Below are positions 1 to 64,000 of a stretch of 64,000 nucleotides of DNA, piece by piece. This DNA comes from an uncultured Verrucomicrobiae bacterium. Lineage in GTDB: Bacteria > Verrucomicrobiota > Verrucomicrobiia > Chthoniobacterales > JAFAMB01. Each line of letters begins with the position of its first letter. The stretch's first letter is position 1. The translations under genes and the position numbers were made by a program. The stretch lies in the NCBI GenBank assembly GCA_963762565.1, contig CAVXLD010000014.1, positions 96,440-160,439 on the forward strand. Direction: 5' to 3'. The notes beneath the pieces were generated by a model that did no database searches, was not told where the DNA came from, and worked only from the letters and a program-made list of their open reading frames with translations.

Positions 1-1
1 C

Positions 2-535
2 TCACTGCGGCTGCCCGGTGGGCCCCGTCTGGATCCAACGGGCGATAGTCTGCTGTCTGCTGTCGCTCGCGTCTGTCGAGAACGACCCGACACGATTGCC
101 GGAGCGTTGACTCTGGCCCGCGTATTCCAAGATCATCTTCAACAGATCCGAGCCGCGATTGAATCTGAGCACGAGGAGAAACTGGGTGAGGAAACGGAGG
201 CCTACCGGGACAGGACGGACGGCCGTTGGCTCGAACGAGAAGAAGACCGGTTACTCGTCCTTACTGAAAGCCGCTACGTGAAAGCGCGCTCCCGCTTGGT
301 CGACCGCCTCATGGAGTGGTTCGCTGACGCGGTGCGTCTTAGGAATGGCGCTGAAAGCGCCGTCTCCGTTACGGAGGAACTCCAGCAATTCGCCAAGCAT
401 TACTCCATCCCCGAGCTACTAAGGCGTTACCGGGCTTTGGTCGACCTCCAGGAGAACTTTTCCAGAAATATCCAGGAAGCCCTGGCCATTGAGGTGGCCT
501 TTATTGAGGCGTTTGGACCGGCCGGGGAAAGGTGA
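2..535 (+). CDS. 5'-truncated CDS, probably C-terminal part of DNA polymerase III subunit delta'
   Basis: Frame open from position 2 to TGA at 533-535; helical C-terminus ending LQENFSRNIQEALAIEVAF resembles the end of HolB-type proteins; ATPase part lies outside the window. Confidence 0.5.
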   Translation, partial: SLRLPGGPRLDPTGDSLLSAVARVCRERPDTIAGALTLARVFQDHLQQIRAAIESEHEEKLGEETEAYRDRTDGRWLEREEDRLLVLTESRYVKARSRLVDRLMEWFADAVRLRNGAESAVSVTEELQQFAKHYSIPELLRRYRALVDLQENFSRNIQEALAIEVAFIEAFGPAGER

Positions 536-537
536 AA

Positions 538-730
538 GTGATTGGTGATTGGTGATTCGTGATTGGTAAGGTGAGGCTTACGAACAGCCGTTAAGGCTCT
601 TGCGCAGCGCTGCAAACAGCTGAAAAAGGGATAAAAGGTGCGAGGCTCCGCGAAGTGAGCGAGGCTAATCCGCGAGGGTATTAGGGCGGCCCTCCCAATC
701 ACCAATCACTAATCACCAATCACTTCTCAC
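538..730. repeat. Palindromic module with GTGATTG heptamer arms
   Basis: Left arm (GTGATTG/C)x4 at 538-567, inverted arm (CAATCAC/TAATCAC)x4 at 695-730, unique core. Confidence 0.9.
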
Positions 731-770
731 GATTGCCGTTCACCGATTACGGACTACTGGTTACCAACCG

Positions 771-1244
771 ATGCTCACCCTCTATATCCTTCGTCATGCC
801 GAAGCCGAAGCCGAGGCAGGTTCTGATGCCGAACGGGCGCTCACTTCGAAAGGACGCGACCAGGCAAGAACAGTGGGACGTTTTTGTTGTGAGAAAGAAA
901 TCTGTCCGGTGCTTATCCTGACCAGCCCGCTGGTCCGAGCTCAACAAACGGCTAAACTGGTGTGCAAGGAACTAGGGGAAAAAACGAAGCTGGAGACAGC
1001 CGAGTTTTTGTCGGCCGGCATGACCCCGGAACGGGCTTTCGCGCAGTTAAGCAAATTCAGCGGCCCGGGGCCCGTGATGCTGGTTGGGCATGAACCCGAT
1101 CTAAGCGAATTTATCGCCGCCTCGATCGGTGGCGCCTCGGAGAGCATCCGGTTTCGCAAAGCCGGACTGGCAAAACTGACTTTACCTGAGACGAAACCGG
1201 GTGTTGGTACGCTAGATTTTCTTTTGACCCCCAAACTCTTATGA
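771..1244 (+). CDS. sixA: Phosphohistidine phosphatase SixA
   Basis: LYILRHAEA, R-LT--G, TSPLVRAQQTA and LVGHEPDLS motifs; 157 aa. Confidence 0.9.
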   Translation: MLTLYILRHAEAEAEAGSDAERALTSKGRDQARTVGRFCCEKEICPVLILTSPLVRAQQTAKLVCKELGEKTKLETAEFLSAGMTPERAFAQLSKFSGPGPVMLVGHEPDLSEFIAASIGGASESIRFRKAGLAKLTLPETKPGVGTLDFLLTPKLL

Positions 1245-1927
1245 AGCCTGAGATCGTCCGAACGCATTCTTTTGTCCCCGAGGTTGTCCGCTTCATTAAG
1301 GATTCTGCCTCAGAAGCGATCGACTCGCGCGGTTTCTTTCGTATCGCCCTCAGTGGAGGGAACACTCCCCGTCCAATTTATCAAGCGCTCGCCCTTGAGG
1401 ATTGTGATTGGAGAAAATGGATCGTGACTTTCGGAGACGAGCGCTGTGTTACCCCTGACGATACCCAAAGCAACTATCGAATGGCATCGGAATCGTTTTT
1501 GCTGGTTACCAGTCCTGGCGAAGTGGTCCGGATGAAAGGAGAGCTCGATCCGCAGGAGGCGGCAGAAGAATACGACACCGCTATCCAACATCTCGGCAAG
1601 CGATTCGGCGAACAGCGGTACCGGCATGATTTGATCCTGCTCGGCCTGGGAGAGGATGGCCATACCGCCTCGTTATTCCCAGAGACAGCGGCTCTTGAGG
1701 AGACGCAAAAGAATGTGGTGCCCAATTTTGTCCCGAAGTTCAATACCCATCGCCTTACCTTCACCTTTCCTTTGATCAACGCCGCGCGTTGCGTTGCCTT
1801 CGTCATCAATGACAAGACAAAGCAGCCCATGGTGGACCGTGTTTTTGCCGGAAATAGTGGCCTCCCGTCCGAGCGAGTGAAACCTGCCAACGGCGAATTG
1901 CTGTGGTTCCTGGGACAGGGGAGGTAG
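1241..1927 (+). CDS. pgl: 6-phosphogluconolactonase
   Basis: ALSGGNTP, FGDERCV, SNY, LLGLGEDGHTASLFP and RLTFT motifs. Confidence 0.95.
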   Translation: MKPEIVRTHSFVPEVVRFIKDSASEAIDSRGFFRIALSGGNTPRPIYQALALEDCDWRKWIVTFGDERCVTPDDTQSNYRMASESFLLVTSPGEVVRMKGELDPQEAAEEYDTAIQHLGKRFGEQRYRHDLILLGLGEDGHTASLFPETAALEETQKNVVPNFVPKFNTHRLTFTFPLINAARCVAFVINDKTKQPMVDRVFAGNSGLPSERVKPANGELLWFLGQGR

Positions 1928-1940
1928 TGGGAGAAGAAAG

Positions 1941-2068
1941 GTGATTGGTGATTAGTGATTGGTGGTAGGGCGGGGGCCAACTTCAGTTCGTTGGACAATT
2001 GTATCCTAGCGCCGCAGCCAGAGCCGGGGCAGCGGCCAACCAATCACCATTCACTAATCACCAATCAC
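1941..2068. repeat. Palindromic module with GTGATTG arms
   Basis: Arms at 1941-1963 and 2039-2068. Confidence 0.9.
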
Positions 2069-2196
2069 GCTGGACCGAAACGCGATCCATGCTCGTCATA
2101 ACTCACTCGTACCCAACGCCCTCCCAGCTCCCAGATTCTAGCTCGCTACCTCCTCGAATAGTGACTGGCGTTTGAAGTCGTGATAGTCTGCTCCAC

Positions 2197-2781
2197 ATGG
2201 GTATTTCCTCAGAGGGATTTGGTTTTGACGCGCTGCTCGAAATTGCGACTCGTTGCGGCTCGGGAACAGCTTTCAAGAAAGGAATCTCGTGGAACGCAGA
2301 CTCGGACCTCGAACGCAGTTGGGCGCATTGGACGCGGTCCTCGTTTCAGCCCTTCATCCTCCCTCATTTAGTTCAAGTGCAGGCGCTCTCATCACGCCAG
2401 TTCGTTCGCGAAATTTTGGGGCTCGATCGAGCCTTCTCGGGTTTGCTCTCAAGAGAAAATGAAGAGAAAAGCGTTGAGGCGGGACGACAGCTGCTTTTGA
2501 TGAAATCGCTCAAAGCCGATCGCACTCTCGACCGGATTCAACGCGCTGTAGCGGCCGGGACCGCGCCCGGACATTTTGCGACCCTGTTTGCAGTCCGGGC
2601 GGCGGTATTTTCTATTGCGCCGCGCACCACCGTCTCAGCCTACCTCCTACAAGAGCTCGTCTGCGAGATCCCGGATTCGGATCATCAAGCGGAATTGCTT
2701 GCGCTCGGCCTGTCTGAGGTCAACGATTTCTTCCGGCACTCTGTCGAGACGAAATCGGAAGGTATGCGATCGAATGCCTGA
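2197..2781 (+). CDS. Hypothetical protein, possibly UreF-like
   Basis: 194 aa ORF overlapping the clpS start; S---GRQLL and PGHFATLFAV segments recall UreF-like proteins. Confidence 0.5.
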   Translation: MGISSEGFGFDALLEIATRCGSGTAFKKGISWNADSDLERSWAHWTRSSFQPFILPHLVQVQALSSRQFVREILGLDRAFSGLLSRENEEKSVEAGRQLLLMKSLKADRTLDRIQRAVAAGTAPGHFATLFAVRAAVFSIAPRTTVSAYLLQELVCEIPDSDHQAELLALGLSEVNDFFRHSVETKSEGMRSNA

Positions 2782-3055
2782 GACTGCTATCGATACTAAA
2801 ACGGAGGCGCAGCTAGCGACCCCGTGGAACGTGGTAGTTCACAATGACCCGGTGAACTTGATGTCCTATGTCACGATGGTTTTCCAAAAAGTCTTCGGTT
2901 ATTCGCGTGACCGGGCAACGCGACACATGCTCGAGGTACATCATCTGGGTCGATCGATAGTCTGGAGCGGGGCCAGGGAGCAGGCCGAGCTATATGTGCA
3001 GCAGCTGCATGGGTACCTGCTGCAAGCGACAATGGAAAAATCTGAGGGATGTTGA
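2774..3055 (+). CDS. clpS: ATP-dependent Clp protease adaptor ClpS
   Basis: WNVVVHNDPVNLMSYVT...MLEVHHLGRSIV; start reassigned to ATG 2774. Confidence 0.95.
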   Translation: MPETAIDTKTEAQLATPWNVVVHNDPVNLMSYVTMVFQKVFGYSRDRATRHMLEVHHLGRSIVWSGAREQAELYVQQLHGYLLQATMEKSEGC

Positions 3056-3570
3056 TTCGTAAATGGAAAAAGAAGGCGATCGAATTCTCCCGCATCGAAC
3101 AGATCGAGGCAGAACTTTTAAGGCAAGTACCAGCCTGTTGTGAGCTGGACGAGGGCAGCGCCGGTAAATCCCGGATTTTTCCGGCGCCGGTGGATGCGAG
3201 CGAAGCGGACTTGTTGCGGGATTGGGAGGAGTATGTCCGCCCGGAGTTGCACCATCTTTTCCGTTCTGCGAAGGAGACGGTTGAGGCCGATCTCGCTGGG
3301 CTGAAAATGAAGGTCGGGCATCTGGGGCGTTTCTTAGTTCCTCTGGAACATGGCGAGCCTTGGTTGAATGCTCTGAACCAAGCCCGTCTAATCCTGGCTG
3401 CAAAGTTCGAGTTTTCCGAACGGGAGCTCTCCACCTTCGACCTGCCTCGGACCTTTTCGCAGCGCGAACTTGTGCTCCACCAGATCAATTTCTATGCAGG
3501 CATCCAAGAGCGCATCATTGAAATCCTAACGACGGGAGAAGAGCGGAAGAGCTCCGGGGGAGGTGTGTGA
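3049..3570 (+). CDS. DUF2017-like protein
   Basis: Coupled to clpS; RIFPAP, DWEEYVRPEL and WLNALNQARLIL motifs typical of the clpS-adjacent DUF2017 family. Confidence 0.75.
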   Translation: MLIRKWKKKAIEFSRIEQIEAELLRQVPACCELDEGSAGKSRIFPAPVDASEADLLRDWEEYVRPELHHLFRSAKETVEADLAGLKMKVGHLGRFLVPLEHGEPWLNALNQARLILAAKFEFSERELSTFDLPRTFSQRELVLHQINFYAGIQERIIEILTTGEERKSSGGGV

Positions 3571-3586
3571 GGTCCCCCCCAGAGCT

Positions 3587-3780
3587 GGGAGGGATCGCAG
3601 CCTGTCCGACATAGCCTTCTGTCCATAGTGTCGTGCTTTTCCCACGGTTTGGCGACGTCGGATCCCCGCGATCCGTTGTCACCGAAGCCGAGGACGTGTT
3701 GTGATTCTGGGACGGAAATACATCTTGGGTTCGGGCACGTGCTCGCGGCGCGCGGGGACGCGCGCCCTCCCCGACTTGCA
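3587..3780. repeat. GGGAGGG-ended REP-like palindromic element
   Basis: GGGAGGGATCGC at 3587 and GCGCGCCCTCCCC at about 3760-3772; related copies at 14201, 15921, 36087, 38175, 41385 and 46925. Confidence 0.8.
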
Positions 3781-3881
3781 CCACGCGCCTTGGCGCATAC
3801 GAATCGCTTTTCCTGGTGGCACAGAGATTTTCGCCCTGCTGCCCGTTGACGTCATCCAACCATCACGAGTAACTTCGCCTC

Positions 3882-4355
3882 ATGAGTAAACCCGTCGTCG
3901 AAGTGCATGTCAGGGCGGTTGTTCCGACCTCCGGCGGGTGTGCTGTCTTCGTCGGCAACGATGAGAAGGTCTTTGTAATTTACGTTGATCAAACCGTCGG
4001 CCAGGCCATTACGATGTTCATGCGCGGCGCGCAGAAGGAACGCCCGTTGACCCATGATCTTATGGCCAATATCCTGATGGCGTTGGGAGCGCGGATTGAG
4101 CGGATCGTCATCAACGATCTTAAACGGGGCACCTACTTTGCCCGGATGATTCTGAGTGCCGAGAACGAGCTGCACCAGCGCAAGGTGATTGAGATCGATG
4201 CCCGGCCGAGCGACTGTATCGCCATGGCGGCTCAGCAAAAAGCGTCTATCTACGTGAGTCGCGAGGTCTGGGAAGAGGTCGACGATATGGCGGACGTGCT
4301 CCGCAAAATGGAAGAAGAAGGTTCCAGTCCCGGAGAATCCGAAGAAGAATTCTAA
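3882..4355 (+). CDS. Bifunctional nuclease family protein (DUF151)
   Basis: RPLTHDL and IDARPSDCIAMA motifs. Confidence 0.92.
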   Translation: MSKPVVEVHVRAVVPTSGGCAVFVGNDEKVFVIYVDQTVGQAITMFMRGAQKERPLTHDLMANILMALGARIERIVINDLKRGTYFARMILSAENELHQRKVIEIDARPSDCIAMAAQQKASIYVSREVWEEVDDMADVLRKMEEEGSSPGESEEEF

Positions 4356-4417
4356 ATTTTCGGTTTTTTGCAGCGACCGATTGCAATTGAAGATGCACCA
4401 CTTAGTTTGCGGCGATC

Positions 4418-6337
4418 ATGTCTGACAGCTGGGACATTCCATCCGCTATTTCTCTTTATAACGTAGACCGTTGGGGATCGGGCTACTTCAGTATCAATCG
4501 ATCGGGCAACGTCCAGGTCATGCCGACTCAGCAAGAGAGTCTGAATATCGACCTGATGGAGGTGGTCCAAGAAGCTCGCGAGCGCGGCATGAGTTTCCCG
4601 CTCGTAGTCCGCTTTCAAGACCTGCTGCGACATCGGGTCGAAACGGTCAATCGCGCCTTCCAATCGGCAATTGCTGAAGCCCGGTACCAGAACGTCTATA
4701 AAGGAGTCTTTCCAATCAAAGTGAATCAGCTTCGGGAAGTGGTGGAGGAGATCATTGATGCTGGTTCGCCTTATCATTTTGGTTTGGAGGCTGGTAGCAA
4801 ACCGGAGCTGATCGCCGCCTTAGCCGTCCATCGTGACCCGGACAGTTTAATTATCTGTAACGGCTACAAAGACCTGACCTATATCAAACTGGCGCTGCTT
4901 GGCCGGAAGTTAGGCAAGCTGATCGTCATCGTCGTTGAAAAACTCGAGGAAATCCGGCAGATCGTCCAGCTTTCTAAAGAGATGGGGGTCCAGCCCATTC
5001 TTGGATTGAGAGTGCGACTACAGGTGAAGGGTCATGGGCGTTGGGCTACCAGCGGGGGCGAGAATGCGAAGTTTGGTCTTTCTACCGCCGACCTGGTCGC
5101 AGCCAGTAACTATCTGAAAGAGGAGGGGATGGCTGACGCGCTGAGGTTGGTTCATTTTCATGTAGGGTCGCAAGTGCCAGATATCGGCGTCGTTAAGAGG
5201 GCCGTACGCGAAGCAGCTCGGTTTTTTGCCAAGCTCGCCCATATGGGCCATCCGATGGAGTTCATCGATGTTGGCGGTGGGCTCGGCGTCGACTACGACG
5301 GCTCCCGCACCGCTTTTGATAGCTCCATGAACTACACGTTGCAGGAGTACGCGCGTGATGTGGTCTACAACATCATGGATGTTGTTGACTCGGAGAAGGT
5401 TTCTCATCCGACGATCGTCAGCGAAGGTGGTAGAGCAATTGTAGCTCATCATTCCGTCCTGATCGTCGAAGCTTTCGGGTCCATTGAGAAAGGCACTGCC
5501 GATCTAGCCCTGCAGATCAAAGAAACCGATCCAAAACCGTTATCCGATATCGTTGAAATCCAGCGCTCGCTCACCAAGCAGAACCGGATGGAAAACCTGC
5601 ACGATGCGCAGCAGGTCAAAGAACAGGCTCAATCCATGTTTGAGCTGGGCTTGCTGGATCTCGAGAGCAAGGCCAAGATTGAGACCATCTACTGGCAGAT
5701 CGCCGAGTCAGTAGTCGATCTGTGCCGCGGCATGCGTTACGTGCCGGATGAGGTCAAAGAACTAGAGATATCTTTGGGGGATCAATACCTTTGTAACTTC
5801 TCCGTTTTTCAATCATTGCTGGATCATTGGGCTCTGGGACAGCTTTTCCCGATTATGCCGATCCACAAATTGCAATATCCGCCCGACCGGAATGGCACGT
5901 TGGTGGATATCACCTGCGACTCGGACGGTAAGGTCAGCAAGTTTATCGACTTGCAGGATGTCAAAGAAACCCTGCCGTTGCACCGGATAAACAACGGAGA
6001 GCCTTATTACCTCGGCTTCTTCCTGATGGGCGCCTACCAGGATATTATGGGTGACTTGCATAACTTATTCGGCCGGGTGAACGAAGTTCATATCTTCCTG
6101 GACGAAGACGAGGACAGCGGCTGGTACATAGAAGAAGTAATCCAAGGCAGCACGGTGATCAGCGTTCTTTCCATGACTCAGTGGGACCAGAACGAGCTGG
6201 TTCGCCTGGTGAAAGGCCAAGTCGACGCAGCCATCAAATCCGACCGCCTGAAGCCGAACGAAGCCATGCGCATCTTAAATGATTATGAGCGCGGCCTCGG
6301 CGGCTACACCTACCTCAACTTCAATAAACAAGTCTAG
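4418..6337 (+). CDS. speA: Biosynthetic arginine decarboxylase
   Basis: FPIKVNQ PLP-lysine motif, GLEAGSKPEL, HFHVGSQ, DVGGGLGVDYDG, DITCDSDG; 639 aa. Confidence 0.97.
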   Translation: MSDSWDIPSAISLYNVDRWGSGYFSINRSGNVQVMPTQQESLNIDLMEVVQEARERGMSFPLVVRFQDLLRHRVETVNRAFQSAIAEARYQNVYKGVFPIKVNQLREVVEEIIDAGSPYHFGLEAGSKPELIAALAVHRDPDSLIICNGYKDLTYIKLALLGRKLGKLIVIVVEKLEEIRQIVQLSKEMGVQPILGLRVRLQVKGHGRWATSGGENAKFGLSTADLVAASNYLKEEGMADALRLVHFHVGSQVPDIGVVKRAVREAARFFAKLAHMGHPMEFIDVGGGLGVDYDGSRTAFDSSMNYTLQEYARDVVYNIMDVVDSEKVSHPTIVSEGGRAIVAHHSVLIVEAFGSIEKGTADLALQIKETDPKPLSDIVEIQRSLTKQNRMENLHDAQQVKEQAQSMFELGLLDLESKAKIETIYWQIAESVVDLCRGMRYVPDEVKELEISLGDQYLCNFSVFQSLLDHWALGQLFPIMPIHKLQYPPDRNGTLVDITCDSDGKVSKFIDLQDVKETLPLHRINNGEPYYLGFFLMGAYQDIMGDLHNLFGRVNEVHIFLDEDEDSGWYIEEVIQGSTVISVLSMTQWDQNELVRLVKGQVDAAIKSDRLKPNEAMRILNDYERGLGGYTYLNFNKQV

Positions 6338-6566
6338 GGCGTCGTCTTATACTCCGCCTGGAGCTAGGAGCTAGAATCTAGGAGCTAGGAGAGGGCCGTG
6401 GGTGTGCTGAACCGATTGGACTCACTTGGGGAGGTATGTGTCAGATCATATCGGTCCCATCCGATCGCAGCGCCCAGCACGTGCTATCACCCTGAGACGC
6501 CATTATGTCTAGCCGCCCCCTCCTAGCTCCTAGATTCTAGCTCCTGCGGAGTATAAGACGACGCCC
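6337..6566. repeat. Palindromic module with GGAGCTA arms plus 21-bp perfect outer inverted repeat
   Basis: GGGCGTCGTCTTATACTCCGC + (AGGAGCT/AGAATCT)n at 6337-6391; mirror at 6520-6566; lies between convergent genes. Confidence 0.92.
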
Positions 6567-6573
6567 CCCCGCG

Positions 6574-8709
6574 TCATCCCCCGAACAACTTCTTCAACGA
6601 ATCCAAAAACCGCTGACGAAGATTATTTTGGTTATCGGCAGGCTGGGCGCTTGGATTAATCGGCTCCCCCCGATGCACTTGGCAAGTCTGGGAAGGCACC
6701 GTCGACTGCGGCAGAGTGATCTGATACGCGGTTCCGGCGGCCCGGCATTCATCCGTAGCGATCTCATTCGAAACCGAACAGAGTTCGACCCGAACCACGG
6801 GTTCAGGCGATGCAAAATCTCCATCCGGATATTTCGTCCGAGAAGCTTTCTCCAGAATCTTCACCCAAATTGGCAAGGCAAGGGCTGCGCCATATCCGCG
6901 TTGTTCGATCGTCTGTGGCTGATCGAAACCGACCCAAACCCCGCAGGTCAAAGAGTTGGTGAAACCAACGAACCACGCGTCCTTATAGTCGTCCGTCGTG
7001 CCGGTCTTGCCGGCGGCCGTTCGATCTAGTCCCAACGATTTAGCAGATGCCGCTGTGCCCCGGGATAGAACGCCTTCCAGAGTCTCTGCTATCATCCAAG
7101 CGATCGCCGGCTTCAAAATCTGGCGTTGCAGCGGGCGGGCCTGATAAAGCACATGGCCTTCTTTGTCGTCGATTCGCTCGATCAGATAAGGCTCGCGGCG
7201 CACACCTCCTGAAGGGAACGCGGTATATGCCGCAGTAATGTCTTTCAGCGTCGACCCGAACGTGCCCAAATAGATAGCGGGAAGCTTGGGGATGTTATTT
7301 CCGAGACCAGCCTCGGTCAGCAGTGCTTGAACCTTGCCCAGGCCAACATGCTCACCCACTCGAATCGTCATCGTGTTCCTGGAGAAAATCAGACCGTCTC
7401 TCAACGGCAAGAGTCCTCGACTTGAGCCGTCCGAATTTCCCGGGTTCCAATGCGGCGCCTCAGGCACTTCACCGGGACGAATAGGGTCATCACTGATTTG
7501 AGTGCCGGGGAACCAACCAGTCTCGTAGCCGGCGGCGTAGATGAATGGTTTTGCGACCGAGCCAACCGACCGCACGGCCTGCAATGCTCGATCGAATTTG
7601 CTGTCTTGATAGTCGCGTCCTCCGACGATTGCCCTGATCCCTCCGGTATGGTTATCGATCACTAACGCTGCGCCTTGCAGGTACGGAGTGGCCTCTTCGT
7701 TAGCTCGGTCGCTTTCGGTGTAAGCGTTCTTCCGCGGATGTTTGTAGTCGGACTTGGCCTCGATCTGAGTTAGACAACTATCGACCGCGGAATCTGCGGC
7801 CAACTGCAAGGTGGGGTCAAGAGTTGTATAGATCTTGAGCCCGCCGCTATCGATCTCATCTTGGGACACGATTCCTTGGAGCTCGTGGTATAACGCGTCC
7901 ATCGCATAGTTCTGTTGCGGGATCGCCGATTTTTTGCCCGTTGTTTTTAGTTGCGTGGACTTGGCTGTCTCCTCGTCTGAGCTTGAGATGTAGCCGAGTT
8001 CTGCCATGCGATCGAGCACCTCGTTGCGTTGAGTTACCGCGCCGCTCGGGTTGTTTATCGGTGAATACCGGTTAGGACTTCGAATCAGACCAGCCAAGGT
8101 TGCTGCTTCTGGTAGATTGACCTGTGCAGCCGATTTCCCAAAATAGGCTCGCGCAGCGGCTTCCAGCCCGTAGTAGCCTGAGCCGAAATAGATTCGATTG
8201 ATATAATCATCCAGAATCTGGTCTTTGGAGAACGTTAGCTCGATTCGGACAGCCATGAACGCTTCCAAGATCTTCCGGCTGAGGTCCCGCTTTCCCAGTT
8301 CGAAACTGTTTCGAGCCAGTTGCTGGGTAATCGTGCTGCCGCCTTGTAACAGCGTGAAATGACTCAGGTTGCTGGTGAACGCTCGCGACACGCCGACCAG
8401 ATCTATGCCGTGGTGTTCGTAAAACCGCGAATCTTCCCGCGCCAGCAACGCTTTTTTGAACAGCGGCGATACCTGGTTCACGTTAACTAGGATCCGGTTT
8501 TCGCCGTAGAGGCGGCTGTATACCTTGCCATCTACGTCGTAGATCCAGCATCGCTCCGGAATGTGGCCGACTTGCCTTAAGTCAAATGACAGCGACCAAC
8601 CGAGATAGACCGCAAATACCAACCCTAGGGTAACGATCCCTTCAACGAACAATCCGAACAGAAATCGGCTGAGAAATCCAACCGTTAAGAAACTTTGACG
8701 CCCGTTCAT
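6574..8709 (-). CDS. Class A penicillin-binding protein (PBP1A family, transglycosylase/transpeptidase)
   Basis: EDSRFYEHHG, GGSTITQQL, RKILE, SVAK (SxxK), SRN (SxN), KTGT; N-terminal TM segment; start chosen at ATG 8709. Confidence 0.95.
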   Translation of the reverse strand: MNGRQSFLTVGFLSRFLFGLFVEGIVTLGLVFAVYLGWSLSFDLRQVGHIPERCWIYDVDGKVYSRLYGENRILVNVNQVSPLFKKALLAREDSRFYEHHGIDLVGVSRAFTSNLSHFTLLQGGSTITQQLARNSFELGKRDLSRKILEAFMAVRIELTFSKDQILDDYINRIYFGSGYYGLEAAARAYFGKSAAQVNLPEAATLAGLIRSPNRYSPINNPSGAVTQRNEVLDRMAELGYISSSDEETAKSTQLKTTGKKSAIPQQNYAMDALYHELQGIVSQDEIDSGGLKIYTTLDPTLQLAADSAVDSCLTQIEAKSDYKHPRKNAYTESDRANEEATPYLQGAALVIDNHTGGIRAIVGGRDYQDSKFDRALQAVRSVGSVAKPFIYAAGYETGWFPGTQISDDPIRPGEVPEAPHWNPGNSDGSSRGLLPLRDGLIFSRNTMTIRVGEHVGLGKVQALLTEAGLGNNIPKLPAIYLGTFGSTLKDITAAYTAFPSGGVRREPYLIERIDDKEGHVLYQARPLQRQILKPAIAWMIAETLEGVLSRGTAASAKSLGLDRTAAGKTGTTDDYKDAWFVGFTNSLTCGVWVGFDQPQTIEQRGYGAALALPIWVKILEKASRTKYPDGDFASPEPVVRVELCSVSNEIATDECRAAGTAYQITLPQSTVPSQTCQVHRGEPINPSAQPADNQNNLRQRFLDSLKKLFGG

Positions 8710-8814
8710 GAGTCGGTAGGGACAAGCTCCGGCTCGCCCGCCGCGCAACCCGCATCCGCCGCGGCGAAAGCTTGCCGGCCGGGGAAGTTCTCTTTCTTCA
8801 GTGCCGCCATTCCA

Positions 8815-9540
8815 TCAGTTCTCACCCTTCTCGCTCGCTCCTGTTGTTGCCGGCGTTCCCGGCGCTGTCGGCGTTAAATCAGGTCGTCGTTCAATCGTGC
8901 GTTTAAGCGCTTCCGCTTTCCGCCATGCTTCAATGGCAGCGTGATTTCCGGAAAGCAAAATCTCAGGCACCTTCAAGCCTCGAAATTCCGCTGGTCTGGT
9001 GTAATGAGGATATTCCAGAAACCCGTTACTAAAAGACTCGTCCATGGCCGAGTCCGCTTCTCCGAGAACACCCGGAATCAAGCGTGCAACTGCATCGACG
9101 ACCACGGTTGCGGCGATAGCGCCGTTGGTAAGTATGTAGTCTCCGATCGATAACTCCTCATCGATCAAGTGGTCCGCTACTCGTTGATCAACCCCTTCGT
9201 AATGTCCGCAGATGAATATGAGATGAGATTTTTCAGCCAACTCCCGAGCCCTTTGCTGCGTGAAACGGCGGCCAGTCGCGGCCATTAGGATGACGTGCGA
9301 CTCGGGCCGCCGAAGTGCTTCTACGGCAGCGAAGATTGGTTCCGCCTTCATTACCATGCCCGGCCCGCCACCGTAAGGCGGCTCATCGGTTACGCGATGT
9401 TTCCCTGGGGCCCATTGGCGAAGGTCAAGACAACGTACCTGAATCACACGATTTTCTTGGGCTTTTCCCAATATACTCTCCGCCAGAGCTGCTTCGCAGA
9501 GCCCTGGGAAAAGCGTCAGGATATCGAACTCGATCATCAA
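8815..9540 (-). CDS. trmD: tRNA (guanine-N1)-methyltransferase
   Basis: PYGGGPGMVM, CGHYEGVDQR, SIGDYILTNG, LEYPHYTRP, LLSGNH. Confidence 0.97.
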   Translation of the reverse strand: MMIEFDILTLFPGLCEAALAESILGKAQENRVIQVRCLDLRQWAPGKHRVTDEPPYGGGPGMVMKAEPIFAAVEALRRPESHVILMAATGRRFTQQRARELAEKSHLIFICGHYEGVDQRVADHLIDEELSIGDYILTNGAIAATVVVDAVARLIPGVLGEADSAMDESFSNGFLEYPHYTRPAEFRGLKVPEILLSGNHAAIEAWRKAEALKRTIERRPDLTPTAPGTPATTGASEKGEN

Positions 9541-9924
9541 CCGCTGAAAGATTCCCTCTTTTGCTGGGAGAAGTCTATAGGGGAAACATGGTAGGGCGAG
9601 GCTCCCGAACGGCCGTGTAGCTTGCGCAAAGTGATAAAGGACTCTCGCCTATTAGTCTACTGGGCCGCGAATCCGCCGAGCTGTTCCAGCGCGTGCCACA
9701 AATAAGAGAAGTTCAAGGAGTTGCCGCCGAAGGAGCCAGAATTCAGGGGCCAGGAGGCAAGCGCAGCGTGAGGGAGCACCTCTTTCGTATAGTGGTCCTC
9801 ATGCACGTGTCGCATAAGTCCCATTGGTCCCATGAAGCCCGTCGCGCCGAAGGTGGGTCCCATCCGGTCGCAGCGCCCATCGCCTGCTGTAACTAGATCT
9901 TCGCTAGGGCCTTAGCGACAGCGA

Positions 9925-10104
9925 TTACCTGGTTCCACTTTCCCGGGGCCAGCGACAATATCTCTCGATAATCTGCTCAGCCTCTCGCCGCTCGTCACTA
10001 CAGGATTGGTGATGTGATGGAGGCTTAATCTTCATCGGCTGATCCCGCTTGATAACCTCGATGAACGCTTGTTGCCGATGAAGCAACTTCTTGGGGGTAC
10101 ACAT
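9925..10104 (-). CDS. Possible 59-aa small protein
   Basis: Hand-translated ORF below the track cut-off: MCTPKKLLHRQQAFIEVIKRDQPMKIKPPSHHQSCSDERREAEQIIERYCRWPRESGTR; no family recognised. Confidence 0.3.
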   Translation of the reverse strand: MCTPKKLLHRQQAFIEVIKRDQPMKIKPPSHHQSCSDERREAEQIIERYCRWPRESGTR

Positions 10105-10191
10105 CTTGGCCGGTAAACTAGCATTTCTCGGCCAAAAGCCAAGAGTGGAGATTAACCGGCATATAGCCCCGCCCAGCGGTCGCCCGAATGC

Positions 10192-10286
10192 AAGCAGTAA
10201 GCGGTAAGCGGTAAGCAGTAAGCGGTGGGTCAGTATTCAGGCCGGGTTCCCGGTTTCCGAAGACTGCTTACTGCTTACCGCTTACT
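10192..10286. repeat. Palindromic module with GCAGTAA/GCGGTAA arms
   Basis: Arms at 10192-10226 and 10263-10286. Confidence 0.88.
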
Positions 10287-10497
10287 ATTCTTTCTGGCGA
10301 GACGGCTATTTCTGCGATTGATTTCGTAGATCCTCCCTCTCAACATCCAGTTTTGGGGGACGGGCGTACTTGAACGCCGACACACGAATGTGTTACCGAT
10401 GTCTTGAAATCCCTCCTATCGCCCCAGTCCTAACCCGATCCAGCGCGATCCTCTCACTTCTCACCAATCACCTCTCACCTCTCACGCCTTCGGTAAA

Positions 10498-10995
10498 ATG
10501 GACCTCGACCGCGATCTCGAAAAAATTGAGCTTCAAGAAAATGAACTGATTTTGCCCAAGTTCGATTTTGAGATCGCTTGGCAGATCGGCACCCGTTTAC
10601 ATGATCTCGGAATCGCTGGCCAATTCCCCATCGTGGTTGATGTCAGATATTTCGGCCAACCGCTGTTCTATAGCGCGTTGCCGGCCAGTGTCCCTGACAA
10701 TGCGGAATGGATCCGAAGAAAGAGCAATACCGTTGCGCGGTTTCATCGCAGTTCCTATCGAGTCGGCTTGATGCTACAGCAGGACGGCACCAATCTGTTC
10801 GATCGATACGCGTTGGCATCAACAGACTACGCGTCTCACGGAGGCGCGTTCCCCGTGCATGTTCGAGACTCTGGCGTGATCGGCTCCATCGGCGTTTCAG
10901 GTCTTCCTCAACGAGATGATCACGAGCTGGTCGTTGAAGCCCTTTGTTTGACGCTGGGCTGCGACTACGCCTCTCTCGCTTTACCCAAAGATTGA
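10498..10995 (+). CDS. Heme-degrading domain protein (UPF0303, GlcG/HbpS-like)
   Basis: DNAEWIRRKSNTV, YASHGGAFP, GVSGLPQRDDH. Confidence 0.88.
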   Translation: MDLDRDLEKIELQENELILPKFDFEIAWQIGTRLHDLGIAGQFPIVVDVRYFGQPLFYSALPASVPDNAEWIRRKSNTVARFHRSSYRVGLMLQQDGTNLFDRYALASTDYASHGGAFPVHVRDSGVIGSIGVSGLPQRDDHELVVEALCLTLGCDYASLALPKD

Positions 10996-11014
10996 GGTTC
11001 GCATATCGTTCTCT

Positions 11015-11128
11015 TCTCGTCCTTCCGACTTCGCCAACGCCTGGTTGTGGAGGGCGCCTCGCTTGCGAGGCCGACTTCGAGCGGTAGGCAACATACAGCG
11101 TGCGCTTCGTCGGACAGGCTGTCCTCGA
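11015..11128. repeat. About 110-bp dispersed structured repeat, copy 1
   Basis: TCGTCCTTCCGACTTCGCC...GCCTCGCTTGCGAGGCCGAC...GCTTCGTCGGACAGGCTG; also at 60541-60682 and 62036-62148. Confidence 0.9.
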
Positions 11129-11261
11129 AACGGCTCGGCGCACTTTTCGGCCTAATATTACGCTCGGCATCGAAGAATCTGTAGCCCTGGTGTTGTCTTG
11201 GGTTTTTGGGATCCTCGCCCCACCAGCGTTGACGGTGCTGTCGGCGTTGTTACGTTGGCAG

Positions 11262-11888
11262 ATGGACTCGGTATCCTCCGCCGTCTCCAGGCGTGAATTT
11301 TTGTACGCTGTTGCCGTTGCCGCGGCTCCAGTTGCGTTTCTCTCCCAGGTTCGATCAAGTCTCGCTCAGGATGGCGGCTCCGTGCTTTTGGAGCCTACGC
11401 CGGCGGTTAGTGACGATGATCTCGCAGTGACGCCTAAAGAAACTATCGGCCCTGCTTTTAAACCAAATTCGCCCTTGAAAGATAACTTTCGCGAATCCGG
11501 GGTTACCGGCGTTCTGGTGACCCTAACAGGGTTCGTGCTCAATCGGAAAGGGAAACCAATTAAAGGGGCAGTGCTCGACTTTTGGCACGCTGACGCCGAT
11601 GGCCAATACGATTTTACAGGATTTCGTTGCCGAGGACATCAGTTCAGTGAGGCAAACGGTAGATACGAGCTCCAAACCATCCTCCCGGGCATCTACCCGG
11701 CTAGAACCAGACACTATCACGTCCGGCTTCAAGCTCCACCCGGTCCGATCCTCACGACGCAACTCTACTTCCCTGGCGAACCTCGTAACTCGTCCGATTT
11801 CCTCTTCCGCCGAGATCTGTTGCTGAACGTTCGCGACGCTGATCAGGGCCGCCAGGCTAACTTCAATTTCGTCTTGGAAACCGCTTAG
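11262..11888 (+). CDS. Tat-exported intradiol ring-cleavage dioxygenase-like protein
   Basis: SRREFL Tat motif; DFWHADADGQY, RGHQ, TILPGIYPARTRHYHV, TTQLYFP; start reassigned to 11262. Confidence 0.85.
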   Translation: MDSVSSAVSRREFLYAVAVAAAPVAFLSQVRSSLAQDGGSVLLEPTPAVSDDDLAVTPKETIGPAFKPNSPLKDNFRESGVTGVLVTLTGFVLNRKGKPIKGAVLDFWHADADGQYDFTGFRCRGHQFSEANGRYELQTILPGIYPARTRHYHVRLQAPPGPILTTQLYFPGEPRNSSDFLFRRDLLLNVRDADQGRQANFNFVLETA

Positions 11889-11897
11889 CGTGGAAAA

Positions 11898-12090
11898 GTG
11901 ATTGGTGATTCGTGATTGGTGATTGGTGAAAAGACAGTGTTCCTCGGCGATTTGTTAGTGAATTGGCCCTCGACCCTGTCAGCTCAATCATATCGGCCTT
12001 ATCCTAAACATCCCCGTCCGCAAGGTATCGCTTCCGGGCGCCTTCCACCAATCACCAATCACTAATCACCAATCACCAATCACCTTTCAC
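11898..12090. repeat. Palindromic module with GTGATTG arms
   Basis: Arms at 11898-11929 and 12046-12090. Confidence 0.92.
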
Positions 12091-12188
12091 GGCTCCGCAC
12101 TATCTTTCCCTTGTGGCCGAGCGTCTTAACGAGAAATATCATCGGATCCTTATAAATCACCGTGCCGCCAATAAAACGAACTAAAACT

Positions 12189-13277
12189 ATGAAGCATTGG
12201 ATCAGGATCCCGTTCGCCTTTCTCGTCGCGTTTCTAATGATTAGGAGCGCCTCGGGCCAGAATACTCGGCTGGCCACGGCAACAGATGTGGCTCGTTATT
12301 TGGCAGGGATGCCAGTATCAGAGGGCTCGCCGCTAGCGCCACTCACTCGGGACCCGCAGTGGCTTGCGCATTCTAACGCGATGAATTTGTCGTTCGCGAA
12401 AATGGAAACGCGCCAACTGAATAATATTCGTACCTGGCGGGCAACGATGCTGGCGCCGGTGATCCCAAATGGGGTGTGTCTCTACCTTTTCGGGGGACCG
12501 GATTTTCTCTACGCTAACGTCTTTTTTCCGGACGCTCCTGCTTATGTTTTGCAAGGGTTGGAGACGATTGATTCGCTTCCGGACCTGCTCACACTTCCAG
12601 CCCAAGCTCTGGACGGCACTCTCCAGAACATCCAGATCTCTCTCAATAACGAACTCAACTACTCGTACTTTGAAACCAAGGACATGCGGGAGAATTTCTC
12701 CAGGTCCGAGCTAAAAGGTGTCTTACCCATCCTGTTTGTCTTTATCGCTCGATCGGGTATGTCGATCGCGAAAATTGATTATATCTCATTGGCGCCGAAT
12801 GGCGCCGTTATAGACGGATTCCGTTCCGCAGTGCGAGGAGTGCGCATCATGTTGGACGATCCTCGGACCGGGCGGGAGAAGAGCTTGTACTACTTTAGTG
12901 CGGATCTCTCGAATGGCGCTATGAGTCCAGGTATCGCCCGCTTCTGCTCGAACCTGGGCCCGACTAATTCTTTCCTAAAAGCTGCCTCCTATCTTATGTA
13001 CGAAGATAGTTTCAGCACGGTCCGTAACCTAATACTCGGCGTTAGCGGTTCGATAGTGGAAGATGACTCTGGTATTCCGGTTCGCTATCTTACCTCTGAT
13101 CGCTGGACCCTGCGGTTCTTCGGCTCCTACACGGGTCCGATCGATCTCTTCAAGAAGTATTACCAAACCGATTTATACCAGGATTACGGCACGAGTCATC
13201 CATCACCATTGACCTTCGGGTTCGGCTATCAAATCAATCGACGCAGCTCAAATTTGATCGTGGCCGTCAGGCATTGA
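12189..13277 (+). CDS. Secreted hypothetical protein
   Basis: Signal peptide from MKHWIRIP; motif-like segments YLFGGPDFLY, FLKAASYLM, EDDSGIP, FGFGY. Confidence 0.8.
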   Translation: MKHWIRIPFAFLVAFLMIRSASGQNTRLATATDVARYLAGMPVSEGSPLAPLTRDPQWLAHSNAMNLSFAKMETRQLNNIRTWRATMLAPVIPNGVCLYLFGGPDFLYANVFFPDAPAYVLQGLETIDSLPDLLTLPAQALDGTLQNIQISLNNELNYSYFETKDMRENFSRSELKGVLPILFVFIARSGMSIAKIDYISLAPNGAVIDGFRSAVRGVRIMLDDPRTGREKSLYYFSADLSNGAMSPGIARFCSNLGPTNSFLKAASYLMYEDSFSTVRNLILGVSGSIVEDDSGIPVRYLTSDRWTLRFFGSYTGPIDLFKKYYQTDLYQDYGTSHPSPLTFGFGYQINRRSSNLIVAVRH

Positions 13278-13279
13278 GA

Positions 13280-13431
13280 ATGACAAATTACAAATGACAG
13301 ATGACAAATCGAGGGTGCATAACGCCGAAAACGCGCGCCATGGTCCTCGATTCTAAATTCTCAAAATCCGCAACCCCGAATTCCTCAATCGGTCATTTGT
13401 CATCTGTCATTTGTCATCTGTCATTTGTCAT
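13280..13431. repeat. Palindromic module with ATGACAA/ATGACAG arms
   Basis: Arms at 13280-13309 and 13392-13431. Confidence 0.92.
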
Positions 13432-13603
13432 AGATAAGCTCCCTCATGCCTCAATCCGACCTATCAAGAACTCCGGAGAACCGGGAGATCAAACAGATCT
13501 CGACTTTGCCGACCGGCGAGATCGTCGCCCTTTGTACCGATAGCACGGTCTGGATCTACGCCGGCAGCAATTGGCGGAAACTGCCAGACCTGGGCGAAGC
13601 GCC

Positions 13604-13774
13604 ATGACAGATGACAAAATGACAGATGACAGATCGCGGCCGCCTAGCGCCGAGAACAGTGAAATGGCCACGATTGCAAATTCTCGAACTCCCGCCCGCA
13701 ACGCTTCGCGTAGCGATGCGGGCGCGGCCTTGAACTCCTGCAACTCCTCAATCTGTCATTTGTCATTTGTCATT
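13604..13774. repeat. Palindromic module with ATGACAA/ATGACAG arms
   Basis: Arms at 13604-13634 and 13751-13774; right arm supplies the stop codon of the DUF4260 gene. Confidence 0.92.
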
Positions 13775-14124
13775 CCCCCGAGGTGCGTATCGCGAAACCC
13801 CGTTGGATACTTCAGTCCAAAGTCTAGGACCCGATCGAGACCGATATGTGCTGTCCAGATGAGGGCATATGGTAACACCCACAGAGACCGCGTCAGGTAA
13901 GCGTATGCGATCAACAGGAAGGGACCGATCAACGTGTGCACCAGATTGTAACAGATCGTTCCGAGTCGGACGCCGCGCAGATAGCCGAGCATAGACAGAT
14001 CAGGCACGAGCAATAACACGACAAAGAGAAGCCAATCGGCATGGATCACCTGATAGAAAATTAGACTGAGCGCCAGATCTAAGCCGCCTTCAAGTCGAAG
14101 AAGAAACCCGGGTTTGGTGAACAC
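13756..14124 (-). CDS. DUF4260 family membrane protein
   Basis: LLRLEG, PDLSMLGYL, YNLVH, AHIGLDRVLDFGLKYPTGFRDTHLG; GTG start at 14124. Confidence 0.88.
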   Translation of the reverse strand: MFTKPGFLLRLEGGLDLALSLIFYQVIHADWLLFVVLLLVPDLSMLGYLRGVRLGTICYNLVHTLIGPFLLIAYAYLTRSLWVLPYALIWTAHIGLDRVLDFGLKYPTGFRDTHLGGMTNDK

Positions 14125-14345
14125 GCCGGAGCTTAGAGGCGGCAGAGGATGAATAGCAGATAGCAAATCTGGTGCGAAGGAGCGACGAGGCGCGAACCGC
14201 GGGGAGGGCGCGCGTCCTCGCGCGCCGCGACACGTTCCAGACCTACGGGCGTATTTGATTCCTCGTCTGCCAAACGCGTTCGGCTCCGAGAACAATCCGG
14301 CAGCTGCCAGGCAGCTGCCCATGCGCGTCAAGATAAGGAGTCGAC

Positions 14346-15638
14346 TCATAAAGCTGCGAGTCTTTGAAAGAGGTTGGTTCGATCGGAACGGGAGTCATAA
14401 CGGCAAAAGTAAAAGAAATGTTGGAGCCAGTCTTGGTGAGGGGAAGCGGCAATTAAGGGAAGCAAACGACTCAAATAGGCAGCGATTTTGAGTGGACTGA
14501 GAGCGTTTAGTTCAACGCCCCAAGGCTGAAGGGCAAAAGCGGTCTGCAGCAAGGCAATGGCTAGTAGTTTTGCTAAGAGTTGAATCTGGACCCAGAGTGG
14601 ATTGCGAGCAGGAAGCTGACCGAGCTGAAAATGAGATTTCCAACTTTTGAAAAGCACTTCGATTTGCCACCGAGTGCTATAGACTTCCCAGAGTTGCTGA
14701 GCACTGAGTTGTTCAGGGGTGACGTTGGTTAATAGGATGGTCCAACCTAAAAGTTTGAGATAACGTTTGGTGAGCTTTAGCGAGCGATCTTTTTTGGCGT
14801 TGGCCCGAGCGCGCCGCCGACGCTGAGCGGCTAAGGCTGGGGGCAAGCGCAAAGCCACTAAACGCACCGGGAGTCGCTCTTCGGCGCCTAACAGCAGCTC
14901 GACACTGAGTTGACAATGGTTTTGGACTAAAGCCAAAAGCTCGACCGGCTTTTGAGTTTTGGGATCAAAGAAAACAAAATCGCTGCGGCAGCGACTCAAG
15001 AAATAGGCCCCGGCCTGGATGATCTGGCGCCAAACTTTAAAGACGGCGTAGCCCAAGTCGCGAATGACCAAGTCTCCGGGTTGGAGCAAACTTAAAATCA
15101 AGCTCGAGGCCTTCTGATCGTTGTCGGTCAGGGCACCGAGTTGGAAATGAAGCCAGCTTTGAGAACGCAGTTCAAAGACGGCTTGGATTTTGACGCTGGC
15201 AAGCTTTGCTTGGTGTTGATTACCACAAGCCGGAAAACAACTCGCCAGTCTGGGATGGAGGGCTAAAGCGGTGCTGTCCTGGAGCAAAACTCGGCCGAAA
15301 GGTTCCAACAGCCGACTGGGGCAAGAGCGGTGCATAAAATTGGCTAACAAGCTGGCCAAACAAAGTTGTAGAAAACCTAGCAGCCTTCTGTCGCAGCGCT
15401 GATGCAGAGCTTGTTTAGAGAACAGTCCCGCTTGCAAGGCACTTAATTGGGCCGCCCAGCTTTGGAAAGAATAGGCTGGGTAGCACAGACTCAAGAGGAT
15501 GGATTGAAGGAATGCTTCCAGAGAGAGTTTTTTAGGGCGACGTAAGACAAAACCAGAGCTTCTAGCCAAGGTTTGCAGAGGCAAATAGGAAAAGCGTTGC
15601 AGCATATGATATATAGTATAAAAACTATATATTTGCAC
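14346..15638 (-). CDS. IS4-family DDE transposase
   Basis: LLQDST, IRDLGY and YSTRWQIEVLFKSWKS (YREK) motifs. Confidence 0.95.
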   Translation of the reverse strand: MQIYSFYTIYHMLQRFSYLPLQTLARSSGFVLRRPKKLSLEAFLQSILLSLCYPAYSFQSWAAQLSALQAGLFSKQALHQRCDRRLLGFLQLCLASLLANFMHRSCPSRLLEPFGRVLLQDSTALALHPRLASCFPACGNQHQAKLASVKIQAVFELRSQSWLHFQLGALTDNDQKASSLILSLLQPGDLVIRDLGYAVFKVWRQIIQAGAYFLSRCRSDFVFFDPKTQKPVELLALVQNHCQLSVELLLGAEERLPVRLVALRLPPALAAQRRRRARANAKKDRSLKLTKRYLKLLGWTILLTNVTPEQLSAQQLWEVYSTRWQIEVLFKSWKSHFQLGQLPARNPLWVQIQLLAKLLAIALLQTAFALQPWGVELNALSPLKIAAYLSRLLPLIAASPHQDWLQHFFYFCRYDSRSDRTNLFQRLAAL

Positions 15639-15693
15639 CGCTTTTTTTCGCTCTCTTTCTTGCTCTTTAGAGCGTTAGACTTCTTTCCTAACC

Positions 15694-15885
15694 ATGGGCT
15701 ATCCGGTCAAACTCCAAAAAGTCGATCGTCCCACCAATCGCAGCTTCTATGTCAATTTGCCTGCCGCTCTGGCCGACGCTATTGAACTGGACAAAGGAGA
15801 AGAATTAGAGTGGTTCGTCGAAGACAAAAACACCCTCATCCTGCGTCGAAAGAAACCGACTAAGCCCCTCAAACTCAAGCACTAA
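15694..15885 (+). CDS. AbrB/MazE/SpoVT-like DNA-binding protein (IS passenger)
   Basis: VKLQKV...SFYVNLPAALADAIELDKGEELEW fits the swapped-hairpin pattern; stop codon abuts the TIR. Confidence 0.8.
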   Translation: MGYPVKLQKVDRPTNRSFYVNLPAALADAIELDKGEELEWFVEDKNTLILRRKKPTKPLKLKH

Positions 15886-15982
15886 CTCCTTATCTTGACG
15901 CCTATGGGCAGCTGCCGGACGCGGACGCGATCCCTCCCCCAGCGTTTCCCCGCGTCCCACATTTGCGTCGCTTTGCTATCTG

Positions 15983-16285
15983 CTATTTGCTATTCATTCT
16001 CTCCGCGAGCCACGCGAAGGCGTCTCTCTGCATCTCTTTATCGAACTTGTGTGGGCCGTCATAAAACTGTCCAACAGACCAGGATATCTCTTCACCAGCC
16101 AACCCATCCCGTTTCCAGCTGGTTTCTATCCTGACGTCCTCCGCCGCGGGGTTAGAACTGCTAAATCCGAGAATCTTACGGATTCGTTGCCTCGTCTCTT
16201 CGCCAGGCGAGGCCGCAGGGTACAAGTCCGCTTGTTTTTTCGCGGCCTCAACCCAATCACTATAAATCCCGAGATGAGTTCTCAT
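15983..16285 (-). pseudogene. Internally deleted alpha/beta hydrolase (dienelactone hydrolase/acetyl xylan esterase-like)
   Basis: N-terminal DGLAGEEISWSVG fused directly to C-terminal QFYDGPHKFDKEMQRDAFAWL; no nucleophile elbow; about 100 aa. Confidence 0.65.
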
Positions 16286-16302
16286 GGGTGGTTCTCCGGT
16301 CA

Positions 16303-16477
16303 ATCACAAATGACAGATTACAGATGACAAATTGCTGAACTGTATCGATTCTTAGAACTTCGTTGGTTGAAACGCACGGTTTCGCTCGCCTCGCGCCCTG
16401 GCATAAAGAGCCTTCTTGGACTCCTGCAACTCCTCGAACTCCTCAATTTGTCATCTGTCATCTGTCATTTGTCATTT
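16303..16477. repeat. Palindromic module with ATGACAA/ATGACAG arms
   Basis: Arms at 16303-16333 and 16445-16477. Confidence 0.9.
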
Positions 16478-16565
16478 ATGATTTCCTGGGCCCCTCCTGA
16501 CATAGGGTTGTCACACGCTTGACTAGCTTCGACTGTTCTTGTAGCGACCGATTAGCGTTGTTCAT

Positions 16566-18563
16566 GTGAAATGGTCGCCGGAATCGACCCAACAGAAGCT
16601 AGCAATCTATGGAAGGGATCTATCGACTCGTTCTCGTGCATCTATCTTGGCGGTGTCAGCTACGGCCACGTTCGCCTTCGCCGGTGAACCGACCCAGGAC
16701 TCAAAATCAGTCAGCGAAATCCCGCCAAACTTTACCGAACAGACCGGCAGCTTCGAGTACGTCCGCCGGACTGAGATGGTTCCGATGCGCGATGGCGTGA
16801 AGCTCTACACGGTCATTTTGATCCCCCGTGGGGCCAAACGGGCTCCGATCTTGCTGAGCCGAACACCCTACGACGCAGCGGAGAGGACAAAGATGCGACC
16901 CAGTGAGCATTTAGCAACCGTGCTCGGGGATTCGGATGTCGTTGATGACCTCGTTCTGCACGAAGGTTACATCCGGGTTCTCCAAGATGTGCGCGGCAAA
17001 TACCATTCGGAGGGTGACTACTTGATGAACCCGCCGCCGCATGGCACCCCGATCAACCCGACCAACGTGGATGACTCAACCGATGCGTATGACACGATTG
17101 ATTGGCTGGTGAAGAACACCCCGGAATCAAACGGCAAAGTCGGTATCTTAGGCATTTCCTACGATGGCTTCACGACGTTGGCTGCCCTCATCCATCCGCA
17201 TCCGGCCCTGCGGGCTGCGATGCCAATCAATCCTATGGTCGACGGTTGGATGGGCGATGACTGGTTTCATCAAGGCGCATTCCGAGAACTAGGAATTGAC
17301 TATTACTACGGTCAGGAGGCGGCACGGGACAACGAGCAGAAATGGTGGTCCGATCACTTCGATGATTATGAGTCTTGGCTGGCCGCCGGCTCGGTTGATG
17401 AAATGGCGCGCCGGCACGGGTTGGATCAGGTTGGGTTTTATCGGAAGATCAAGGCGCACCCGGCATACGATTCTTTTTGGCAGGCCCAGGCCATGGATAA
17501 GCTTTTGGCTAAAGAGCCGGTCTCAGTTCCGGTGATGCTGGTGGACAGCCTTTGGGATCAGGAAGACATTTACGGCGCAGTTCACGTTTACGCGGCAATC
17601 AAGCAAAAGGATACCGACCACAAAGTGTTCCTCGTGCTCGGACCGTGGTTCCATCACCAGGCGCGCCTGGATGGCAGCGCGATCGGCCCTATCAAGTTCG
17701 GGAGCGACACTGCGGCCTATTTTAGGGAACACCTAGTTCGCCCATTCTTTGATCATTTTTTGAAAGATGATGCGCCTCCGGCCGATCTGGCGCCCGTGAC
17801 CGCTTTTGAGACCGGAACAAACCGTTGGGAACGGTTGCCTACCTGGCCGGCGACCGAAGACCATAGTGAGATAGATCCGGCTTCGCTTTTTCTGCAGCCC
17901 AACGGCAAGCTCGGTTTCAACCGAGCACCCGCTGCCGAACCCGGCTTCGACGAGTATATTTCCGATCCAGCCAAGCCCGTGCCGTTTTTGCCCCGGCCGA
18001 TTCATATTGAAGGCGAAGAAGGATATCGAGATTGGCAAACTTGGTTGGTGCGGGATCAGCGTGAAGCCTCAGGTCGTACCGACGTTTTAACCTACACGTC
18101 GGATGTTTTGACGGCCCCTCTGAAAATCAGCGGCACGCCGGCCGTGAACTTGATAGCAGCTACCACCGGCACCGATGGCGATTTTGTCGTGAAGCTGATT
18201 GATGTTTATCCGGATGAGAACGGTCGCGATCCAAATATGGGTGGTTATCAACTGATGATCTCAGCCGATATTTTCCGCGGCCGCTATTACGAAGGCTTCG
18301 ATAATCCGAAGCCGATCCCGGCCAACGAAAAAGTCCATTTTCGATTTGAGCTACCGACGGCAAATCACGTCTTTTTGCCCGGCCATCGTTTGATGGTCCA
18401 GGTCCAATCTAGCTGGTTTCCGCTATACGATCGTAATCCGCAGACTTACGTTGATAATATCTTTCTGGCTAAGCCTACAGACTACAAGAAAGCAACGATC
18501 AGGGTATTCAACAACGGCCAAGACAGTAGTTTTCTTGAGTTACCAGTCGTCGCCCACCAATGA
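16566..18563 (+). CDS. CocE/NonD family hydrolase (alpha-amino acid ester hydrolase-like)
   Basis: VPMRDGVKL, RTPY, QDVRGKYHSEG, GISYDG nucleophile motif, GDDWFHQGAFR, VQSSWFPLYDRNPQ; start uncertain. Confidence 0.93.
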   Translation: MKWSPESTQQKLAIYGRDLSTRSRASILAVSATATFAFAGEPTQDSKSVSEIPPNFTEQTGSFEYVRRTEMVPMRDGVKLYTVILIPRGAKRAPILLSRTPYDAAERTKMRPSEHLATVLGDSDVVDDLVLHEGYIRVLQDVRGKYHSEGDYLMNPPPHGTPINPTNVDDSTDAYDTIDWLVKNTPESNGKVGILGISYDGFTTLAALIHPHPALRAAMPINPMVDGWMGDDWFHQGAFRELGIDYYYGQEAARDNEQKWWSDHFDDYESWLAAGSVDEMARRHGLDQVGFYRKIKAHPAYDSFWQAQAMDKLLAKEPVSVPVMLVDSLWDQEDIYGAVHVYAAIKQKDTDHKVFLVLGPWFHHQARLDGSAIGPIKFGSDTAAYFREHLVRPFFDHFLKDDAPPADLAPVTAFETGTNRWERLPTWPATEDHSEIDPASLFLQPNGKLGFNRAPAAEPGFDEYISDPAKPVPFLPRPIHIEGEEGYRDWQTWLVRDQREASGRTDVLTYTSDVLTAPLKISGTPAVNLIAATTGTDGDFVVKLIDVYPDENGRDPNMGGYQLMISADIFRGRYYEGFDNPKPIPANEKVHFRFELPTANHVFLPGHRLMVQVQSSWFPLYDRNPQTYVDNIFLAKPTDYKKATIRVFNNGQDSSFLELPVVAHQ

Positions 18564-19495
18564 AGACACTCCTTCTTTATGCCGTCGTAGTGCTGATTTG
18601 GGGTTCAACCTGGTTTGCCATAAAGCTTCAACTGGGCAGCGTCCCGAGCCAAGATTCCGTTGCTTACCGATTTGCCTTAGCCGCCTTGCTCCTATTCGCC
18701 TGGTGCTGGATTCGGCGTCTGCGGGTCAAATTCACTCTTCGCCAGCATTTTTGGTTAGTTCTCCAAGGAATCACCGTGTTCTCCAGCAATTACGCGCTGT
18801 TCTATGAAGCGGAGAAACACTTGGTGTCCGGAAGCGTCGCCATCATCTTTTCTCTGTTGGCTGTGTTCAATATCTTGAACAATTGGTTCTTCTTCAGGGT
18901 GAAACCAACGTACCAAGTCATTATTGGTGCGCTACTCGGCCTGTTCGGAATAGCCTTAACCTTTTGGCACGAACTCCTGAACCTGAGCTCAACCTCAGAC
19001 AACCTCTTAGGCATTATCTTGAGCGTGGTGGCTACGCTGGTGGCATCGTTTGGTAATATGGTCTTTGTCCGGCTGCGCAAAGATCAGATGCCCATTGTCC
19101 AAGGTAATGCGTTCGGGATGTTCTATGGAACTATCATACTTTTTGCCTACGCCTGTGTTGCCGGCGGCAAGTTCAGCTTTGATTTCGCTCCGGGCTATAT
19201 TTTCTCCCTGTTTTATCTGTCCCTTTTTGGCTCGGTGATCGCGTTTGGATGTTATTTAACATTGGTCGGACGCATTGGCGCCGACCGCGCTGCTTACAGC
19301 AGTATCCTGTTCCCAATCGTTGCTCTTTTTTTCTCGGCAGCATTCGAGGGCTACCGGCTCAATTTGCTGAGCGCCATCGGCATTGTTTTCGTTCTGATCG
19401 GAAATGCTTTGGTGCTCGCCCGTAAACAGCCTGCCAAGGCCACGCCGGCTTCCACCGGAGAAACACTCGATAGCGGCAAAGCTGTCGAAGTATAA
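18560..19495 (+). CDS. EamA/DMT family transporter
   Basis: LIWGSTW, about 10 TM segments, YLSLFGSVIAF. Confidence 0.92.
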   Translation: MKTLLLYAVVVLIWGSTWFAIKLQLGSVPSQDSVAYRFALAALLLFAWCWIRRLRVKFTLRQHFWLVLQGITVFSSNYALFYEAEKHLVSGSVAIIFSLLAVFNILNNWFFFRVKPTYQVIIGALLGLFGIALTFWHELLNLSSTSDNLLGIILSVVATLVASFGNMVFVRLRKDQMPIVQGNAFGMFYGTIILFAYACVAGGKFSFDFAPGYIFSLFYLSLFGSVIAFGCYLTLVGRIGADRAAYSSILFPIVALFFSAAFEGYRLNLLSAIGIVFVLIGNALVLARKQPAKATPASTGETLDSGKAVEV

Positions 19496-19760
19496 ACGAT
19501 CAAATCCGATTACCCACCAATCGGGGTAGCCTCATTTGCGCGGACTTGCAAAGGATGTTCCCCCCGCGCGAACAGCGTGTAGTCAACACCTACAGAAAGG
19601 CAGATTCAGCCTCCAGTTACAAACTGAAGTCGACACGAACGGTAGTACTTCAGTAACCTGCAGAATCTTGGAACGGATGGGAGCTGCCGAGTCCTTTGTA
19701 ACCGGCTCCGGCCATCGGTGAGTCTCCTTATACCAGAAGTCCAGGGTAGAACTCGATCCC

Positions 19761-20918
19761 ATGAAAATAAAGTGGTTCGGACTCTGTTGGCTTTTGCTGA
19801 CGCAAATCCCGTTAACGGTCTCGGCCCAATCCCTGCCCAGTGGATTGCCGGGCACATCCGACGCCGCATTGACCAGTCCCATAACTTCGGAGCAGCTCGA
19901 CGCAAACGAGAATGGAAACGATACAAACTTGTTTGCGGCTGAACCCGGGCTGGCGCCAGGCCGGCTGACGGTCTTGCCTCAGGACGGCCGTACACTCTAT
20001 TTCCAGGCCATCGATTCCGCCAAGAAGGAAATCCGGATCGAGATTTGTGTGCTGGAAGATCCGCAGATACTACAGCACATACAGGCAGCTCTTTCCCGCG
20101 GGGTCAACGTTCTCGCAATCGTGGACCGCGGGAAGTACATGGCGCTCGCCTCAGAGCAACAGAACCTTGCCATGTATCTGACGAACGCGGGCGGTCAGCT
20201 TCACTTGAGTAATCCCGTGTTCCCAAGAAGTTTCCCCAAGATCATTCTCGTCGATTCCAGCCTGCTGGTTTACGGCTCGGCATGTCTTGATGAGACGACG
20301 TTCCTTCAATACCGGGACTTCGCGACCACCAATTCCGATCCGCGGATCCTGGATGAGCTGGAGCGTCTGTTTGAAAACGATTGGACATACTCGGCCGAGG
20401 TAGGACAACAGCCGCCTGCGTTCAACCCAACCTCGCGGATTTCGCTGACCGATCTGATGATCTCGCCCATCAACAGCTCGGATCGACTAGTACGGCTTTA
20501 TCAGAAGGCGCAGCAGACCCTCGATGTTTACACAGAGCTCCTCGGGAATCTAACGCTGGAAAGCGAACTATTTGCCGCGGTTAAGCGTGGCGTGCGGGTC
20601 AGGCTCATCGCACCGGTACAGGTGAACGGCGCCACGCCGGAGATCCAGCAACTCCAGACTGATTCTCTCAAGGCCTTAGCTGCCGCCGGAGTAGACGTCC
20701 ATGTGAGCGGCCCGGAGGAGAGCGCCCAAATGCCTTACATGCATGCGCGGGCCGCTGTAGTAGACGGTAAGATTTCTTACCTCGGCTCGATCAGCCTTTC
20801 CCCGAGCTCGATTACTTTCAACCGGGAGATGGGCCTGATCTCAAAGCAGCCACTTCTGGTGCGCGCTCTCGAGGCACAGTTCGAATCGGACTACCGGTTG
20901 CGAACCCAGCCGTTTTGA
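19761..20918 (+). CDS. Secreted phospholipase D-like protein with degenerate HKD motifs
   Basis: Signal peptide; two PLD-like halves with FPKIILVD...GSACL and HARAAVVD...GSISL; NREMG. Confidence 0.8.
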   Translation: MKIKWFGLCWLLLTQIPLTVSAQSLPSGLPGTSDAALTSPITSEQLDANENGNDTNLFAAEPGLAPGRLTVLPQDGRTLYFQAIDSAKKEIRIEICVLEDPQILQHIQAALSRGVNVLAIVDRGKYMALASEQQNLAMYLTNAGGQLHLSNPVFPRSFPKIILVDSSLLVYGSACLDETTFLQYRDFATTNSDPRILDELERLFENDWTYSAEVGQQPPAFNPTSRISLTDLMISPINSSDRLVRLYQKAQQTLDVYTELLGNLTLESELFAAVKRGVRVRLIAPVQVNGATPEIQQLQTDSLKALAAAGVDVHVSGPEESAQMPYMHARAAVVDGKISYLGSISLSPSSITFNREMGLISKQPLLVRALEAQFESDYRLRTQPF

Positions 20919-20956
20919 GTGACCGCTTCCGAGGTACGCTCGAATCGGAGGTTAAT

Positions 20957-21109
20957 ATCCGCAGATTTCGCAGATTACGCAGATTACGGTTTCAGCTTCT
21001 AGTCACACGAAAAGGTAAAACAGAACGCTGGAGGCCACGAACGATGTTTCTATCCCTGGCTAAACTCACCCCTTAATCGAAATCTGCGTAATCTGCGTAA
21101 TCTGCGGAT
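20957..21109. repeat. Palindromic module with CGCAGATTA nonamer arms
   Basis: Arms at 20957-20988 and 21078-21109. Confidence 0.92.
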
Positions 21110-21112
21110 TGT

Positions 21113-22124
21113 CTATCTTTCTTGAAGCGCGGCCCGCGCTACCACATCAATTGCGCATGGATTCGTGACCATGTCGACGTGACCGAAATCTGGAAGGATG
21201 GTCACCGGGATATCTTTTCGATCCGCATCGAATACGGGTTCAAACTTTTCCGCTAGAAACAGCTCGTCTTTCGCTCCTACAAATACCTGCATCGGCTTCG
21301 AAACTGCTCGTATATCGGCCGCGAAATCCTCGTGAGGCTGAAAATTCAGGAGCAATCTCCAAGAATAGGCATCGGTCACAGAAGGAACATCGGGCGGGAC
21401 AGCGAAATGAATGACGGGCAATCCGTCGAAGAAATGAATACCAACCGCATTCAATGCCTCCAGACCGATCAGGCGTCCCACCGACACCGTGGTCCAAACC
21501 ATCGGTTGCGTAGAGACCTGACCCGCCGGCGTAGCCGATTCAGTACGCACAGTTGGCGCATCGAACCTCAGAAAAGGAGATAACAAGATAAGATATAACG
21601 GTCAAACGATTGTCCGACCGGCTCGGCGGCAATCCGGAGCGCAAAACGGCCCCGGAAGAAAACCCAATCAGAGTCCATTGGGCGCCTTGATGATGCGGCT
21701 GAATAACGCGCATGAAATCGGCCATATCATCATCCAGCTGGCCAAGATAATTAATATCCCCGTGCGGATGATTATCGCCGTGCCCGCGCAAATCGGGCAC
21801 GTAAACCGTCATACCCTTGGCCTGCATGGCCTTCGCCATTACGTGCATATCCGCACTGCTGCCGGCGGAACCATGAATCAGTACAACGACTGCTTTGTCA
21901 CCGGCCGTGTACGTCCGGTAGGCAAGTGCCGCCCCATCCCGCGCAGTATAGCGTTCAACCGGCGGCAGTCCCCCATAATCCATCGTGGCAAACGGCTTCG
22001 TCACTGAACCCAGTGGTTCCGGCGCCTTAGCCGTCCCGAAGATCAACAACCCCGCAACGCCCCCCACCACAACCACCGCCAACAGAACAACCGCTATAAT
22101 CAGACACTTTATAATTAGCCGCAT
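21113..22124 (-). pseudogene. Frameshifted alpha/beta hydrolase
   Basis: IHGSAG, PDLRGHG, GFSSG in ORF 21540-22124; C-terminus with FGHVD in 21113-21586; apparent 1-bp loss near 21650 and TATCT duplication near 21586-21595. Confidence 0.8.
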
Positions 22125-22190
22125 AGAAAAAGAATCATGACTGATTACTGACCTACTGCTTACCGCTTACTGCTTACTGCTTACTGACCA

Positions 22191-23261
22191 CTACCCCGCG
22201 TTCATCCCTAGAAACGCGCAATACCGCCGCTGGGCTTCTTCCAATGCCCGCGCTTCCGTTTTATTCAGCGCTCGGAAAAAGCTAGTACTAATCCTGACGG
22301 CTTTCTTCGTCAAGTTCACGTTTCCAAGTACCGACTACTTTCCCATCAATAACCATCGTGGAAGAAAACATTCCGTTCGATCCAGGTTGAATCTTTTGGG
22401 CGTCGGCTGGATCCAGCGATGCACTCCGATCGCGATACCCCAGCAGGTACTCATCAAACCCGGGAAGAAGATAGACGATTGGCGCCTTCTTTCCCAAGCT
22501 GGGCGCTTCCGGATTCATCCAATAAACCTTGTCATTAACCGTTAACGATTGGAGACGCGATGAAATCATGCCCAGACCTGCCTTCGCGTCACTGATCTTG
22601 AGTCCGGACCACCAGACAAAATCCTGCAGTGTCGCGGGACCATGGCCCTTGAAATAGCGCAAGGCAAGCTCGGCTAATGCGGCCTCGTGATCCAATTTGC
22701 GCATTTGTGGTGTCCATTCATCCAGCAAAGTAAAGGTCGCTTGTTTACCTCGGCGCGAACCAAAGCAGATGACCCGCTCGACTCCCATTCGCCAAAGAAT
22801 GTGACGTCCGCGCGGGCCCTCCACCGAGATTTTGGCGCGCTCTAGTATTGCGTAGACTTCGTCGCGAGTTAGTTGCTGCGAGCCTTGCAAAGCCTTGACC
22901 AACGCTTTCCGGATGCGCGACAACTCGGCTGCATCCAACCCGTAGCGTTCATGGAGAAAGTTGGCTGTCGAAATAATTCTTGGTCCCAAAAGCTCTAAGA
23001 GCCAATGCACATCGGCTGCCGCTACGAAATGCAGCGTGCTGCGTAGTGGCCAGGTCCTGATTATTGCGCGATCTACAATCGAGCGTTCCACATCATTTTC
23101 GATGGCCGCCGATAAGCGCAGACCAATCGCCCAGAGCGTACCCAGATAATCCTGAGCCTGCATGCCGCCAAGCGAACTCACGACTTCTGCCGGCCCTTTG
23201 CACCTCGACGCGGCAATTTGCTGATTAATTAACCGATAACGCGCTATTTCCCTTTGGTCAT
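22191..23261 (-). pseudogene. AlkZ/YcaQ-like (HTH_42) DNA glycosylase family gene with two frameshifts
   Basis: MQAQD, RTWPLRSTLH, HGPATLQDFVWWSGL, LLPGFDEYLLGY; ATG at 23261 is out of frame with EIARYRLINQQI; natural C-terminus (EEAQRRYCAFLG) is in another frame, ending at 22191. Confidence 0.8.
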
Positions 23262-23298
23262 CGGGTACCCAGCTCTGTCATCTGTCATTTGTTATTTG

Positions 23299-24412
23299 TC
23301 ATTCGCCTTGGTTGCCACAATTCGCCGCAACCCAGACAAAGAAAGCGTGCATGGTTCGTTCCAATTCCAACCTCCAGAGCCAGCGCATCCGTTCTCGGTC
23401 GTCAGATTTAATACACCATTCGGTGACCGTATAGAGGCCTTGTGCAATGCATAACTTATAGTCAGCAATTAGTTGACCCCAATCATAGCCACTCACTCCG
23501 TTGGCTAGCAGTTGCCGGTGATACTCTCGTAAGACGGACATCTCCAGATCTCGTCTCAACTCCGTGTCCCAATATTGCACCATTAAATACGACAAATCAC
23601 TTACTCCAAGCCAAGTGGTGAGCGACCACGTAAACGGTTGCCGATCCAGGAAACAGACTTTTCCTTCCTTAATCGGATAGAGGATGTTCCCCGGGTTAAT
23701 ATCTCCGTGGACGATGGTAAATCCGATGGTGTCCTTGGCCCTTTCCAACATTTTGCCTGGATGATATTCGAAGATATCGAGGATCGCCTGCCGCCAGGAA
23801 TCGGATATATCCGTCCGCGTTGCAACCAATAGTGAACTCAAGCCTTGTCTGACATGTCCGATATATTGGTCGAGTTTCGACTTTTCCGGTATACGTCCTT
23901 TCAGTTGATGGATCTGTTCTTCGCCCCAGGCAAAAGCATGCGATCGTGCTAAAGCGGCCGCGCCACAGTCCAAATTCCAGATTTAGCTTAGTGTCTTTCT
24001 CGTGGGTATCGGACAGATCTTCCATTAAGATCGAATAGGAACCATCGTCGGCAGCGTGCGCAGCGTAGCAGTTTGGTATCGGCGCATCGGCGAGGCGGAG
24101 GTAATCTCGAGCGTAGTAATTAACCTCTGAGTCGTTTACAAACCCAGTGCCGGCTTCGACGGTTTTCAATATTAAGGATTGCGGAGGTTCACCTTGGGTG
24201 CCGCCGCCGTATCCGATCCGGATCCGCGTGATGTGCGAGTTGGTGCTGGCTGAAGAGCCAATGGCAATATTGCGTATCTCACCTGACGTTAGCGCTCCAT
24301 TCCGTTTCAAGAGCGCAGTCAGCCAAACTTTATCGATTTGGTTCGGGGGAGGGGTGGGTTCGTCAAATGGCACAATGAACGTCAGGTTGACGGGTTCGGA
24401 GTGTCGAATCAA
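23299..24412 (-). pseudogene. Frameshifted APH/EcKinase-like phosphotransferase
   Basis: N-lobe (LILK, EVNYY, ILMEDLS) in 23696-24412; HGDINPGNIL and LDRQ in 23299-23973; frame switch near 23970. Confidence 0.8.
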
Positions 24413-24531
24413 CCGTAGAGCGGACGTCTGAGTTTAAAACTCCGAGGCGAAGTCGGGAGTTCAGACGACAGGGAAGTCTGAGCGTTCACGGCGCTGTCGG
24501 CGCTGACGGCGTTCTCGGCGTTAACTAAACT

Positions 24532-24900
24532 GTGCTATGGTCTGCCGTGCCAACAAACGTTCTTGGTGGAGAGCTGCGCTGCTGTTGCCGTGATCCGGTT
24601 ACCGGTTTCTATCGAGATGGTTATTGCCGCACCGGTTCTGGCGATTTCGGGCTGCACACGGTCTGCGCCCAGATGACCAATGAATTTCTCGAATTTTCCT
24701 ATGCCCGCGGTAACGACCTGGTAACGCCACAAGGCGATTTTCCAGGACTGAAAGAAGGCGACCGCTGGTGTCTTTGCGTGACTCGCTGGCACGAAGCCTT
24801 GGAGGCCGGTGTAGCTCCTCCCGTCGATCTTCATGCTACGCATGCTTCAACTCTGGAGTTTGTGACGCTGGAGGAATTGCAAGCGCACGCGTCGACGTAA
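24532..24900 (+). CDS. DUF2237 family protein
   Basis: NVLG, TGFYRDGYC, HTVCA, GNDL-TP, GDRWCLC, PPV-L-ATH. Confidence 0.92.
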   Translation: MLWSAVPTNVLGGELRCCCRDPVTGFYRDGYCRTGSGDFGLHTVCAQMTNEFLEFSYARGNDLVTPQGDFPGLKEGDRWCLCVTRWHEALEAGVAPPVDLHATHASTLEFVTLEELQAHAST

Positions 24901-25103
24901 TCGGTCGGAACCTGTCGCGCCGCAGGCTTGGCGAAGGCGGAGACCGTGGAGCGCTGCCTCGCTTGCGAGGCCGTGGTGACCAGGGCGATGGCGCTACCAC
25001 CGCCGTTCCTTTTTCTAAGCTCTGTATCGTGCCGATAGAATTTCGATCCGGAAGCCGATAGAGCGCACAGCGCGAAGGGTATCAAGCGTGGCGGTCTCCC
25101 TGT

Positions 25104-25514
25104 TCACCTCTCGGATGGCTCCCAAAGCTCGATCTGATTGCCATCTGGATCTGTAAGCCAGGCAAAGTTCCCCATGGGATATTCCGCAGTCTTTTCGATG
25201 GCCACGCCAATACTCTTAAGATGACTGAGGACTTGTCCCAAGTTCTTCACTCGATAATTAATCTGACCCGTTCGTGGCTTGTCCTTGATGTCTTGATCAG
25301 TGGGAATAATTGCCCACGCTGTCGTTCTCTTGATCTCCGGATTTTCAATATCCCTACACTCAAACGTTGTATAGATTGAGTTGCACTCACCATCTTCGCC
25401 CTCAGGAACTATTCCGAGGCAATCGCGATACCAGGTTGCCAATCGCTTAGGATCGTCGGAGAACAAAAACACTCCTCCGATGCCATCAATCAGGTTCATA
25501 TTTTTCCCTCCCAC
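25104..25514 (-). CDS. VOC (glyoxalase/bleomycin resistance) family protein
   Basis: GIGGVF, WYRDCLG, INYRV, DPDGNQIELWEP. Confidence 0.9.
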   Translation of the reverse strand: MGGKNMNLIDGIGGVFLFSDDPKRLATWYRDCLGIVPEGEDGECNSIYTTFECRDIENPEIKRTTAWAIIPTDQDIKDKPRTGQINYRVKNLGQVLSHLKSIGVAIEKTAEYPMGNFAWLTDPDGNQIELWEPSER

Positions 25515-25544
25515 ATAGTAACTTCTTTCATCATAGATTTCATG

Positions 25545-26474
25545 TTAACGCCTCATCCCTGCCGGTTTCCTAACCGGTAGGCATAGGTCTAAGTCAAAAT
25601 GCGACCAATCCGTCGCGCTTTCTTTGTCTAAGAAAATCTCAAGTGCCGGCGCATGCTCGGGCTCGTAGGCGCTCTTGATAAGCCAATCTCTGTAAAGGTA
25701 ATCCCAAGCAGTCGCTACCTTATGGAGATCGCCGGAGACCTTTATGACGGCGTATCGCCTGGCTGGCATTTTCAATTTCGACATTCCTTCCATGCACTCG
25801 AAGGGAAAAGACGACGCCACACAAACCTCATATCGATAAAGATGCTTTGGGGTCACATGTGGATCGTCTACCGTCATCCCGAAAAGAATTCCTTGCGTGA
25901 AAATATCCTGGGATTTGGCCCATTCGATTATTGTCTTGAGCGCGGCAAGTACTCTGTCCAGTTCGAAGGCATTCTTAACCCGAATATAGGCGACTTGCCT
26001 TTCGGGAACGTCGATCAATCTCACCGGAAAAGCAGCTCGCTTTTCTTCCGCGCTCATGGGGAGACCATATTCATCTTCCGGGAAGAGTTCTTTGCAGATC
26101 TTGCTCTTTTTGATCTCCCCGCTTTTTCGAAACTCACTTGGCGAAGTGTCGTAACCGGATCGGAAGGCACGCGAAAAGGTGGCCGATGACGAAAAACCGC
26201 AATCCAAGGCTATATCGGTCAGGCTTTGTTTGGAATAACGGAGAAGACGAGCGGCCTTTTCCAGACGAAGCCGATTCGTAAAATTATTTAGGGTTTCGCC
26301 AGAAACCGCTGTAAAAACCCGATGGAAGTGAAATTCCGAGAAGCAAGCAACCCTGGCCAGCTCAGCTAGCTTCACCGGGCGATCCAGATTCCTCCGAAGA
26401 TGGTCAATGACCCGATCAATTCTTTGGACATATTCGCTGTTAGCCTTTGCGCTTGGCGCGGATTCTTTTGCCAT
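25545..26474 (-). CDS. AraC family regulator with GyrI-like effector domain
   Basis: FSEFHFHRVF, RLRLEKAA, GFSSSATFSRAF; C-terminal DDPHVTP...YRY; start chosen at MAKES. Confidence 0.92.
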   Translation of the reverse strand: MAKESAPSAKANSEYVQRIDRVIDHLRRNLDRPVKLAELARVACFSEFHFHRVFTAVSGETLNNFTNRLRLEKAARLLRYSKQSLTDIALDCGFSSSATFSRAFRSGYDTSPSEFRKSGEIKKSKICKELFPEDEYGLPMSAEEKRAAFPVRLIDVPERQVAYIRVKNAFELDRVLAALKTIIEWAKSQDIFTQGILFGMTVDDPHVTPKHLYRYEVCVASSFPFECMEGMSKLKMPARRYAVIKVSGDLHKVATAWDYLYRDWLIKSAYEPEHAPALEIFLDKESATDWSHFDLDLCLPVRKPAGMRR

Positions 26475-26543
26475 CGTGTCGTAGAAATATATCCCAATTA
26501 ACCCTTTGCGGTCAGCATCCAAAAGGCGAGGAAGCAGGTTTAA

Positions 26544-26765
26544 GCCTCGCGCAAAGGACGCGGAGGACGCAACGGATTATTCTTTTAGTCAAGTTCGGCC
26601 GGACGGTTTGCCAGTCGTTTAATGCCGTTCTTAAGATGTTCCTCGCCAAAGTTGATTAGGTATCCGAGACGCAAGTTCGACCCGGTTGTAGCAACCGTCC
26701 ACCTGAGCCTCAATCCACATTATCTCCTTGCCTTCCGTCGCGTCCTCCGGTCCTCTGCGCGAGGC
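26544..26765. repeat. Palindromic module with ACGCGGAGG-type nonamer arms
   Basis: GCCTCGCGCAAAGGACGCGGAGGACGCAACGGA (26544-26576) mirrored at 26734-26765. Confidence 0.85.
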
Positions 26766-26812
26766 TCTGTTTCCTCCCTTAGCTCCTGTTCAAGAGATTG
26801 TACCCTTCCTGA

Positions 26813-27178
26813 CTATGGAACCAGGTGAACAGCCCTAGCCTCCACGTGAATCCCACTCGAGAACAGCGCCCACTTAATTGGGCGAATGTTATCGATGATG
26901 ACAGCATTGCCACCCACCTCCCTGGCCTGTTCTTTCAATGGTTCCGTGGCGGCGCCGAGATCGATCTTCAAATTATTACCTGGGCCATCATACGATATAG
27001 CCCCCACCACCGCGAAAGGCTGTTTGACTTCGCTTTCGGCGGGGAAGATCGTGACCCCTGCGCCTTCGCTTAGTGGGGCGTATGTCTCAGTTTTGATCTT
27101 GGTCACAGAGGTGCTCGCACAGGAACTAACGCCCGCCAGTGCCACCGCCAGCAAAATAAATTGGGTGATCGTCTTCAT
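26813..27178 (-). CDS. Small lipoprotein
   Basis: Lipobox VSSC; LKEQAREVGGNAVII recalls YbjQ-like folds. Confidence 0.75.
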   Translation of the reverse strand: MKTITQFILLAVALAGVSSCASTSVTKIKTETYAPLSEGAGVTIFPAESEVKQPFAVVGAISYDGPGNNLKIDLGAATEPLKEQAREVGGNAVIIDNIRPIKWALFSSGIHVEARAVHLVP

Positions 27179-27361
27179 GAATCCTGCCGTGATTGTTCGT
27201 CTATACTTGACGTGCTTTGTCTGGCACTTGGTCTCAAAATTCTAGCCGGCGTTTCACTTTCTCGGCCAGGCGATTCTCCCAGAGTTTTCTCTAAGGTCTG
27301 ACGCGCCACGAATGTCGGCGGTTACCCAAGCGTACTGGCTCTCGACTCGTTAGTGGCCGGT

Positions 27362-28200
27362 TTAAGGATTGATATCGATGACCGTAACCGTGCCGGCATC
27401 GCTAGAGACATATAAACGTTTCCCATTCGGGGCGACGGCAACACAGGCCGCGGCAGTCCCCGATCCACCTCCTATGGGGATGGAGCCTGTAACCGAATTA
27501 TGGGCGGTGGCGATCACCGTAACGATTGGCCCGCTCTCTTCGTTTACCACCGTGTACACGAACCGCCCGTTCGGGGTCACAACTAATTCTTCGAATCGCC
27601 ATCCGAGTCCAGGCCGTTTTTGCACGAGGATCGACTTGAGCAACGAGCCATCGGAGGCGTTGAAGGCATAAACCCTTCTCCTATAGTTCGGTACATAGAT
27701 TGTTCCTGCATTCGGGGCGATTGCCAGTCCGAGGAAATTATACTCGATTACTTCGGATCCGATGTCCGGCTGAACGATTGTCTGCGAAGCTGTATCTATC
27801 TGAAAGACAGATTTATAATTCACGACGTAAGCAGTTTTCCCGTCCACAGTGAATTGCACTATAGTAGGGGCGGAGGGTAGGGAGCTTGAATCGTATTCAA
27901 AATAGCGAAGGTAGTAGTACCAATTATTGATACAAAGCCAGGAACTGCATTCGGGGGATACCCTGATGAAAAATTGCAAGTGTAAAGCTGGGTCCCATCG
28001 GGACTGACCGCCAAATCCTCCAGCGTCTCAGCCGGACCAACCGGGAACGTGGCCAATGGACCCCCTATCTGGACCCCTACGATCTGATTTGCATCGTCGG
28101 CCATCCGCTTGCAAACATATGCAGCTGGGTTCGACCGTAACTGACAAGAGCCAGTAAAAAAGCAACTTTTAGGCCCCGCGTCTGATCGGATTTTGGAGCG
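27362..28200 (-). pseudogene. Fragmented YncE/YVTN beta-propeller protein
   Basis: Propeller repeats LAVSPDGTQLY, TVDGKTAYV, IAPNAGTIYV, VTPNGRFVY, VAPNGKRLYV split over at least two frames; 5' limit approximate. Confidence 0.7.
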
Positions 28201-28253
28201 TTTTTCTGGAGGCCGGTCTATTCCTCAACCAACGCGCCATTAAAAATCGATCC

Positions 28254-28331
28254 AGTGTCCTGCCCCATAACTAACAGGGCCTTCGTTGCGATCAGAATGG
28301 GCCGTCGGCAAGGCACGAGGAGCGGAGCATA
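28254..28331. mobile_element. Truncated MITE end (same family as 39389-39679)
   Basis: GTGTCCTGCCCCATAA...TTCGTTGCGATCA-AATGGGCCG-CGGCAAGGC-CGAGGAGCGGAGCATA matches 39389-39465. Confidence 0.8.
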
Positions 28332-28350
28332 CGAAGAAGGTAACTCTCGC

Positions 28351-28465
28351 GAGGGGGCTTGGCGTTCCCCAAGATAACGCGAAAGCGCGGGAGTGGTATC
28401 AGAAGACCGCCAACAGGGGCCAGACGGATGCCAAGCAAGCGCTCGGGCGCTCGCAATCAAAATAA
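28351..28465 (+). pseudogene. 3' remnant of a second Sel1-repeat gene
   Basis: Encodes GLGVPQDNAKAREWYQKTANRGQTDAKQALGR, paralogous to 29503-29608. Confidence 0.8.
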
Positions 28466-28636
28466 GACCTCTCCCCCGCAGGTGATTTCAGCTAATTGCT
28501 AGTGTGGCTATGCATTAACCAGGAGAGGTGAACGAAATTCTCTTTGCAAGTGGAGATGCGAAGGCGCGTCCTTTTGATGCCGCAGAGAGAGAATTCACTC
28601 AGCGCTTCGTTTACAAGTGGAAAAGAAAAAGAGTTC

Positions 28637-29608
28637 ATGAACAAAAACCCCATTCACCTTTTGATTAAGATTTCCGTAGCTGCGGCGTTTTTGGCGGGTT
28701 GTAGCAAAACCCCAACCGAGATGTTCAACCTGGGCCTGCGGTATGATATTGGCCAAGGCGTCGCCCAAGATTACTCCAAGGCATTTGAGTGGTACGGGAA
28801 GGCAGCCGGTGCTGGCAGCAAGGATGCCATGAATAACATAGGCACTCTCTATGAGAAGGGTCATGGTGTGGCCCAGGATTACACCGAGGCGCTCGAGTGG
28901 TATCAGAAAGCAGCCAGTGCGGGCGACACGACTGCGATGATCAACTTGGGCTCGCTCTACCTGAACGGCGATGGCGTCGCCCAGGATTATGCTACGGCGC
29001 TCGATTGGTTCCAGAAGGCAGCAAGCGGTGGCAATGCGATTGGGATGTTCAGCGTGGGTGTGCTTTATGAGCAGGGCCACGGTGTGGCCCAAGATCACGC
29101 CAAGGCATTCGAGTGGTTCCAAAAGGCGGCGGCAGGTGGCTATGCACTCGCCATGTTCAATTTAGGAGTGCATTATGATACCGGCCGAGGCGTCCCTCGA
29201 GATTACGCGAAGGCGTTCGAGTGGTACCAAAAAGGGGCCGAGAGAGGCGAAGTGTTGGCCACGTATAACCTGGCCATGGACTATCAAGAGGGAGAGGGCG
29301 TCACCAAAGATTACTCTAAAGCGCGACATTGGTTTGAAAAAGCAGCTGCCGGCGGCAACGCCGACGCCATGACCTCCTTGGGCGGACTCTACATGAACGG
29401 CAGGGGGGTTGACCAAAATTACGGCAAAGCATGCGTGTGGTACCAAAAAGCAGCAGCAGGCGGGAACACGGTCGCCATGTTTAACCTTGGCTTGGTGTAT
29501 GAGAAGGGCCTTGGCGTCGCGAAAGATAACGCGAAAGCCCGGGAGTGGTACCAGAAGGCCGCTGATGGTGGCGATACGGATGCCAGGCAAGCGCTCGGGC
29601 GCTTGTAA
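28637..29608 (+). CDS. Sel1-like repeat lipoprotein
   Basis: Lipobox LAGC; eight 36-aa repeats of the form AMxNLGxxYxxGxGVxQDYxKAxEWYQKAA. Confidence 0.95.
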   Translation: MNKNPIHLLIKISVAAAFLAGCSKTPTEMFNLGLRYDIGQGVAQDYSKAFEWYGKAAGAGSKDAMNNIGTLYEKGHGVAQDYTEALEWYQKAASAGDTTAMINLGSLYLNGDGVAQDYATALDWFQKAASGGNAIGMFSVGVLYEQGHGVAQDHAKAFEWFQKAAAGGYALAMFNLGVHYDTGRGVPRDYAKAFEWYQKGAERGEVLATYNLAMDYQEGEGVTKDYSKARHWFEKAAAGGNADAMTSLGGLYMNGRGVDQNYGKACVWYQKAAAGGNTVAMFNLGLVYEKGLGVAKDNAKAREWYQKAADGGDTDARQALGRL

Positions 29609-29710
29609 AGCGCCACGGTGATCAGTCAGCATTAACCAGCTAGGCCAGCGGCACTGTCGTTGCAGCGGCCGAATCCATCACTAATGAGGTAGTCGGAACA
29701 TTGTCTCCTG

Positions 29711-30679
29711 CTAAAGCGGGATCCGCTCGTCCTCGATATGCGCCTGGATAATTTCGTCGAAGTTTGTTTCCGCTTCGAACCCCAGTGAACGAGCACGAGA
29801 CGCATCAAGATTGCGGGCCCATCCTTCGACGATCTTCATAATCGTAGAGTCTGGTTGACGACGAATCAGCCGCACCCGTTCCTCGCCGGCACACCGCTTC
29901 AGGCTTTCAATCATTTCACCTACTGTAGAGGAAAGCCCCGGCATCGAAAGTGTCCGCCTTGGACCGACCAGTTTTCCGTCGATTTCAGCCGCCCGAAAGA
30001 AAAAGCCCACCGCCGACCGCGGAGATGCAAACCAGTGCCGCACTGTATCCGGGACAGGCAAAATTGCTTCTTGTCCGTTCAATGGCTCCCGAATGATGCT
30101 CGAGAAAAAGCCGGATGCGGCCCGATTCGGTTTACCGGGTCGAACACAAATTGTCGGTAACCGAATCCCAATGCCGTCAAAGAAGCCTTTCCTTGTGTAA
30201 TCGGCCAATAGCAATTCGCCAATCGCTTTTTGCCCGCCGTACGAGGTGAGGGGAGTCGAAAAAAATTCTTCGTTAATAACCTCCGGAAACGGCGCTCCAA
30301 ATACCGCGATGGAACTCGTGAAAACAACCCGAGGCTGATACTCCGCATGGCGAATGGCCTCAAACAAGTATCTGGTACCGTCGACGTTGATTCTGTACCC
30401 CTTATCAAAATCCATTTCGGCTTCGCCGGATACAACGGCGGCAGTATGCAGGATTATACCCGGACGGTCGGCAATCAGTTTTTCTGCGACCCCAGGATTG
30501 GCTAAGTCACACGCAACCGACCGGATGGGAAAATGGCTGCCCGCGATTGGCGCGGGGTCGACGATATCGGCCATCATCAGACTTTCGACCTTCTTCCCAG
30601 CGATCGACCCGACGGCAACCAGTTTTTCGCAAAATTTACGACCCAGCATCCCTGCAGCCCCAGTGACTAGTACTTTCAT
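29711..30679 (-). CDS. denD: NAD-dependent epimerase/dehydratase, D-erythronate dehydrogenase-like
   Basis: TGAAGMLG, AAVVSGEAE-DFD-GYRIN, YGGQK, RPGKPNRAASGFFSSIIREPL. Confidence 0.8.
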   Translation of the reverse strand: MKVLVTGAAGMLGRKFCEKLVAVGSIAGKKVESLMMADIVDPAPIAGSHFPIRSVACDLANPGVAEKLIADRPGIILHTAAVVSGEAEMDFDKGYRINVDGTRYLFEAIRHAEYQPRVVFTSSIAVFGAPFPEVINEEFFSTPLTSYGGQKAIGELLLADYTRKGFFDGIGIRLPTICVRPGKPNRAASGFFSSIIREPLNGQEAILPVPDTVRHWFASPRSAVGFFFRAAEIDGKLVGPRRTLSMPGLSSTVGEMIESLKRCAGEERVRLIRRQPDSTIMKIVEGWARNLDASRARSLGFEAETNFDEIIQAHIEDERIPL

Positions 30680-30691
30680 GGATGGCTAAAG

Positions 30692-30964
30692 CCTCACACA
30701 AAGAGGCGCAAAGGGAAAGAGTCGGTAGGGCGAGGCTCCGGCGTGCCTGAGAGGGGTCGCAGCGCGGAATCGCATTTCATTGATATATGCCACCCAACGC
30801 CTGAAAGCTGCCGAGCCGGGGGTTGCGCCAGCCACGGCTCGGCAGCTCTTAGTCGGTGCCCGCCATATACCGACGAAACGTCATCTCACCCTGCGATCCC
30901 CTCCGGTTTTTTGGGAGCCTCGCCCTACCAAACTCCCCTTTGTGCCTTTGTGTCTTTGTGTGAG
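30692..30964. repeat. Nested palindrome: CACAAAG-type arms around an inverted GTAG-type REP pair
   Basis: Outer arms 30692-30715 and 30935-30964; GGTAGGGCGAGGCTCC at 30724-30739 and its reverse complement at 30914-30929. Confidence 0.85.
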
Positions 30965-30991
30965 ACTCTCTTCACTCCGTCTTCCATCACC

Positions 30992-31483
30992 ATGCAAATC
31001 CGAGATAAAGAGCCCGCGGATCAGGCTTGGATAGAATCAGTTTTGGATGAACGTTGGGGAGCTAATTTGACGGGAGTCATTATCGTTCATAACGAGGTTT
31101 TCGACGCCAGAACCTTACCCGCGTTAATTGCCGGGGAGCGAGATGGTCTGGCCATTTACAAGATAGGATCAACCGACACCGCGGCTTCCGCGGAATTGAT
31201 TTCGCTCGATGCAATCACGCCTGGTCAAGGTGTTGGAACCGCCCTTATCGAGGGATTGATTGCCAAGTTAAAGGAGCATGGAGTGGGGCGACTGCGGGTC
31301 ACCACCACCAATGACAACCTCAACGCCTTACGCTTCTATCAGCGGCGAGGCTTTCGCATCGTTGCTTTGCGCCCCGGAGCCGTAGATGAAGCGCGTAAAA
31401 TAAAACCAACGATTTCAGCCGTAGGCGAGTATGGGATCCCGATCCGAGACGAGATCGAGCTGGAGCTGCGGATCTACCACTGA
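30992..31483 (+). CDS. GNAT family N-acetyltransferase
   Basis: GQGVGTALI, TTTNDNLNALRFYQRRGF; start reassigned to 30992. Confidence 0.92.
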   Translation: MQIRDKEPADQAWIESVLDERWGANLTGVIIVHNEVFDARTLPALIAGERDGLAIYKIGSTDTAASAELISLDAITPGQGVGTALIEGLIAKLKEHGVGRLRVTTTNDNLNALRFYQRRGFRIVALRPGAVDEARKIKPTISAVGEYGIPIRDEIELELRIYH

Positions 31484-31500
31484 AAGCACATAGAACAAAT

Positions 31501-31616
31501 AAGGAGCCGGACTCCAGAACCCGGGAGGCGCTGAGCGTGCGCTAGCCAAGCTCCTGAGCCTCGTTCGCCCCGACGCCTCCTAGCTCCTAGATTCTGGCTC
31601 CTAGCTCCTAGCTCCT
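31501..31616. repeat. GGAGCTA-family module (degenerate left arm)
   Basis: Right arm CTCCTAGCTCCTAGATTCTGGCTCCTAGCTCCTAGCTCCT; left arm AGGAGCCGGACTCCAGAACCCGGGAGGCG. Confidence 0.75.
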
Positions 31617-31670
31617 TTCTTGCTTTGCGCTATTCTCTTCCTCTAATAACCCAACGAACTATCCGAAAAG

Positions 31671-32687
31671 ATGAAAAACAAAGTTAAATGGGGCGTGATA
31701 AGCACCGCCGATATCGGGATGAAAAAAGTGCTTCCTGCGATGCAGCGAGGCGAGTGGTGCGAACTCGCGGCGATCGCATCGCGAGACCTGAAGCGAGCTC
31801 AAGAGGCAGCGGCGGAGCTCGGTATCCCGAAGGCGTACGGATCATATGAGGAACTGCTGGCCGACCCTGAAATCGAGGCAATCTACAACCCTTTGCCCAA
31901 TCATCTGCATGTGCCCTTGTCGATCAAGGCCGCGGAAGCCGGCAAACATGTACTTTGTGAAAAACCGATTGGCATGACCACCGAGGAAGCGGTCACGCTT
32001 TTAGCGGCGCGGAACCGGACCGGGGTCAAAATTGAGGAAGCTTTCATGGTGCGGAGCCATCCTCAATGGAAGAAGGCCGTCGAACTAGTTCAGAGCGGCC
32101 GGATCGGCAAAGTGCGCTCAATAGCCGGTTGCTTCAGCTACAACAATCATGACCCGAAAAACATCCGCAACATCATCGAGTATGGCGGTGGCGGTATGAT
32201 GGATATCGGTTGTTATCTCATCTACACTTCCAGGTTCATTTTTGGAGAGGAACCGACGCGGGTAGTCGCCGTTATTGAAGAAGACCCCGATATGGGGACC
32301 GATATCCTCAGTTCCGGGGTTCTTCATTATCCGTCGGGGCACTGCATCTTCACCTGCAGCACGCAGCTCGTGCCCTATCAAAAGGTACAAATCTTCGGCA
32401 CCAAAGGCCGGGTCGAAATTGAGATCCCGTTCAACGCGCCACCCAATAAACCGTGCCGGATTTTTGTGGACGACGGCGCCGATCCCTCCGGCCGGAGCGC
32501 CGAGGTCATCGAGTTTGACGTTGTCGACCAGTACACGATCCAAGGAGATCTTTTCTCCCAAAGCATACGAGAAGGTACAGAGTTACCGGTGCCGCTCGAA
32601 GGTTCGATCAAAAACATGGCCATCATCGAGGCCGTGTTCCGCTCAGCCAAGACCGGCCAATGGGAAAAACCGGTTGTGCCGGAGTAA
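31671..32687 (+). CDS. Gfo/Idh/MocA family oxidoreductase
   Basis: IYNPLPNHLH, GKHVLCEKP, GGGGMMDIGCY. Confidence 0.95.
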   Translation: MKNKVKWGVISTADIGMKKVLPAMQRGEWCELAAIASRDLKRAQEAAAELGIPKAYGSYEELLADPEIEAIYNPLPNHLHVPLSIKAAEAGKHVLCEKPIGMTTEEAVTLLAARNRTGVKIEEAFMVRSHPQWKKAVELVQSGRIGKVRSIAGCFSYNNHDPKNIRNIIEYGGGGMMDIGCYLIYTSRFIFGEEPTRVVAVIEEDPDMGTDILSSGVLHYPSGHCIFTCSTQLVPYQKVQIFGTKGRVEIEIPFNAPPNKPCRIFVDDGADPSGRSAEVIEFDVVDQYTIQGDLFSQSIREGTELPVPLEGSIKNMAIIEAVFRSAKTGQWEKPVVPE

Positions 32688-32693
32688 AACAAC

Positions 32694-33037
32694 AACCGCA
32701 GATGAGCGCAGATGATAAGGTCTGGACGCGCAATACGATAGATTGAAACCCGCGGCGGATCGAGCAACGCCACCAAAAACAGGAATGATCCGCAGATTTC
32801 GCAGATTACGCAGATTACGTGCTGAGCTTTGATACGCCCGGCGAGAGAAACAAATCTTTCGTAACCGACACGTTCTCTTTTACCTGGCGGTGCTGGCTAA
32901 GCCCCGCGGACGAAATCTGCGCAATCTGTGTAATCGGCGGATAATTTCTGTCTGTTACACCGTGGTTCGGCCGAGTGACTGATCTCGGTTCAAACGTGTC
33001 ATTTGGTCCCATTCTAAATCTGCGTCAATCTGCGGTT
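32694..33037. repeat. Doubly nested CGCAGAT-type palindrome
   Basis: Outer arms 32694-32713 and 33018-33037; inner arms 32788-32819 and 32911-32942. Confidence 0.85.
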
Positions 33038-33100
33038 GGATTTACTCTTTTGCCTTCGCTTCCATTCGCGGTTTAGGAAAGTTCTCGCGCCGGCTTTGGA

Positions 33101-33466
33101 CTAACTCTTCCTGTGATGGATCGTCAGGGTGTTCCCGTCTGGATCAAGGACGGCGGCCATTCGGCACCCGGGGAAATCCAACGGTTCGATAACAAACTTG
33201 GTGCCGGCGTCTTTGAGTTCCTTGATCGCTTGATCGAAATCGGCGACTTCTAGCGCAACAGAACCACCGTCGGAAGATGGCTTGAATTTCTCGGCTCCGG
33301 CTCCGATCGCGACAACGCCGGAGCCAATCTCGTACTCGATCCAACCGACGCCCTCACCTTCGTAAACCATGCCCGGCTTTAGGCCAAGCGTCCCTTCATA
33401 GAATGCGCGTGCGCGCTTTAAGTCGGTTACAGGATAAACGCTGAATGCGATTTCGGTGACTTGCAT
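33101..33466 (-). CDS. VOC family protein
   Basis: PVTDLKRARAFYEGTLGL, DPDGNTLTIH. Confidence 0.92.
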   Translation of the reverse strand: MQVTEIAFSVYPVTDLKRARAFYEGTLGLKPGMVYEGEGVGWIEYEIGSGVVAIGAGAEKFKPSSDGGSVALEVADFDQAIKELKDAGTKFVIEPLDFPGCRMAAVLDPDGNTLTIHHRKS

Positions 33467-33616
33467 AGAGAGGCTGTTCTAGGGTTTGGGTTTTGGGCGA
33501 ATTGCCTCGGCAGTTGGGCCTGGTTTGTTTGGAAGCCGGACCCAGACGCGGCGACGGAAACTGTTCATGCGAACACATAGCGGTTCGTGTGCTATTGTCA
33601 AGGGTAGACTCAAGCC

Positions 33617-33685
33617 GGAGTGGTGGAGTGGTGGAGAACTGGAGTGATGGAGTAACGGAGTGTTGGAGTATTGGAGTATTGGAGT
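33617..33685 (+). repeat. Degenerate octamer tandem array (TGGAGTRK)
   Basis: GGAG recurring with period 8 about nine times; no mirror arm seen. Confidence 0.85.
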
Positions 33686-33804
33686 TCTGTATTTCCTGGC
33701 GGATTCGCACTTTGGTCATCGGCCCGCACTTTCGTTGCGATCAAAAGGGGTCGCCGGTCCGGCAGCTGCCGGACGAACAGCCACCTTACTTATGGGACAG
33801 GACA

Positions 33805-34269
33805 CTAATGCCATCCTAAAGTTCTATAACTCTCGATCAGCGCAACAAACGCCGCGGCGATAATGACCACACGAATTGCATTGAGCTGGTCCCAGCGCCG
33901 TCTTTGTTCCCGCCAATCTGGCGGCAGATTCCGGATATCCCAAGCTTTGACCCGATTGTTGATCGGCACCGGGCCAACGACGCTAAAAATAATAATGATA
34001 AGCCAGAGCAGCGTCGCGACGAGCAGCAGGACAGTCGAAATCGCCGGCCAATTCCACATGACAACGAGATGAAGAAGGTGCAACAACGCGGTCCCCCCCA
34101 TCCAGAAGGGCATGATCTTGCCAAATAATTTAGCGAAGACCTGAACCGCGGGAAGAAAGCGCTCATCATCCGTCCGGGATAGGGCCGGATGGATCAAGAA
34201 CCCGATACTGAATTCGTTGCCTAGGATGGTTCCGGTCGAAACAACGAGAATCAAGAATAACACGTCCAT
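33805..34269 (-). CDS. DUF1772 (anthrone oxygenase-like) membrane protein
   Basis: IMPFW, VPINNRV, PPDWREQRRRWDQLNAIR. Confidence 0.88.
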   Translation of the reverse strand: MDVLFLILVVSTGTILGNEFSIGFLIHPALSRTDDERFLPAVQVFAKLFGKIMPFWMGGTALLHLLHLVVMWNWPAISTVLLLVATLLWLIIIIFSVVGPVPINNRVKAWDIRNLPPDWREQRRRWDQLNAIRVVIIAAAFVALIESYRTLGWH

Positions 34270-34342
34270 TTGAAGAGACAGTCAGCGATTACGAAGTCGT
34301 TAAAACTTAAATGTCAAAAGGCGCCCCTATTTCGCGTTTCTC

Positions 34343-34735
34343 TCAAACGGCATGGATTAACAAAGGGCCGACCACAAGCATCACCGCGCAGGTTACGCCA
34401 TGAATTGAGAACGCTCGCGACTTCGACCCGCCCGACCCCAGAATGATTGACATGTCGCCAAGAGGGATGATGGCTAAAACGAGTAGTGCTATGCCTAGCG
34501 ACTGTCTGTCCGCGGTCAGCATCATTGTCAGCACAACCAATCCAGCTACCGCGTCCCGAATTCCTTTAAGACGTAGCCAGGCACGAGTGTCAGCATCGGA
34601 TGCAGGCGGCTTCAGACCAAATGTTCCTGAGATTCGTTCAGGCGATACCAGGTAGAAACAACCGATAGCAATGATCCCCACAGCAATGAGCGCGGCTAGA
34701 GAAAGCGGTATAGCCCTAAGCATAAAATATTTCAT
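34343..34735 (-). CDS. DUF4267 family membrane protein
   Basis: FGL, LKGIRD, IPLGD, IHGVT; start at 34735 or 34723. Confidence 0.85.
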   Translation of the reverse strand: MKYFMLRAIPLSLAALIAVGIIAIGCFYLVSPERISGTFGLKPPASDADTRAWLRLKGIRDAVAGLVVLTMMLTADRQSLGIALLVLAIIPLGDMSIILGSGGSKSRAFSIHGVTCAVMLVVGPLLIHAV

Positions 34736-34747
34736 TGATAGAATATC

Positions 34748-34829
34748 TAGCATCACTATAATAAATATAGCAAGGCTATATTTTACGGCAGCATTCGAAA
34801 AAGTTTCACCGTCCACCCTAGCGGCGCTA
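34748..34829. promoter_or_regulatory. Putative TetR operators TAGC-N3-GCTA
   Basis: ATATAGCAAGGCTATAT (34765-34781), TAGCGGCGCTA (34819-34829) and imperfect TAGCATCACTA (34748-34758) between the divergent DUF4267 and tetR genes. Confidence 0.65.
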
Positions 34830-34841
34830 TACTTCCTATCG

Positions 34842-35429
34842 ATGGCAACTAACCGAATTGCGGAACGAAAACTGCGGGACAAGCAGGCCCGCCGGGCACA
34901 GATCATCAGTGCCGCCCGACGAATCGCGGAGCTTGAAGGGTGGTCCAACGTAACCGTTCGGCGGCTATCCGACGAAATTTCATACAGCCAACCCGTCTTG
35001 TACGCTCATTTTGGAAGCCGCGAAGGGATTCTCGCCGCGGCTGCTATCGAGGGTTTTCAGGAGATGGGCCTGGCTTTGGAGAAGGCACGGAAACGGGTTC
35101 AGCGTGGAAATACGGTCGAGTCGGTCGCGGCCGCATATCTGGAGTTCGCCGCGTCTTCACCCGCACTGTATGAAGTGATGTTTTCGCTCAGTCTGAGCGT
35201 ACCGTTCGATGACGCGGCTACTCCTCCAGAGATGCGATTCGCGTTTTCCCAATTCCTGGAGTTGTTTCCGGGGCAGAGCTCGAAGTCAGAGGTTATATCG
35301 GAACTGTTTTGGGCGAGCCTCCATGGTATTGCCGAGCTAACCAGGACCAAGCGATTTAAGCGCAGCCGTCAGAAAGAGCGCGTGAGGGCGCTCGTCGAGC
35401 GCTTCACTTGTCCCGAAGGGACTAAATGA
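34842..35429 (+). CDS. TetR/AcrR family regulator (WHG-type C-terminus)
   Basis: HTH VTVRRLSDEISYSQPVLYAHF; WASLHG; start reassigned to 34842. Confidence 0.92.
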   Translation: MATNRIAERKLRDKQARRAQIISAARRIAELEGWSNVTVRRLSDEISYSQPVLYAHFGSREGILAAAAIEGFQEMGLALEKARKRVQRGNTVESVAAAYLEFAASSPALYEVMFSLSLSVPFDDAATPPEMRFAFSQFLELFPGQSSKSEVISELFWASLHGIAELTRTKRFKRSRQKERVRALVERFTCPEGTK

Positions 35430-35637
35430 AGGTAGCCAGGCATGAAATGCCTGGGCAATCGGCAAACAGGGTCCGTCCCGAAGGGAACGGTATGATCCGA
35501 GGCGCGAGGTTTTGTTCACGCCTAAGACAATGGTACACCCTCGCCGAGCGATCATACCGTACCCTCCGGGACGGGTCGCCTGGGATGCGTTCCCAGGCAT
35601 TTCATGCCTGGCTACCATCGTAAAGTCCCTTCGCGAC
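35410..35637. repeat. 228-bp foldback element (REP/MITE-like)
   Basis: 46-bp imperfect TIRs at 35410-35455 and 35592-35637; inner inverted pair at 35473-35497 and 35550-35574. Confidence 0.9.
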
Positions 35638-35734
35638 AAAACCTGATCCGATACCTGTCCACAAAATAGAAGCCACATCACTCCGCTCGACCGGATTCGA
35701 GGACGAGAACGAAGCCCGTAGTGCGGCACGGGCG

Positions 35735-36034
35735 CTACCCCACTTCCCAACAAGACGGTATCGGCGCTCTGAGTAGCGCAAGCAAAACAACGATCAAAAC
35801 CAACGCAAAACAAAGCAGCAGCGCTGCCCATCGGCCCGATACCAGGTTCGGTGCGATTTTGCTGGGTTCCCACGGAAACATTTTTGTGGTGTAACGCTCC
35901 ACATCAATCGCCTCCCCGGCCGGCACATTCGCGCTTGTATCGAACGCCGCCGAGCATTCCGCACACATCGCCGAGCCTGTGATATTGACCTCCCCACAGA
36001 CAGGACACCTGGAGCAGTCAGACTCCGCATTCAT
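35735..36034 (-). CDS. Hypothetical zinc-ribbon membrane protein
   Basis: CPVC...CAEC followed by a hydrophobic segment; may be degraded. Confidence 0.45.
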   Translation of the reverse strand: MNAESDCSRCPVCGEVNITGSAMCAECSAAFDTSANVPAGEAIDVERYTTKMFPWEPSKIAPNLVSGRWAALLLCFALVLIVVLLALLRAPIPSCWEVG

Positions 36035-36302
36035 CGGCCAAATGTACCCTACTTTGGCTTACGTGCAGCCAGGGAGGCGCAAGCCCGGGAGGGATCGCAT
36101 CCCCGCGATCCGTCGGAGCTGCGCGCGCTTTCCAGACCGAACGGGTTGAATATTCCTTACCGGCCCCCCCGGCGCGCGAGGACACGCGCCCTCCCGAGGA
36201 AATCGCTCGGACTGGACAAATACCGGTGTTGGTCAATTTTGAACACAGAAGATCGAGTGCATCAGCATCCGAAATGCGTATTTAGCTTGATCTAATCTGA
36301 TC

Positions 36303-38123
36303 ATGAGAACATCCCACAAGCCGCTAAGTCAGAACAAGCATTTGATTCGATGGGTCGAAAAGATGGTAGAGCTTTGTACGCCACAAGCTGTCCATTGGGT
36401 CGACGGTTCTGAGGAAGAGAATGCCCAGCTTCGCGCGCTATTGGTTAAAAACGGCACATTTGTCAAACTGAACGAAGACCTTTGGCCGGGATGTTACTAT
36501 GCGCGTTCAGATGCAGGCGACGTAGCCCGCGTCGAAGACCGCACCTTCATCTGCGCACTCTCAAAGTACGCAGCCGGCCCCACCAATAATTGGGTGGCTC
36601 CGCTCGAGATGAAGAAGACTCTCAAACGGCTTTTCAAAGGGTGCATGGCCGGGCGCACGATGTATGTCCTTCCCTTTTGCATGGGACCGATCGACTCTCC
36701 CATCTCCCAGATCGGCGTTGAGCTGACCGACTCTCCCTATGTGGTCGTCAGTATGCGGATCATGGCCCGCATTGGTATGCCGGTTTATGCCGAGATCGAT
36801 CGGGGCGAGAAACGGGTGGTCCCTTGCATGCATTCAGTAGGTGCTCCTTTGGCCCGCGGTCAAAAAGATGTTCCCTGGCCGTGCAATAAGGAGAAATACA
36901 TCGTCCATTTTCCGGAAACTCGTGAGATCTGGTCCTATGGCTCGGGCTACGGTGGGAATGCTCTTCTCGGGAAAAAGTGTGTCGCTCTTCGGATTGCCTC
37001 CAATATCGCGCGAGACGAGGGATGGCTGGCGGAACATATGTTGATTCTCGGCGTTGAAGATCCGCAAGGTGAGAAAACGTATGTGGCCGCGGCGTTTCCC
37101 AGCGCGTGCGGCAAGACAAACTTTGCCATGTTGATTCCGCCCAAACCTTTCAAAGAAAAAGGCTGGAAGGTTTGGACTGTCGGCGACGACATCGCCTGGA
37201 TCAGACCCGATAAAGAAGGGCGCCTTTTTGCCATCAATCCGGAAACCGGTTTTTTTGGAGTTGCCCCTGGGACATCGGAGAAGACGAATCCTAATGCCAT
37301 GGCGTCTCTATCGAGGAATACTATCTTCACTAACGTCGCTTTAACGCCAGAGGGAGGAGTGTGGTGGGAAGGGATGACCGAAAAACTTCCTGCCCGGCTG
37401 ACCGACTGGCAGGGTAACGAATGGACTCCAGAAATTGCTAAAAAGACGGGGGCAAAAGCCGCTCATCCAAATGCCCGGTTCACCGCTCCGGCCTCGCAAT
37501 GTCCGACAATTGATCCTGATTGGGAGAAACCTGAAGGTGTTCCCATTAGTGCGCTGATCTTTGGAGGACGCCGAGCGACGACCATCCCTTTGATTTTCCA
37601 AGCGTTCAATTGGTCAGGGGCGGTCTATACCGGAGCTACCATGGGATCGGAAATGACTGCAGCCGCAGCCGGTACAGTTGGTAAAGTGAGGCGCGATCCG
37701 ATGGCGATGCTCCCATTCTGCGGTTACAACATGGGCGAATACTTTAGACACTGGATTTCTTTGCAACGAAGTCTGAGCCAGACACCCCGCGTATTCCACG
37801 TCAATTGGTTCCGAAAAAACGGGAAAGGCGAATTTCTCTGGCCGGGCTACAGCGAAAACATGCGTGTCCTGAAATGGATTGTTGATCGAGCCAGAGGACG
37901 CGCGAGGGCCAAAGAAACGCCCATCGGCTGGATGCCTAATTATGAAGACTTGGATTGGACCGGACTCGATTTCTCCAAAGAACGGTTCGAGGAACTACAA
38001 AGATTTGATCGCACGGCCTGGCGTTCGGAAGTAATCGGGCATGAGGAACTCTTTCTCGACTTGCACGAAGGCTTGCCGAAAGAAATGGTTTACGAAAGAG
38101 AACTCCTAATTTGCCGGCTGTAG
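36303..38123 (+). CDS. pckG: Phosphoenolpyruvate carboxykinase (GTP)
   Basis: [54 protein letters not shown]. Confidence 0.97.
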
Positions 38124-38131
38124 CGCGCCGA

Positions 38132-38391
38132 CGTTTGGCGTTCGGCGTTTGGCGTTTGGCGGGCAACCCGCGATGGGAGGGCGCGCGTCCTCGCGCGCCG
38201 CGAACCGGTCTATAATTTTGGACCTAATCTTACGCTGGATCGGGTCTGTCGTGGGCTTCGAGAACAACTGATCGCGAGGACGCGATCCCTCCCCGCGATG
38301 GGTCCGCATTCGAGCACGAGCACGAAACGCCGAACCGCCGAACGCCGAACGCCGAACGCCAAACGCCAAACGCCAAACGCCAAACGCCAAA
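38132..38391. repeat. Palindromic module with GGCGTTT/GGCGTTC arms and nested GGGAGGG REP pair
   Basis: Arms 38132-38161 and 38325-38391; inner pair 38175-38195 and 38273-38293. Confidence 0.92.
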
Positions 38392-38488
38392 CCGCTAGAT
38401 AGCCCCTTTAAGCCATCAACACTATAAAATCGCCACTCCGCACTGCGGCATCGCCGAGGTGAGCATTGCCAGCTAATTGAAATGACTT

Positions 38489-38932
38489 ATGCGGTCCCTT
38501 GCTTTGAGCCTGTTAACGCTTGGACTTCTCACTTCACCTCAACTTACTTTGGCGGAAGAACCTGTCGTTGTGGTTTACAATGACCCCAGTCTCACCCGAC
38601 TAGAAAAAGAGATCGGTGTGACTCCGGCACAGAAAGACCGCTTTGACGATATCGTGGTCAAATATAGAGACCCGCAAGCCAGTAACAACGGCGGTGGCAG
38701 GACCGGAACGGATGCTGATTCGAACGCTACCCAGGGGTCAGGAGGAAGGCACGGAGGTGGCCGCGGCGGTGGAGGTGGAGGCGGTCGAGGGGGCTCGGCA
38801 TTCACCGGAGCTAAGGGCGATAACCTGCGCCAGGAATTAGACGAATTAGCGACCGTTTTGACCCCGGAACAGCTGAAGAAATTCAAGGACCTGAGTAAGC
38901 ACAAAAAGAAGCTCGAGCATGCGTCCTCGTAA
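38489..38932 (+). CDS. Secreted hypothetical protein, Spy/CpxP-like with Gly-rich insert
   Basis: Signal peptide; VTPAQK and VLTPEQ (LTxxQ-like) motifs. Confidence 0.7.
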   Translation: MRSLALSLLTLGLLTSPQLTLAEEPVVVVYNDPSLTRLEKEIGVTPAQKDRFDDIVVKYRDPQASNNGGGRTGTDADSNATQGSGGRHGGGRGGGGGGGRGGSAFTGAKGDNLRQELDELATVLTPEQLKKFKDLSKHKKKLEHASS

Positions 38933-38974
38933 CGCGCTGGATTCTTCAAGGCTCAGCATTCTCATTCAAGGTCT

Positions 38975-39064
38975 GGTAAGCAGTAAGCAGTGAGCGGTAA
39001 GCAGTACAGAAGCCGGCCGGCATCGGCTGCTGACTGCTGACTGCTTACTGCTTACTGCTTACTT
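38975..39064. repeat. Palindromic module with GCAGTAA arms
   Basis: Arms at 38975-39006 and 39031-39064. Confidence 0.9.
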
Positions 39065-39151
39065 GCCGTCCCCGGAGCCCCTGACCAAGCCATCCAACCC
39101 GAACCGCCGCTACAACTTGCCTTCCCGCGCATCAATACCGATGCTTACTTC

Positions 39152-39379
39152 ATGCGAACAACCGTCACTATCGACGAGGATGTTTACGTAAAAGTGAAGC
39201 AGATCGCGGGAGACTCCGGCCGCACATTTGGACAAGTTATTTCCCAACTCGCTCGCAAAGGCCTAAGCGCACAGCAGCCGTGCGATACAGAATCGGCAGC
39301 GCCTGTCTTCCGGATCCTGGTTGGCGCCGCGATGATTCCTGGAAACCGATCTGTCGTGATTCTTGATCAGGGCAAGTGA
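39152..39379 (+). CDS. VapB-like (RHH) antitoxin
   Basis: MRTTVTIDEDV...GQVISQLARKGL...PVF pattern; 75 aa. Confidence 0.8.
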   Translation: MRTTVTIDEDVYVKVKQIAGDSGRTFGQVISQLARKGLSAQQPCDTESAAPVFRILVGAAMIPGNRSVVILDQGK

Positions 39380-39388
39380 TGACCGCAA

Positions 39389-39679
39389 GTGTCCTGTCCC
39401 ATAAATAACGTGGCTTTCGTTGCGATCAAAATGGGCCGCCGGCAAGGCGCGAGGAGCGGAGCATATCTAAATCGATACGTGACCGACGAGCAACGCAGCC
39501 GCCGGCCCATTTTCATCGCAACCCTCCGGGCCGTGGCCAGGTGGCTGTTTTTCTGCGTTGCTCGCTCCTTACGTATCAATTTAGATATGCTCGTCGTTAG
39601 TGCCAGTGCGGCTCGCACCGCCTTGAAAAACAGCCAACTGACCGACGGCGAAAGCCACGCTATTTATGGGACAGGACAG
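39389..39679. mobile_element. 291-bp MITE with about 30-bp TIRs (IS630-like ends)
   Basis: TGTCCTGTCCCATAAATAACGTGGCTTTCG and CGAAAGCCACGCTATTTATGGGACAGGACA; related ends at 28254 and 33779-33807. Confidence 0.85.
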
Positions 39680-39697
39680 TAAGATCCCGCCAGAAAG

Positions 39698-40177
39698 ATG
39701 CAAAAAGTAAACACGAACAATCTCCCCGAGTTTTCTTGGTCGTCGCCAAAAGGAAAGTTTGCCGGCTCCGGCAAAGAAGTCTCGGAAGCCCTAGGACGCG
39801 ACCCGTCTTCAACCGACCTGAAAAAGCGGCACCCGTTTGATATCGAGATTTTGCGCATTCCACCCGGCAAGGCTCCGTATCCGTATCACTCGCACAGTGC
39901 GCAGTGGGAGTTTTATCATGTGATTTCCGGTAACGGCAAAGTCCGGCACCAAGATGGAACGACCGATATCGAACCGGGCGACGCGTTTCTTTTCCAACCA
40001 GGTGAACCACATCAACTGCTGAATGATGGGGCGCAAGACCTGGTTGTCTACGTGGTAGCAGATAACCCGATCGGCGAGTCAAACTATTACCCGGATAGTA
40101 ACAAATGGTCGGTACGTTCGCCCGAACGCAGAGTTATCCGATCCGAAAATCTCGATTACTTTGACGGAGAAGAGTGA
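39698..40177 (+). CDS. Cupin domain protein
   Basis: PYHSHSAQWEFY, PGEPHQLLN, YYPDSNK. Confidence 0.92.
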   Translation: MQKVNTNNLPEFSWSSPKGKFAGSGKEVSEALGRDPSSTDLKKRHPFDIEILRIPPGKAPYPYHSHSAQWEFYHVISGNGKVRHQDGTTDIEPGDAFLFQPGEPHQLLNDGAQDLVVYVVADNPIGESNYYPDSNKWSVRSPERRVIRSENLDYFDGEE

Positions 40178-40240
40178 GCCGGAGCGTCTCCGTTATCAGG
40201 ATTCATAACAATAGGATCGAGATTTTGTCCTTTTCACCCT

Positions 40241-41269
40241 TTGAAACGCTCGATGCCTGACGCACTCGCCATTGATGCCTCCGACGTTGAAAGCGCTGCC
40301 CGCCTGATCCAGGGCATCGCGATTCGCACGCCGCTACTTGAATATCAGCCGCTCAACGAGGCTGCGGGCGGCCGGGTGTTGGTCAAGTTTGAGGGCGCAC
40401 AACATACCGGATCGTTCAAGTTCCGGGGCGCTTATAACCGGCTAGCGCGGCTCCCAAAGGAGGCGAAAGCCCGAGGCGTGGTGGCTTGGTCATCCGGCAA
40501 TCACGCCCAAGGAGTGGCCGCAGCGGCTCGACGCCTCGGCATCCCGGCCACGATTGTGATGCCTGCCGACGCGCCGTCGATCAAGCTGGAAAACACTCGC
40601 GCGCTGGGCGCCGAAGTGGTGCTTTACGATCGGCTTACGGAATCACGGGAGGAAATCGCCAGGAAACTAGCGACTGCGCGGGGGGCTGCTCTAGTCCCGT
40701 CTTTTGATGATCCCTTCGTAATGGCGGGCCAGGGGACAATCGGGCTCGAGATACTAGATCAGGCGCGGGAAGCGCACGCGAATCTGGCCCGGGTCATAGT
40801 CCCCTGCGGCGGCGGCGGCCTGATCTCCGGCATCGCGACGGCAATCAAAGCGACCACTTCTCAAACTGATATCTATGCGGTCGAACCTGCCGGGTTTGAC
40901 GATACCGCCCGCTCATTAGCAGCCGGCAAACGCGAGGCGATTCGACCAAACGCAACTTCGATTTGCGACGCGCTACTTACGCCTAGTCCCGGGGAACTGA
41001 CCTTGCCGATCAATACGCTCCTTTTATCAGGCGGTTTGGTGGTTACCGATGATCAAGTTCGAGCGGCCATGCGCTTTGCTTTTTCAAGAATGAAATTGGT
41101 GATCGAGCCTGGCGGCGCCGTAGCATTGGCCGCCCTCTTATCCGGTATCGCACCGCCGCCCGCTAGCGGCGGTGACACCGCAGTGGTGGTGTCTGGTTCC
41201 AATGTTGATCCCGCCCTTTACGCCGAAATCATTGGCGGCCGGGAGGGCGCGCGCCTGGAGGCTCGCTGA
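40241..41269 (+). CDS. PLP-dependent threonine/serine dehydratase family protein
   Basis: TGSFKFRGA, SSGNHAQG, PCGGGGL, EPGGA; no ACT domain. Confidence 0.93.
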   Translation: MKRSMPDALAIDASDVESAARLIQGIAIRTPLLEYQPLNEAAGGRVLVKFEGAQHTGSFKFRGAYNRLARLPKEAKARGVVAWSSGNHAQGVAAAARRLGIPATIVMPADAPSIKLENTRALGAEVVLYDRLTESREEIARKLATARGAALVPSFDDPFVMAGQGTIGLEILDQAREAHANLARVIVPCGGGGLISGIATAIKATTSQTDIYAVEPAGFDDTARSLAAGKREAIRPNATSICDALLTPSPGELTLPINTLLLSGGLVVTDDQVRAAMRFAFSRMKLVIEPGGAVALAALLSGIAPPPASGGDTAVVVSGSNVDPALYAEIIGGREGARLEAR

Positions 41270-41455
41270 ATAGCAAAACCTAAACGTGTATTTTCATCTA
41301 GGATCAAACCACGTCCTCAACTTCGTTAGCCTTCGGATCGCGAGGATCCGACGTCGCCAGCGCCGTGAAGAAAAGACCCACGAAAGAAGGCTATGTCGGA
41401 CAGGCAGCGATCCCTCCCCGCGATGGACGCCCCACCCTTCGGAGCCCGATCGCCT

Positions 41456-41870
41456 CTACTCGTGGTAATGCAGTGGTTTCAGATTCTGGACCTCCGTCTT
41501 GCCCTGTAAGTCGTATACGACCTGGAGTGAGGGCTTAAAATGAAGCGGATTTTTCCCCGTGTCGGCTTTGATGTAATAGGTGGCTCCGGCTTGCAGTTTG
41601 AGGCGTTGTTGGGCGGTTGATTCTGTCGTCAGAGTAAACAGGTGGACGCCGGGATTAGCAGATAGCAAATAGGAAATTGAGATGCGCCCCGATGTCGAGG
41701 CCATTATCTTGGATGTCGAAGGTGACGGCGCCGCCTGGAGCGTAGTGAGTACGATAAAAATAGACGGTGGCGAATTTCGGGTTAGGCGCGTGATTCGAAC
41801 TCTGGGGAACCGAAGCGCAGCTAGATAATAAGCACAGAACCAGCGGGAGGAACTTGACTGGTTTGATCAT
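41456..41870 (-). pseudogene. Frameshifted DUF2846-like lipoprotein
   Basis: Lipobox LSSC and ATVYFYR in 41655-41870; ANPGVH...AGATYYIK in 41456-41704; frame switch near 41660-41685. Confidence 0.75.
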
Positions 41871-42167
41871 AGATTGTCGTAACCGTAGGCGGGAGGTTGG
41901 GGGAGTTCAAGGCCTGCCGTGACGTAGGCTTTGCGAAGTCGGGGATTCAAATTTGGTAGGGCGAGGCTCCAGAATGATCCCTGGTTATAGCGAAGTCCTG
42001 GATATTTGGCGGCCGCTCGACGCTGTTACGCCATAAAACGCGCCGAGCCGTGTTCTATCGCTGGCCCCCGGTAACGCCGCACTTGGAATTTGCCCGTCGC
42101 ATCTGCTATTTGCTATTTGCTATTTTGACTATTGCGCTCGTCGTAAAAACAGCGCTAGGTTTTCCCA

Positions 42168-43286
42168 ATGAAGACAATCGTGGTCGGGGCAGGGATAGCC
42201 GGCGCTAGCGCGGCATTCCATCTCACGGAGTTGGGCGTAGAAGTTGATATTGTCGATACCGATGCTCCGGGCCGAGCGACTTATGCCGGGGCGGGTATCA
42301 TCTGTCCCTGGCTTTCCAAAAACAGCGACCAACAGTATCAGACCCTTTCGTTTGCCGCTTTCAGATACTACCAGCCCCTCGTAACCCGGCTCGAGTCTCT
42401 GGGCCAAACCGGGGTCCAATATGACCTGGTTGGCGGGCTGGCAGTCGGCGAGTCGCGTGATCAACTCGATCCGATCGTCCAGCGCTTAGAAAAACATTTA
42501 GATAATGGGGTCAAAGAGGTTGGCGATATCCGTGTCCTCGATAAAGGCGGCCCGAAAGAATTGTTCCCTTACCTCGATCCCGGGTTAGCGGGCGTTTACT
42601 TGAGCGGCGCCGCCCGTTTGTCGGGAGAATCCGTCAGGAACGCCCTGCTGCGAGCCGCGACCCAAGCCGGCGCTCGAAAATTATCCGGGACCGCTGTGTT
42701 GGAGAGCTCGAGTGACTCGGTTGTGGGCATCCGCATTAACGGCGACCTGTTCCGGGCCGACTCCGTTATCGTCGCCGGCGGCGCATGGTCGGCAAACCTA
42801 TGCCGTCCTCTGGGTCTCGAACTCGGTCTTGAACCTCAACGAGGTCAAATCCTTCATCTGAAAGTTGAGGAGACAAACACTGGCGACTGGCCCGTGATTG
42901 TCCCGGTTCTAAATGACTATTATCTATTGGCATTTCCAGACTCTCGCATTGTGGTTGGCGCCACCCGAGAGACCGGCTCCGGGTTCGACTGCAGAGTCAC
43001 CGCCGGTGGTGTCGCAGAAGTATTGCGCGAGGGGCTCGCCCTCGCTCCCGACCTACAAAAAGCAACATTAGCTGAGGTTAGAGTTGGGCTCCGGCCCATG
43101 ACCAAGGATGGTTTGCCTCTAATTGGTCGTCCGGCTCAGCTCAAAGGTTTGATCATCGCGACGGGCATGGGCCGCTACGGTCTCACGGTCGGCCCCTACG
43201 CCGGAAAGCTTGCCGCCCAGGTGGCGACCGGCCAATCCACTGACATCGATCTCACTCCATATGCACCGGACCGCTGGACCTTATAG
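42168..43286 (+). CDS. FAD-dependent oxidoreductase (DAO/glycine oxidase family)
   Basis: VGAGIAG, ATYAGAG, PQRGQI, VGLRPMTKDGLPLIG. Confidence 0.93.
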   Translation: MKTIVVGAGIAGASAAFHLTELGVEVDIVDTDAPGRATYAGAGIICPWLSKNSDQQYQTLSFAAFRYYQPLVTRLESLGQTGVQYDLVGGLAVGESRDQLDPIVQRLEKHLDNGVKEVGDIRVLDKGGPKELFPYLDPGLAGVYLSGAARLSGESVRNALLRAATQAGARKLSGTAVLESSSDSVVGIRINGDLFRADSVIVAGGAWSANLCRPLGLELGLEPQRGQILHLKVEETNTGDWPVIVPVLNDYYLLAFPDSRIVVGATRETGSGFDCRVTAGGVAEVLREGLALAPDLQKATLAEVRVGLRPMTKDGLPLIGRPAQLKGLIIATGMGRYGLTVGPYAGKLAAQVATGQSTDIDLTPYAPDRWTL

Positions 43287-43303
43287 GTGTCGCACGCCCA
43301 AGA

Positions 43304-43514
43304 CCTGGAGGGGAGCCGCTTTGGAGCATGGCAGTTCTATCCGTCGGCAGCAAGCGGCTCCCGGGAATAACCTAGCGTGAATTTTGCCCCGCGGCGCTTT
43401 CAGAAACTGATTGAACCCGTGCTCCATAGACCTGCATCATCCTGGGCTGTTCCCGGGAGCCGCTTGCAGCCAACCGATAGAACTTGCCGCACTACAAAGC
43501 GGCTCCCCTCCAGG
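43304..43514. repeat. CTGGAGGGGAGCCGCTTTG-ended foldback element, copy 1
   Basis: About 64-bp arms at 43304-43367 and 43450-43514. Confidence 0.9.
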
Positions 43515-43597
43515 CCCTGGACCGATCCTGCACGCTGTGCGTTGGTAAAATTAGCCGGGAGATCGTAAAACAATTATTCTTCCGCAACGACCTTCAC

Positions 43598-45700
43598 ATG
43601 GATCCGCAGCAGGCGCTTGAGCAATACTTCGGGTTTCGCGAGTTCAGAGAACCGCAGCGCGAAATTATCTCCGAGATTCTTTCCGGCCAAGACGTGTTTG
43701 TGGTTATGCCCACCGGAGGCGGCAAGTCGCTCTGCTACCAACTTCCGGCGGTTCTGATGGATGGAGTGACGATCGTCGTTTCTCCTTTGGTGGCATTGAT
43801 GAAGGATCAGGTTGATAGCCTGTCCTCCCGAGAAATAGCGGCAACGCTCATCAATAGCACCATCTCAGGCGCAGAACAGCAGGAGCGGATCCGCCGGATG
43901 CGCCAAGGCGAGTACCGCCTGGTCTATATCGCGCCAGAACGATTCCGGAGCCGGTCTTTCTTGCAAGCATTGGGCCAGGTTACGATTGCTTTGTTTGCGG
44001 TCGACGAAGCTCACTGCATGTCCCAATGGGGCCACGATTTCCGACCCGATTATTTTCGCCTGGGCCAGGTACTCGATGAGCTCGGGCGACCGCAAGTCGC
44101 CGCTTTTACCGCCACCGCCACACCCGAAGTGCGGGCCGATATCGTCGACCGCCTCGGTTTGAGTGAACCCAAGATTTTTGTGGCCGGATTTGCGCGGCCA
44201 AACCTTCGATTCGTAGTGACTGAAATGACCGGCGAGGCGCAAAAGTATGAGCGTCTGCGCGAACTGATCCGCCGGCATCGAACCGGGATAGTCTATTGCG
44301 CGACGCGAAAGCGGGTCGACCAAGTCGGCGACCAGCTCGAGTCCTGGGGTATCAGAGTCGCGCGATATCATGGCGGGATCGATGATGATGCCCGAGAAGC
44401 GGCCCAAAACCGCTTCACCCAAAACGACTGCGATATCGTAGTGGCGACCAATGCGTTTGGCATGGGGATTGACCGCGCTGATTTGCGATTTGTCGCTCAC
44501 TTCGAACTCCCCGGTTCTATCGAGGCTTATTACCAAGAAGCCGGACGAGCCGGTCGCGATGGAGAACCGGCCGAGTGCGAACTCTTGTTCAATTACGCGG
44601 ATACTCGGGTTCAGGAATTCTTCATCGACGGTAGTAATCCATCGATCGATCTCATCCGCCGGCTCTACCTGCTGTTATGCCGTCTGGCTAATGAATCCGG
44701 TGAACTTGTGGTGCCGATGAAAGACCTCGCTGCGCGGCTGGACAGCGACAACAACGACATGGCCATCCGATCCGCCCTGACTATCCTTGACCGGCACAAC
44801 ATTATCGATCGATTTGATGTCCCAGGTCGACGGGTGGCGGGAATCAAGTTGGTAAAACGCGACCTGCGCCCGCTCGAATTGCCCATTGATACCCGAGCTT
44901 TACAAGAAAAGGAAAAACGGGACCGGGCAAAACTTAAGGCCATGGTGGCCTACGCTTACGGCCGGGAATGTCGGCAAAAGATGATCCTCCGATATTTTGG
45001 GGATCCAGAGCTGAACAACTGCGGAGCCTGCGATCAATGCTTGACCAATCGTGTTGAGAAACTCCGTCCGCCTACAGAAGATGAATTACTCTTGGTGCGT
45101 AAAACATTCAGCTGTATCGCTCGGATGTGTTTTCGATCGGAGGAAGGATTCGTGCCTCGTTTTGGTCGCAATCGGGTGATCCAGGTGCTGCTCGGGAGCA
45201 AGGCTAAGGAAATCGTCGATGCCCGGCTCGATGAGCTCACGACCTATGGTTTGCTCAAGACCAGCTCGGCTAACTACCTGTATGAACTATTTCGCGAGCT
45301 GGAAGAAGCGAAGTTGATTTATTCCACGGGCGGCCAATACCCGATGATCGGATTGACCGAACTCGGAGTCGCCGTAATGCAAAATCGAGAAAGGTTTAGT
45401 TTGGTATGGCCCGAAGAACCGAAGCGACCGGTAACCAGAAAATCGGAGCCTGGGTTTCAAGTTGAAGCACCGTTTGATGCATCACTATTCGAAGCCCTAC
45501 GTCGGACCCGGGCAGCATTAGCCCAGGACCAAGGCGGTGTGCCACACTACGTGATCTTTCCGGACGAAACTCTCAAAGCGTTTGCCCGGATCAAGCCTTC
45601 CTCAATTGAAGCCGCTCGCCGGATCCGGGGCGTTGGGGAGATCAAGGCTCAAAAATACGTTCCCGCTTTCCTGGCCACCATCGAGGAGTACGGCGGGTGA
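43598..45700 (+). CDS. recQ: ATP-dependent DNA helicase RecQ family
   Basis: [44 protein letters not shown], Zn-binding Cys cluster, RQC and HRDC domains; start reassigned to 43598. Confidence 0.95.
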
Positions 45701-45768
45701 TGGGCATGACTTCGTTCTCGTTTTTCGAGCGAGGTTGAACGTTGTTGAAGCGTGTGATTGTCCAAGAT

Positions 45769-46047
45769 CTGGAGGGGAGCCGCTTTGGCGCGTATCTCGC
45801 CAGCCTCGCGATATTCGTCTCAACATTAATCTAGCCGGAACCCGTAAGAACAGGCGGCTCCCGGGAACTGCCCCGCGGTTTGCGGCTCGAACTGGCGAGG
45901 CTGTATAGAGAATCCGAAGCGATCAGGGAAATGCTTCACGGTGGGTGATTCCCGGGAGCCGCCTGTTGCGACATTTCTTGGCCGAATCGGGCGCTAAAAC
46001 AAATACCGCGAGGTCGCGAATGACGCGCCAAAGCGGCTCCCCTCCAG
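45769..46047. repeat. CTGGAGGGGAGCCGCTTTG-ended foldback element, copy 2
   Basis: About 99-bp imperfect arms at 45769-45867 and 45949-46047. Confidence 0.88.
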
Positions 46048-46274
46048 GCCCTGGGAACAAAGGCACCGCATCGACGTGCCGGATTCCAGTACGAGGACAG
46101 CGGCTCGACTGAGCCCGCCGAAGTCTTGCCCGACGCCCGTTTTTGGAATTTCGGAGTACTTTTCGATGCCGCTTATGCGGCATCTTCCAGCCCGATTTTT
46201 GCCTCCCGCACTCTCCAGCACCCGAAAACTAGACACTCCTTTAGATGTGTGACCGATCGACGCAAAAAGCGGGC

Positions 46275-46793
46275 TTACTGTGCTGCCTCAAACAAGAACC
46301 AGGTTCGCCGCTCCGTTTCATCGATCCAATTCTCGATCAAACTGGCAGTCGCGACATCGTTGTGTTGGTCACAAATCTCGTGGGTAGCACGCAAAAATTT
46401 TGTTAGTTGCTGATTGTCGGCCGCCAGCTCGGCTAACATCTCTTTTGGAGCAACAAACTCGGCGTTGTTATCCGGCAGCCGTTGATGTTCGGCGATATCG
46501 CTAACCGATCGCAAGGTGGTCCCGCCAATTTTACGAGCCCGTTCCGCAATTTCGTCCGTCATCGCGAAAATCTGTTCGCCCTGTTCGTCCAACAACAAGT
46601 GATAATCGCGGAAATGCGGTCCGCTCATGTGCCAATGGAAGTTCTTCGTCTTAACATAAAGTCCGAACACGTCAGCTAAGAGCTCGCGGAGAGAACTTGA
46701 GATCTCCCTTACGCCGTCAGGGTTAAGATCGGACGGAGTCCTCAGCGCAGCGGCGGTTGGGTCCTCCAGTTGGGTCGAACTATTTTTGCTCAT
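46275..46793 (-). CDS. dps: DNA starvation/stationary phase protection protein Dps
   Basis: KTKNFHWHMSGPHFRDYHLLLDE, DEIAER, ERRTWFL. Confidence 0.96.
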   Translation of the reverse strand: MSKNSSTQLEDPTAAALRTPSDLNPDGVREISSSLRELLADVFGLYVKTKNFHWHMSGPHFRDYHLLLDEQGEQIFAMTDEIAERARKIGGTTLRSVSDIAEHQRLPDNNAEFVAPKEMLAELAADNQQLTKFLRATHEICDQHNDVATASLIENWIDETERRTWFLFEAAQ

Positions 46794-46924
46794 TATTTTT
46801 CTCCTTACCGCCGCAAACTCGGCTTCCCCCAGCGCAGTGGCAACTAAGGTTTTGAAGAAACGCTCCCCGAGGTGTGCTTTTACGCCAGCAGGTCGTGTTT
46901 TTTACCGCGAAGCGGTTGCAAATT

Positions 46925-47051
46925 GGGGAGGGCGCGCGTCCCCGCGCGCCGCGAGGACGTGCCCCAACTTGAAGGTGTATTTCCGTCCGCGATTACGACA
47001 CATGCCCGGCTTTCGGTAATCCGGCGGATCGCGGGGACGCGATCCCTCCCC
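46925..47051. repeat. GGGAGGG-ended REP-like palindromic element
   Basis: GGGGAGGGCGCGCGTCCCCGCG...CGCGGGGACGCGATCCCTCCCC; left part is the reverse complement of 3733-3780. Confidence 0.85.
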
Positions 47052-47092
47052 AACGATCCGGGAGGCATGCCAGCGTTCCCGGCGTCTCCCAA

Positions 47093-48298
47093 CTAACTCT
47101 GCACCGACACAACCATCCCTTCCTGCAGGTCGTCGGTCGGATTTTGTACGACCAAGTCGTCAGGATTTAATCCGCTGATAATCTCCGATTTGGAGCCGAA
47201 ATCGCGACCCAGAGTAATCGTTTTAAAATGGATTTTGTGCTCAGAATCGACCGTTGCTACCCGGGTGCCCTTAGAATCGATCACAATCGTATTGTCAGGA
47301 AGGTACATAAGCGGATGTGGGTCCGGCGCTGACAAGGTCACATGGGCAAACATGCCTGCGTAGAGGCGGCCATCCGGGTTGGGGACATCCACTTCTAACA
47401 AGATGGTCCTAGATTCCTGATCGAAAGCTCCTGCATCTCTGGCCACTTTTCCTGTAAATGTCTCGTTCGGATACTCATCCACTTTCACCGTCGCGAACGT
47501 TCCAGGCTGAACCCGGCCAATGTTAGACTGCGGCACGTTCACAAAGACTCGTACGGGATCGGATTGCGCAAGATCGAATAACTTTTGGACAGTCCTCGCG
47601 CTCCCTGAAGTCACCAACGAACCCACATCAACATAGCGCGCGGTGATAACACCGTCGAACGGAGCCCTGACTTGTTCGTACGCTTTCATCTGCTTCGCGT
47701 TCTCCAGACTCGCAGTAGCATTGTCTTCGGTTGCCTGTTGCACTTGTTCAGTAGCCAGGACGGTGTCGAGTTCCTGCTGAGAATTAACCTTATTAGTAAA
47801 GAGTTGCTGAGATCGCGCCGAATTGGTCTGGGCAAGTTTTAGGTTGGCCTGGGCAAGCTCCAGCTGGGCCTGAGCCTCGCGCAGGTTGGCATCGACTTGT
47901 GGCGCCTCAATATCGGCTAGCACCTGGCCCTCATGAACATGATCCCCAATATCAACGTACCAACGCTTCAGGTAACCATCGACCCGAGCGTAGATCGAAG
48001 TCGATCGATCAGCTTCGATATTTCCCGGCAGAATCAACGGCGCCCTCGCGTCGGTCTGAGTTGGCTTAACCACGATAACCGTCTTATTGTTGGCCGCCGC
48101 AGCGAGGACAGCCAACTCCCGGCTATTCTGCAGCCGGGGGTTGATAGCCAAAAAATAGACGCCCACGGCTAGTCCCAGAATTATGATGGACGCGATCAGC
48201 AACCGGCGCTTCGATCGCCCCGTTGATTCCGAATTAACCGGCGTCGGATTATTGACGGGCCCGTCAGCTGTTTCCTTCTCTTTAGTATGAGTATTCAT
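47093..48298 (-). CDS. RND efflux periplasmic adaptor subunit
   Basis: TM anchor, IYARVDGYL, VDIGD-V--G, RAPFDGVIT, LGRDFG. Confidence 0.95.
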   Translation of the reverse strand: MNTHTKEKETADGPVNNPTPVNSESTGRSKRRLLIASIIILGLAVGVYFLAINPRLQNSRELAVLAAAANNKTVIVVKPTQTDARAPLILPGNIEADRSTSIYARVDGYLKRWYVDIGDHVHEGQVLADIEAPQVDANLREAQAQLELAQANLKLAQTNSARSQQLFTNKVNSQQELDTVLATEQVQQATEDNATASLENAKQMKAYEQVRAPFDGVITARYVDVGSLVTSGSARTVQKLFDLAQSDPVRVFVNVPQSNIGRVQPGTFATVKVDEYPNETFTGKVARDAGAFDQESRTILLEVDVPNPDGRLYAGMFAHVTLSAPDPHPLMYLPDNTIVIDSKGTRVATVDSEHKIHFKTITLGRDFGSKSEIISGLNPDDLVVQNPTDDLQEGMVVSVQS

Positions 48299-48332
48299 AG
48301 GTTTTCACCTTTAACTTTTCACCAATCACTAA

Positions 48333-51300
48333 TCACTTCTCACTAGCCCCAGCAGCCTCCAACGCCTCTTCACTCAACCCAACCCGCAGACGCGGATGCA
48401 GCACCCGCGCATGATATTCCCGCCGCATCATCCGATAGACCACCGGCACAAAAAACAGAGTGAAGAAGGTCGCAAATAATAACCCGCCGATCACCGCGCG
48501 GCCGAGTGGAGCGTTTTGTTCGCCGCCGCTGCCGAGCCCCAAAGACATCGGCAACATGCCGAGAATCATGGCTAGCGCGGTCATCATCACCGGGCGCAGC
48601 CGGGTAAACCCGGCGGACAGAGCGGCATCAAATCCGTTCTTACCAGAACGCAACTCATCGTTGGCGAATGTGACCATCAAAATACTGTTAGATGTGGCAA
48701 CTCCAATACACATAATTGCTCCCATCAGAGCAGGGACGCTAATAGGGGTGCGGGTCAGAAACAGTATCCACACTATGCCGGTCAACGCACCCGGCAATGC
48801 CGTGATAATAATAAAAGGATCGGTCCAGCTCTGAAAATTGACCACCATCAGAAAATAAACCAGCAGGATGGCAAATCCGAGGCCGACACCTAATCCGAGA
48901 TAGGAACTATACATGCTTTGTACCTGCCCTCTGATTACCAGAGTAGTGCCTCGGGGCAGATGTTGCCGTTCTGCATTCACAATCTTTTGCACCTGACTGG
49001 CAACCGATCCCAAATCCTGGTCCTGCACGTTGGCGTAAACATCAAACACGGGCTGCACATTGTAATGGCTCACCACAATCGGCACGGCAGCGTGTTGGAT
49101 GGTGGCGAGATTGCTAAGCAGCTGTGGCTGAGGAATGTCGGTACCGGTTAGCCCGGCCAATGGTGTTTGATAGCCGCCGTTGCCCGCCTTCGGGTTTGGC
49201 AAACCGGGAGCGCTGAGCGCGATGGGCGTGTGTAAGATGTCCGGAACATCATTGATTTTATATTGCGGCGTCTGAACCGAAATGAGGTAGCTGACTCCAT
49301 TCTCGGGATTGAGCCAGAAATTTGGAGCCGTTTGTCCGCTTCCGCTAAGAGACACAAGCAAATTATCGGCTATTTGTTTCTCAGTTAACCCTAGCTGTTC
49401 TGCCCGGGTTCGATCGACATTGATCTGCAAAGCGGGGTAGTCGGTGATTTGGTGAACATTAACGTCGACCGCCCCTGGGATTGCCGCCATCTGCCGGCGC
49501 AAATCCTCCGCGATCTGATAGTTTTCGGGGTTATGCCCAACCACCTGAACATCGATCGGAGCTGGTAGCCCGGCGTTCAGGGTCTGGCTCACGATATCCG
49601 CTGGCTGCGTGAAGAAGCTGTAATCGGGAAACTTTTTATTCAGGATCTGGCGGATCTTCTTCACATACGCCGCAGTTGGTCCGTGATGTTTTTTGTTCAG
49701 CGATACCAGGATTTCACCGTCCGATACACTGATGGTGGCGGTGTCGCTCAGCGCGAGATTCAAATTCATTGGTAGTCCGATGTTATCCAGGACCATATCA
49801 ATTTCGTCTTTCGGAATAACGCTCCGGATGACCTGCTCAACTTGAGTGAAGACATGCTGGGTGTCCTCAATACGAGTTCCCACCGGAGCACTGACGTGGA
49901 GCCGGAATTGGCCGGTATCGACTGAGGGAAAAAAGTCTTCACCTAAGACGGGCGTCAGCAGAACCAACGAAAGCACAACCAGGGCAATCGCGCCGCCTAG
50001 CACTAAGCGAGCATGTTGCAGGCACCAGGTTAGTCGAGCCACATAAAAGTTCCGCAGCTTGTCGAATTGGCGATTAAACCCTTCATGAATTCGGGTGAAT
50101 AACCCTGGAGCGTGCCTCGCTCGCGAGGCCGAAGCCGAGGCACCGGCTTCTTGCTCCTGAACTCCTGCAAGTCCTGAACTCCTGAACTCCTTCTTCCCTC
50201 CTTCCAGAAAATTGACCATCGTCGGCACTACCGTTCGCGATAGCAGGTAGGAAGCCATCATGGCGAACACGACCGCCATCGCTAGAGGCGAGAATAGGAA
50301 ATAGGCATTTCCGCTTAAGAAGAATATTGGGACGAAGACGATGCAGATACACAACGTCGCCACCAATGCCGGGGTCGCGATTTCCTGTGCACCGTCCAGG
50401 ATCGCATCGATCATCGATTTCCCCATCCCGAGGTTTCGATGAATGTTCTCGACTTCAACGGTGGCGTCATCGACCAGGATGCCAACAGCTAGGGCGAGCC
50501 CGCCTAACGTCATGATATTGATCGTTTGGCCGAGCACGTGAAGGACGATGATCGACGTGCAGATCGAGAGTGGAATCGAGGTGGCAACCACCAGAGTGCT
50601 GCGCCAGGATCCCAGAAAGAGAAGGATCATGACGGCCGTCAACCCTCCCGCGATGGCTCCCTCGCGAAGCACTTCGAAAAGCGCGGAGCTAACAAACACC
50701 GATTGGTCAAAGAGCGGGGTGATCTGGAGATCTTTGGGTAAGGTAGCTGCGATTTTGGGCAACGTTTTCAGCACCCTGGACACGACATCCAAAGTTGAGG
50801 CATCGCCATTTTTGAGCACCGGCAAAAGCGCGGCTTTAATCCCGTTCGATACCACCATGTTGACCTGGGGCGTATATCCATCGTGGACGTTAGCGACGTC
50901 CCGAATATAGACGGTTGTGCCATTGACCTGCTTGAGTGGTAAGTTGTTGATCGCTTGGATGGTATCGGTGTTGCCATTGAACAACACGTCATACTCGCGC
51001 TTCCCGATCTTGGCCGTGCCGGACGGGATGATAACACTTTGCTGATTGATCGCGGCGCTCACTTCGTCCGGCGAAATTCCATATGCTTGTAGCGCACGTG
51101 GATTCAGATCGACCGCTACTGCCCGAGTTTTCCCGCCGTAGGGCAACGGGATCGATGCCCCTTGCACCGTCGCTAGCTGGGTCCGGATGAAGTTCGTCGC
51201 GTAGTCGTAAAGCTGTTGCTCAGAAAACTTTTCTCCACCGATGCTGAGCTCCAAAACCGGTACATTTGCGGCATTGTAGCTAAGAATGTTGGGCGCAGTG

Positions 51301-51674
51301 ATTCCCCGCGGCAGAATCTTTTGAATGGTCTGGCATTCAGCGGTGACTTCGGATATCGCCGCATCAATGCTGGCGCCTTGATGCAAGTAAACCTTGATGA
51401 CAGCAATACCATTGAACGAATTCGACTCAATGTGTTCGATGTTATTGACCGAAGTCGTCAAAGCGCGTTCGGAAACCGTCGTGATTCGCCGCTCCATTTC
51501 CTGGGCCGGCATGCCGTTGTAAGTCCAAATGACGCCAACCACGGGAATGTTGATCGCCGGGAAAATATCCTTGGCCATCTGTACCCCGCTGAGGATGCCG
51601 CCAATCAATAGTAACAGCCCGACGACCGTAAAGGTGTAGGGAGCGCGCAGTGCGACTTTAACGATCCACATCAT
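48333..51674 (-). CDS. RND efflux permease subunit
   Basis: MWIVKVALR, DIFPAINIP, VGILVDDATV, RLRPVMMTA; start reassigned to 51674. Confidence 0.96.
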   Translation of the reverse strand: MMWIVKVALRAPYTFTVVGLLLLIGGILSGVQMAKDIFPAINIPVVGVIWTYNGMPAQEMERRITTVSERALTTSVNNIEHIESNSFNGIAVIKVYLHQGASIDAAISEVTAECQTIQKILPRGITAPNILSYNAANVPVLELSIGGEKFSEQQLYDYATNFIRTQLATVQGASIPLPYGGKTRAVAVDLNPRALQAYGISPDEVSAAINQQSVIIPSGTAKIGKREYDVLFNGNTDTIQAINNLPLKQVNGTTVYIRDVANVHDGYTPQVNMVVSNGIKAALLPVLKNGDASTLDVVSRVLKTLPKIAATLPKDLQITPLFDQSVFVSSALFEVLREGAIAGGLTAVMILLFLGSWRSTLVVATSIPLSICTSIIVLHVLGQTINIMTLGGLALAVGILVDDATVEVENIHRNLGMGKSMIDAILDGAQEIATPALVATLCICIVFVPIFFLSGNAYFLFSPLAMAVVFAMMASYLLSRTVVPTMVNFLEGGKKEFRSSGLAGVQEQEAGASASASRARHAPGLFTRIHEGFNRQFDKLRNFYVARLTWCLQHARLVLGGAIALVVLSLVLLTPVLGEDFFPSVDTGQFRLHVSAPVGTRIEDTQHVFTQVEQVIRSVIPKDEIDMVLDNIGLPMNLNLALSDTATISVSDGEILVSLNKKHHGPTAAYVKKIRQILNKKFPDYSFFTQPADIVSQTLNAGLPAPIDVQVVGHNPENYQIAEDLRRQMAAIPGAVDVNVHQITDYPALQINVDRTRAEQLGLTEKQIADNLLVSLSGSGQTAPNFWLNPENGVSYLISVQTPQYKINDVPDILHTPIALSAPGLPNPKAGNGGYQTPLAGLTGTDIPQPQLLSNLATIQHAAVPIVVSHYNVQPVFDVYANVQDQDLGSVASQVQKIVNAERQHLPRGTTLVIRGQVQSMYSSYLGLGVGLGFAILLVYFLMVVNFQSWTDPFIIITALPGALTGIVWILFLTRTPISVPALMGAIMCIGVATSNSILMVTFANDELRSGKNGFDAALSAGFTRLRPVMMTALAMILGMLPMSLGLGSGGEQNAPLGRAVIGGLLFATFFTLFFVPVVYRMMRREYHARVLHPRLRVGLSEEALEAAGASEK

Positions 51675-52893
51675 AGGGTTTGCTGTTCTGAGTTTGAAAC
51701 AACTTGTGTGCCACTTCTGGGCAAGGCAATGCTTGCCCCTGTCTACTAGGAGCTTGTAAATGGATTCGATTGGAATCAGTGTCCGTACGAAATTTCGAAC
51801 CTTCGGACTTTCGCTCCAACAAGTCTGCTTGGCCTGAGATTTGGCGTCCAGTTTCGGTAGCAAAACGATTGGCCAGGAGGCCGCAGACAAACAATTGGAA
51901 TGGGTGATAAAACATGATGGGTAACAGGATCAGTCCCAGATTGGCGTGAGCGCCAAAGATCAGCTGCGCTAGCGGTACCCCCATTGCTAGCGTCTTCTTC
52001 ACTGAACAGAATAGCGCCGCGATAAAGTCTTCTCGAGACAAATGGATGACTGACGAGGTAGCGACTACCAGCAATGAAACCGTCGCGAACAGGATGGCGA
52101 CCGTACCTAAGACCGCGAGGGTGAGACCGATCCCGTACCGCTCCCATACTCTGCCCTCAACCGAATCGCAGAATGCGGTGTAAACTATGAAAAGAATGAC
52201 GGCGTTGCTCAAAAGATTGAGAAAACGGCGGTTTTGATCAGCCCATTGGCGAAGAATCATCCGGCAAGCCATTCCCAACAGGAATGGCACGAGAGTAAGT
52301 AAGGTGATCTTCAGCAGGAGCGGCCCAAACGAAGCAGCTTGGTCGCTCGCCTGCATCAAGAGCCGAACTAGCAGGGGCGTGAACATCACACCCAGGATGT
52401 TAGAAAGTCCGGCGTTAAAGATAGCTCCGGGGGTGTTACCTCGAGCCACGGTTGTGAGAACGACCGAGGTGGAAACGGTGGAGGGTAGTACACAAAGATA
52501 GAGAAAACCGTCTTTTAACGCGCTGGGTTCGCTGGGCCAGATAGCCCCGCTCAGCGCATGGAACGCCAACCCAATCACTGGAAAAATCAGGAAAGTAAAG
52601 CCCTGCACGATCACGTGTAGTCGCCAGTTTCCGGCTCCTGCGCGCATTCGCTCCACGGCCATGGCCAGTCCCTGAACAAAGAGAATCAGCGCTACCCCAA
52701 TGTTATTCAGGAGATCCGGATGCAACCAACCGCTCTTGGCGCCGGCCGAAGGAAAGAGGAATGCGAGTCCTACCGCGCACAAGAGCGCAAGAATGAACCC
52801 GTTGCGTTTGGTTGTCGCCCAAACCCAGCCGCCAATGTTTTGGCCGGCTCTGTTGCTAGCCATGCTTCTCTGTTCCAGCGTCTCCAGTTTCAT
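51658..52893 (-). CDS. Bile acid:sodium symporter family protein (SBF-like)
   Basis: LPSTVSTSV, ARGN, SNILG--TP, KKTLAMGVP, LPIMFYHPFQL; long polar tail overlaps the next gene. Confidence 0.9.
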   Translation of the reverse strand: MKLETLEQRSMASNRAGQNIGGWVWATTKRNGFILALLCAVGLAFLFPSAGAKSGWLHPDLLNNIGVALILFVQGLAMAVERMRAGAGNWRLHVIVQGFTFLIFPVIGLAFHALSGAIWPSEPSALKDGFLYLCVLPSTVSTSVVLTTVARGNTPGAIFNAGLSNILGVMFTPLLVRLLMQASDQAASFGPLLLKITLLTLVPFLLGMACRMILRQWADQNRRFLNLLSNAVILFIVYTAFCDSVEGRVWERYGIGLTLAVLGTVAILFATVSLLVVATSSVIHLSREDFIAALFCSVKKTLAMGVPLAQLIFGAHANLGLILLPIMFYHPFQLFVCGLLANRFATETGRQISGQADLLERKSEGSKFRTDTDSNRIHLQAPSRQGQALPCPEVAHKLFQTQNSKPYDVDR

Positions 52894-53014
52894 TGTCTAG
52901 CAGCGACTGTGCGTTCCGTTCGCTGGCGCCGCGACCGTAAAGCGTTTCACTTTTTATCGAATCCGTGACACTTCTCGGATCCGGTAGACTGGCCCGATCG
53001 CGAAGGAGAAAAAA

Positions 53015-53436
53015 ATATCCGCAGATTAACGCAGATTACGTTTTTAAGGCCGATAGCTGCGTGGGAGATAAACAGATCGTTCCTAAGAGCGCGGCTTTTC
53101 TACTCCCCGGGCGAACCTTATCCCACTACGAAATCTGCGTTAATCTGCGTAATCTGCGGATATATCAAATCTGCGGTTCGGGTTTTAATCAGGGAGTTAA
53201 AGAAAACCTGGCCCTTAGGAACGATGTGCCTATCTCCCACGGATCAATCGGCCTTGAAACGAAATCTGCGTTAATCTGCGTAATCTGCGGATATACCAAA
53301 TCTGTGGTTCGGGTTTTAATCAGGGAGTCAAAGAAAACCGGGCCCTTAGGAACGATGTGCCTATCTCCCACGGATCAATCGGCCTTGAAACGAAATCTGC
53401 GTAATCTGCGGATATATCAAATCTGTGGTTCGGGTT
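53015..53436. repeat. CGCAGATTA module with 131-bp tandem repeats
   Basis: Units start at 53129, 53260 and 53391 (third partial); 53015-53110 is a diverged inverted copy. Confidence 0.92.
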
Positions 53437-53554
53437 AAGTCTCGCCATTTTGGAACGCCTCTGGAGCTCACCCAAAATGCTGAAGACGATGCCACCCTGT
53501 TTGATGACATCGTCCTGACGATTGACTCGCAATTCCTCTCCGGAGGATCTCTGA

Positions 53555-54559
53555 CTACAGTTTAGTCTGATTGACGACCTTGCGAATGCTCCGGAGTTCT
53601 TCTTCGGTTAGCCGGATCTCACCGGCTTTAGCGTTAGCGATCGCCTGGTCCGGATTACGAGCGCCGACCAATGCGTGGGAACACCCGGGTTGGGCCACAG
53701 TCCAAGCGATGACCGTCTGCGCGATGGTAATGCTGTTGGCTTCTGCTACTGAGCGAATCACATCCAATAGGGCATCAACCTTGGATCGGTTTTCTGCTTG
53801 GTACCAAGGGTTGCCGCGGCGCACATCGCCTTCCCCGAATACATGCTTCGGACCGATCTTGCCGCTGAGGATACCAAGAGCCATGGGAGAATAGGCTAGA
53901 AAAGCCAATTCATGATCGCGACAAAAAATGAGATTGTCAGCTTCATGCTGGCGTTGCAGCATCGAATACTGTTCCTGATCGGTATCAAGCTCGCCGACAG
54001 ACAAATAACGCTCCATTTGTTCGACGGTGGCGTTGGAGCAGCCGATCGCTCGGATTTTTCCTTCTTGCTTCAACGAAAGCAACTCGGCCATCGTGTCTTC
54101 GGTTTTAGTGGTCGAATCCTGCCAGTGCGTTTGATAGAGGTCGATCCGATCGGTCTTTAACCGGCGAAGACTCTCTTCAATTTCATACCGGATCATCGCC
54201 GGCCGAAGGTTGATATAAACCTCGTACTTTTTGTCGGCCTCGCTTTCGGCTTCACCGGTCTCACTCGCGTCGAAGAATTTATCGCCTTCTTGCTTGTACC
54301 AGACCATACCGCACTTGGTCGCCAATACGACTTTATCGCGGATGCCTTTTAACGCTGCGCCGACTAATTCTTCAGAATGGCCGTACCCGTACATGGGCGC
54401 GGTATCAATCAGATTGATTCCGTGATCGATAGCAGCATGAATCGCTCCTTCCGGATCGTTCTTCTTAGTGCCGCCCCACATCCATCCACCGATCGCCCAG
54501 GCGCCGAAGCCGACGACAGAGGCTTGAATTCCAGATTTACCTAATGGTCGATATTTCAT
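53555..54559 (-). CDS. Aldo/keto reductase
   Basis: GFGAWAIGG, DTAPMYG, LATKCG, IDLYQTHW, AYSPMALG. Confidence 0.95.
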   Translation of the reverse strand: MKYRPLGKSGIQASVVGFGAWAIGGWMWGGTKKNDPEGAIHAAIDHGINLIDTAPMYGYGHSEELVGAALKGIRDKVVLATKCGMVWYKQEGDKFFDASETGEAESEADKKYEVYINLRPAMIRYEIEESLRRLKTDRIDLYQTHWQDSTTKTEDTMAELLSLKQEGKIRAIGCSNATVEQMERYLSVGELDTDQEQYSMLQRQHEADNLIFCRDHELAFLAYSPMALGILSGKIGPKHVFGEGDVRRGNPWYQAENRSKVDALLDVIRSVAEANSITIAQTVIAWTVAQPGCSHALVGARNPDQAIANAKAGEIRLTEEELRSIRKVVNQTKL

Positions 54560-54823
54560 GTCTTTTTTGTCTTTATTTTAAATTTCTGTTCCCTCGCAGG
54601 ATGCGGATAATGCTAACTTCATACTCACGTCGCCACCGGGTGGAACCCACGATCAGGAAATATCCATTCTTGGTTAGAATTGAAATCCTTCCAGAAACCC
54701 CGCCACCCGGTGACTAACCTGCTCATCATGGCCTCCTGATTTATCTATATCCACGCTAACATCCTGGCGTTAGCATCGCTATGATCGGACCGAGCGTCTT
54801 TTTGCTACCCTAACGGGTGATAA

Positions 54824-55056
54824 CGTTCGGCGTTCGGCGCTTGGCGTTTGGCGTTTGGCGTTTGGCGTGAGCACCTCTGGGCCTAGCCGCGCGATAGCAC
54901 AGAATGCCGCGAGTTCGCGCCGCGACCCAATGGGACTTATATGACCAATGGGACCTATGGGTCATCCTATTAGTCCCATCAGTCCTATAGGCCCCATCCG
55001 CTCGCAGCGCCGAACGCCGAACGCCGAACGCCAAACGCCAAACGCCAAACGCGAAC
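54824..55056. repeat. Palindromic module with GGCGTTT/GGCGTTC arms and inner nonamer palindrome
   Basis: Arms 54824-54868 and 55008-55056; inner ATGGGACTT/ATGGGACCT versus AGTCCCAT/AGTCCTAT. Confidence 0.92.
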
Positions 55057-55059
55057 CCT

Positions 55060-55746
55060 TCAGTTAACCGGCTTGATCAGCCCACGTTTCAACGCGATGG
55101 CAATCGCTTCTGTCCTTCCCATGGCGTCTAACTTCGCCAGGATTGACTTAACATGGGCTTTGACGGTGTTCTCACTGATATAGAGAACCTGCCCTATCTC
55201 TTTATTACTCCGGCCGTTCGCCATGTATTGAAGAACCTGGAGCTCTCGCTCCGAAAGTTCGGGATGCGACATCGATTCGGCTAACTTTGAAGCAATCGAA
55301 GCCGGCAGCAGAGAGTCGCCTTTCGCTACTTTGCGGACCGCGTCTCGAATCTCTTGAGGAGCGGTCCCTTTTGCTAAATATCCTTTTGCTCCTGCCTTTA
55401 GTGTGCGCCGGATATCTTCTTCGCTTTCGTACGTTGTCATCACGATGATACGCGGCTTCGGAGGATTCCGCGCCATCAACTCCGTGATCACGCCAAGCCC
55501 ATCTTTATTCGGCATCCGCAGGTCGAGCAGAACAACATCCGGAGAAAACTCGTCATAAAGCTTGCATGCTTCTTCGCCGTCTCCGGCCTCCGCCACGATT
55601 TTCATATCCTTCTGGGATTTAAGGATCGCAGCCAATCCCTCACGAACCACCGGATGGTCATCCACGATCATCAGTGTAATAACCTCAGACGAGGAGCTAG
55701 GAGACGTTTTCACCGCTGTTACCTGTTCTGAATCGACACCACTCAT
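55060..55746 (-). CDS. NarL/LuxR family response regulator
   Basis: VDDHPVVREG, LLDLRMP, LSERELQVL...NKEIG...ISENTVKAHV. Confidence 0.96.
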   Translation of the reverse strand: MSGVDSEQVTAVKTSPSSSSEVITLMIVDDHPVVREGLAAILKSQKDMKIVAEAGDGEEACKLYDEFSPDVVLLDLRMPNKDGLGVITELMARNPPKPRIIVMTTYESEEDIRRTLKAGAKGYLAKGTAPQEIRDAVRKVAKGDSLLPASIASKLAESMSHPELSERELQVLQYMANGRSNKEIGQVLYISENTVKAHVKSILAKLDAMGRTEAIAIALKRGLIKPVN

Positions 55747-55829
55747 AACCTAATCCGATGTAACGAGGGCGAAAGATCATTTTTCGCCGCCTTCCACCAA
55801 TCACCATCATCACCTCTCACTTCACGATT

Positions 55830-58800
55830 TCACGCCCCTGCGCCGAAGGCGGGTTCCGGCGAAGATTCACTCGTCTCAACGTGTTTGATCTTGCTGACTA
55901 GCATGAACACGGCGGGCACAAAGAACAATGTCGCTGTCGTGGCGAAGATCAGTCCTCCGATGACAGCTCGCCCCAAGGGCGCATTTTGTTCGCCGCCCTC
56001 TCCGAGGCCTAAGGCCATCGGTACCATACCAATGATCATGGCTAACGCCGTCATGAGCACCGGCCGGATCCGGACATATCCAGCTTCGAGCGCCGCCCGA
56101 TAGGGATCTTTGTATCGTTGGAGTAGTTCATTGGCAAAGGTGACGACCAGGACACTATTGGCCGTAGCAACTCCCATACACATGATCGCACCCATCAGTG
56201 CCGGAATACTCAACGTTGTCCCGGTTACGAAAAGCATCCAGATGATCCCAGCGAGTGCACAAGGCAGCGCCGTAATGATGATAAACGGCTGTGTCCAGGA
56301 TTGGAAATTGACGACCATCAATAAGTAGACCAGCACCATCGAAAATGCCAACCCGAGGTACAACCCGGTATAAGAAGCACGCATGGTCGTTATTTGCCCG
56401 TGTACACTAATGAAACTGCCGCTAGGCAGACTTTTCTGCGAAGCATCGACCAGTTTCTGTATGTGATCCGCTACGTATCCTAGATCTTTCCCGTCAGCGG
56501 ACCCATAGATGTTAATTACCGGTAGAATATTGTAGTGATCTTCCACCGGGGACGTTGTAGCGCGCGAGATAGAAGCCACGTTTGCTAGAATCTGGCCTTG
56601 CCCGGCGGCGGCGCCAACAATCGGAAGATTTCGTAAGTCGTCCAGCGAATGCAGATCATATTGTGGCACTTGAGCGTTAATCTGATAGCTCACTCGGTTG
56701 TGGGGATCGACCCAGAAGTTCGGCGAAGTCTGTTCGGATCCAGAAAGCGCGCCGAGCACGCTCTCGGTTACGGCTTGCGCGTTAATGCCGAGGACCGATG
56801 CCATGTTGCGGTCGATATTGATATTTAATTGCGGCTCATCGTTCGGCTCCTGGATCCGGAAGTCCACTGCACCTGCAACGTGACGGACCTGGTCTAGCAG
56901 TTTGCTGGCAAAAGCGAAATTGGCTGTCAGGTTTGCTCCCGTCACCTGAATATCGATCGGCGCGGGTAACCCAAAGTTGAGTGTTTGTGACACGATATCG
57001 GCCGGCGGGAACCAGACGGTTACATCCGGGAAATCGTGTGGCATACGAGATCGGATTGCCTGGATGAATCGATCCGTCGGGCTGTGATTTTCCTTGAGTG
57101 ATACCAGGATATCAGCGTCGGCCGGGCTCATTGTTCCGGTGTTGTTGTACGAAGTATTGATACCGCTATAAGGGATACCCATGTTATCCACTATCATGTC
57201 CACCTGGTTGGCTGGAATTATTTGACGAATCATCTGTTCGATCTGGTCGACCGTGTTAGCCGTTTCCTCGATGCGGGTGCCGGCGCGGGTCCGAACATGC
57301 ATATCGAATTGTCCGGTATCGACCGTCGGAAAGAAATTTTGTCCGAGAAACGGGAACAGAACGGTCGAGGCCGCTGCGAATCCCAGTACAATTATCACCA
57401 GCTTACCAGCGTTCCGCAGACCAAGACTTAGCAGGTCCCGGTAACCTTCTCTAAACTTTTCAAACCGCCGGTTGAACCCAGCATGGAAACCGGAGAACCA
57501 GCCGAATAGTACGAATCTCTTTTTAGCTGCGCCATGAGGGGTTCCGCCATGACCTTTCATCCAATACATTGCCAAGGTAGGAACTAAGGTCCGGGAAAGG
57601 ATGTAAGAAGCGATCATCGCAAAAATAACCGCTTCCGCCAACGGTGCGAACAGGTATTTGGCGACTCCCGAAAGGAAAAAAATCGGGACGAAGACGATAC
57701 AGATACACATCGTGGAAACCAAGGCTGGTACGGCAATCTGCGCTGCTCCATCGCGAATCGCCTCCAAAGCCGGTTTCCCTTCGGCCAAGTGCCTATCGAT
57801 GTTTTCTATTGTCACCGTGGCGTCATCAACCAGGATACCCACGGCGAGCGCCAGGCCGCCCAAGGTCATGATGTTAATCGTCTGTCCCAAAGCGGTTAGA
57901 ACAGCGATCGAGGAGAGAATGGCTAGAGGAATCGAGATCGCAATAATTAAGGTGCTTTTCCAATCTCCAAGAAAGATCAGAATCATTATCGCAGTGAGAC
58001 ACGCCGCGATTACGGTCTCGCGGACTACTCCTTCGATCGCCGCGGTAACGAAGATCGATTGATCAAAAAGAGTCGTGATTTTTAACTGCGACGGCAGTAT
58101 TCGCTTCAAAATTGGGAGCTTGTCCTTGATTCCCTGAACGATATCGAGAGTCGAGGCGTCCCCCGTTTTTTGAATGGTCAGCAGCGTAGCTCGCTTGCCG
58201 TTAAAACGCACGATGTTGGTTTGTGGAATGCTTCCGTTGTAAACGTGAGCGACATCCCGAATATAAACGGTAGTGCCGTTTGCCAGGGTCTTGATGGGGA
58301 TAGCGTTTAGTTGTTCGAACGTGGGAGGACTAGCATTCACGCCGACCTGGTACTCGAATCGGCCGATCTTTTCGGTGCCCGACGGCAAGATGAGGTTTTG
58401 TGCGTTAATCGAGTTTATCACGTCGTTAGGCGTCAAGCCGTAACCTTGGAGCGACTTATAATTGAGATCGATCTGGACAGTCCTTTGCTTGCCCCCGTAC
58501 GGGTAGGGGACGCCCACGCCGGGGACCGTGATCAGCTGGGGCCGGACAAAATTCAATCCTAGGTCATTGAGCTGTTGTTCAGATAGACCGCTTAAGCCCA
58601 CCATGACAACTGGAACGTTAGTTGCGCTATAGCTGAGTACCAAAGGCGGTGTCGTTGCTGTCGGCAGTTGCTTGAGAACCGCCTGTGAGACAGAAGTTAC
58701 CTGGGCGATTCCTCGAGACACACTGGCATTCGGTTGCAAAAAGATTTTAACGACCGCGATGCCGTACAATGATTCCGATTCGATATGCTCGATGTTATCA

Positions 58801-59024
58801 ACGGTTGTGGTGAGGACCCGTTCGTAGGGCGTGGTGAGATGGTCAGCTATCTCGCTCGGAGCCATCCCGGTATAGTTCCAGATCACCGAGATAACCGGAA
58901 TGTTGATCGAAGGGAAAATGTCCTTAGGCGCGCTTAGGATCGAAAGGACCCCAGCGATTAAAATAAAAATGGCCAGAACAATAAATGTGTAAGGCCGCCG
59001 TAGCGCTAAATTAACGATCCACAT
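55830..59024 (-). CDS. RND efflux permease subunit
   Basis: MWIVNLALRRPYTF, VGILVDDATV, RIRPVLMTA; paralogue of 48333-51674; start reassigned to 59024. Confidence 0.96.
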   Translation of the reverse strand: MWIVNLALRRPYTFIVLAIFILIAGVLSILSAPKDIFPSINIPVISVIWNYTGMAPSEIADHLTTPYERVLTTTVDNIEHIESESLYGIAVVKIFLQPNASVSRGIAQVTSVSQAVLKQLPTATTPPLVLSYSATNVPVVMVGLSGLSEQQLNDLGLNFVRPQLITVPGVGVPYPYGGKQRTVQIDLNYKSLQGYGLTPNDVINSINAQNLILPSGTEKIGRFEYQVGVNASPPTFEQLNAIPIKTLANGTTVYIRDVAHVYNGSIPQTNIVRFNGKRATLLTIQKTGDASTLDIVQGIKDKLPILKRILPSQLKITTLFDQSIFVTAAIEGVVRETVIAACLTAIMILIFLGDWKSTLIIAISIPLAILSSIAVLTALGQTINIMTLGGLALAVGILVDDATVTIENIDRHLAEGKPALEAIRDGAAQIAVPALVSTMCICIVFVPIFFLSGVAKYLFAPLAEAVIFAMIASYILSRTLVPTLAMYWMKGHGGTPHGAAKKRFVLFGWFSGFHAGFNRRFEKFREGYRDLLSLGLRNAGKLVIIVLGFAAASTVLFPFLGQNFFPTVDTGQFDMHVRTRAGTRIEETANTVDQIEQMIRQIIPANQVDMIVDNMGIPYSGINTSYNNTGTMSPADADILVSLKENHSPTDRFIQAIRSRMPHDFPDVTVWFPPADIVSQTLNFGLPAPIDIQVTGANLTANFAFASKLLDQVRHVAGAVDFRIQEPNDEPQLNINIDRNMASVLGINAQAVTESVLGALSGSEQTSPNFWVDPHNRVSYQINAQVPQYDLHSLDDLRNLPIVGAAAGQGQILANVASISRATTSPVEDHYNILPVINIYGSADGKDLGYVADHIQKLVDASQKSLPSGSFISVHGQITTMRASYTGLYLGLAFSMVLVYLLMVVNFQSWTQPFIIITALPCALAGIIWMLFVTGTTLSIPALMGAIMCMGVATANSVLVVTFANELLQRYKDPYRAALEAGYVRIRPVLMTALAMIIGMVPMALGLGEGGEQNAPLGRAVIGGLIFATTATLFFVPAVFMLVSKIKHVETSESSPEPAFGAGA

Positions 59025-59038
59025 GGCAGGAGAAGAAA

Positions 59039-59335
59039 GATAACAGATGACAAATGACAGATGACAAATTGGTCGGGCGTAGAACATTCCTGCGTTGGTG
59101 GGGCGAGGCTCCTCTAAGGCCGAACCTGTTTTGCGAAGCCCGACGTTCTCCACAAATACGGGCGGTGCGACACCATAGCGCCGCCGACTTGTCCGACGTA
59201 GCTCTATCAAGCTCGGAACGGTAGGCCTGTGATTCGGTAGCGAAGTCGGAGCCGTTCACCCTGGCGTCGCGTGTCCCTTATAAGAAGCAATCGTGTTAAC
59301 CATTCTCGAACCCCCAAAATTTGTCATTTGTCATT
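59039..59335. repeat. Palindromic module with ATGACAA/ATGACAG arms
   Basis: Arms 59039-59070 and 59318-59335; REP-like GGTGGGGCGAGGCTCC inside at 59097-59112. Confidence 0.88.
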
Positions 59336-60530
59336 CAGTGGCCGCTACCAATTCGCGTGATCTTGCCACCAGAACTTGCGTTCCGGTAACCAACCCGGGC
59401 GGAGGATTAAAGATAAGCTGATCGGACGTGGACAGACCGTTAGCAATCTGCAGTCTGGTTCCTAAATCGCGGATGATACGAACTTTACGAATCTCCACTT
59501 TACTATCCGGACCAACTACGGCGACGGCCGGCTGTCCGGATTGGAAAATCAAGGTCGTTGATGGAATCATGACCCCGTGCCCATCCACGGGAATATCGAG
59601 AGTCGTCTGAACATATGCGCCGCCAAGCGGAGCGCCGGTCGGGTTAGCTGCTTCGAGTTCAGTTAAGAGCCGCTTGGAAGTCGGATTGATCGCACCCGCC
59701 GTGCTGACTACATGAGCAGGAAGTGTCTGACCAGGGAATTCGTTTACCGTTAACTCAGCTTGCTCACCCGCTTTTACCAGAGACGAAAAAGCCTGAGGGA
59801 CCGTGACGTAGATTCGTAGAGTGGAGGTCGCTGCCATCCGGAAAAGCGGTGTGCTCGAGCCGGCGGCGACATAGTCTCCAACATCGGTATTTCGCGCCGT
59901 GACAATTCCATCGAACGGGGCGCGTACCGTTTTAAATTGTTCGAGCGCTTGTAATTGGCCCACAGCCGCTTGATCCGCGATAACAGTGGAGCGAGCCCCG
60001 GCGTAGTTATCGGCGGCCGTATCGAGATCTTGGGCTGCGATTACTTTGGTCTTAAAGAGGTCCTGATCGCGATTGTAGGTTACTAGGGCTAGATCGCTGG
60101 CCGCCTGGGCCACCTTGAGTTGAGCCTGGGCCTGCGCCAGCTGCTGATCGACCTCCGGAGTATCAATATCGGCGAGAACGTCCCCTTTCTTCACTCGAGC
60201 CCCAATATCGAAGTACCATTTCTTCAAGTACCCACTGGTCTGTGCGACGATCGGCGAATCGGTAAATGGCATCGCGTCACCGGGTAGCTGAAGGTAGATA
60301 GTCCCAGTCGCTGTTTGTGGGTGCACGACGTCTACTTGTATGCGAGCAGCCTGATTGGTGCGCCGCTGAACTTCCGCAGTCCATTGATTGCGCGCTATGA
60401 TGCCGGATACGGCGACGCCGATGAAGAGCGCACCCACAGCAACCAAGCAGAAGATTAAGGTTTTGGCTGTCTTCTTCTTCGGTGTCAGCGGCGGTTCAGG
60501 CGCCACCGGCGTTGTAAGGGTCTCATTCAT
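59331..60530 (-). CDS. RND efflux periplasmic adaptor subunit
   Basis: AQTSGYLKKWYFDIG, TPEVDQQL, RAPFDGIVT. Confidence 0.95.
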   Translation of the reverse strand: MNETLTTPVAPEPPLTPKKKTAKTLIFCLVAVGALFIGVAVSGIIARNQWTAEVQRRTNQAARIQVDVVHPQTATGTIYLQLPGDAMPFTDSPIVAQTSGYLKKWYFDIGARVKKGDVLADIDTPEVDQQLAQAQAQLKVAQAASDLALVTYNRDQDLFKTKVIAAQDLDTAADNYAGARSTVIADQAAVGQLQALEQFKTVRAPFDGIVTARNTDVGDYVAAGSSTPLFRMAATSTLRIYVTVPQAFSSLVKAGEQAELTVNEFPGQTLPAHVVSTAGAINPTSKRLLTELEAANPTGAPLGGAYVQTTLDIPVDGHGVMIPSTTLIFQSGQPAVAVVGPDSKVEIRKVRIIRDLGTRLQIANGLSTSDQLIFNPPPGLVTGTQVLVARSRELVAATE

Positions 60531-60540
60531 AGTCCGTGTG

Positions 60541-60682
60541 TCTCGTCCTTCCGACTTCGCCCATGCCTCGTTGTGGAGCGCGCCTCGCTTCCTCCGTCGC
60601 TAAAGCTATGAAGGACAAGTGCGAGGCCGACCTCGAGCGGTTGGCAAACGTAGAACTTGGGCTTCGTCGGACAAGCTGTTCG
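60541..60682. repeat. About 110-bp dispersed repeat, copy 2, with about 30-bp hairpin insertion
   Basis: Matches 11015-11128, with extra CCTCCGTCGCTAAAGCTATGAAGG at about 60591-60619. Confidence 0.85.
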
Positions 60683-60713
60683 GAGGAACGTCGTGATCCG
60701 TTTTTCAACATCT

Positions 60714-61913
60714 CTAGCTTCCTCCCTGTTTTGCCTCTGAATCGCCAGGCACAATCTTCGCCGTCATCCCGTTCGCTAAGCTGTCGGATGGATTGAGAAT
60801 TACTTGATCCGTGACGGACAACCCGTGGACAATTTCCAACTTGTCGCCGAGGTCCTCATTGATATCAATTTTTCGGATCTCTACCTTCCCGTCCATACCA
60901 ACCACACCAACGGCAGCGCCTTCGCGCCGGAATATCAGGGTGTTCTCTGGTATCGTGAGGTAAGGAGAATCCCCCTCGAACTTGAATGTGATCTGAGCGT
61001 AGGCTCCCGGAAGCAATTCCCCCGATGCATTCGGAATTTGCAGTTCTGTTAAGAGCGATCGGGACGTCGGATCTATCAGGTCAGCTGTATTGGTCACCTG
61101 CCCTCGAAATATTCGGCCGGGAAACTCAGGTAGGGTCAGCTCTCCCTCCATTCCGATTTTTACTAACTGCGCATACGCCTGCGGTACCTGCACATAAACG
61201 CGTAAGGGCGAGGTCTGAGCTACTACGAAAAGTTGATTTCCTGAGCCGTTGGCGACATAGGTCCCCACATCGACATTTCTCGCAGTAACGATGCCGTTGA
61301 AGGGGGCTCGTAGCACCTTGAAGGCCTCAAGAGCGTTAAGCCGGTCGATGTTAGCCTGGTCGGCAACGACTGAGGCTTGGTCTTCCGCGTAGGTGTCGGC
61401 TGCGGTGTCGCGCGTTTCTGCATCGAGAACCTTCTGACTAAAAAGAGTCTGATCCCGTTCGTAGGTAACCTGGGCCAGATGCGCGGCTGCCTGAGCCACC
61501 TGGAACTGCGCTTTCGATTGGGCCAGCTCCTGGTCGACCTCGGGCGTTTCAATCTCGCCCAGAATGTCGTTAGTGTGCACTTTGCCGCCAATGTCGAAGT
61601 ACCACTTTTTCAGATAACCACTGGTTTGTGCGTAAATCGGCGCCTCAGTGTACGCTTGCGTATATCCCGAGAGCCGCAAAGTACTGCCTCGGGGTTTCTC
61701 TGGATGAACCACACTGACCGTGATGGCCGGTGCGATCTGAGAACTCGGTACGGAAGTTGTCCGTGGAGACGAGGTCAGTTGGTGTCCAATAAATACGGCC
61801 ACGACACCGGCGACGACTCCGCCGCCAACGACCAATCTGCGTGGTTTTTTTGTTTTTTGTGGCGGGACCCGCGGGTCTTCCGCAGCGGTCGCTTTTAAGG
61901 TCTCTGAACTCAT
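60714..61913 (-). CDS. RND efflux periplasmic adaptor subunit
   Basis: AQTSGYLKKWYFDIG, TPEVDQEL, RAPFNGIVT; tandem paralogue of 59331-60530. Confidence 0.95.
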   Translation of the reverse strand: MSSETLKATAAEDPRVPPQKTKKPRRLVVGGGVVAGVVAVFIGHQLTSSPRTTSVPSSQIAPAITVSVVHPEKPRGSTLRLSGYTQAYTEAPIYAQTSGYLKKWYFDIGGKVHTNDILGEIETPEVDQELAQSKAQFQVAQAAAHLAQVTYERDQTLFSQKVLDAETRDTAADTYAEDQASVVADQANIDRLNALEAFKVLRAPFNGIVTARNVDVGTYVANGSGNQLFVVAQTSPLRVYVQVPQAYAQLVKIGMEGELTLPEFPGRIFRGQVTNTADLIDPTSRSLLTELQIPNASGELLPGAYAQITFKFEGDSPYLTIPENTLIFRREGAAVGVVGMDGKVEIRKIDINEDLGDKLEIVHGLSVTDQVILNPSDSLANGMTAKIVPGDSEAKQGGS

Positions 61914-62016
61914 TCTCGCTCCACAATCCTAGTGTTGTCCGCTCGCTGCCGCTATTGCAGGAAGGGGTTCTTTATACTAACCCGAACGGGTGATTCTGGC
62001 GGATCTCGCAGAGAGC

Positions 62017-62234
62017 TTCGTTCTCGTTCTCGTCGTCGTCCTTCCGACTTCGCCAGCGTCCCGGTTGTGGAGCGTGCCTCGCTTGCGAGGCCGACTTCGA
62101 GCGGTTGGCAACATAGAGCAAAGGCTTCGTCGGACAGGCTGTCCTCGACTTCGGTGCGCGTGTTTTGTGACATCGGTGCTGCTTGAACGCCTGATCGAGA
62201 ACGAGAACGAGGACGACGACGAGGACGAGAACGA
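62017..62234. repeat. Hexamer-armed (TCGTTC/GAACGA) palindrome containing copy 3 of the 110-bp repeat
   Basis: Left TCGTTCTCGTTCTCGTCGTCGTC; right GAGAACGAGAACGAGGACGACGACGAGGACGAGAACGA; repeat copy at 62036-62148. Confidence 0.85.
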
Positions 62235-62300
62235 TTCCTGCTAAGACGCCCCTTGTAGCTCCTAGATTCTAGCTCCTCGCTCCTGTCCATTTGCTATTTG

Positions 62301-63017
62301 CTATCTGCTGTTTGCTATTCTGGATTGCTGACCAATCCAGCTCGGCACCGGTATTGTACGCCTTCTGGTGGGTTCCGCGGGCGTTTCCGTCGCGTTCAAG
62401 CCACCGGTCGTTTCAAGCCAATCGGCGATATAATTGACTTGTTCGTCGAGCGAGTAATCGGTGACGTCGACCGTTAAGCTCGGGATAACCGAGTCCATCA
62501 CTAACTCTTGCAAGATCTTTTGTTCCCTGATGAACAGTGTCAGGTCGTCGTATTGTGAAGGATTACTCGAGACCTGTAGCCGGCGTTTCCGTGCTTCAAC
62601 GAAAGAGTTTGGGTCCCTCCAGCAGAACACCACTCGAAATCCAAGCGCAACCAGACGGGACTCGAGCCATTCGAACCGATAACGCCGTCCTCGATACATC
62701 GCTTGCCACATTTGAGTAGAAAGGTGGAAACGATCAATGATCCAAGAGTAATATCGATAAAGCTCAAAGAGACTGACCCAAAGTCGATAGGCTTCCATAG
62801 CGGGTTGCTCGTACCTCGCGTCGAAGTTGACCAGACTACAGCCATAGGGATTGCGGGTGAAACCATTCCATTCCGCGGACACAATTGGCGAATGATAACG
62901 ATATTTTCTGACGCCGGTGATTCGCGGACTCTCGTTGAGAGCTAGCGCCAGATCTGTCTTACCAGTGAGTCTAGTGCCCTCCAGGATCACTTTCGGGCAC
63001 AGTTTTATTACCGGCAT
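62301..63017 (-). CDS. P-loop protein, thymidylate kinase-like fold, function unknown
   Basis: ILEGTRLTGKT Walker A-like motif and IIDRFHLS motif. Confidence 0.7.
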   Translation of the reverse strand: MPVIKLCPKVILEGTRLTGKTDLALALNESPRITGVRKYRYHSPIVSAEWNGFTRNPYGCSLVNFDARYEQPAMEAYRLWVSLFELYRYYSWIIDRFHLSTQMWQAMYRGRRYRFEWLESRLVALGFRVVFCWRDPNSFVEARKRRLQVSSNPSQYDDLTLFIREQKILQELVMDSVIPSLTVDVTDYSLDEQVNYIADWLETTGGLNATETPAEPTRRRTIPVPSWIGQQSRIANSR

Positions 63018-63097
63018 CTCTAACCCTAACCACGCCCGGCTCTGCGCTCCATTGTACTAAAGTATAAACGCTAGTGACCAGGAGGAGCTATCTTGAG

Positions 63098-63257
63098 GTG
63101 ATTGGTGATTAGTGATTGGTGATTCGTGAACGGGGCGCTGGGGAGCGACCTATTTGAGAGCAGGTCACGCTATCAGCCCTATAGGACGGATAGGACTTAT
63201 GTGAGGACGGCGAATGCGCTCTCACCTCCAATCACCTAATCACCTCTCACTTCTCAC
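63098..63257. repeat. Palindromic module with GTGATTG arms
   Basis: Arms 63098-63129 and 63219-63257; right arm supplies the stop codon of the kinase gene. Confidence 0.88.
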
Positions 63258-63999
63258 ACCGAAGCGGCAAGCGCACGGTCAGAGTCGTCCCGTGACCCGG
63301 CGCCGTACGGATATCGAGTTCGGCGTCGAGCTTCTTGGCTCTTTCCCGCATACTCGTGATGCCTAATCCTTCTCCTGTTTCCAGATGAGTACTATCAATC
63401 CCCGAGCCGTTATCCGTGACCTGTAGTGTCACCGTCGAAGGATCGCCCTTTAGGAAAACACTGACCACGGTCGGCTTCGCATGACGAAGCGCGTTACTCA
63501 TCGCTTCCTGGGCGATGCGGAGGATGTTTTGCCGAGCAGGCAAAGACAGAGTCTCTTCTTTGAATCCCTCCGAGCTAAAATTACAGTGTAGCCGGCCAGC
63601 AATGTTAGCCCGTTCAACTAACATTTGGAGGGCGTGGAGCAGACCCGCATCCTCAATGATATCAGAACGTAAGCTGAGAGCAGATCGGCGCGCCTCGGCT
63701 AAGCCAAAGTGAGCTAGCTCGTTAGCTCGCTCAATGTACCCACGGCTGTCGTCGTTCTCCAGGCTGAGAGCCTCGATAGAAGCAAACAGTTGCATAGAAA
63801 TGCCGGCAAAAATTTGCGCCAATGAGTCGTGGATCTCTCCGGCCAGGCGATTTCTTTCCTCAAGAACCGCGGATTGTTGGGCGGTTCTCGCTAAACGGGT
63901 AAGATGGATGGCCAAACCGGCTTGCGTCGCCAGAGCTCGCGCTATCCCTAGCGCTTCCGGGTCAAAGTCGCGCTCTTCAGTGAAATAGAAAGCGAGTAA
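63247..63999 (-). CDS. Sensor histidine kinase (HisKA_3 + HATPase, preceded by GAF-like end), 5'-truncated
   Basis: ERNRLAGEIHDSLAQ, QEAMSNALRHA, DNGSG, GLGITSMRERA; frame open to the window edge. Confidence 0.95.
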   Translation of the reverse strand, partial: LLAFYFTEERDFDPEALGIARALATQAGLAIHLTRLARTAQQSAVLEERNRLAGEIHDSLAQIFAGISMQLFASIEALSLENDDSRGYIERANELAHFGLAEARRSALSLRSDIIEDAGLLHALQMLVERANIAGRLHCNFSSEGFKEETLSLPARQNILRIAQEAMSNALRHAKPTVVSVFLKGDPSTVTLQVTDNGSGIDSTHLETGEGLGITSMRERAKKLDAELDIRTAPGHGTTLTVRLPLRCEK

Positions 64000-64000
64000 G

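Follow-up and report, generated by a model that had tools for sequence, protein, structure and literature searches.

Paired tandem arrays in the window

The window, meaning the whole stretch of 64,000 nucleotides analysed, carries modules between its protein genes in which two arrays of one short tandem unit, the second inverted, enclose a core. The earlier note had described such paired-arm modules, and Tandem Repeats Finder recovers arrays at nearly every coordinate listed there, with three modules (31501, the ATAGCAR module 14152/15994, and 26544-26770 with arms about three units long) seen by eye only.

The unit GTGATTG builds the modules at 523..745 (arms 538-567 and 695-723, core 127 nt) and 1940..2068 (arrays starting at 1940 and 2039, core 74 nt), both found by Tandem Repeats Finder, at 11886..12102 (arrays 11898/12041, core 111 nt) and at 63097..63257 (arrays 63097/63222), where CAATCAC and CTCTCAC units are mixed in the right arm. 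The 523..745 spacer holds arrays in all four sister species, two with GTGATTG and two with AGTAATC; at the 11886..12102 site a GTGAnnn module is kept in all four, with unrelated cores; and the order of arm variants at 1940..2068 matches that of a copy bearing a four-helix-bundle gene (C11:15941-16552). ATGACAR modules are located at 13279..13431 (arrays 13279/13388, core 78 nt; unit retained in three of four sister species, core alignable), 13604..13774 (arrays 13604/13754, core 119 nt), 16302..16484 (arrays 16302/16446, core about 109 nt) and 59043..59335 (arrays 59043/59319), whose 249-nt core contains a family-A-type repeat end. At the site of 13604..13774 the relative G004 has an ATAGCCA module instead, while one contig of run X3 has one additional ATGACAG unit at 13603.

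The GGAGCTA module 6340..6565 (arms 6360-6391 and 6520-6545, core 128 nt) is surrounded by an outer inverted shell, CGTCGTCTTATACTCCGC, and a second copy of this unit type at 31501..31616 has a decayed left arm and a right arm at 31577-31616. GCAGTAA modules occupy 10192..10286 (arrays 10192/10263, core 36 nt), the unit of which recurs in a gene-bearing copy (C5:442948-443489), and 38976..39063 (arrays 38976/39027, core 20 nt); GGCGTTY modules occupy 38121..38397 (arrays 38132/38325, core about 163-195 nt) and 54824..55056 (arrays 54824/55008, core about 139 nt), with a GTGATT-type module at the latter site in G003. In the ATAGCAR module 14152..15994 (arms 14152-14168 and 15972-15994), a palindromic element of the form GGGAGGG...CCCTCCC is nested as the core, and a 1.6-kb IS4-like insertion sequence (14310-15916, DDE_Tnp_1), one of four copies that are 96-99% identical, interrupts this element. 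An ATAGCAA module at 41656..42125 has a 426-nt core with a partial family-A palindromic repeat, and the three comparable sister species have no array there.

Longer units are represented by the nonamer CGCAGATTA module at 20957..21109 (arrays 20960/21081, core 92 nt), a family of fixed core length (86-96 nt in 17 of 22 cores) with a gene-bearing copy at C1:643910-644429, by an internally deleted GxxExxY element at 26544..26770, and by a nested pair at 32694..33035, in which outer decamer arms (32697-32715 and about 33016-33035) enclose a nonamer module at 32791-32939 (arrays 32791/32914, Tandem Repeats Finder). The latter site has 9-10-mer palindromes in four of four sister species, with other units in three. 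At 53015..53410, the right part of a nonamer module (53015-53160; arrays 53020/53132, Tandem Repeats Finder) is repeated in a tandem duplication of 131 bp that follows the module, and the right inner flank is 83% identical over 59 nt to the gene-bearing C1 copy. The hexamer TCGTYC/GARGAC module at 62017..62234 (arrays 62018/62196) contains half a family-D repeat in its core of about 162 nt, and its unit type also flanks a four-helix-bundle gene at C5:382068-382597. Solo arrays, all three found by Tandem Repeats Finder, are CCTCTCA at 10450..10485 (the complement of the GTGAGAR type), ACTGCTT at 22140..22186 (6.6 copies) and the octamer TGGAGTRT at 33617..33685, a unit type which also flanks a four-helix-bundle gene at C7:440889-441842; two solo right arms of CTCCTAG and TTTGCTA type adjoin each other at 62245..62319.

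Genome-wide, 3712 arrays of period 6-10 were considered and neighbours taken at no more than 400 bp. Neighbouring pairs of the same unit are inverted in 432 cases versus direct in 14, compared with 20.0±4.9 inverted pairs (maximum 40) in 200 shuffles of label and strand, so the pairing does not stem from randomly scattered solo arrays. Strict pairs take in only 861 of the 3712 arrays, many others being solo, degenerate or nested. Each unit family has a single polarity (for example 49:0), the two arms are complementary at 91% of aligned positions (10094/11102), and an arm length of about 27-36 nt is common independent of period. The order of unit variants, said before to differ between the arms, is mostly common within a family: the position of GTGATTA/TAATCAC in the GTGATTG arms of the window is that of the gene-bearing C11 copy, and ATGACAR arms are a near-fixed block of about 31 nt. 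Cores of the same family are often unrelated, but the earlier view that cores mostly are needs amending: of the 387 cores at least 25 nt long, 126 belong to one of 17 clusters formed by other repeated palindromic elements. BLAST matches between cores number 852 across unit families versus 143 within a family. Cores often house other nested palindromic repeats, and one houses an insertion sequence; such repeats are only mildly enriched inside arms (families A 28/223, B 9/45, E 11/171 and D 3/80, with cores making up 4.7% of intergenic bases).

Two small gene families between the arms

In agreement with the earlier note, the window encodes no candidate enzyme; there is just a 23-residue GxxExxY remnant and the unrelated IS4-like transposase. 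The suggestion to look for cores holding genes of TIGR02436 or TIGR04256 proved decisive. In the window's own genome, four-helix-bundle genes (TIGR02436/PF05635, the 23S-rRNA-IVS/Avd-like family; best PF05635 E value 1e-28) lie between inverted 6-8-mer arrays in six of seven cases and GxxExxY genes (TIGR04256/PF13366, a PD-(D/E)XK family; best PF13366 E value 1e-41) between 8-10-mer arrays in five of ten, against 140 of 20000 random 321-bp segments (0.7%) bracketed by inverted arrays of the same period. An unbiased scan of gene-sized cores in this genome returned as recurrent small genes only the four-helix-bundle (7) and the GxxExxY (4) family. The four GxxExxY proteins whose sequences were inspected retain D...ExK; for the four-helix-bundle protein, no catalytic site is known.

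Throughout the bacterial family of the window, 28 of 36 four-helix-bundle loci are bracketed (periods: 7-mers 18, 8-mers 8, 6-mers 3, 9-mers 1), as are 13 of 39 GxxExxY loci under the strict rule (9-mers 10, 8-mers 2, 10-mers 1); the latter association is weaker because the arms are only about three units long, near the detection limit. Among loci sampled from many phyla, 55 of 80 four-helix-bundle genes are bracketed and a further 21 have arrays that do not form a scored pair (one side only, or both sides but of unlike period or unit), the loci with arrays including Nostoc, Calothrix, Prevotella, Acidobacteria, Planctomycetes and Clostridia. An array adjoins the gene in 130 of 136 four-helix-bundle loci. 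These counts establish that genes and arms are associated, that the association is specific and that it extends across phyla.

Unit, protein clade and loss of the gene

The unit, which had been taken as free sequence, varies with the clade to which the enclosed protein belongs; this is so across phyla and also for paralogs of one genome. Units share a circular word of 5 nt or more in 90% of pairs with at least 80% protein identity (52 pairs, different genomes), in 38% at 60-80% and 28% at 40-60% identity, in 7.7% of different-genome pairs below 40% and in 1.8% of same-genome paralogs below 40% (55 pairs), the related genomes being non-independent samples in this comparison; co-inheritance alone can give rise to such co-variation. 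As the unit follows the protein clade, the architecture represents one type of element with many families resident side by side and calls for no writer of arbitrary arms. The gene-bearing units GGTGATT, GTGAGAA, AGCAGTA, ATAGCCA and TCGTCC are also those of abundant gene-less families (29, 15, 18, 20 and 20 strict pairs, respectively), while for GGAGCTA (28 strict pairs) a gene-bearing copy exists only in relatives. None was found for the most abundant families, ATGACAR (49 strict pairs, and 12 more of an ACAGATG variant), ATAGCAA (26) and GGCGTTY (9+8), either in the 94%-complete assembly or among the 56 four-helix-bundle loci read in the bacterial family.

How a gene-less module can arise is visible at 26544-26770. 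There, a gene-bearing GxxExxY copy on C11 can be aligned over the arms and the two inner flanks, and the gene has lost about 290 bp and survives as a remnant on the minus strand (26612-26680); this is clearly a deletion derivative. At the site of 6360-6545, shell and arms recur in G005 with an intact four-helix-bundle gene between them, and a second left arm plus gene is joined there to the resident right arm; shell and arms are present in G002 and G005 and absent from G003 and G004. The deletion derivative and this pair of gene-bearing and gene-less sites uphold the proposal that the modules act as non-autonomous relatives of elements with an ORF. A 53-codon ORF between TGTCAT/ATGACA arms is inverted in G005, which, like the second left arm there, speaks for recombination at the arms. 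Turnover at orthologous sites is equally evident, as 32 comparisons gave the same or a related unit in 13, a different unit in 11 and no array in 8, so the modules are not fixed across relatives. Homology between copies breaks off at the module ends, which indicates that modules disperse as units, and arm-plus-core composites have been copied whole, with four GGCGTTY modules 85-92% identical, cores included. No sign of recent activity was seen in the genome, the highest identity between modules at different loci being 91.6% and most lying at 70-80%; a target-site duplication of modules was not found.

Taken together, the window modules probably belong to two related kinds of palindromic cassette, as miniature members that lack the gene. 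Several results weigh against this, among them the lack of gene-bearing copies in the most abundant unit families, the missing signs of recent activity, the weaker GxxExxY association and the only mild enrichment of nested repeats. In its full-length form, such a cassette would have a small gene between two arms of about 30 nt each; on the sense strand of the gene, one short unit would be tandemly arrayed on the 5' side, and the array would be inverted on the 3' side. The first kind would carry the four-helix-bundle gene, distantly Avd-like, with 6-8-mer arms and the second the GxxExxY gene of the PD-(D/E)XK family with 8-10-mer arms, each protein clade having its own unit; many protein clades in one genome would account for one architecture with many units. 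Gene loss would leave the arms around a short or foreign core, which may later collect other palindromic repeats and insertion sequences. By analogy with the Coxiella IVS, transcripts may form a stem some 30 bp long that RNase III could cleave. Spread and homogenisation might proceed mainly by recombination between arms, which would offer portable homology, with hairpins as the places where breaks arise; the putative nuclease encoded by the nonamer class may cause these breaks, and the four-helix-bundle protein may bind its own repeat arms.

Alternative explanations and known systems

Selection by the host for hairpins as terminators, mRNA stabilisers or RNase III sites, with repeats generated by slippage and genes as incidental passengers, is rather unlikely, though not mutually exclusive with the cassette explanation. 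Some modules have held place and unit since genus divergence, across species about 78% identical in genes, and such long-kept modules also fit a host function, as do arms better kept than cores, the common arm length at every period, the one-unit length change in one contig and the Xanthomonas GGGAATC arrays, for 83% of which the gene context is conserved between two species (PMC4692102). Against this, the frequency of modules differs little between divergent (9.1%), tandem (10.1%) and convergent (13.1%) spacers, a wobble test for RNA-level selection gave no significant strand bias (130 sense versus 104 antisense, p=0.10), units are replaced or arrays missing at orthologous sites, copies end sharply at module borders, and the unit changes with the clade of the enclosed protein across phyla.

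RAYT/HUH genes had been named as possible partners, the arms then being REP sequences of resident RAYT (Y1/HUH) transposases that move REPIN/REP-type repeats. The genome has five small Y1_Tnp genes, and the ATAGCAA family has at either end a small REP-like hairpin of conserved loop TCGCCTTAGGCTC and covarying stem. REPINs, as far as the available text describes them, are hairpin-forming inverted doublets, dispersed in spacers and non-autonomous, and the single-copy RAYT gene is flanked by the same repeat (PMC3116915), all of which the window modules resemble. However, none of the five Y1_Tnp genes has an array of any period from 5 to 12 within 700 bp, the arrays bracket four-helix-bundle and GxxExxY genes instead of a Y1 transposase, most unit families lack conserved sequence beyond the arrays, and the arms are tandem repeats rather than the one imperfect palindrome of REPINs (PMC3116915), which makes this origin quite improbable. 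Least credible of all is a dedicated enzyme writing units de novo on both sides of arbitrary sequence, as, despite uniform arm length across periods, unit numbers that vary (in one contig, and between Coxiella strains in the part of PMC4990558 available) and unrelated cores within families, the variant order is fixed per family and common with the gene-bearing copy, a clear deletion derivative exists, composites are copied whole and no candidate polymerase was found in the genome (four reverse transcriptase hits, one intact).

Two systems in print, in the parts of the papers available, come closest to the proposed cassettes: the 23S IVS of Coxiella and the paired heptamer arrays found in Xanthomonas. 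The IVS of Coxiella burnetii has a 28-bp terminal stem with RNase III cleavage in the stem, tandem GACAGAT heptamers of strain-variable copy number on the 5' side and an S23p/four-helix-bundle ORF in the loop, and is regarded by its authors as a selfish element of unknown origin (PMC4990558); GACAGAT is a rotation of ATGACAG of the window. The window modules differ in that they lie between protein genes and not in rRNA, are ORF-free and comprise many unit families with dozens of copies; the available text describes neither heptamer arrays in two arms as a general rule nor dispersed gene-less copies (PMC4990558). In Xanthomonas campestris and X. citri, intergenic GGGAATC arrays form 70-75 convergent pairs on opposite strands per genome that are capable of forming a stem-loop, most of which keep their gene context between species, their function not being known (PMC4692102). 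That quadruplex study concerns one G-rich unit, and its available text makes no link to a protein or mobile element and does not contain the word S23 (PMC4692102), while the units of the window are mostly without G runs and tied to two gene families.

The accessory protein Avd of diversity-generating retroelements belongs to the same four-helix-bundle superfamily, with weak matches to PF22296 and NF033474 (43.9 and 28.4 bits, below the 80-bit equivalog cut-off), and no reverse transcriptase lies adjacent in the present case. Abundant intergenic heptamer arrays are also known from cyanobacteria as STRR heptamers, together with the small dispersed repeats of Nostoc. The host here differs in being a soil member of the Verrucomicrobiota; in Nostoc and Calothrix themselves, four-helix-bundle genes lie between inverted heptamer arrays.

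Inverted array pairs and the genes between them

Short tandem arrays in the genome under study pair in inverted orientation far more often than expected by chance. Across its 6.12 Mb on 15 contigs, with the window at C14:96440-160439, 4479 arrays remained after merging, 1542 of them heptamers in 181 unit classes; among the 3712 arrays with a period of 6-10, neighbours within 400 bp formed 432 inverted and 14 direct pairs of the same unit, the remaining neighbour pairs being unrelated (342) or of differing period (696). With unit labels and strands shuffled, 20.0±4.9 inverted pairs were obtained with a maximum of 40, so that the paired, inverted arms reported for the window in an earlier note are borne out genome-wide. 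Such strict pairs take in only 861 of the 3712 arrays, many others being solo, decayed or split by nested elements. Polarity is almost invariant within a family (ATGACAA first 49:0, GGTGATT first 29:0, AGCTAGG 28:0, ATAGCAA 25:1, nonamer 22:0) because the module, two inverted arms around a core, is palindromic: whichever strand a gene lies on, it is preceded in its own sense by the unit array and followed by the complement. In the window, Tandem Repeats Finder returned 84 rows, with paired arrays at nearly every position where a module had been proposed, and an inverted-repeat scan recovered the same pairs. By eye, the ATAGCAR pair was located at 14152-14168 and 15972-15994, the arms of the module at 26544-26770 comprise approximately three units each and the left arm of the module at 31501 is decayed.

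Two families of small genes are associated with the arms. Profile searches gave nine matches to the four-helix-bundle family (S23p, 23S-rRNA-IVS/Avd-like), 14 to the GxxExxY family of PD-(D/E)XK nucleases and 12 to Y1 transposases, five of the latter being strongly matching small genes. Under one scripted rule, inverted arrays bracket six of seven four-helix-bundle genes (TIGR02436), five of ten GxxExxY genes (TIGR04256) and none of five Y1 genes, compared with 140 of 20000 random segments; the check proposed earlier, for modules whose core contains an ORF of these two families, thus has a positive outcome. The RAYT/HUH partner proposed alongside them was not recovered, as none of the five small Y1_Tnp genes has any array within 700 bp and a flanking array pair was found at none of the ten Y1_Tnp open frames above the family cut-off; the hallmark of REP-RAYT systems, a Y1_Tnp gene flanked by the same repeat, is accordingly absent from this set. 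An unbiased list of gene-sized cores with the right polarity contained four-helix-bundle and GxxExxY genes as the only recurrent small gene families, the rest being ordinary genes that happen to lie between two adjacent modules, or spurious ORFs within nested repeats.

The four-helix-bundle proteins were assigned by PF05635 and TIGR02436 with a weak bAvd match, and their nearest solved relatives, 2RLD and 2GSC, consist of five chains each. The GxxExxY proteins were assigned by PF13366 and TIGR04256; sequence search gave no solved structure relative, and the D...ExK motif is retained in all four proteins examined for it. In the cassettes, that is, either gene wrapped in inverted arms, the units around four-helix-bundle genes are AGCAGTA, GTGAGAA, GGTGATT, ATAGCCA, TCGTCC and the octamer TGGAGTGG, and GxxExxY genes are surrounded by 8-10-mer arrays, including CGCAGATTA, the nonamer of the window. 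At one four-helix-bundle gene (C7:440889-441842) the TGGAGTGG arms have grown to 21.6 and 27.2 copies, compared with the usual four or so.

The association extends through the bacterial family, in which four-helix-bundle matches occur in 38 of 41 genomes and GxxExxY matches in 30 of 41. Inverted arrays bracket 28 of the 36 four-helix-bundle loci read, and approximately 13 of 20 further loci from the same genus have arrays of the same period on both sides as judged by eye, several others stopping at contig ends. The strict bracketing rule is satisfied by 13 of 39 GxxExxY loci; most others possess an 8-11-mer array on one side or both, with a CRCARA core common to the units. Across phyla, where one clade of 11 proteins served as query in place of an over-diverse profile built on all 26 four-helix-bundle proteins, 55 of the best 80 loci are bracketed (7-mers 42, 8-mers 6, 9-mers 3, 10-mers 4), a count valid for this 11-protein clade only, and 21 further loci have arrays lacking a scored pair, either one-sided or two-sided but differing in period or unit. 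Among the hosts are Nostoc, Calothrix, Prevotella, Bacteroides, Acidobacteria, Planctomycetes, Nitrospirota, Clostridia and Peptococcaceae.

Unit types correspond to four-helix-bundle protein clades. Among 130 loci with an adjoining array, where related genomes do not count as independent, a circular word of 5 nt or longer was shared by 90% of the 52 pairs from different genomes with protein identity of at least 80%, by 38% of pairs at 60-80%, by 28% at 40-60% and by 7.7% of pairs from different genomes below 40%, compared with 1.8% of the 55 pairs below 40% within one genome. As word sharing falls with protein identity and reaches 1.8% among paralogs of the same genome, the cassette and not the host sets the unit. 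Co-inheritance of gene and arm is enough to explain this pattern without any binding of the arm by the protein. The four-helix-bundle proteins of locus L038 of this genome and locus L071 of a genome from another genus (G034) are nearly identical, with units one base apart (AGTAAGC and AGTAAGG), which suggests recent transfer. Many 5' arm units of the cross-phylum loci and of this genome contain AGGAG or GGTGAT, which resemble ribosome-binding sequences and which the arm stem would hide; the GTGATTG cassette has its start codon 5 nt past the arm.

Gene-less modules and turnover between species

Four-helix-bundle genes are absent from the window, the bracketed ones being located elsewhere in the genome. 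As heptamer arms are present and an ORF of PF05635/TIGR02436 is missing, the window modules are gene-less relatives of the cassettes rather than full members. A search for four-helix-bundle remnants in the cores by tblastn gave a sole match at 31687-31818 (44 residues, E=0.001), which is situated outside the modules and inside another ORF and was taken as chance.

Derivation by deletion is seen at 26544-26770, which aligns to a GxxExxY element on contig C11 over both arms and both inner flanks and keeps 23 codons of the gene (91% identical), with approximately 290 bp of the gene missing. The other nonamer modules of the window retain just the arms; the one at 53015 has 59 nt in common with a gene-bearing copy on contig C1, including approximately 28 nt of inner flank past the array. 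The outer shell and AGGAGYY arms of the module at 6360-6545 are present again at the orthologous site of the sister species G002 and G005, and in G005 the resident right arm is joined to a second left arm with an intact four-helix-bundle gene. At this site G003 and G004 carry other repeats, with neither shell nor arms. The deletion derivative and the gene-bearing G005 counterpart both support the earlier view of the modules as non-autonomous elements. The core at 6360-6545 itself did not arise by deletion from the G005 gene, being homologous to an older core common with G002 and G005. A tandem duplication adjoining this nonamer module at 53015 (53128-53410; unit of 131 bp, 2.2 copies, 96% identity) comprises the module's right arm and a portion of its core.

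Turnover at orthologous sites was followed at 11 gene-anchored spacers in four species of the same genus, the genes of which are approximately 76-87% identical. Of 32 species-by-spacer comparisons, the unit is identical or related in 13, arrays of a different unit are present in 11 and arrays are absent in eight, so that these sites are not fixed across relatives. The spacer 11889-12161 harbours a GTGAnnn module in all five species (GTGATTG, GTGAGAR or GTGAGAC) with unrelated cores, and the ATGACAR module after 13277 is retained in three of four species with an alignable core. Between TGTCAT and ATGACA arrays lies a conserved 53-codon ORF (13446-13607, forward strand), approximately 78% identical in the four sister species and with no match in a family search; in G005 it is inverted relative to its neighbours and flanked by long inverted repeats, an inversion at the arms. 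Apparent empty sites of 13-33 bp between extrapolated anchors were anchor artefacts; with gene anchors, the spacers measure 198-401 bp and are packed with further 9-10-mer palindromes. Between loci, the identity of whole modules is mostly 70-80% and never exceeds 91.6%, which makes the families old, dispersed units; nothing in this genome points to very recent activity. Homology between copies ends at the module borders, and some composites of arm plus core have been copied whole.

Arms, cores and nested repeats

Arm length is alike across periods 6-10, with medians of 27 nt and 4.5 copies for hexamers, 31 nt (interquartile range 27-35) and 4.4 copies with a sharp mode at 4-4.5 for heptamers, 36 nt and 4.0 copies for octamers, 29 nt and 3.2 copies for nonamers and 27 nt and 2.7 copies for decamers. 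Heptamer arms are 91% complementary and attain the terminal stem of approximately 28 bp typical of the 23S rRNA intervening sequence (IVS). Two statements of the earlier note need correction. The order of unit variants, said to differ between arms, is common to the arms of one family, that of GTGATTG being the order of the gene-bearing copy on C11. The cores, described as mostly unrelated, fall in part into 17 clusters (126 of 387 cores of at least 25 nt), with 852 core-core BLAST matches between unit families versus 143 inside them; these clusters are other palindromic repeat families, each with its own ends.

Heptamer modules are also found nested in other heptamer modules. In the ATAGCAA family a small outer hairpin has a conserved loop and a covarying stem, the two ends of one element carrying the same variant, and the ATAGCAR module of the window holds a nested palindromic repeat which is itself interrupted by a 1.6-kb IS4-like insertion sequence. 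Arrays bracket 28 of 223 complete copies of nested-repeat family A, nine of 45 of family B, 11 of 171 of family E and three of 80 of family D. Targeting of hairpin centres by the nested repeats was rejected, as cores make up 4.7% of intergenic bases and nesting is just mildly above this share of space.

The IS4-like element (14310-15916; DDE_Tnp_1, ORF of 430 aa, ends GGCAGCTGCCCATGCG) is also present elsewhere in the genome, as three full copies and a partial one (96-99% identity). Of the four full copies, two are located inside a GGGAGGG...CCCTCCC palindromic repeat and one borders on an ATAGCAA module. A 124-bp repeat (11006-11129) recurs at least four times elsewhere in the genome (90-94%) and is found in relatives at 75-90%; its summed depth in soil-metagenome contigs is very high, and the spacer around it measures 231 bp, versus 88 bp in G002 and 104 bp in G004. 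A 290-bp palindromic MITE-like element (39388-39680) has many copies in all four sister species (78-93% identity, most at least 83%). Two family E palindromic repeats (43298-43520 and 45762-46054; ends CCTGGAGGGGAGCCGCTTTGG) belong to a set of 171 complete copies genome-wide.

Known systems and a possible mechanism

To our knowledge, bacterial heptamer arrays such as the cyanobacterial STRR, the Xanthomonas GGGAATC arrays and the heptamers of the Coxiella IVS have been known for decades without a partner protein or a route of spreading. In the present data, the arrays sort into families, each going with one clade of either small protein, and modules without a gene derive from gene-bearing cassettes. 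In a literature search with subscription journals mostly outside its coverage, only the Coxiella and Xanthomonas papers touched on parts of this, and no paper linking the four-helix-bundle or GxxExxY families to paired arrays was found.

In Coxiella, the 23S IVS is described as a selfish element of 428-444 nt with a 28-bp terminal stem cut by RNase III, which takes the place of a helix tetraloop at its insertion site and carries three GACAGAT heptamers in tandem with a degenerate fourth one, varying in number by strain, upstream of an S23p ORF (PMC4990558). The X. campestris S23p protein is a toroidal homopentamer, as cited in the same text (PMC4990558). The ATGACAG unit of the window is a rotation of GACAGAT, and the modules too have tandem heptamers within their arms, whereas the Coxiella IVS sits in a 23S rRNA helix and the window modules between protein genes. 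For Xanthomonas, 70-75 convergent GGGAATC array pairs per genome are reported, with 83% context conservation, no link to mobile elements and no mention of S23p (Rehm et al.; PMC4692102). Convergent pairs of intergenic heptamer arrays likewise occur in the genome studied here, but the quadruplex-type G-tract unit is not found among the main units, GTGATTG, ATGACAA, ATAGCAA, GCAGTAA and GGAGCTA having no run of at least three G.

Nearest in concept are the REPINs, hairpin doublets that lack a gene of their own and have one protein partner (PMC3116915). The modules differ from MITEs derived from insertion sequences in that their ORF-bearing relatives encode four-helix-bundle or GxxExxY proteins and not a transposase; the flanks of four families show no consistent target-site duplication, with palindromic AT or GATC at the nonamer border rendering that case ambiguous. 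Against the Avd equivalog of DGRs (NF033474, cut-off 80 bits), the four-helix-bundle proteins score 43.9 and 28.4 bits. Retro-mobility by an Avd-reverse transcriptase pair was rejected, since the genome has four reverse transcriptase matches only, none of which lies in a compact cassette or was seen adjoining one. For the GxxExxY gene between inverted 8-10-mers, which corresponds to no described family, GxxExxY cassette is used as a working name.

As to function, module frequency in spacers of at least 80 bp is nearly flat (convergent 13.1%, tandem 10.1%, divergent 9.1%, by crude gene calls), which speaks against a role as dedicated terminators. Wobble asymmetry in the arms, as expected from selection at the RNA level, gave no significant sense-strand bias (transition mismatches 130 versus 104, p=0.10), the single RNA run screened contained 5% of the sampled words, and a defence-system search with PADLOC returned only a Cas4-like match (E=0.003).

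With moderate to low confidence, the following steps are proposed. Module transcripts would fold into a stem of RNase III size, as in the IVS; arms of the same family would provide dispersed homology, such that hairpin breaks are repaired from other members with copying of cores or genes, and this repair would also keep the arms uniform. In its own class, the break may be the work of the GxxExxY nuclease, and the four-helix-bundle pentamer may bind its own arms. The second left arm and gene joined to the resident right arm in G005 and the unit swaps at fixed sites fit repair by arm homology. That S23p/Avd-like pentamers and GxxExxY nucleases read their own arms and, together with host break repair, constitute a mobile system lacking a transposase, with the arms as portable homology, is considered unlikely. 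In such a transposase-less system, a hairpin break would be repaired from any family member, so that genes or cores would be copied between modules, arms would stay uniform and units would evolve in concert; if true, it would give a joint account of the STRR and Xanthomonas GGGAATC microsatellites, the rRNA intervening sequences and the nested palindromes of this genome.

The modules occupy a large share of spacers, altering promoter and terminator regions between close species, and they disrupt short-read assemblies, public soil-metagenome contigs breaking at module arms. Contig joints at arms were not taken as evidence of excision and most likely stem from other family copies, because their sides are short (22-32 nt) with unknown letters between; a joint at 14230-15917, which would take out the insertion sequence, was set aside for its short side (22-23 nt). 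One soil-metagenome contig of one run contains an extra ATGACAG unit at 13603, as weak evidence of variation in copy number. In three soil runs, the summed contig depth of the bins 3336-4002 and 6004-6670 is 20-50 times that of neighbouring bins, which points to highly repeated short elements there, one of them near 3600-3780.
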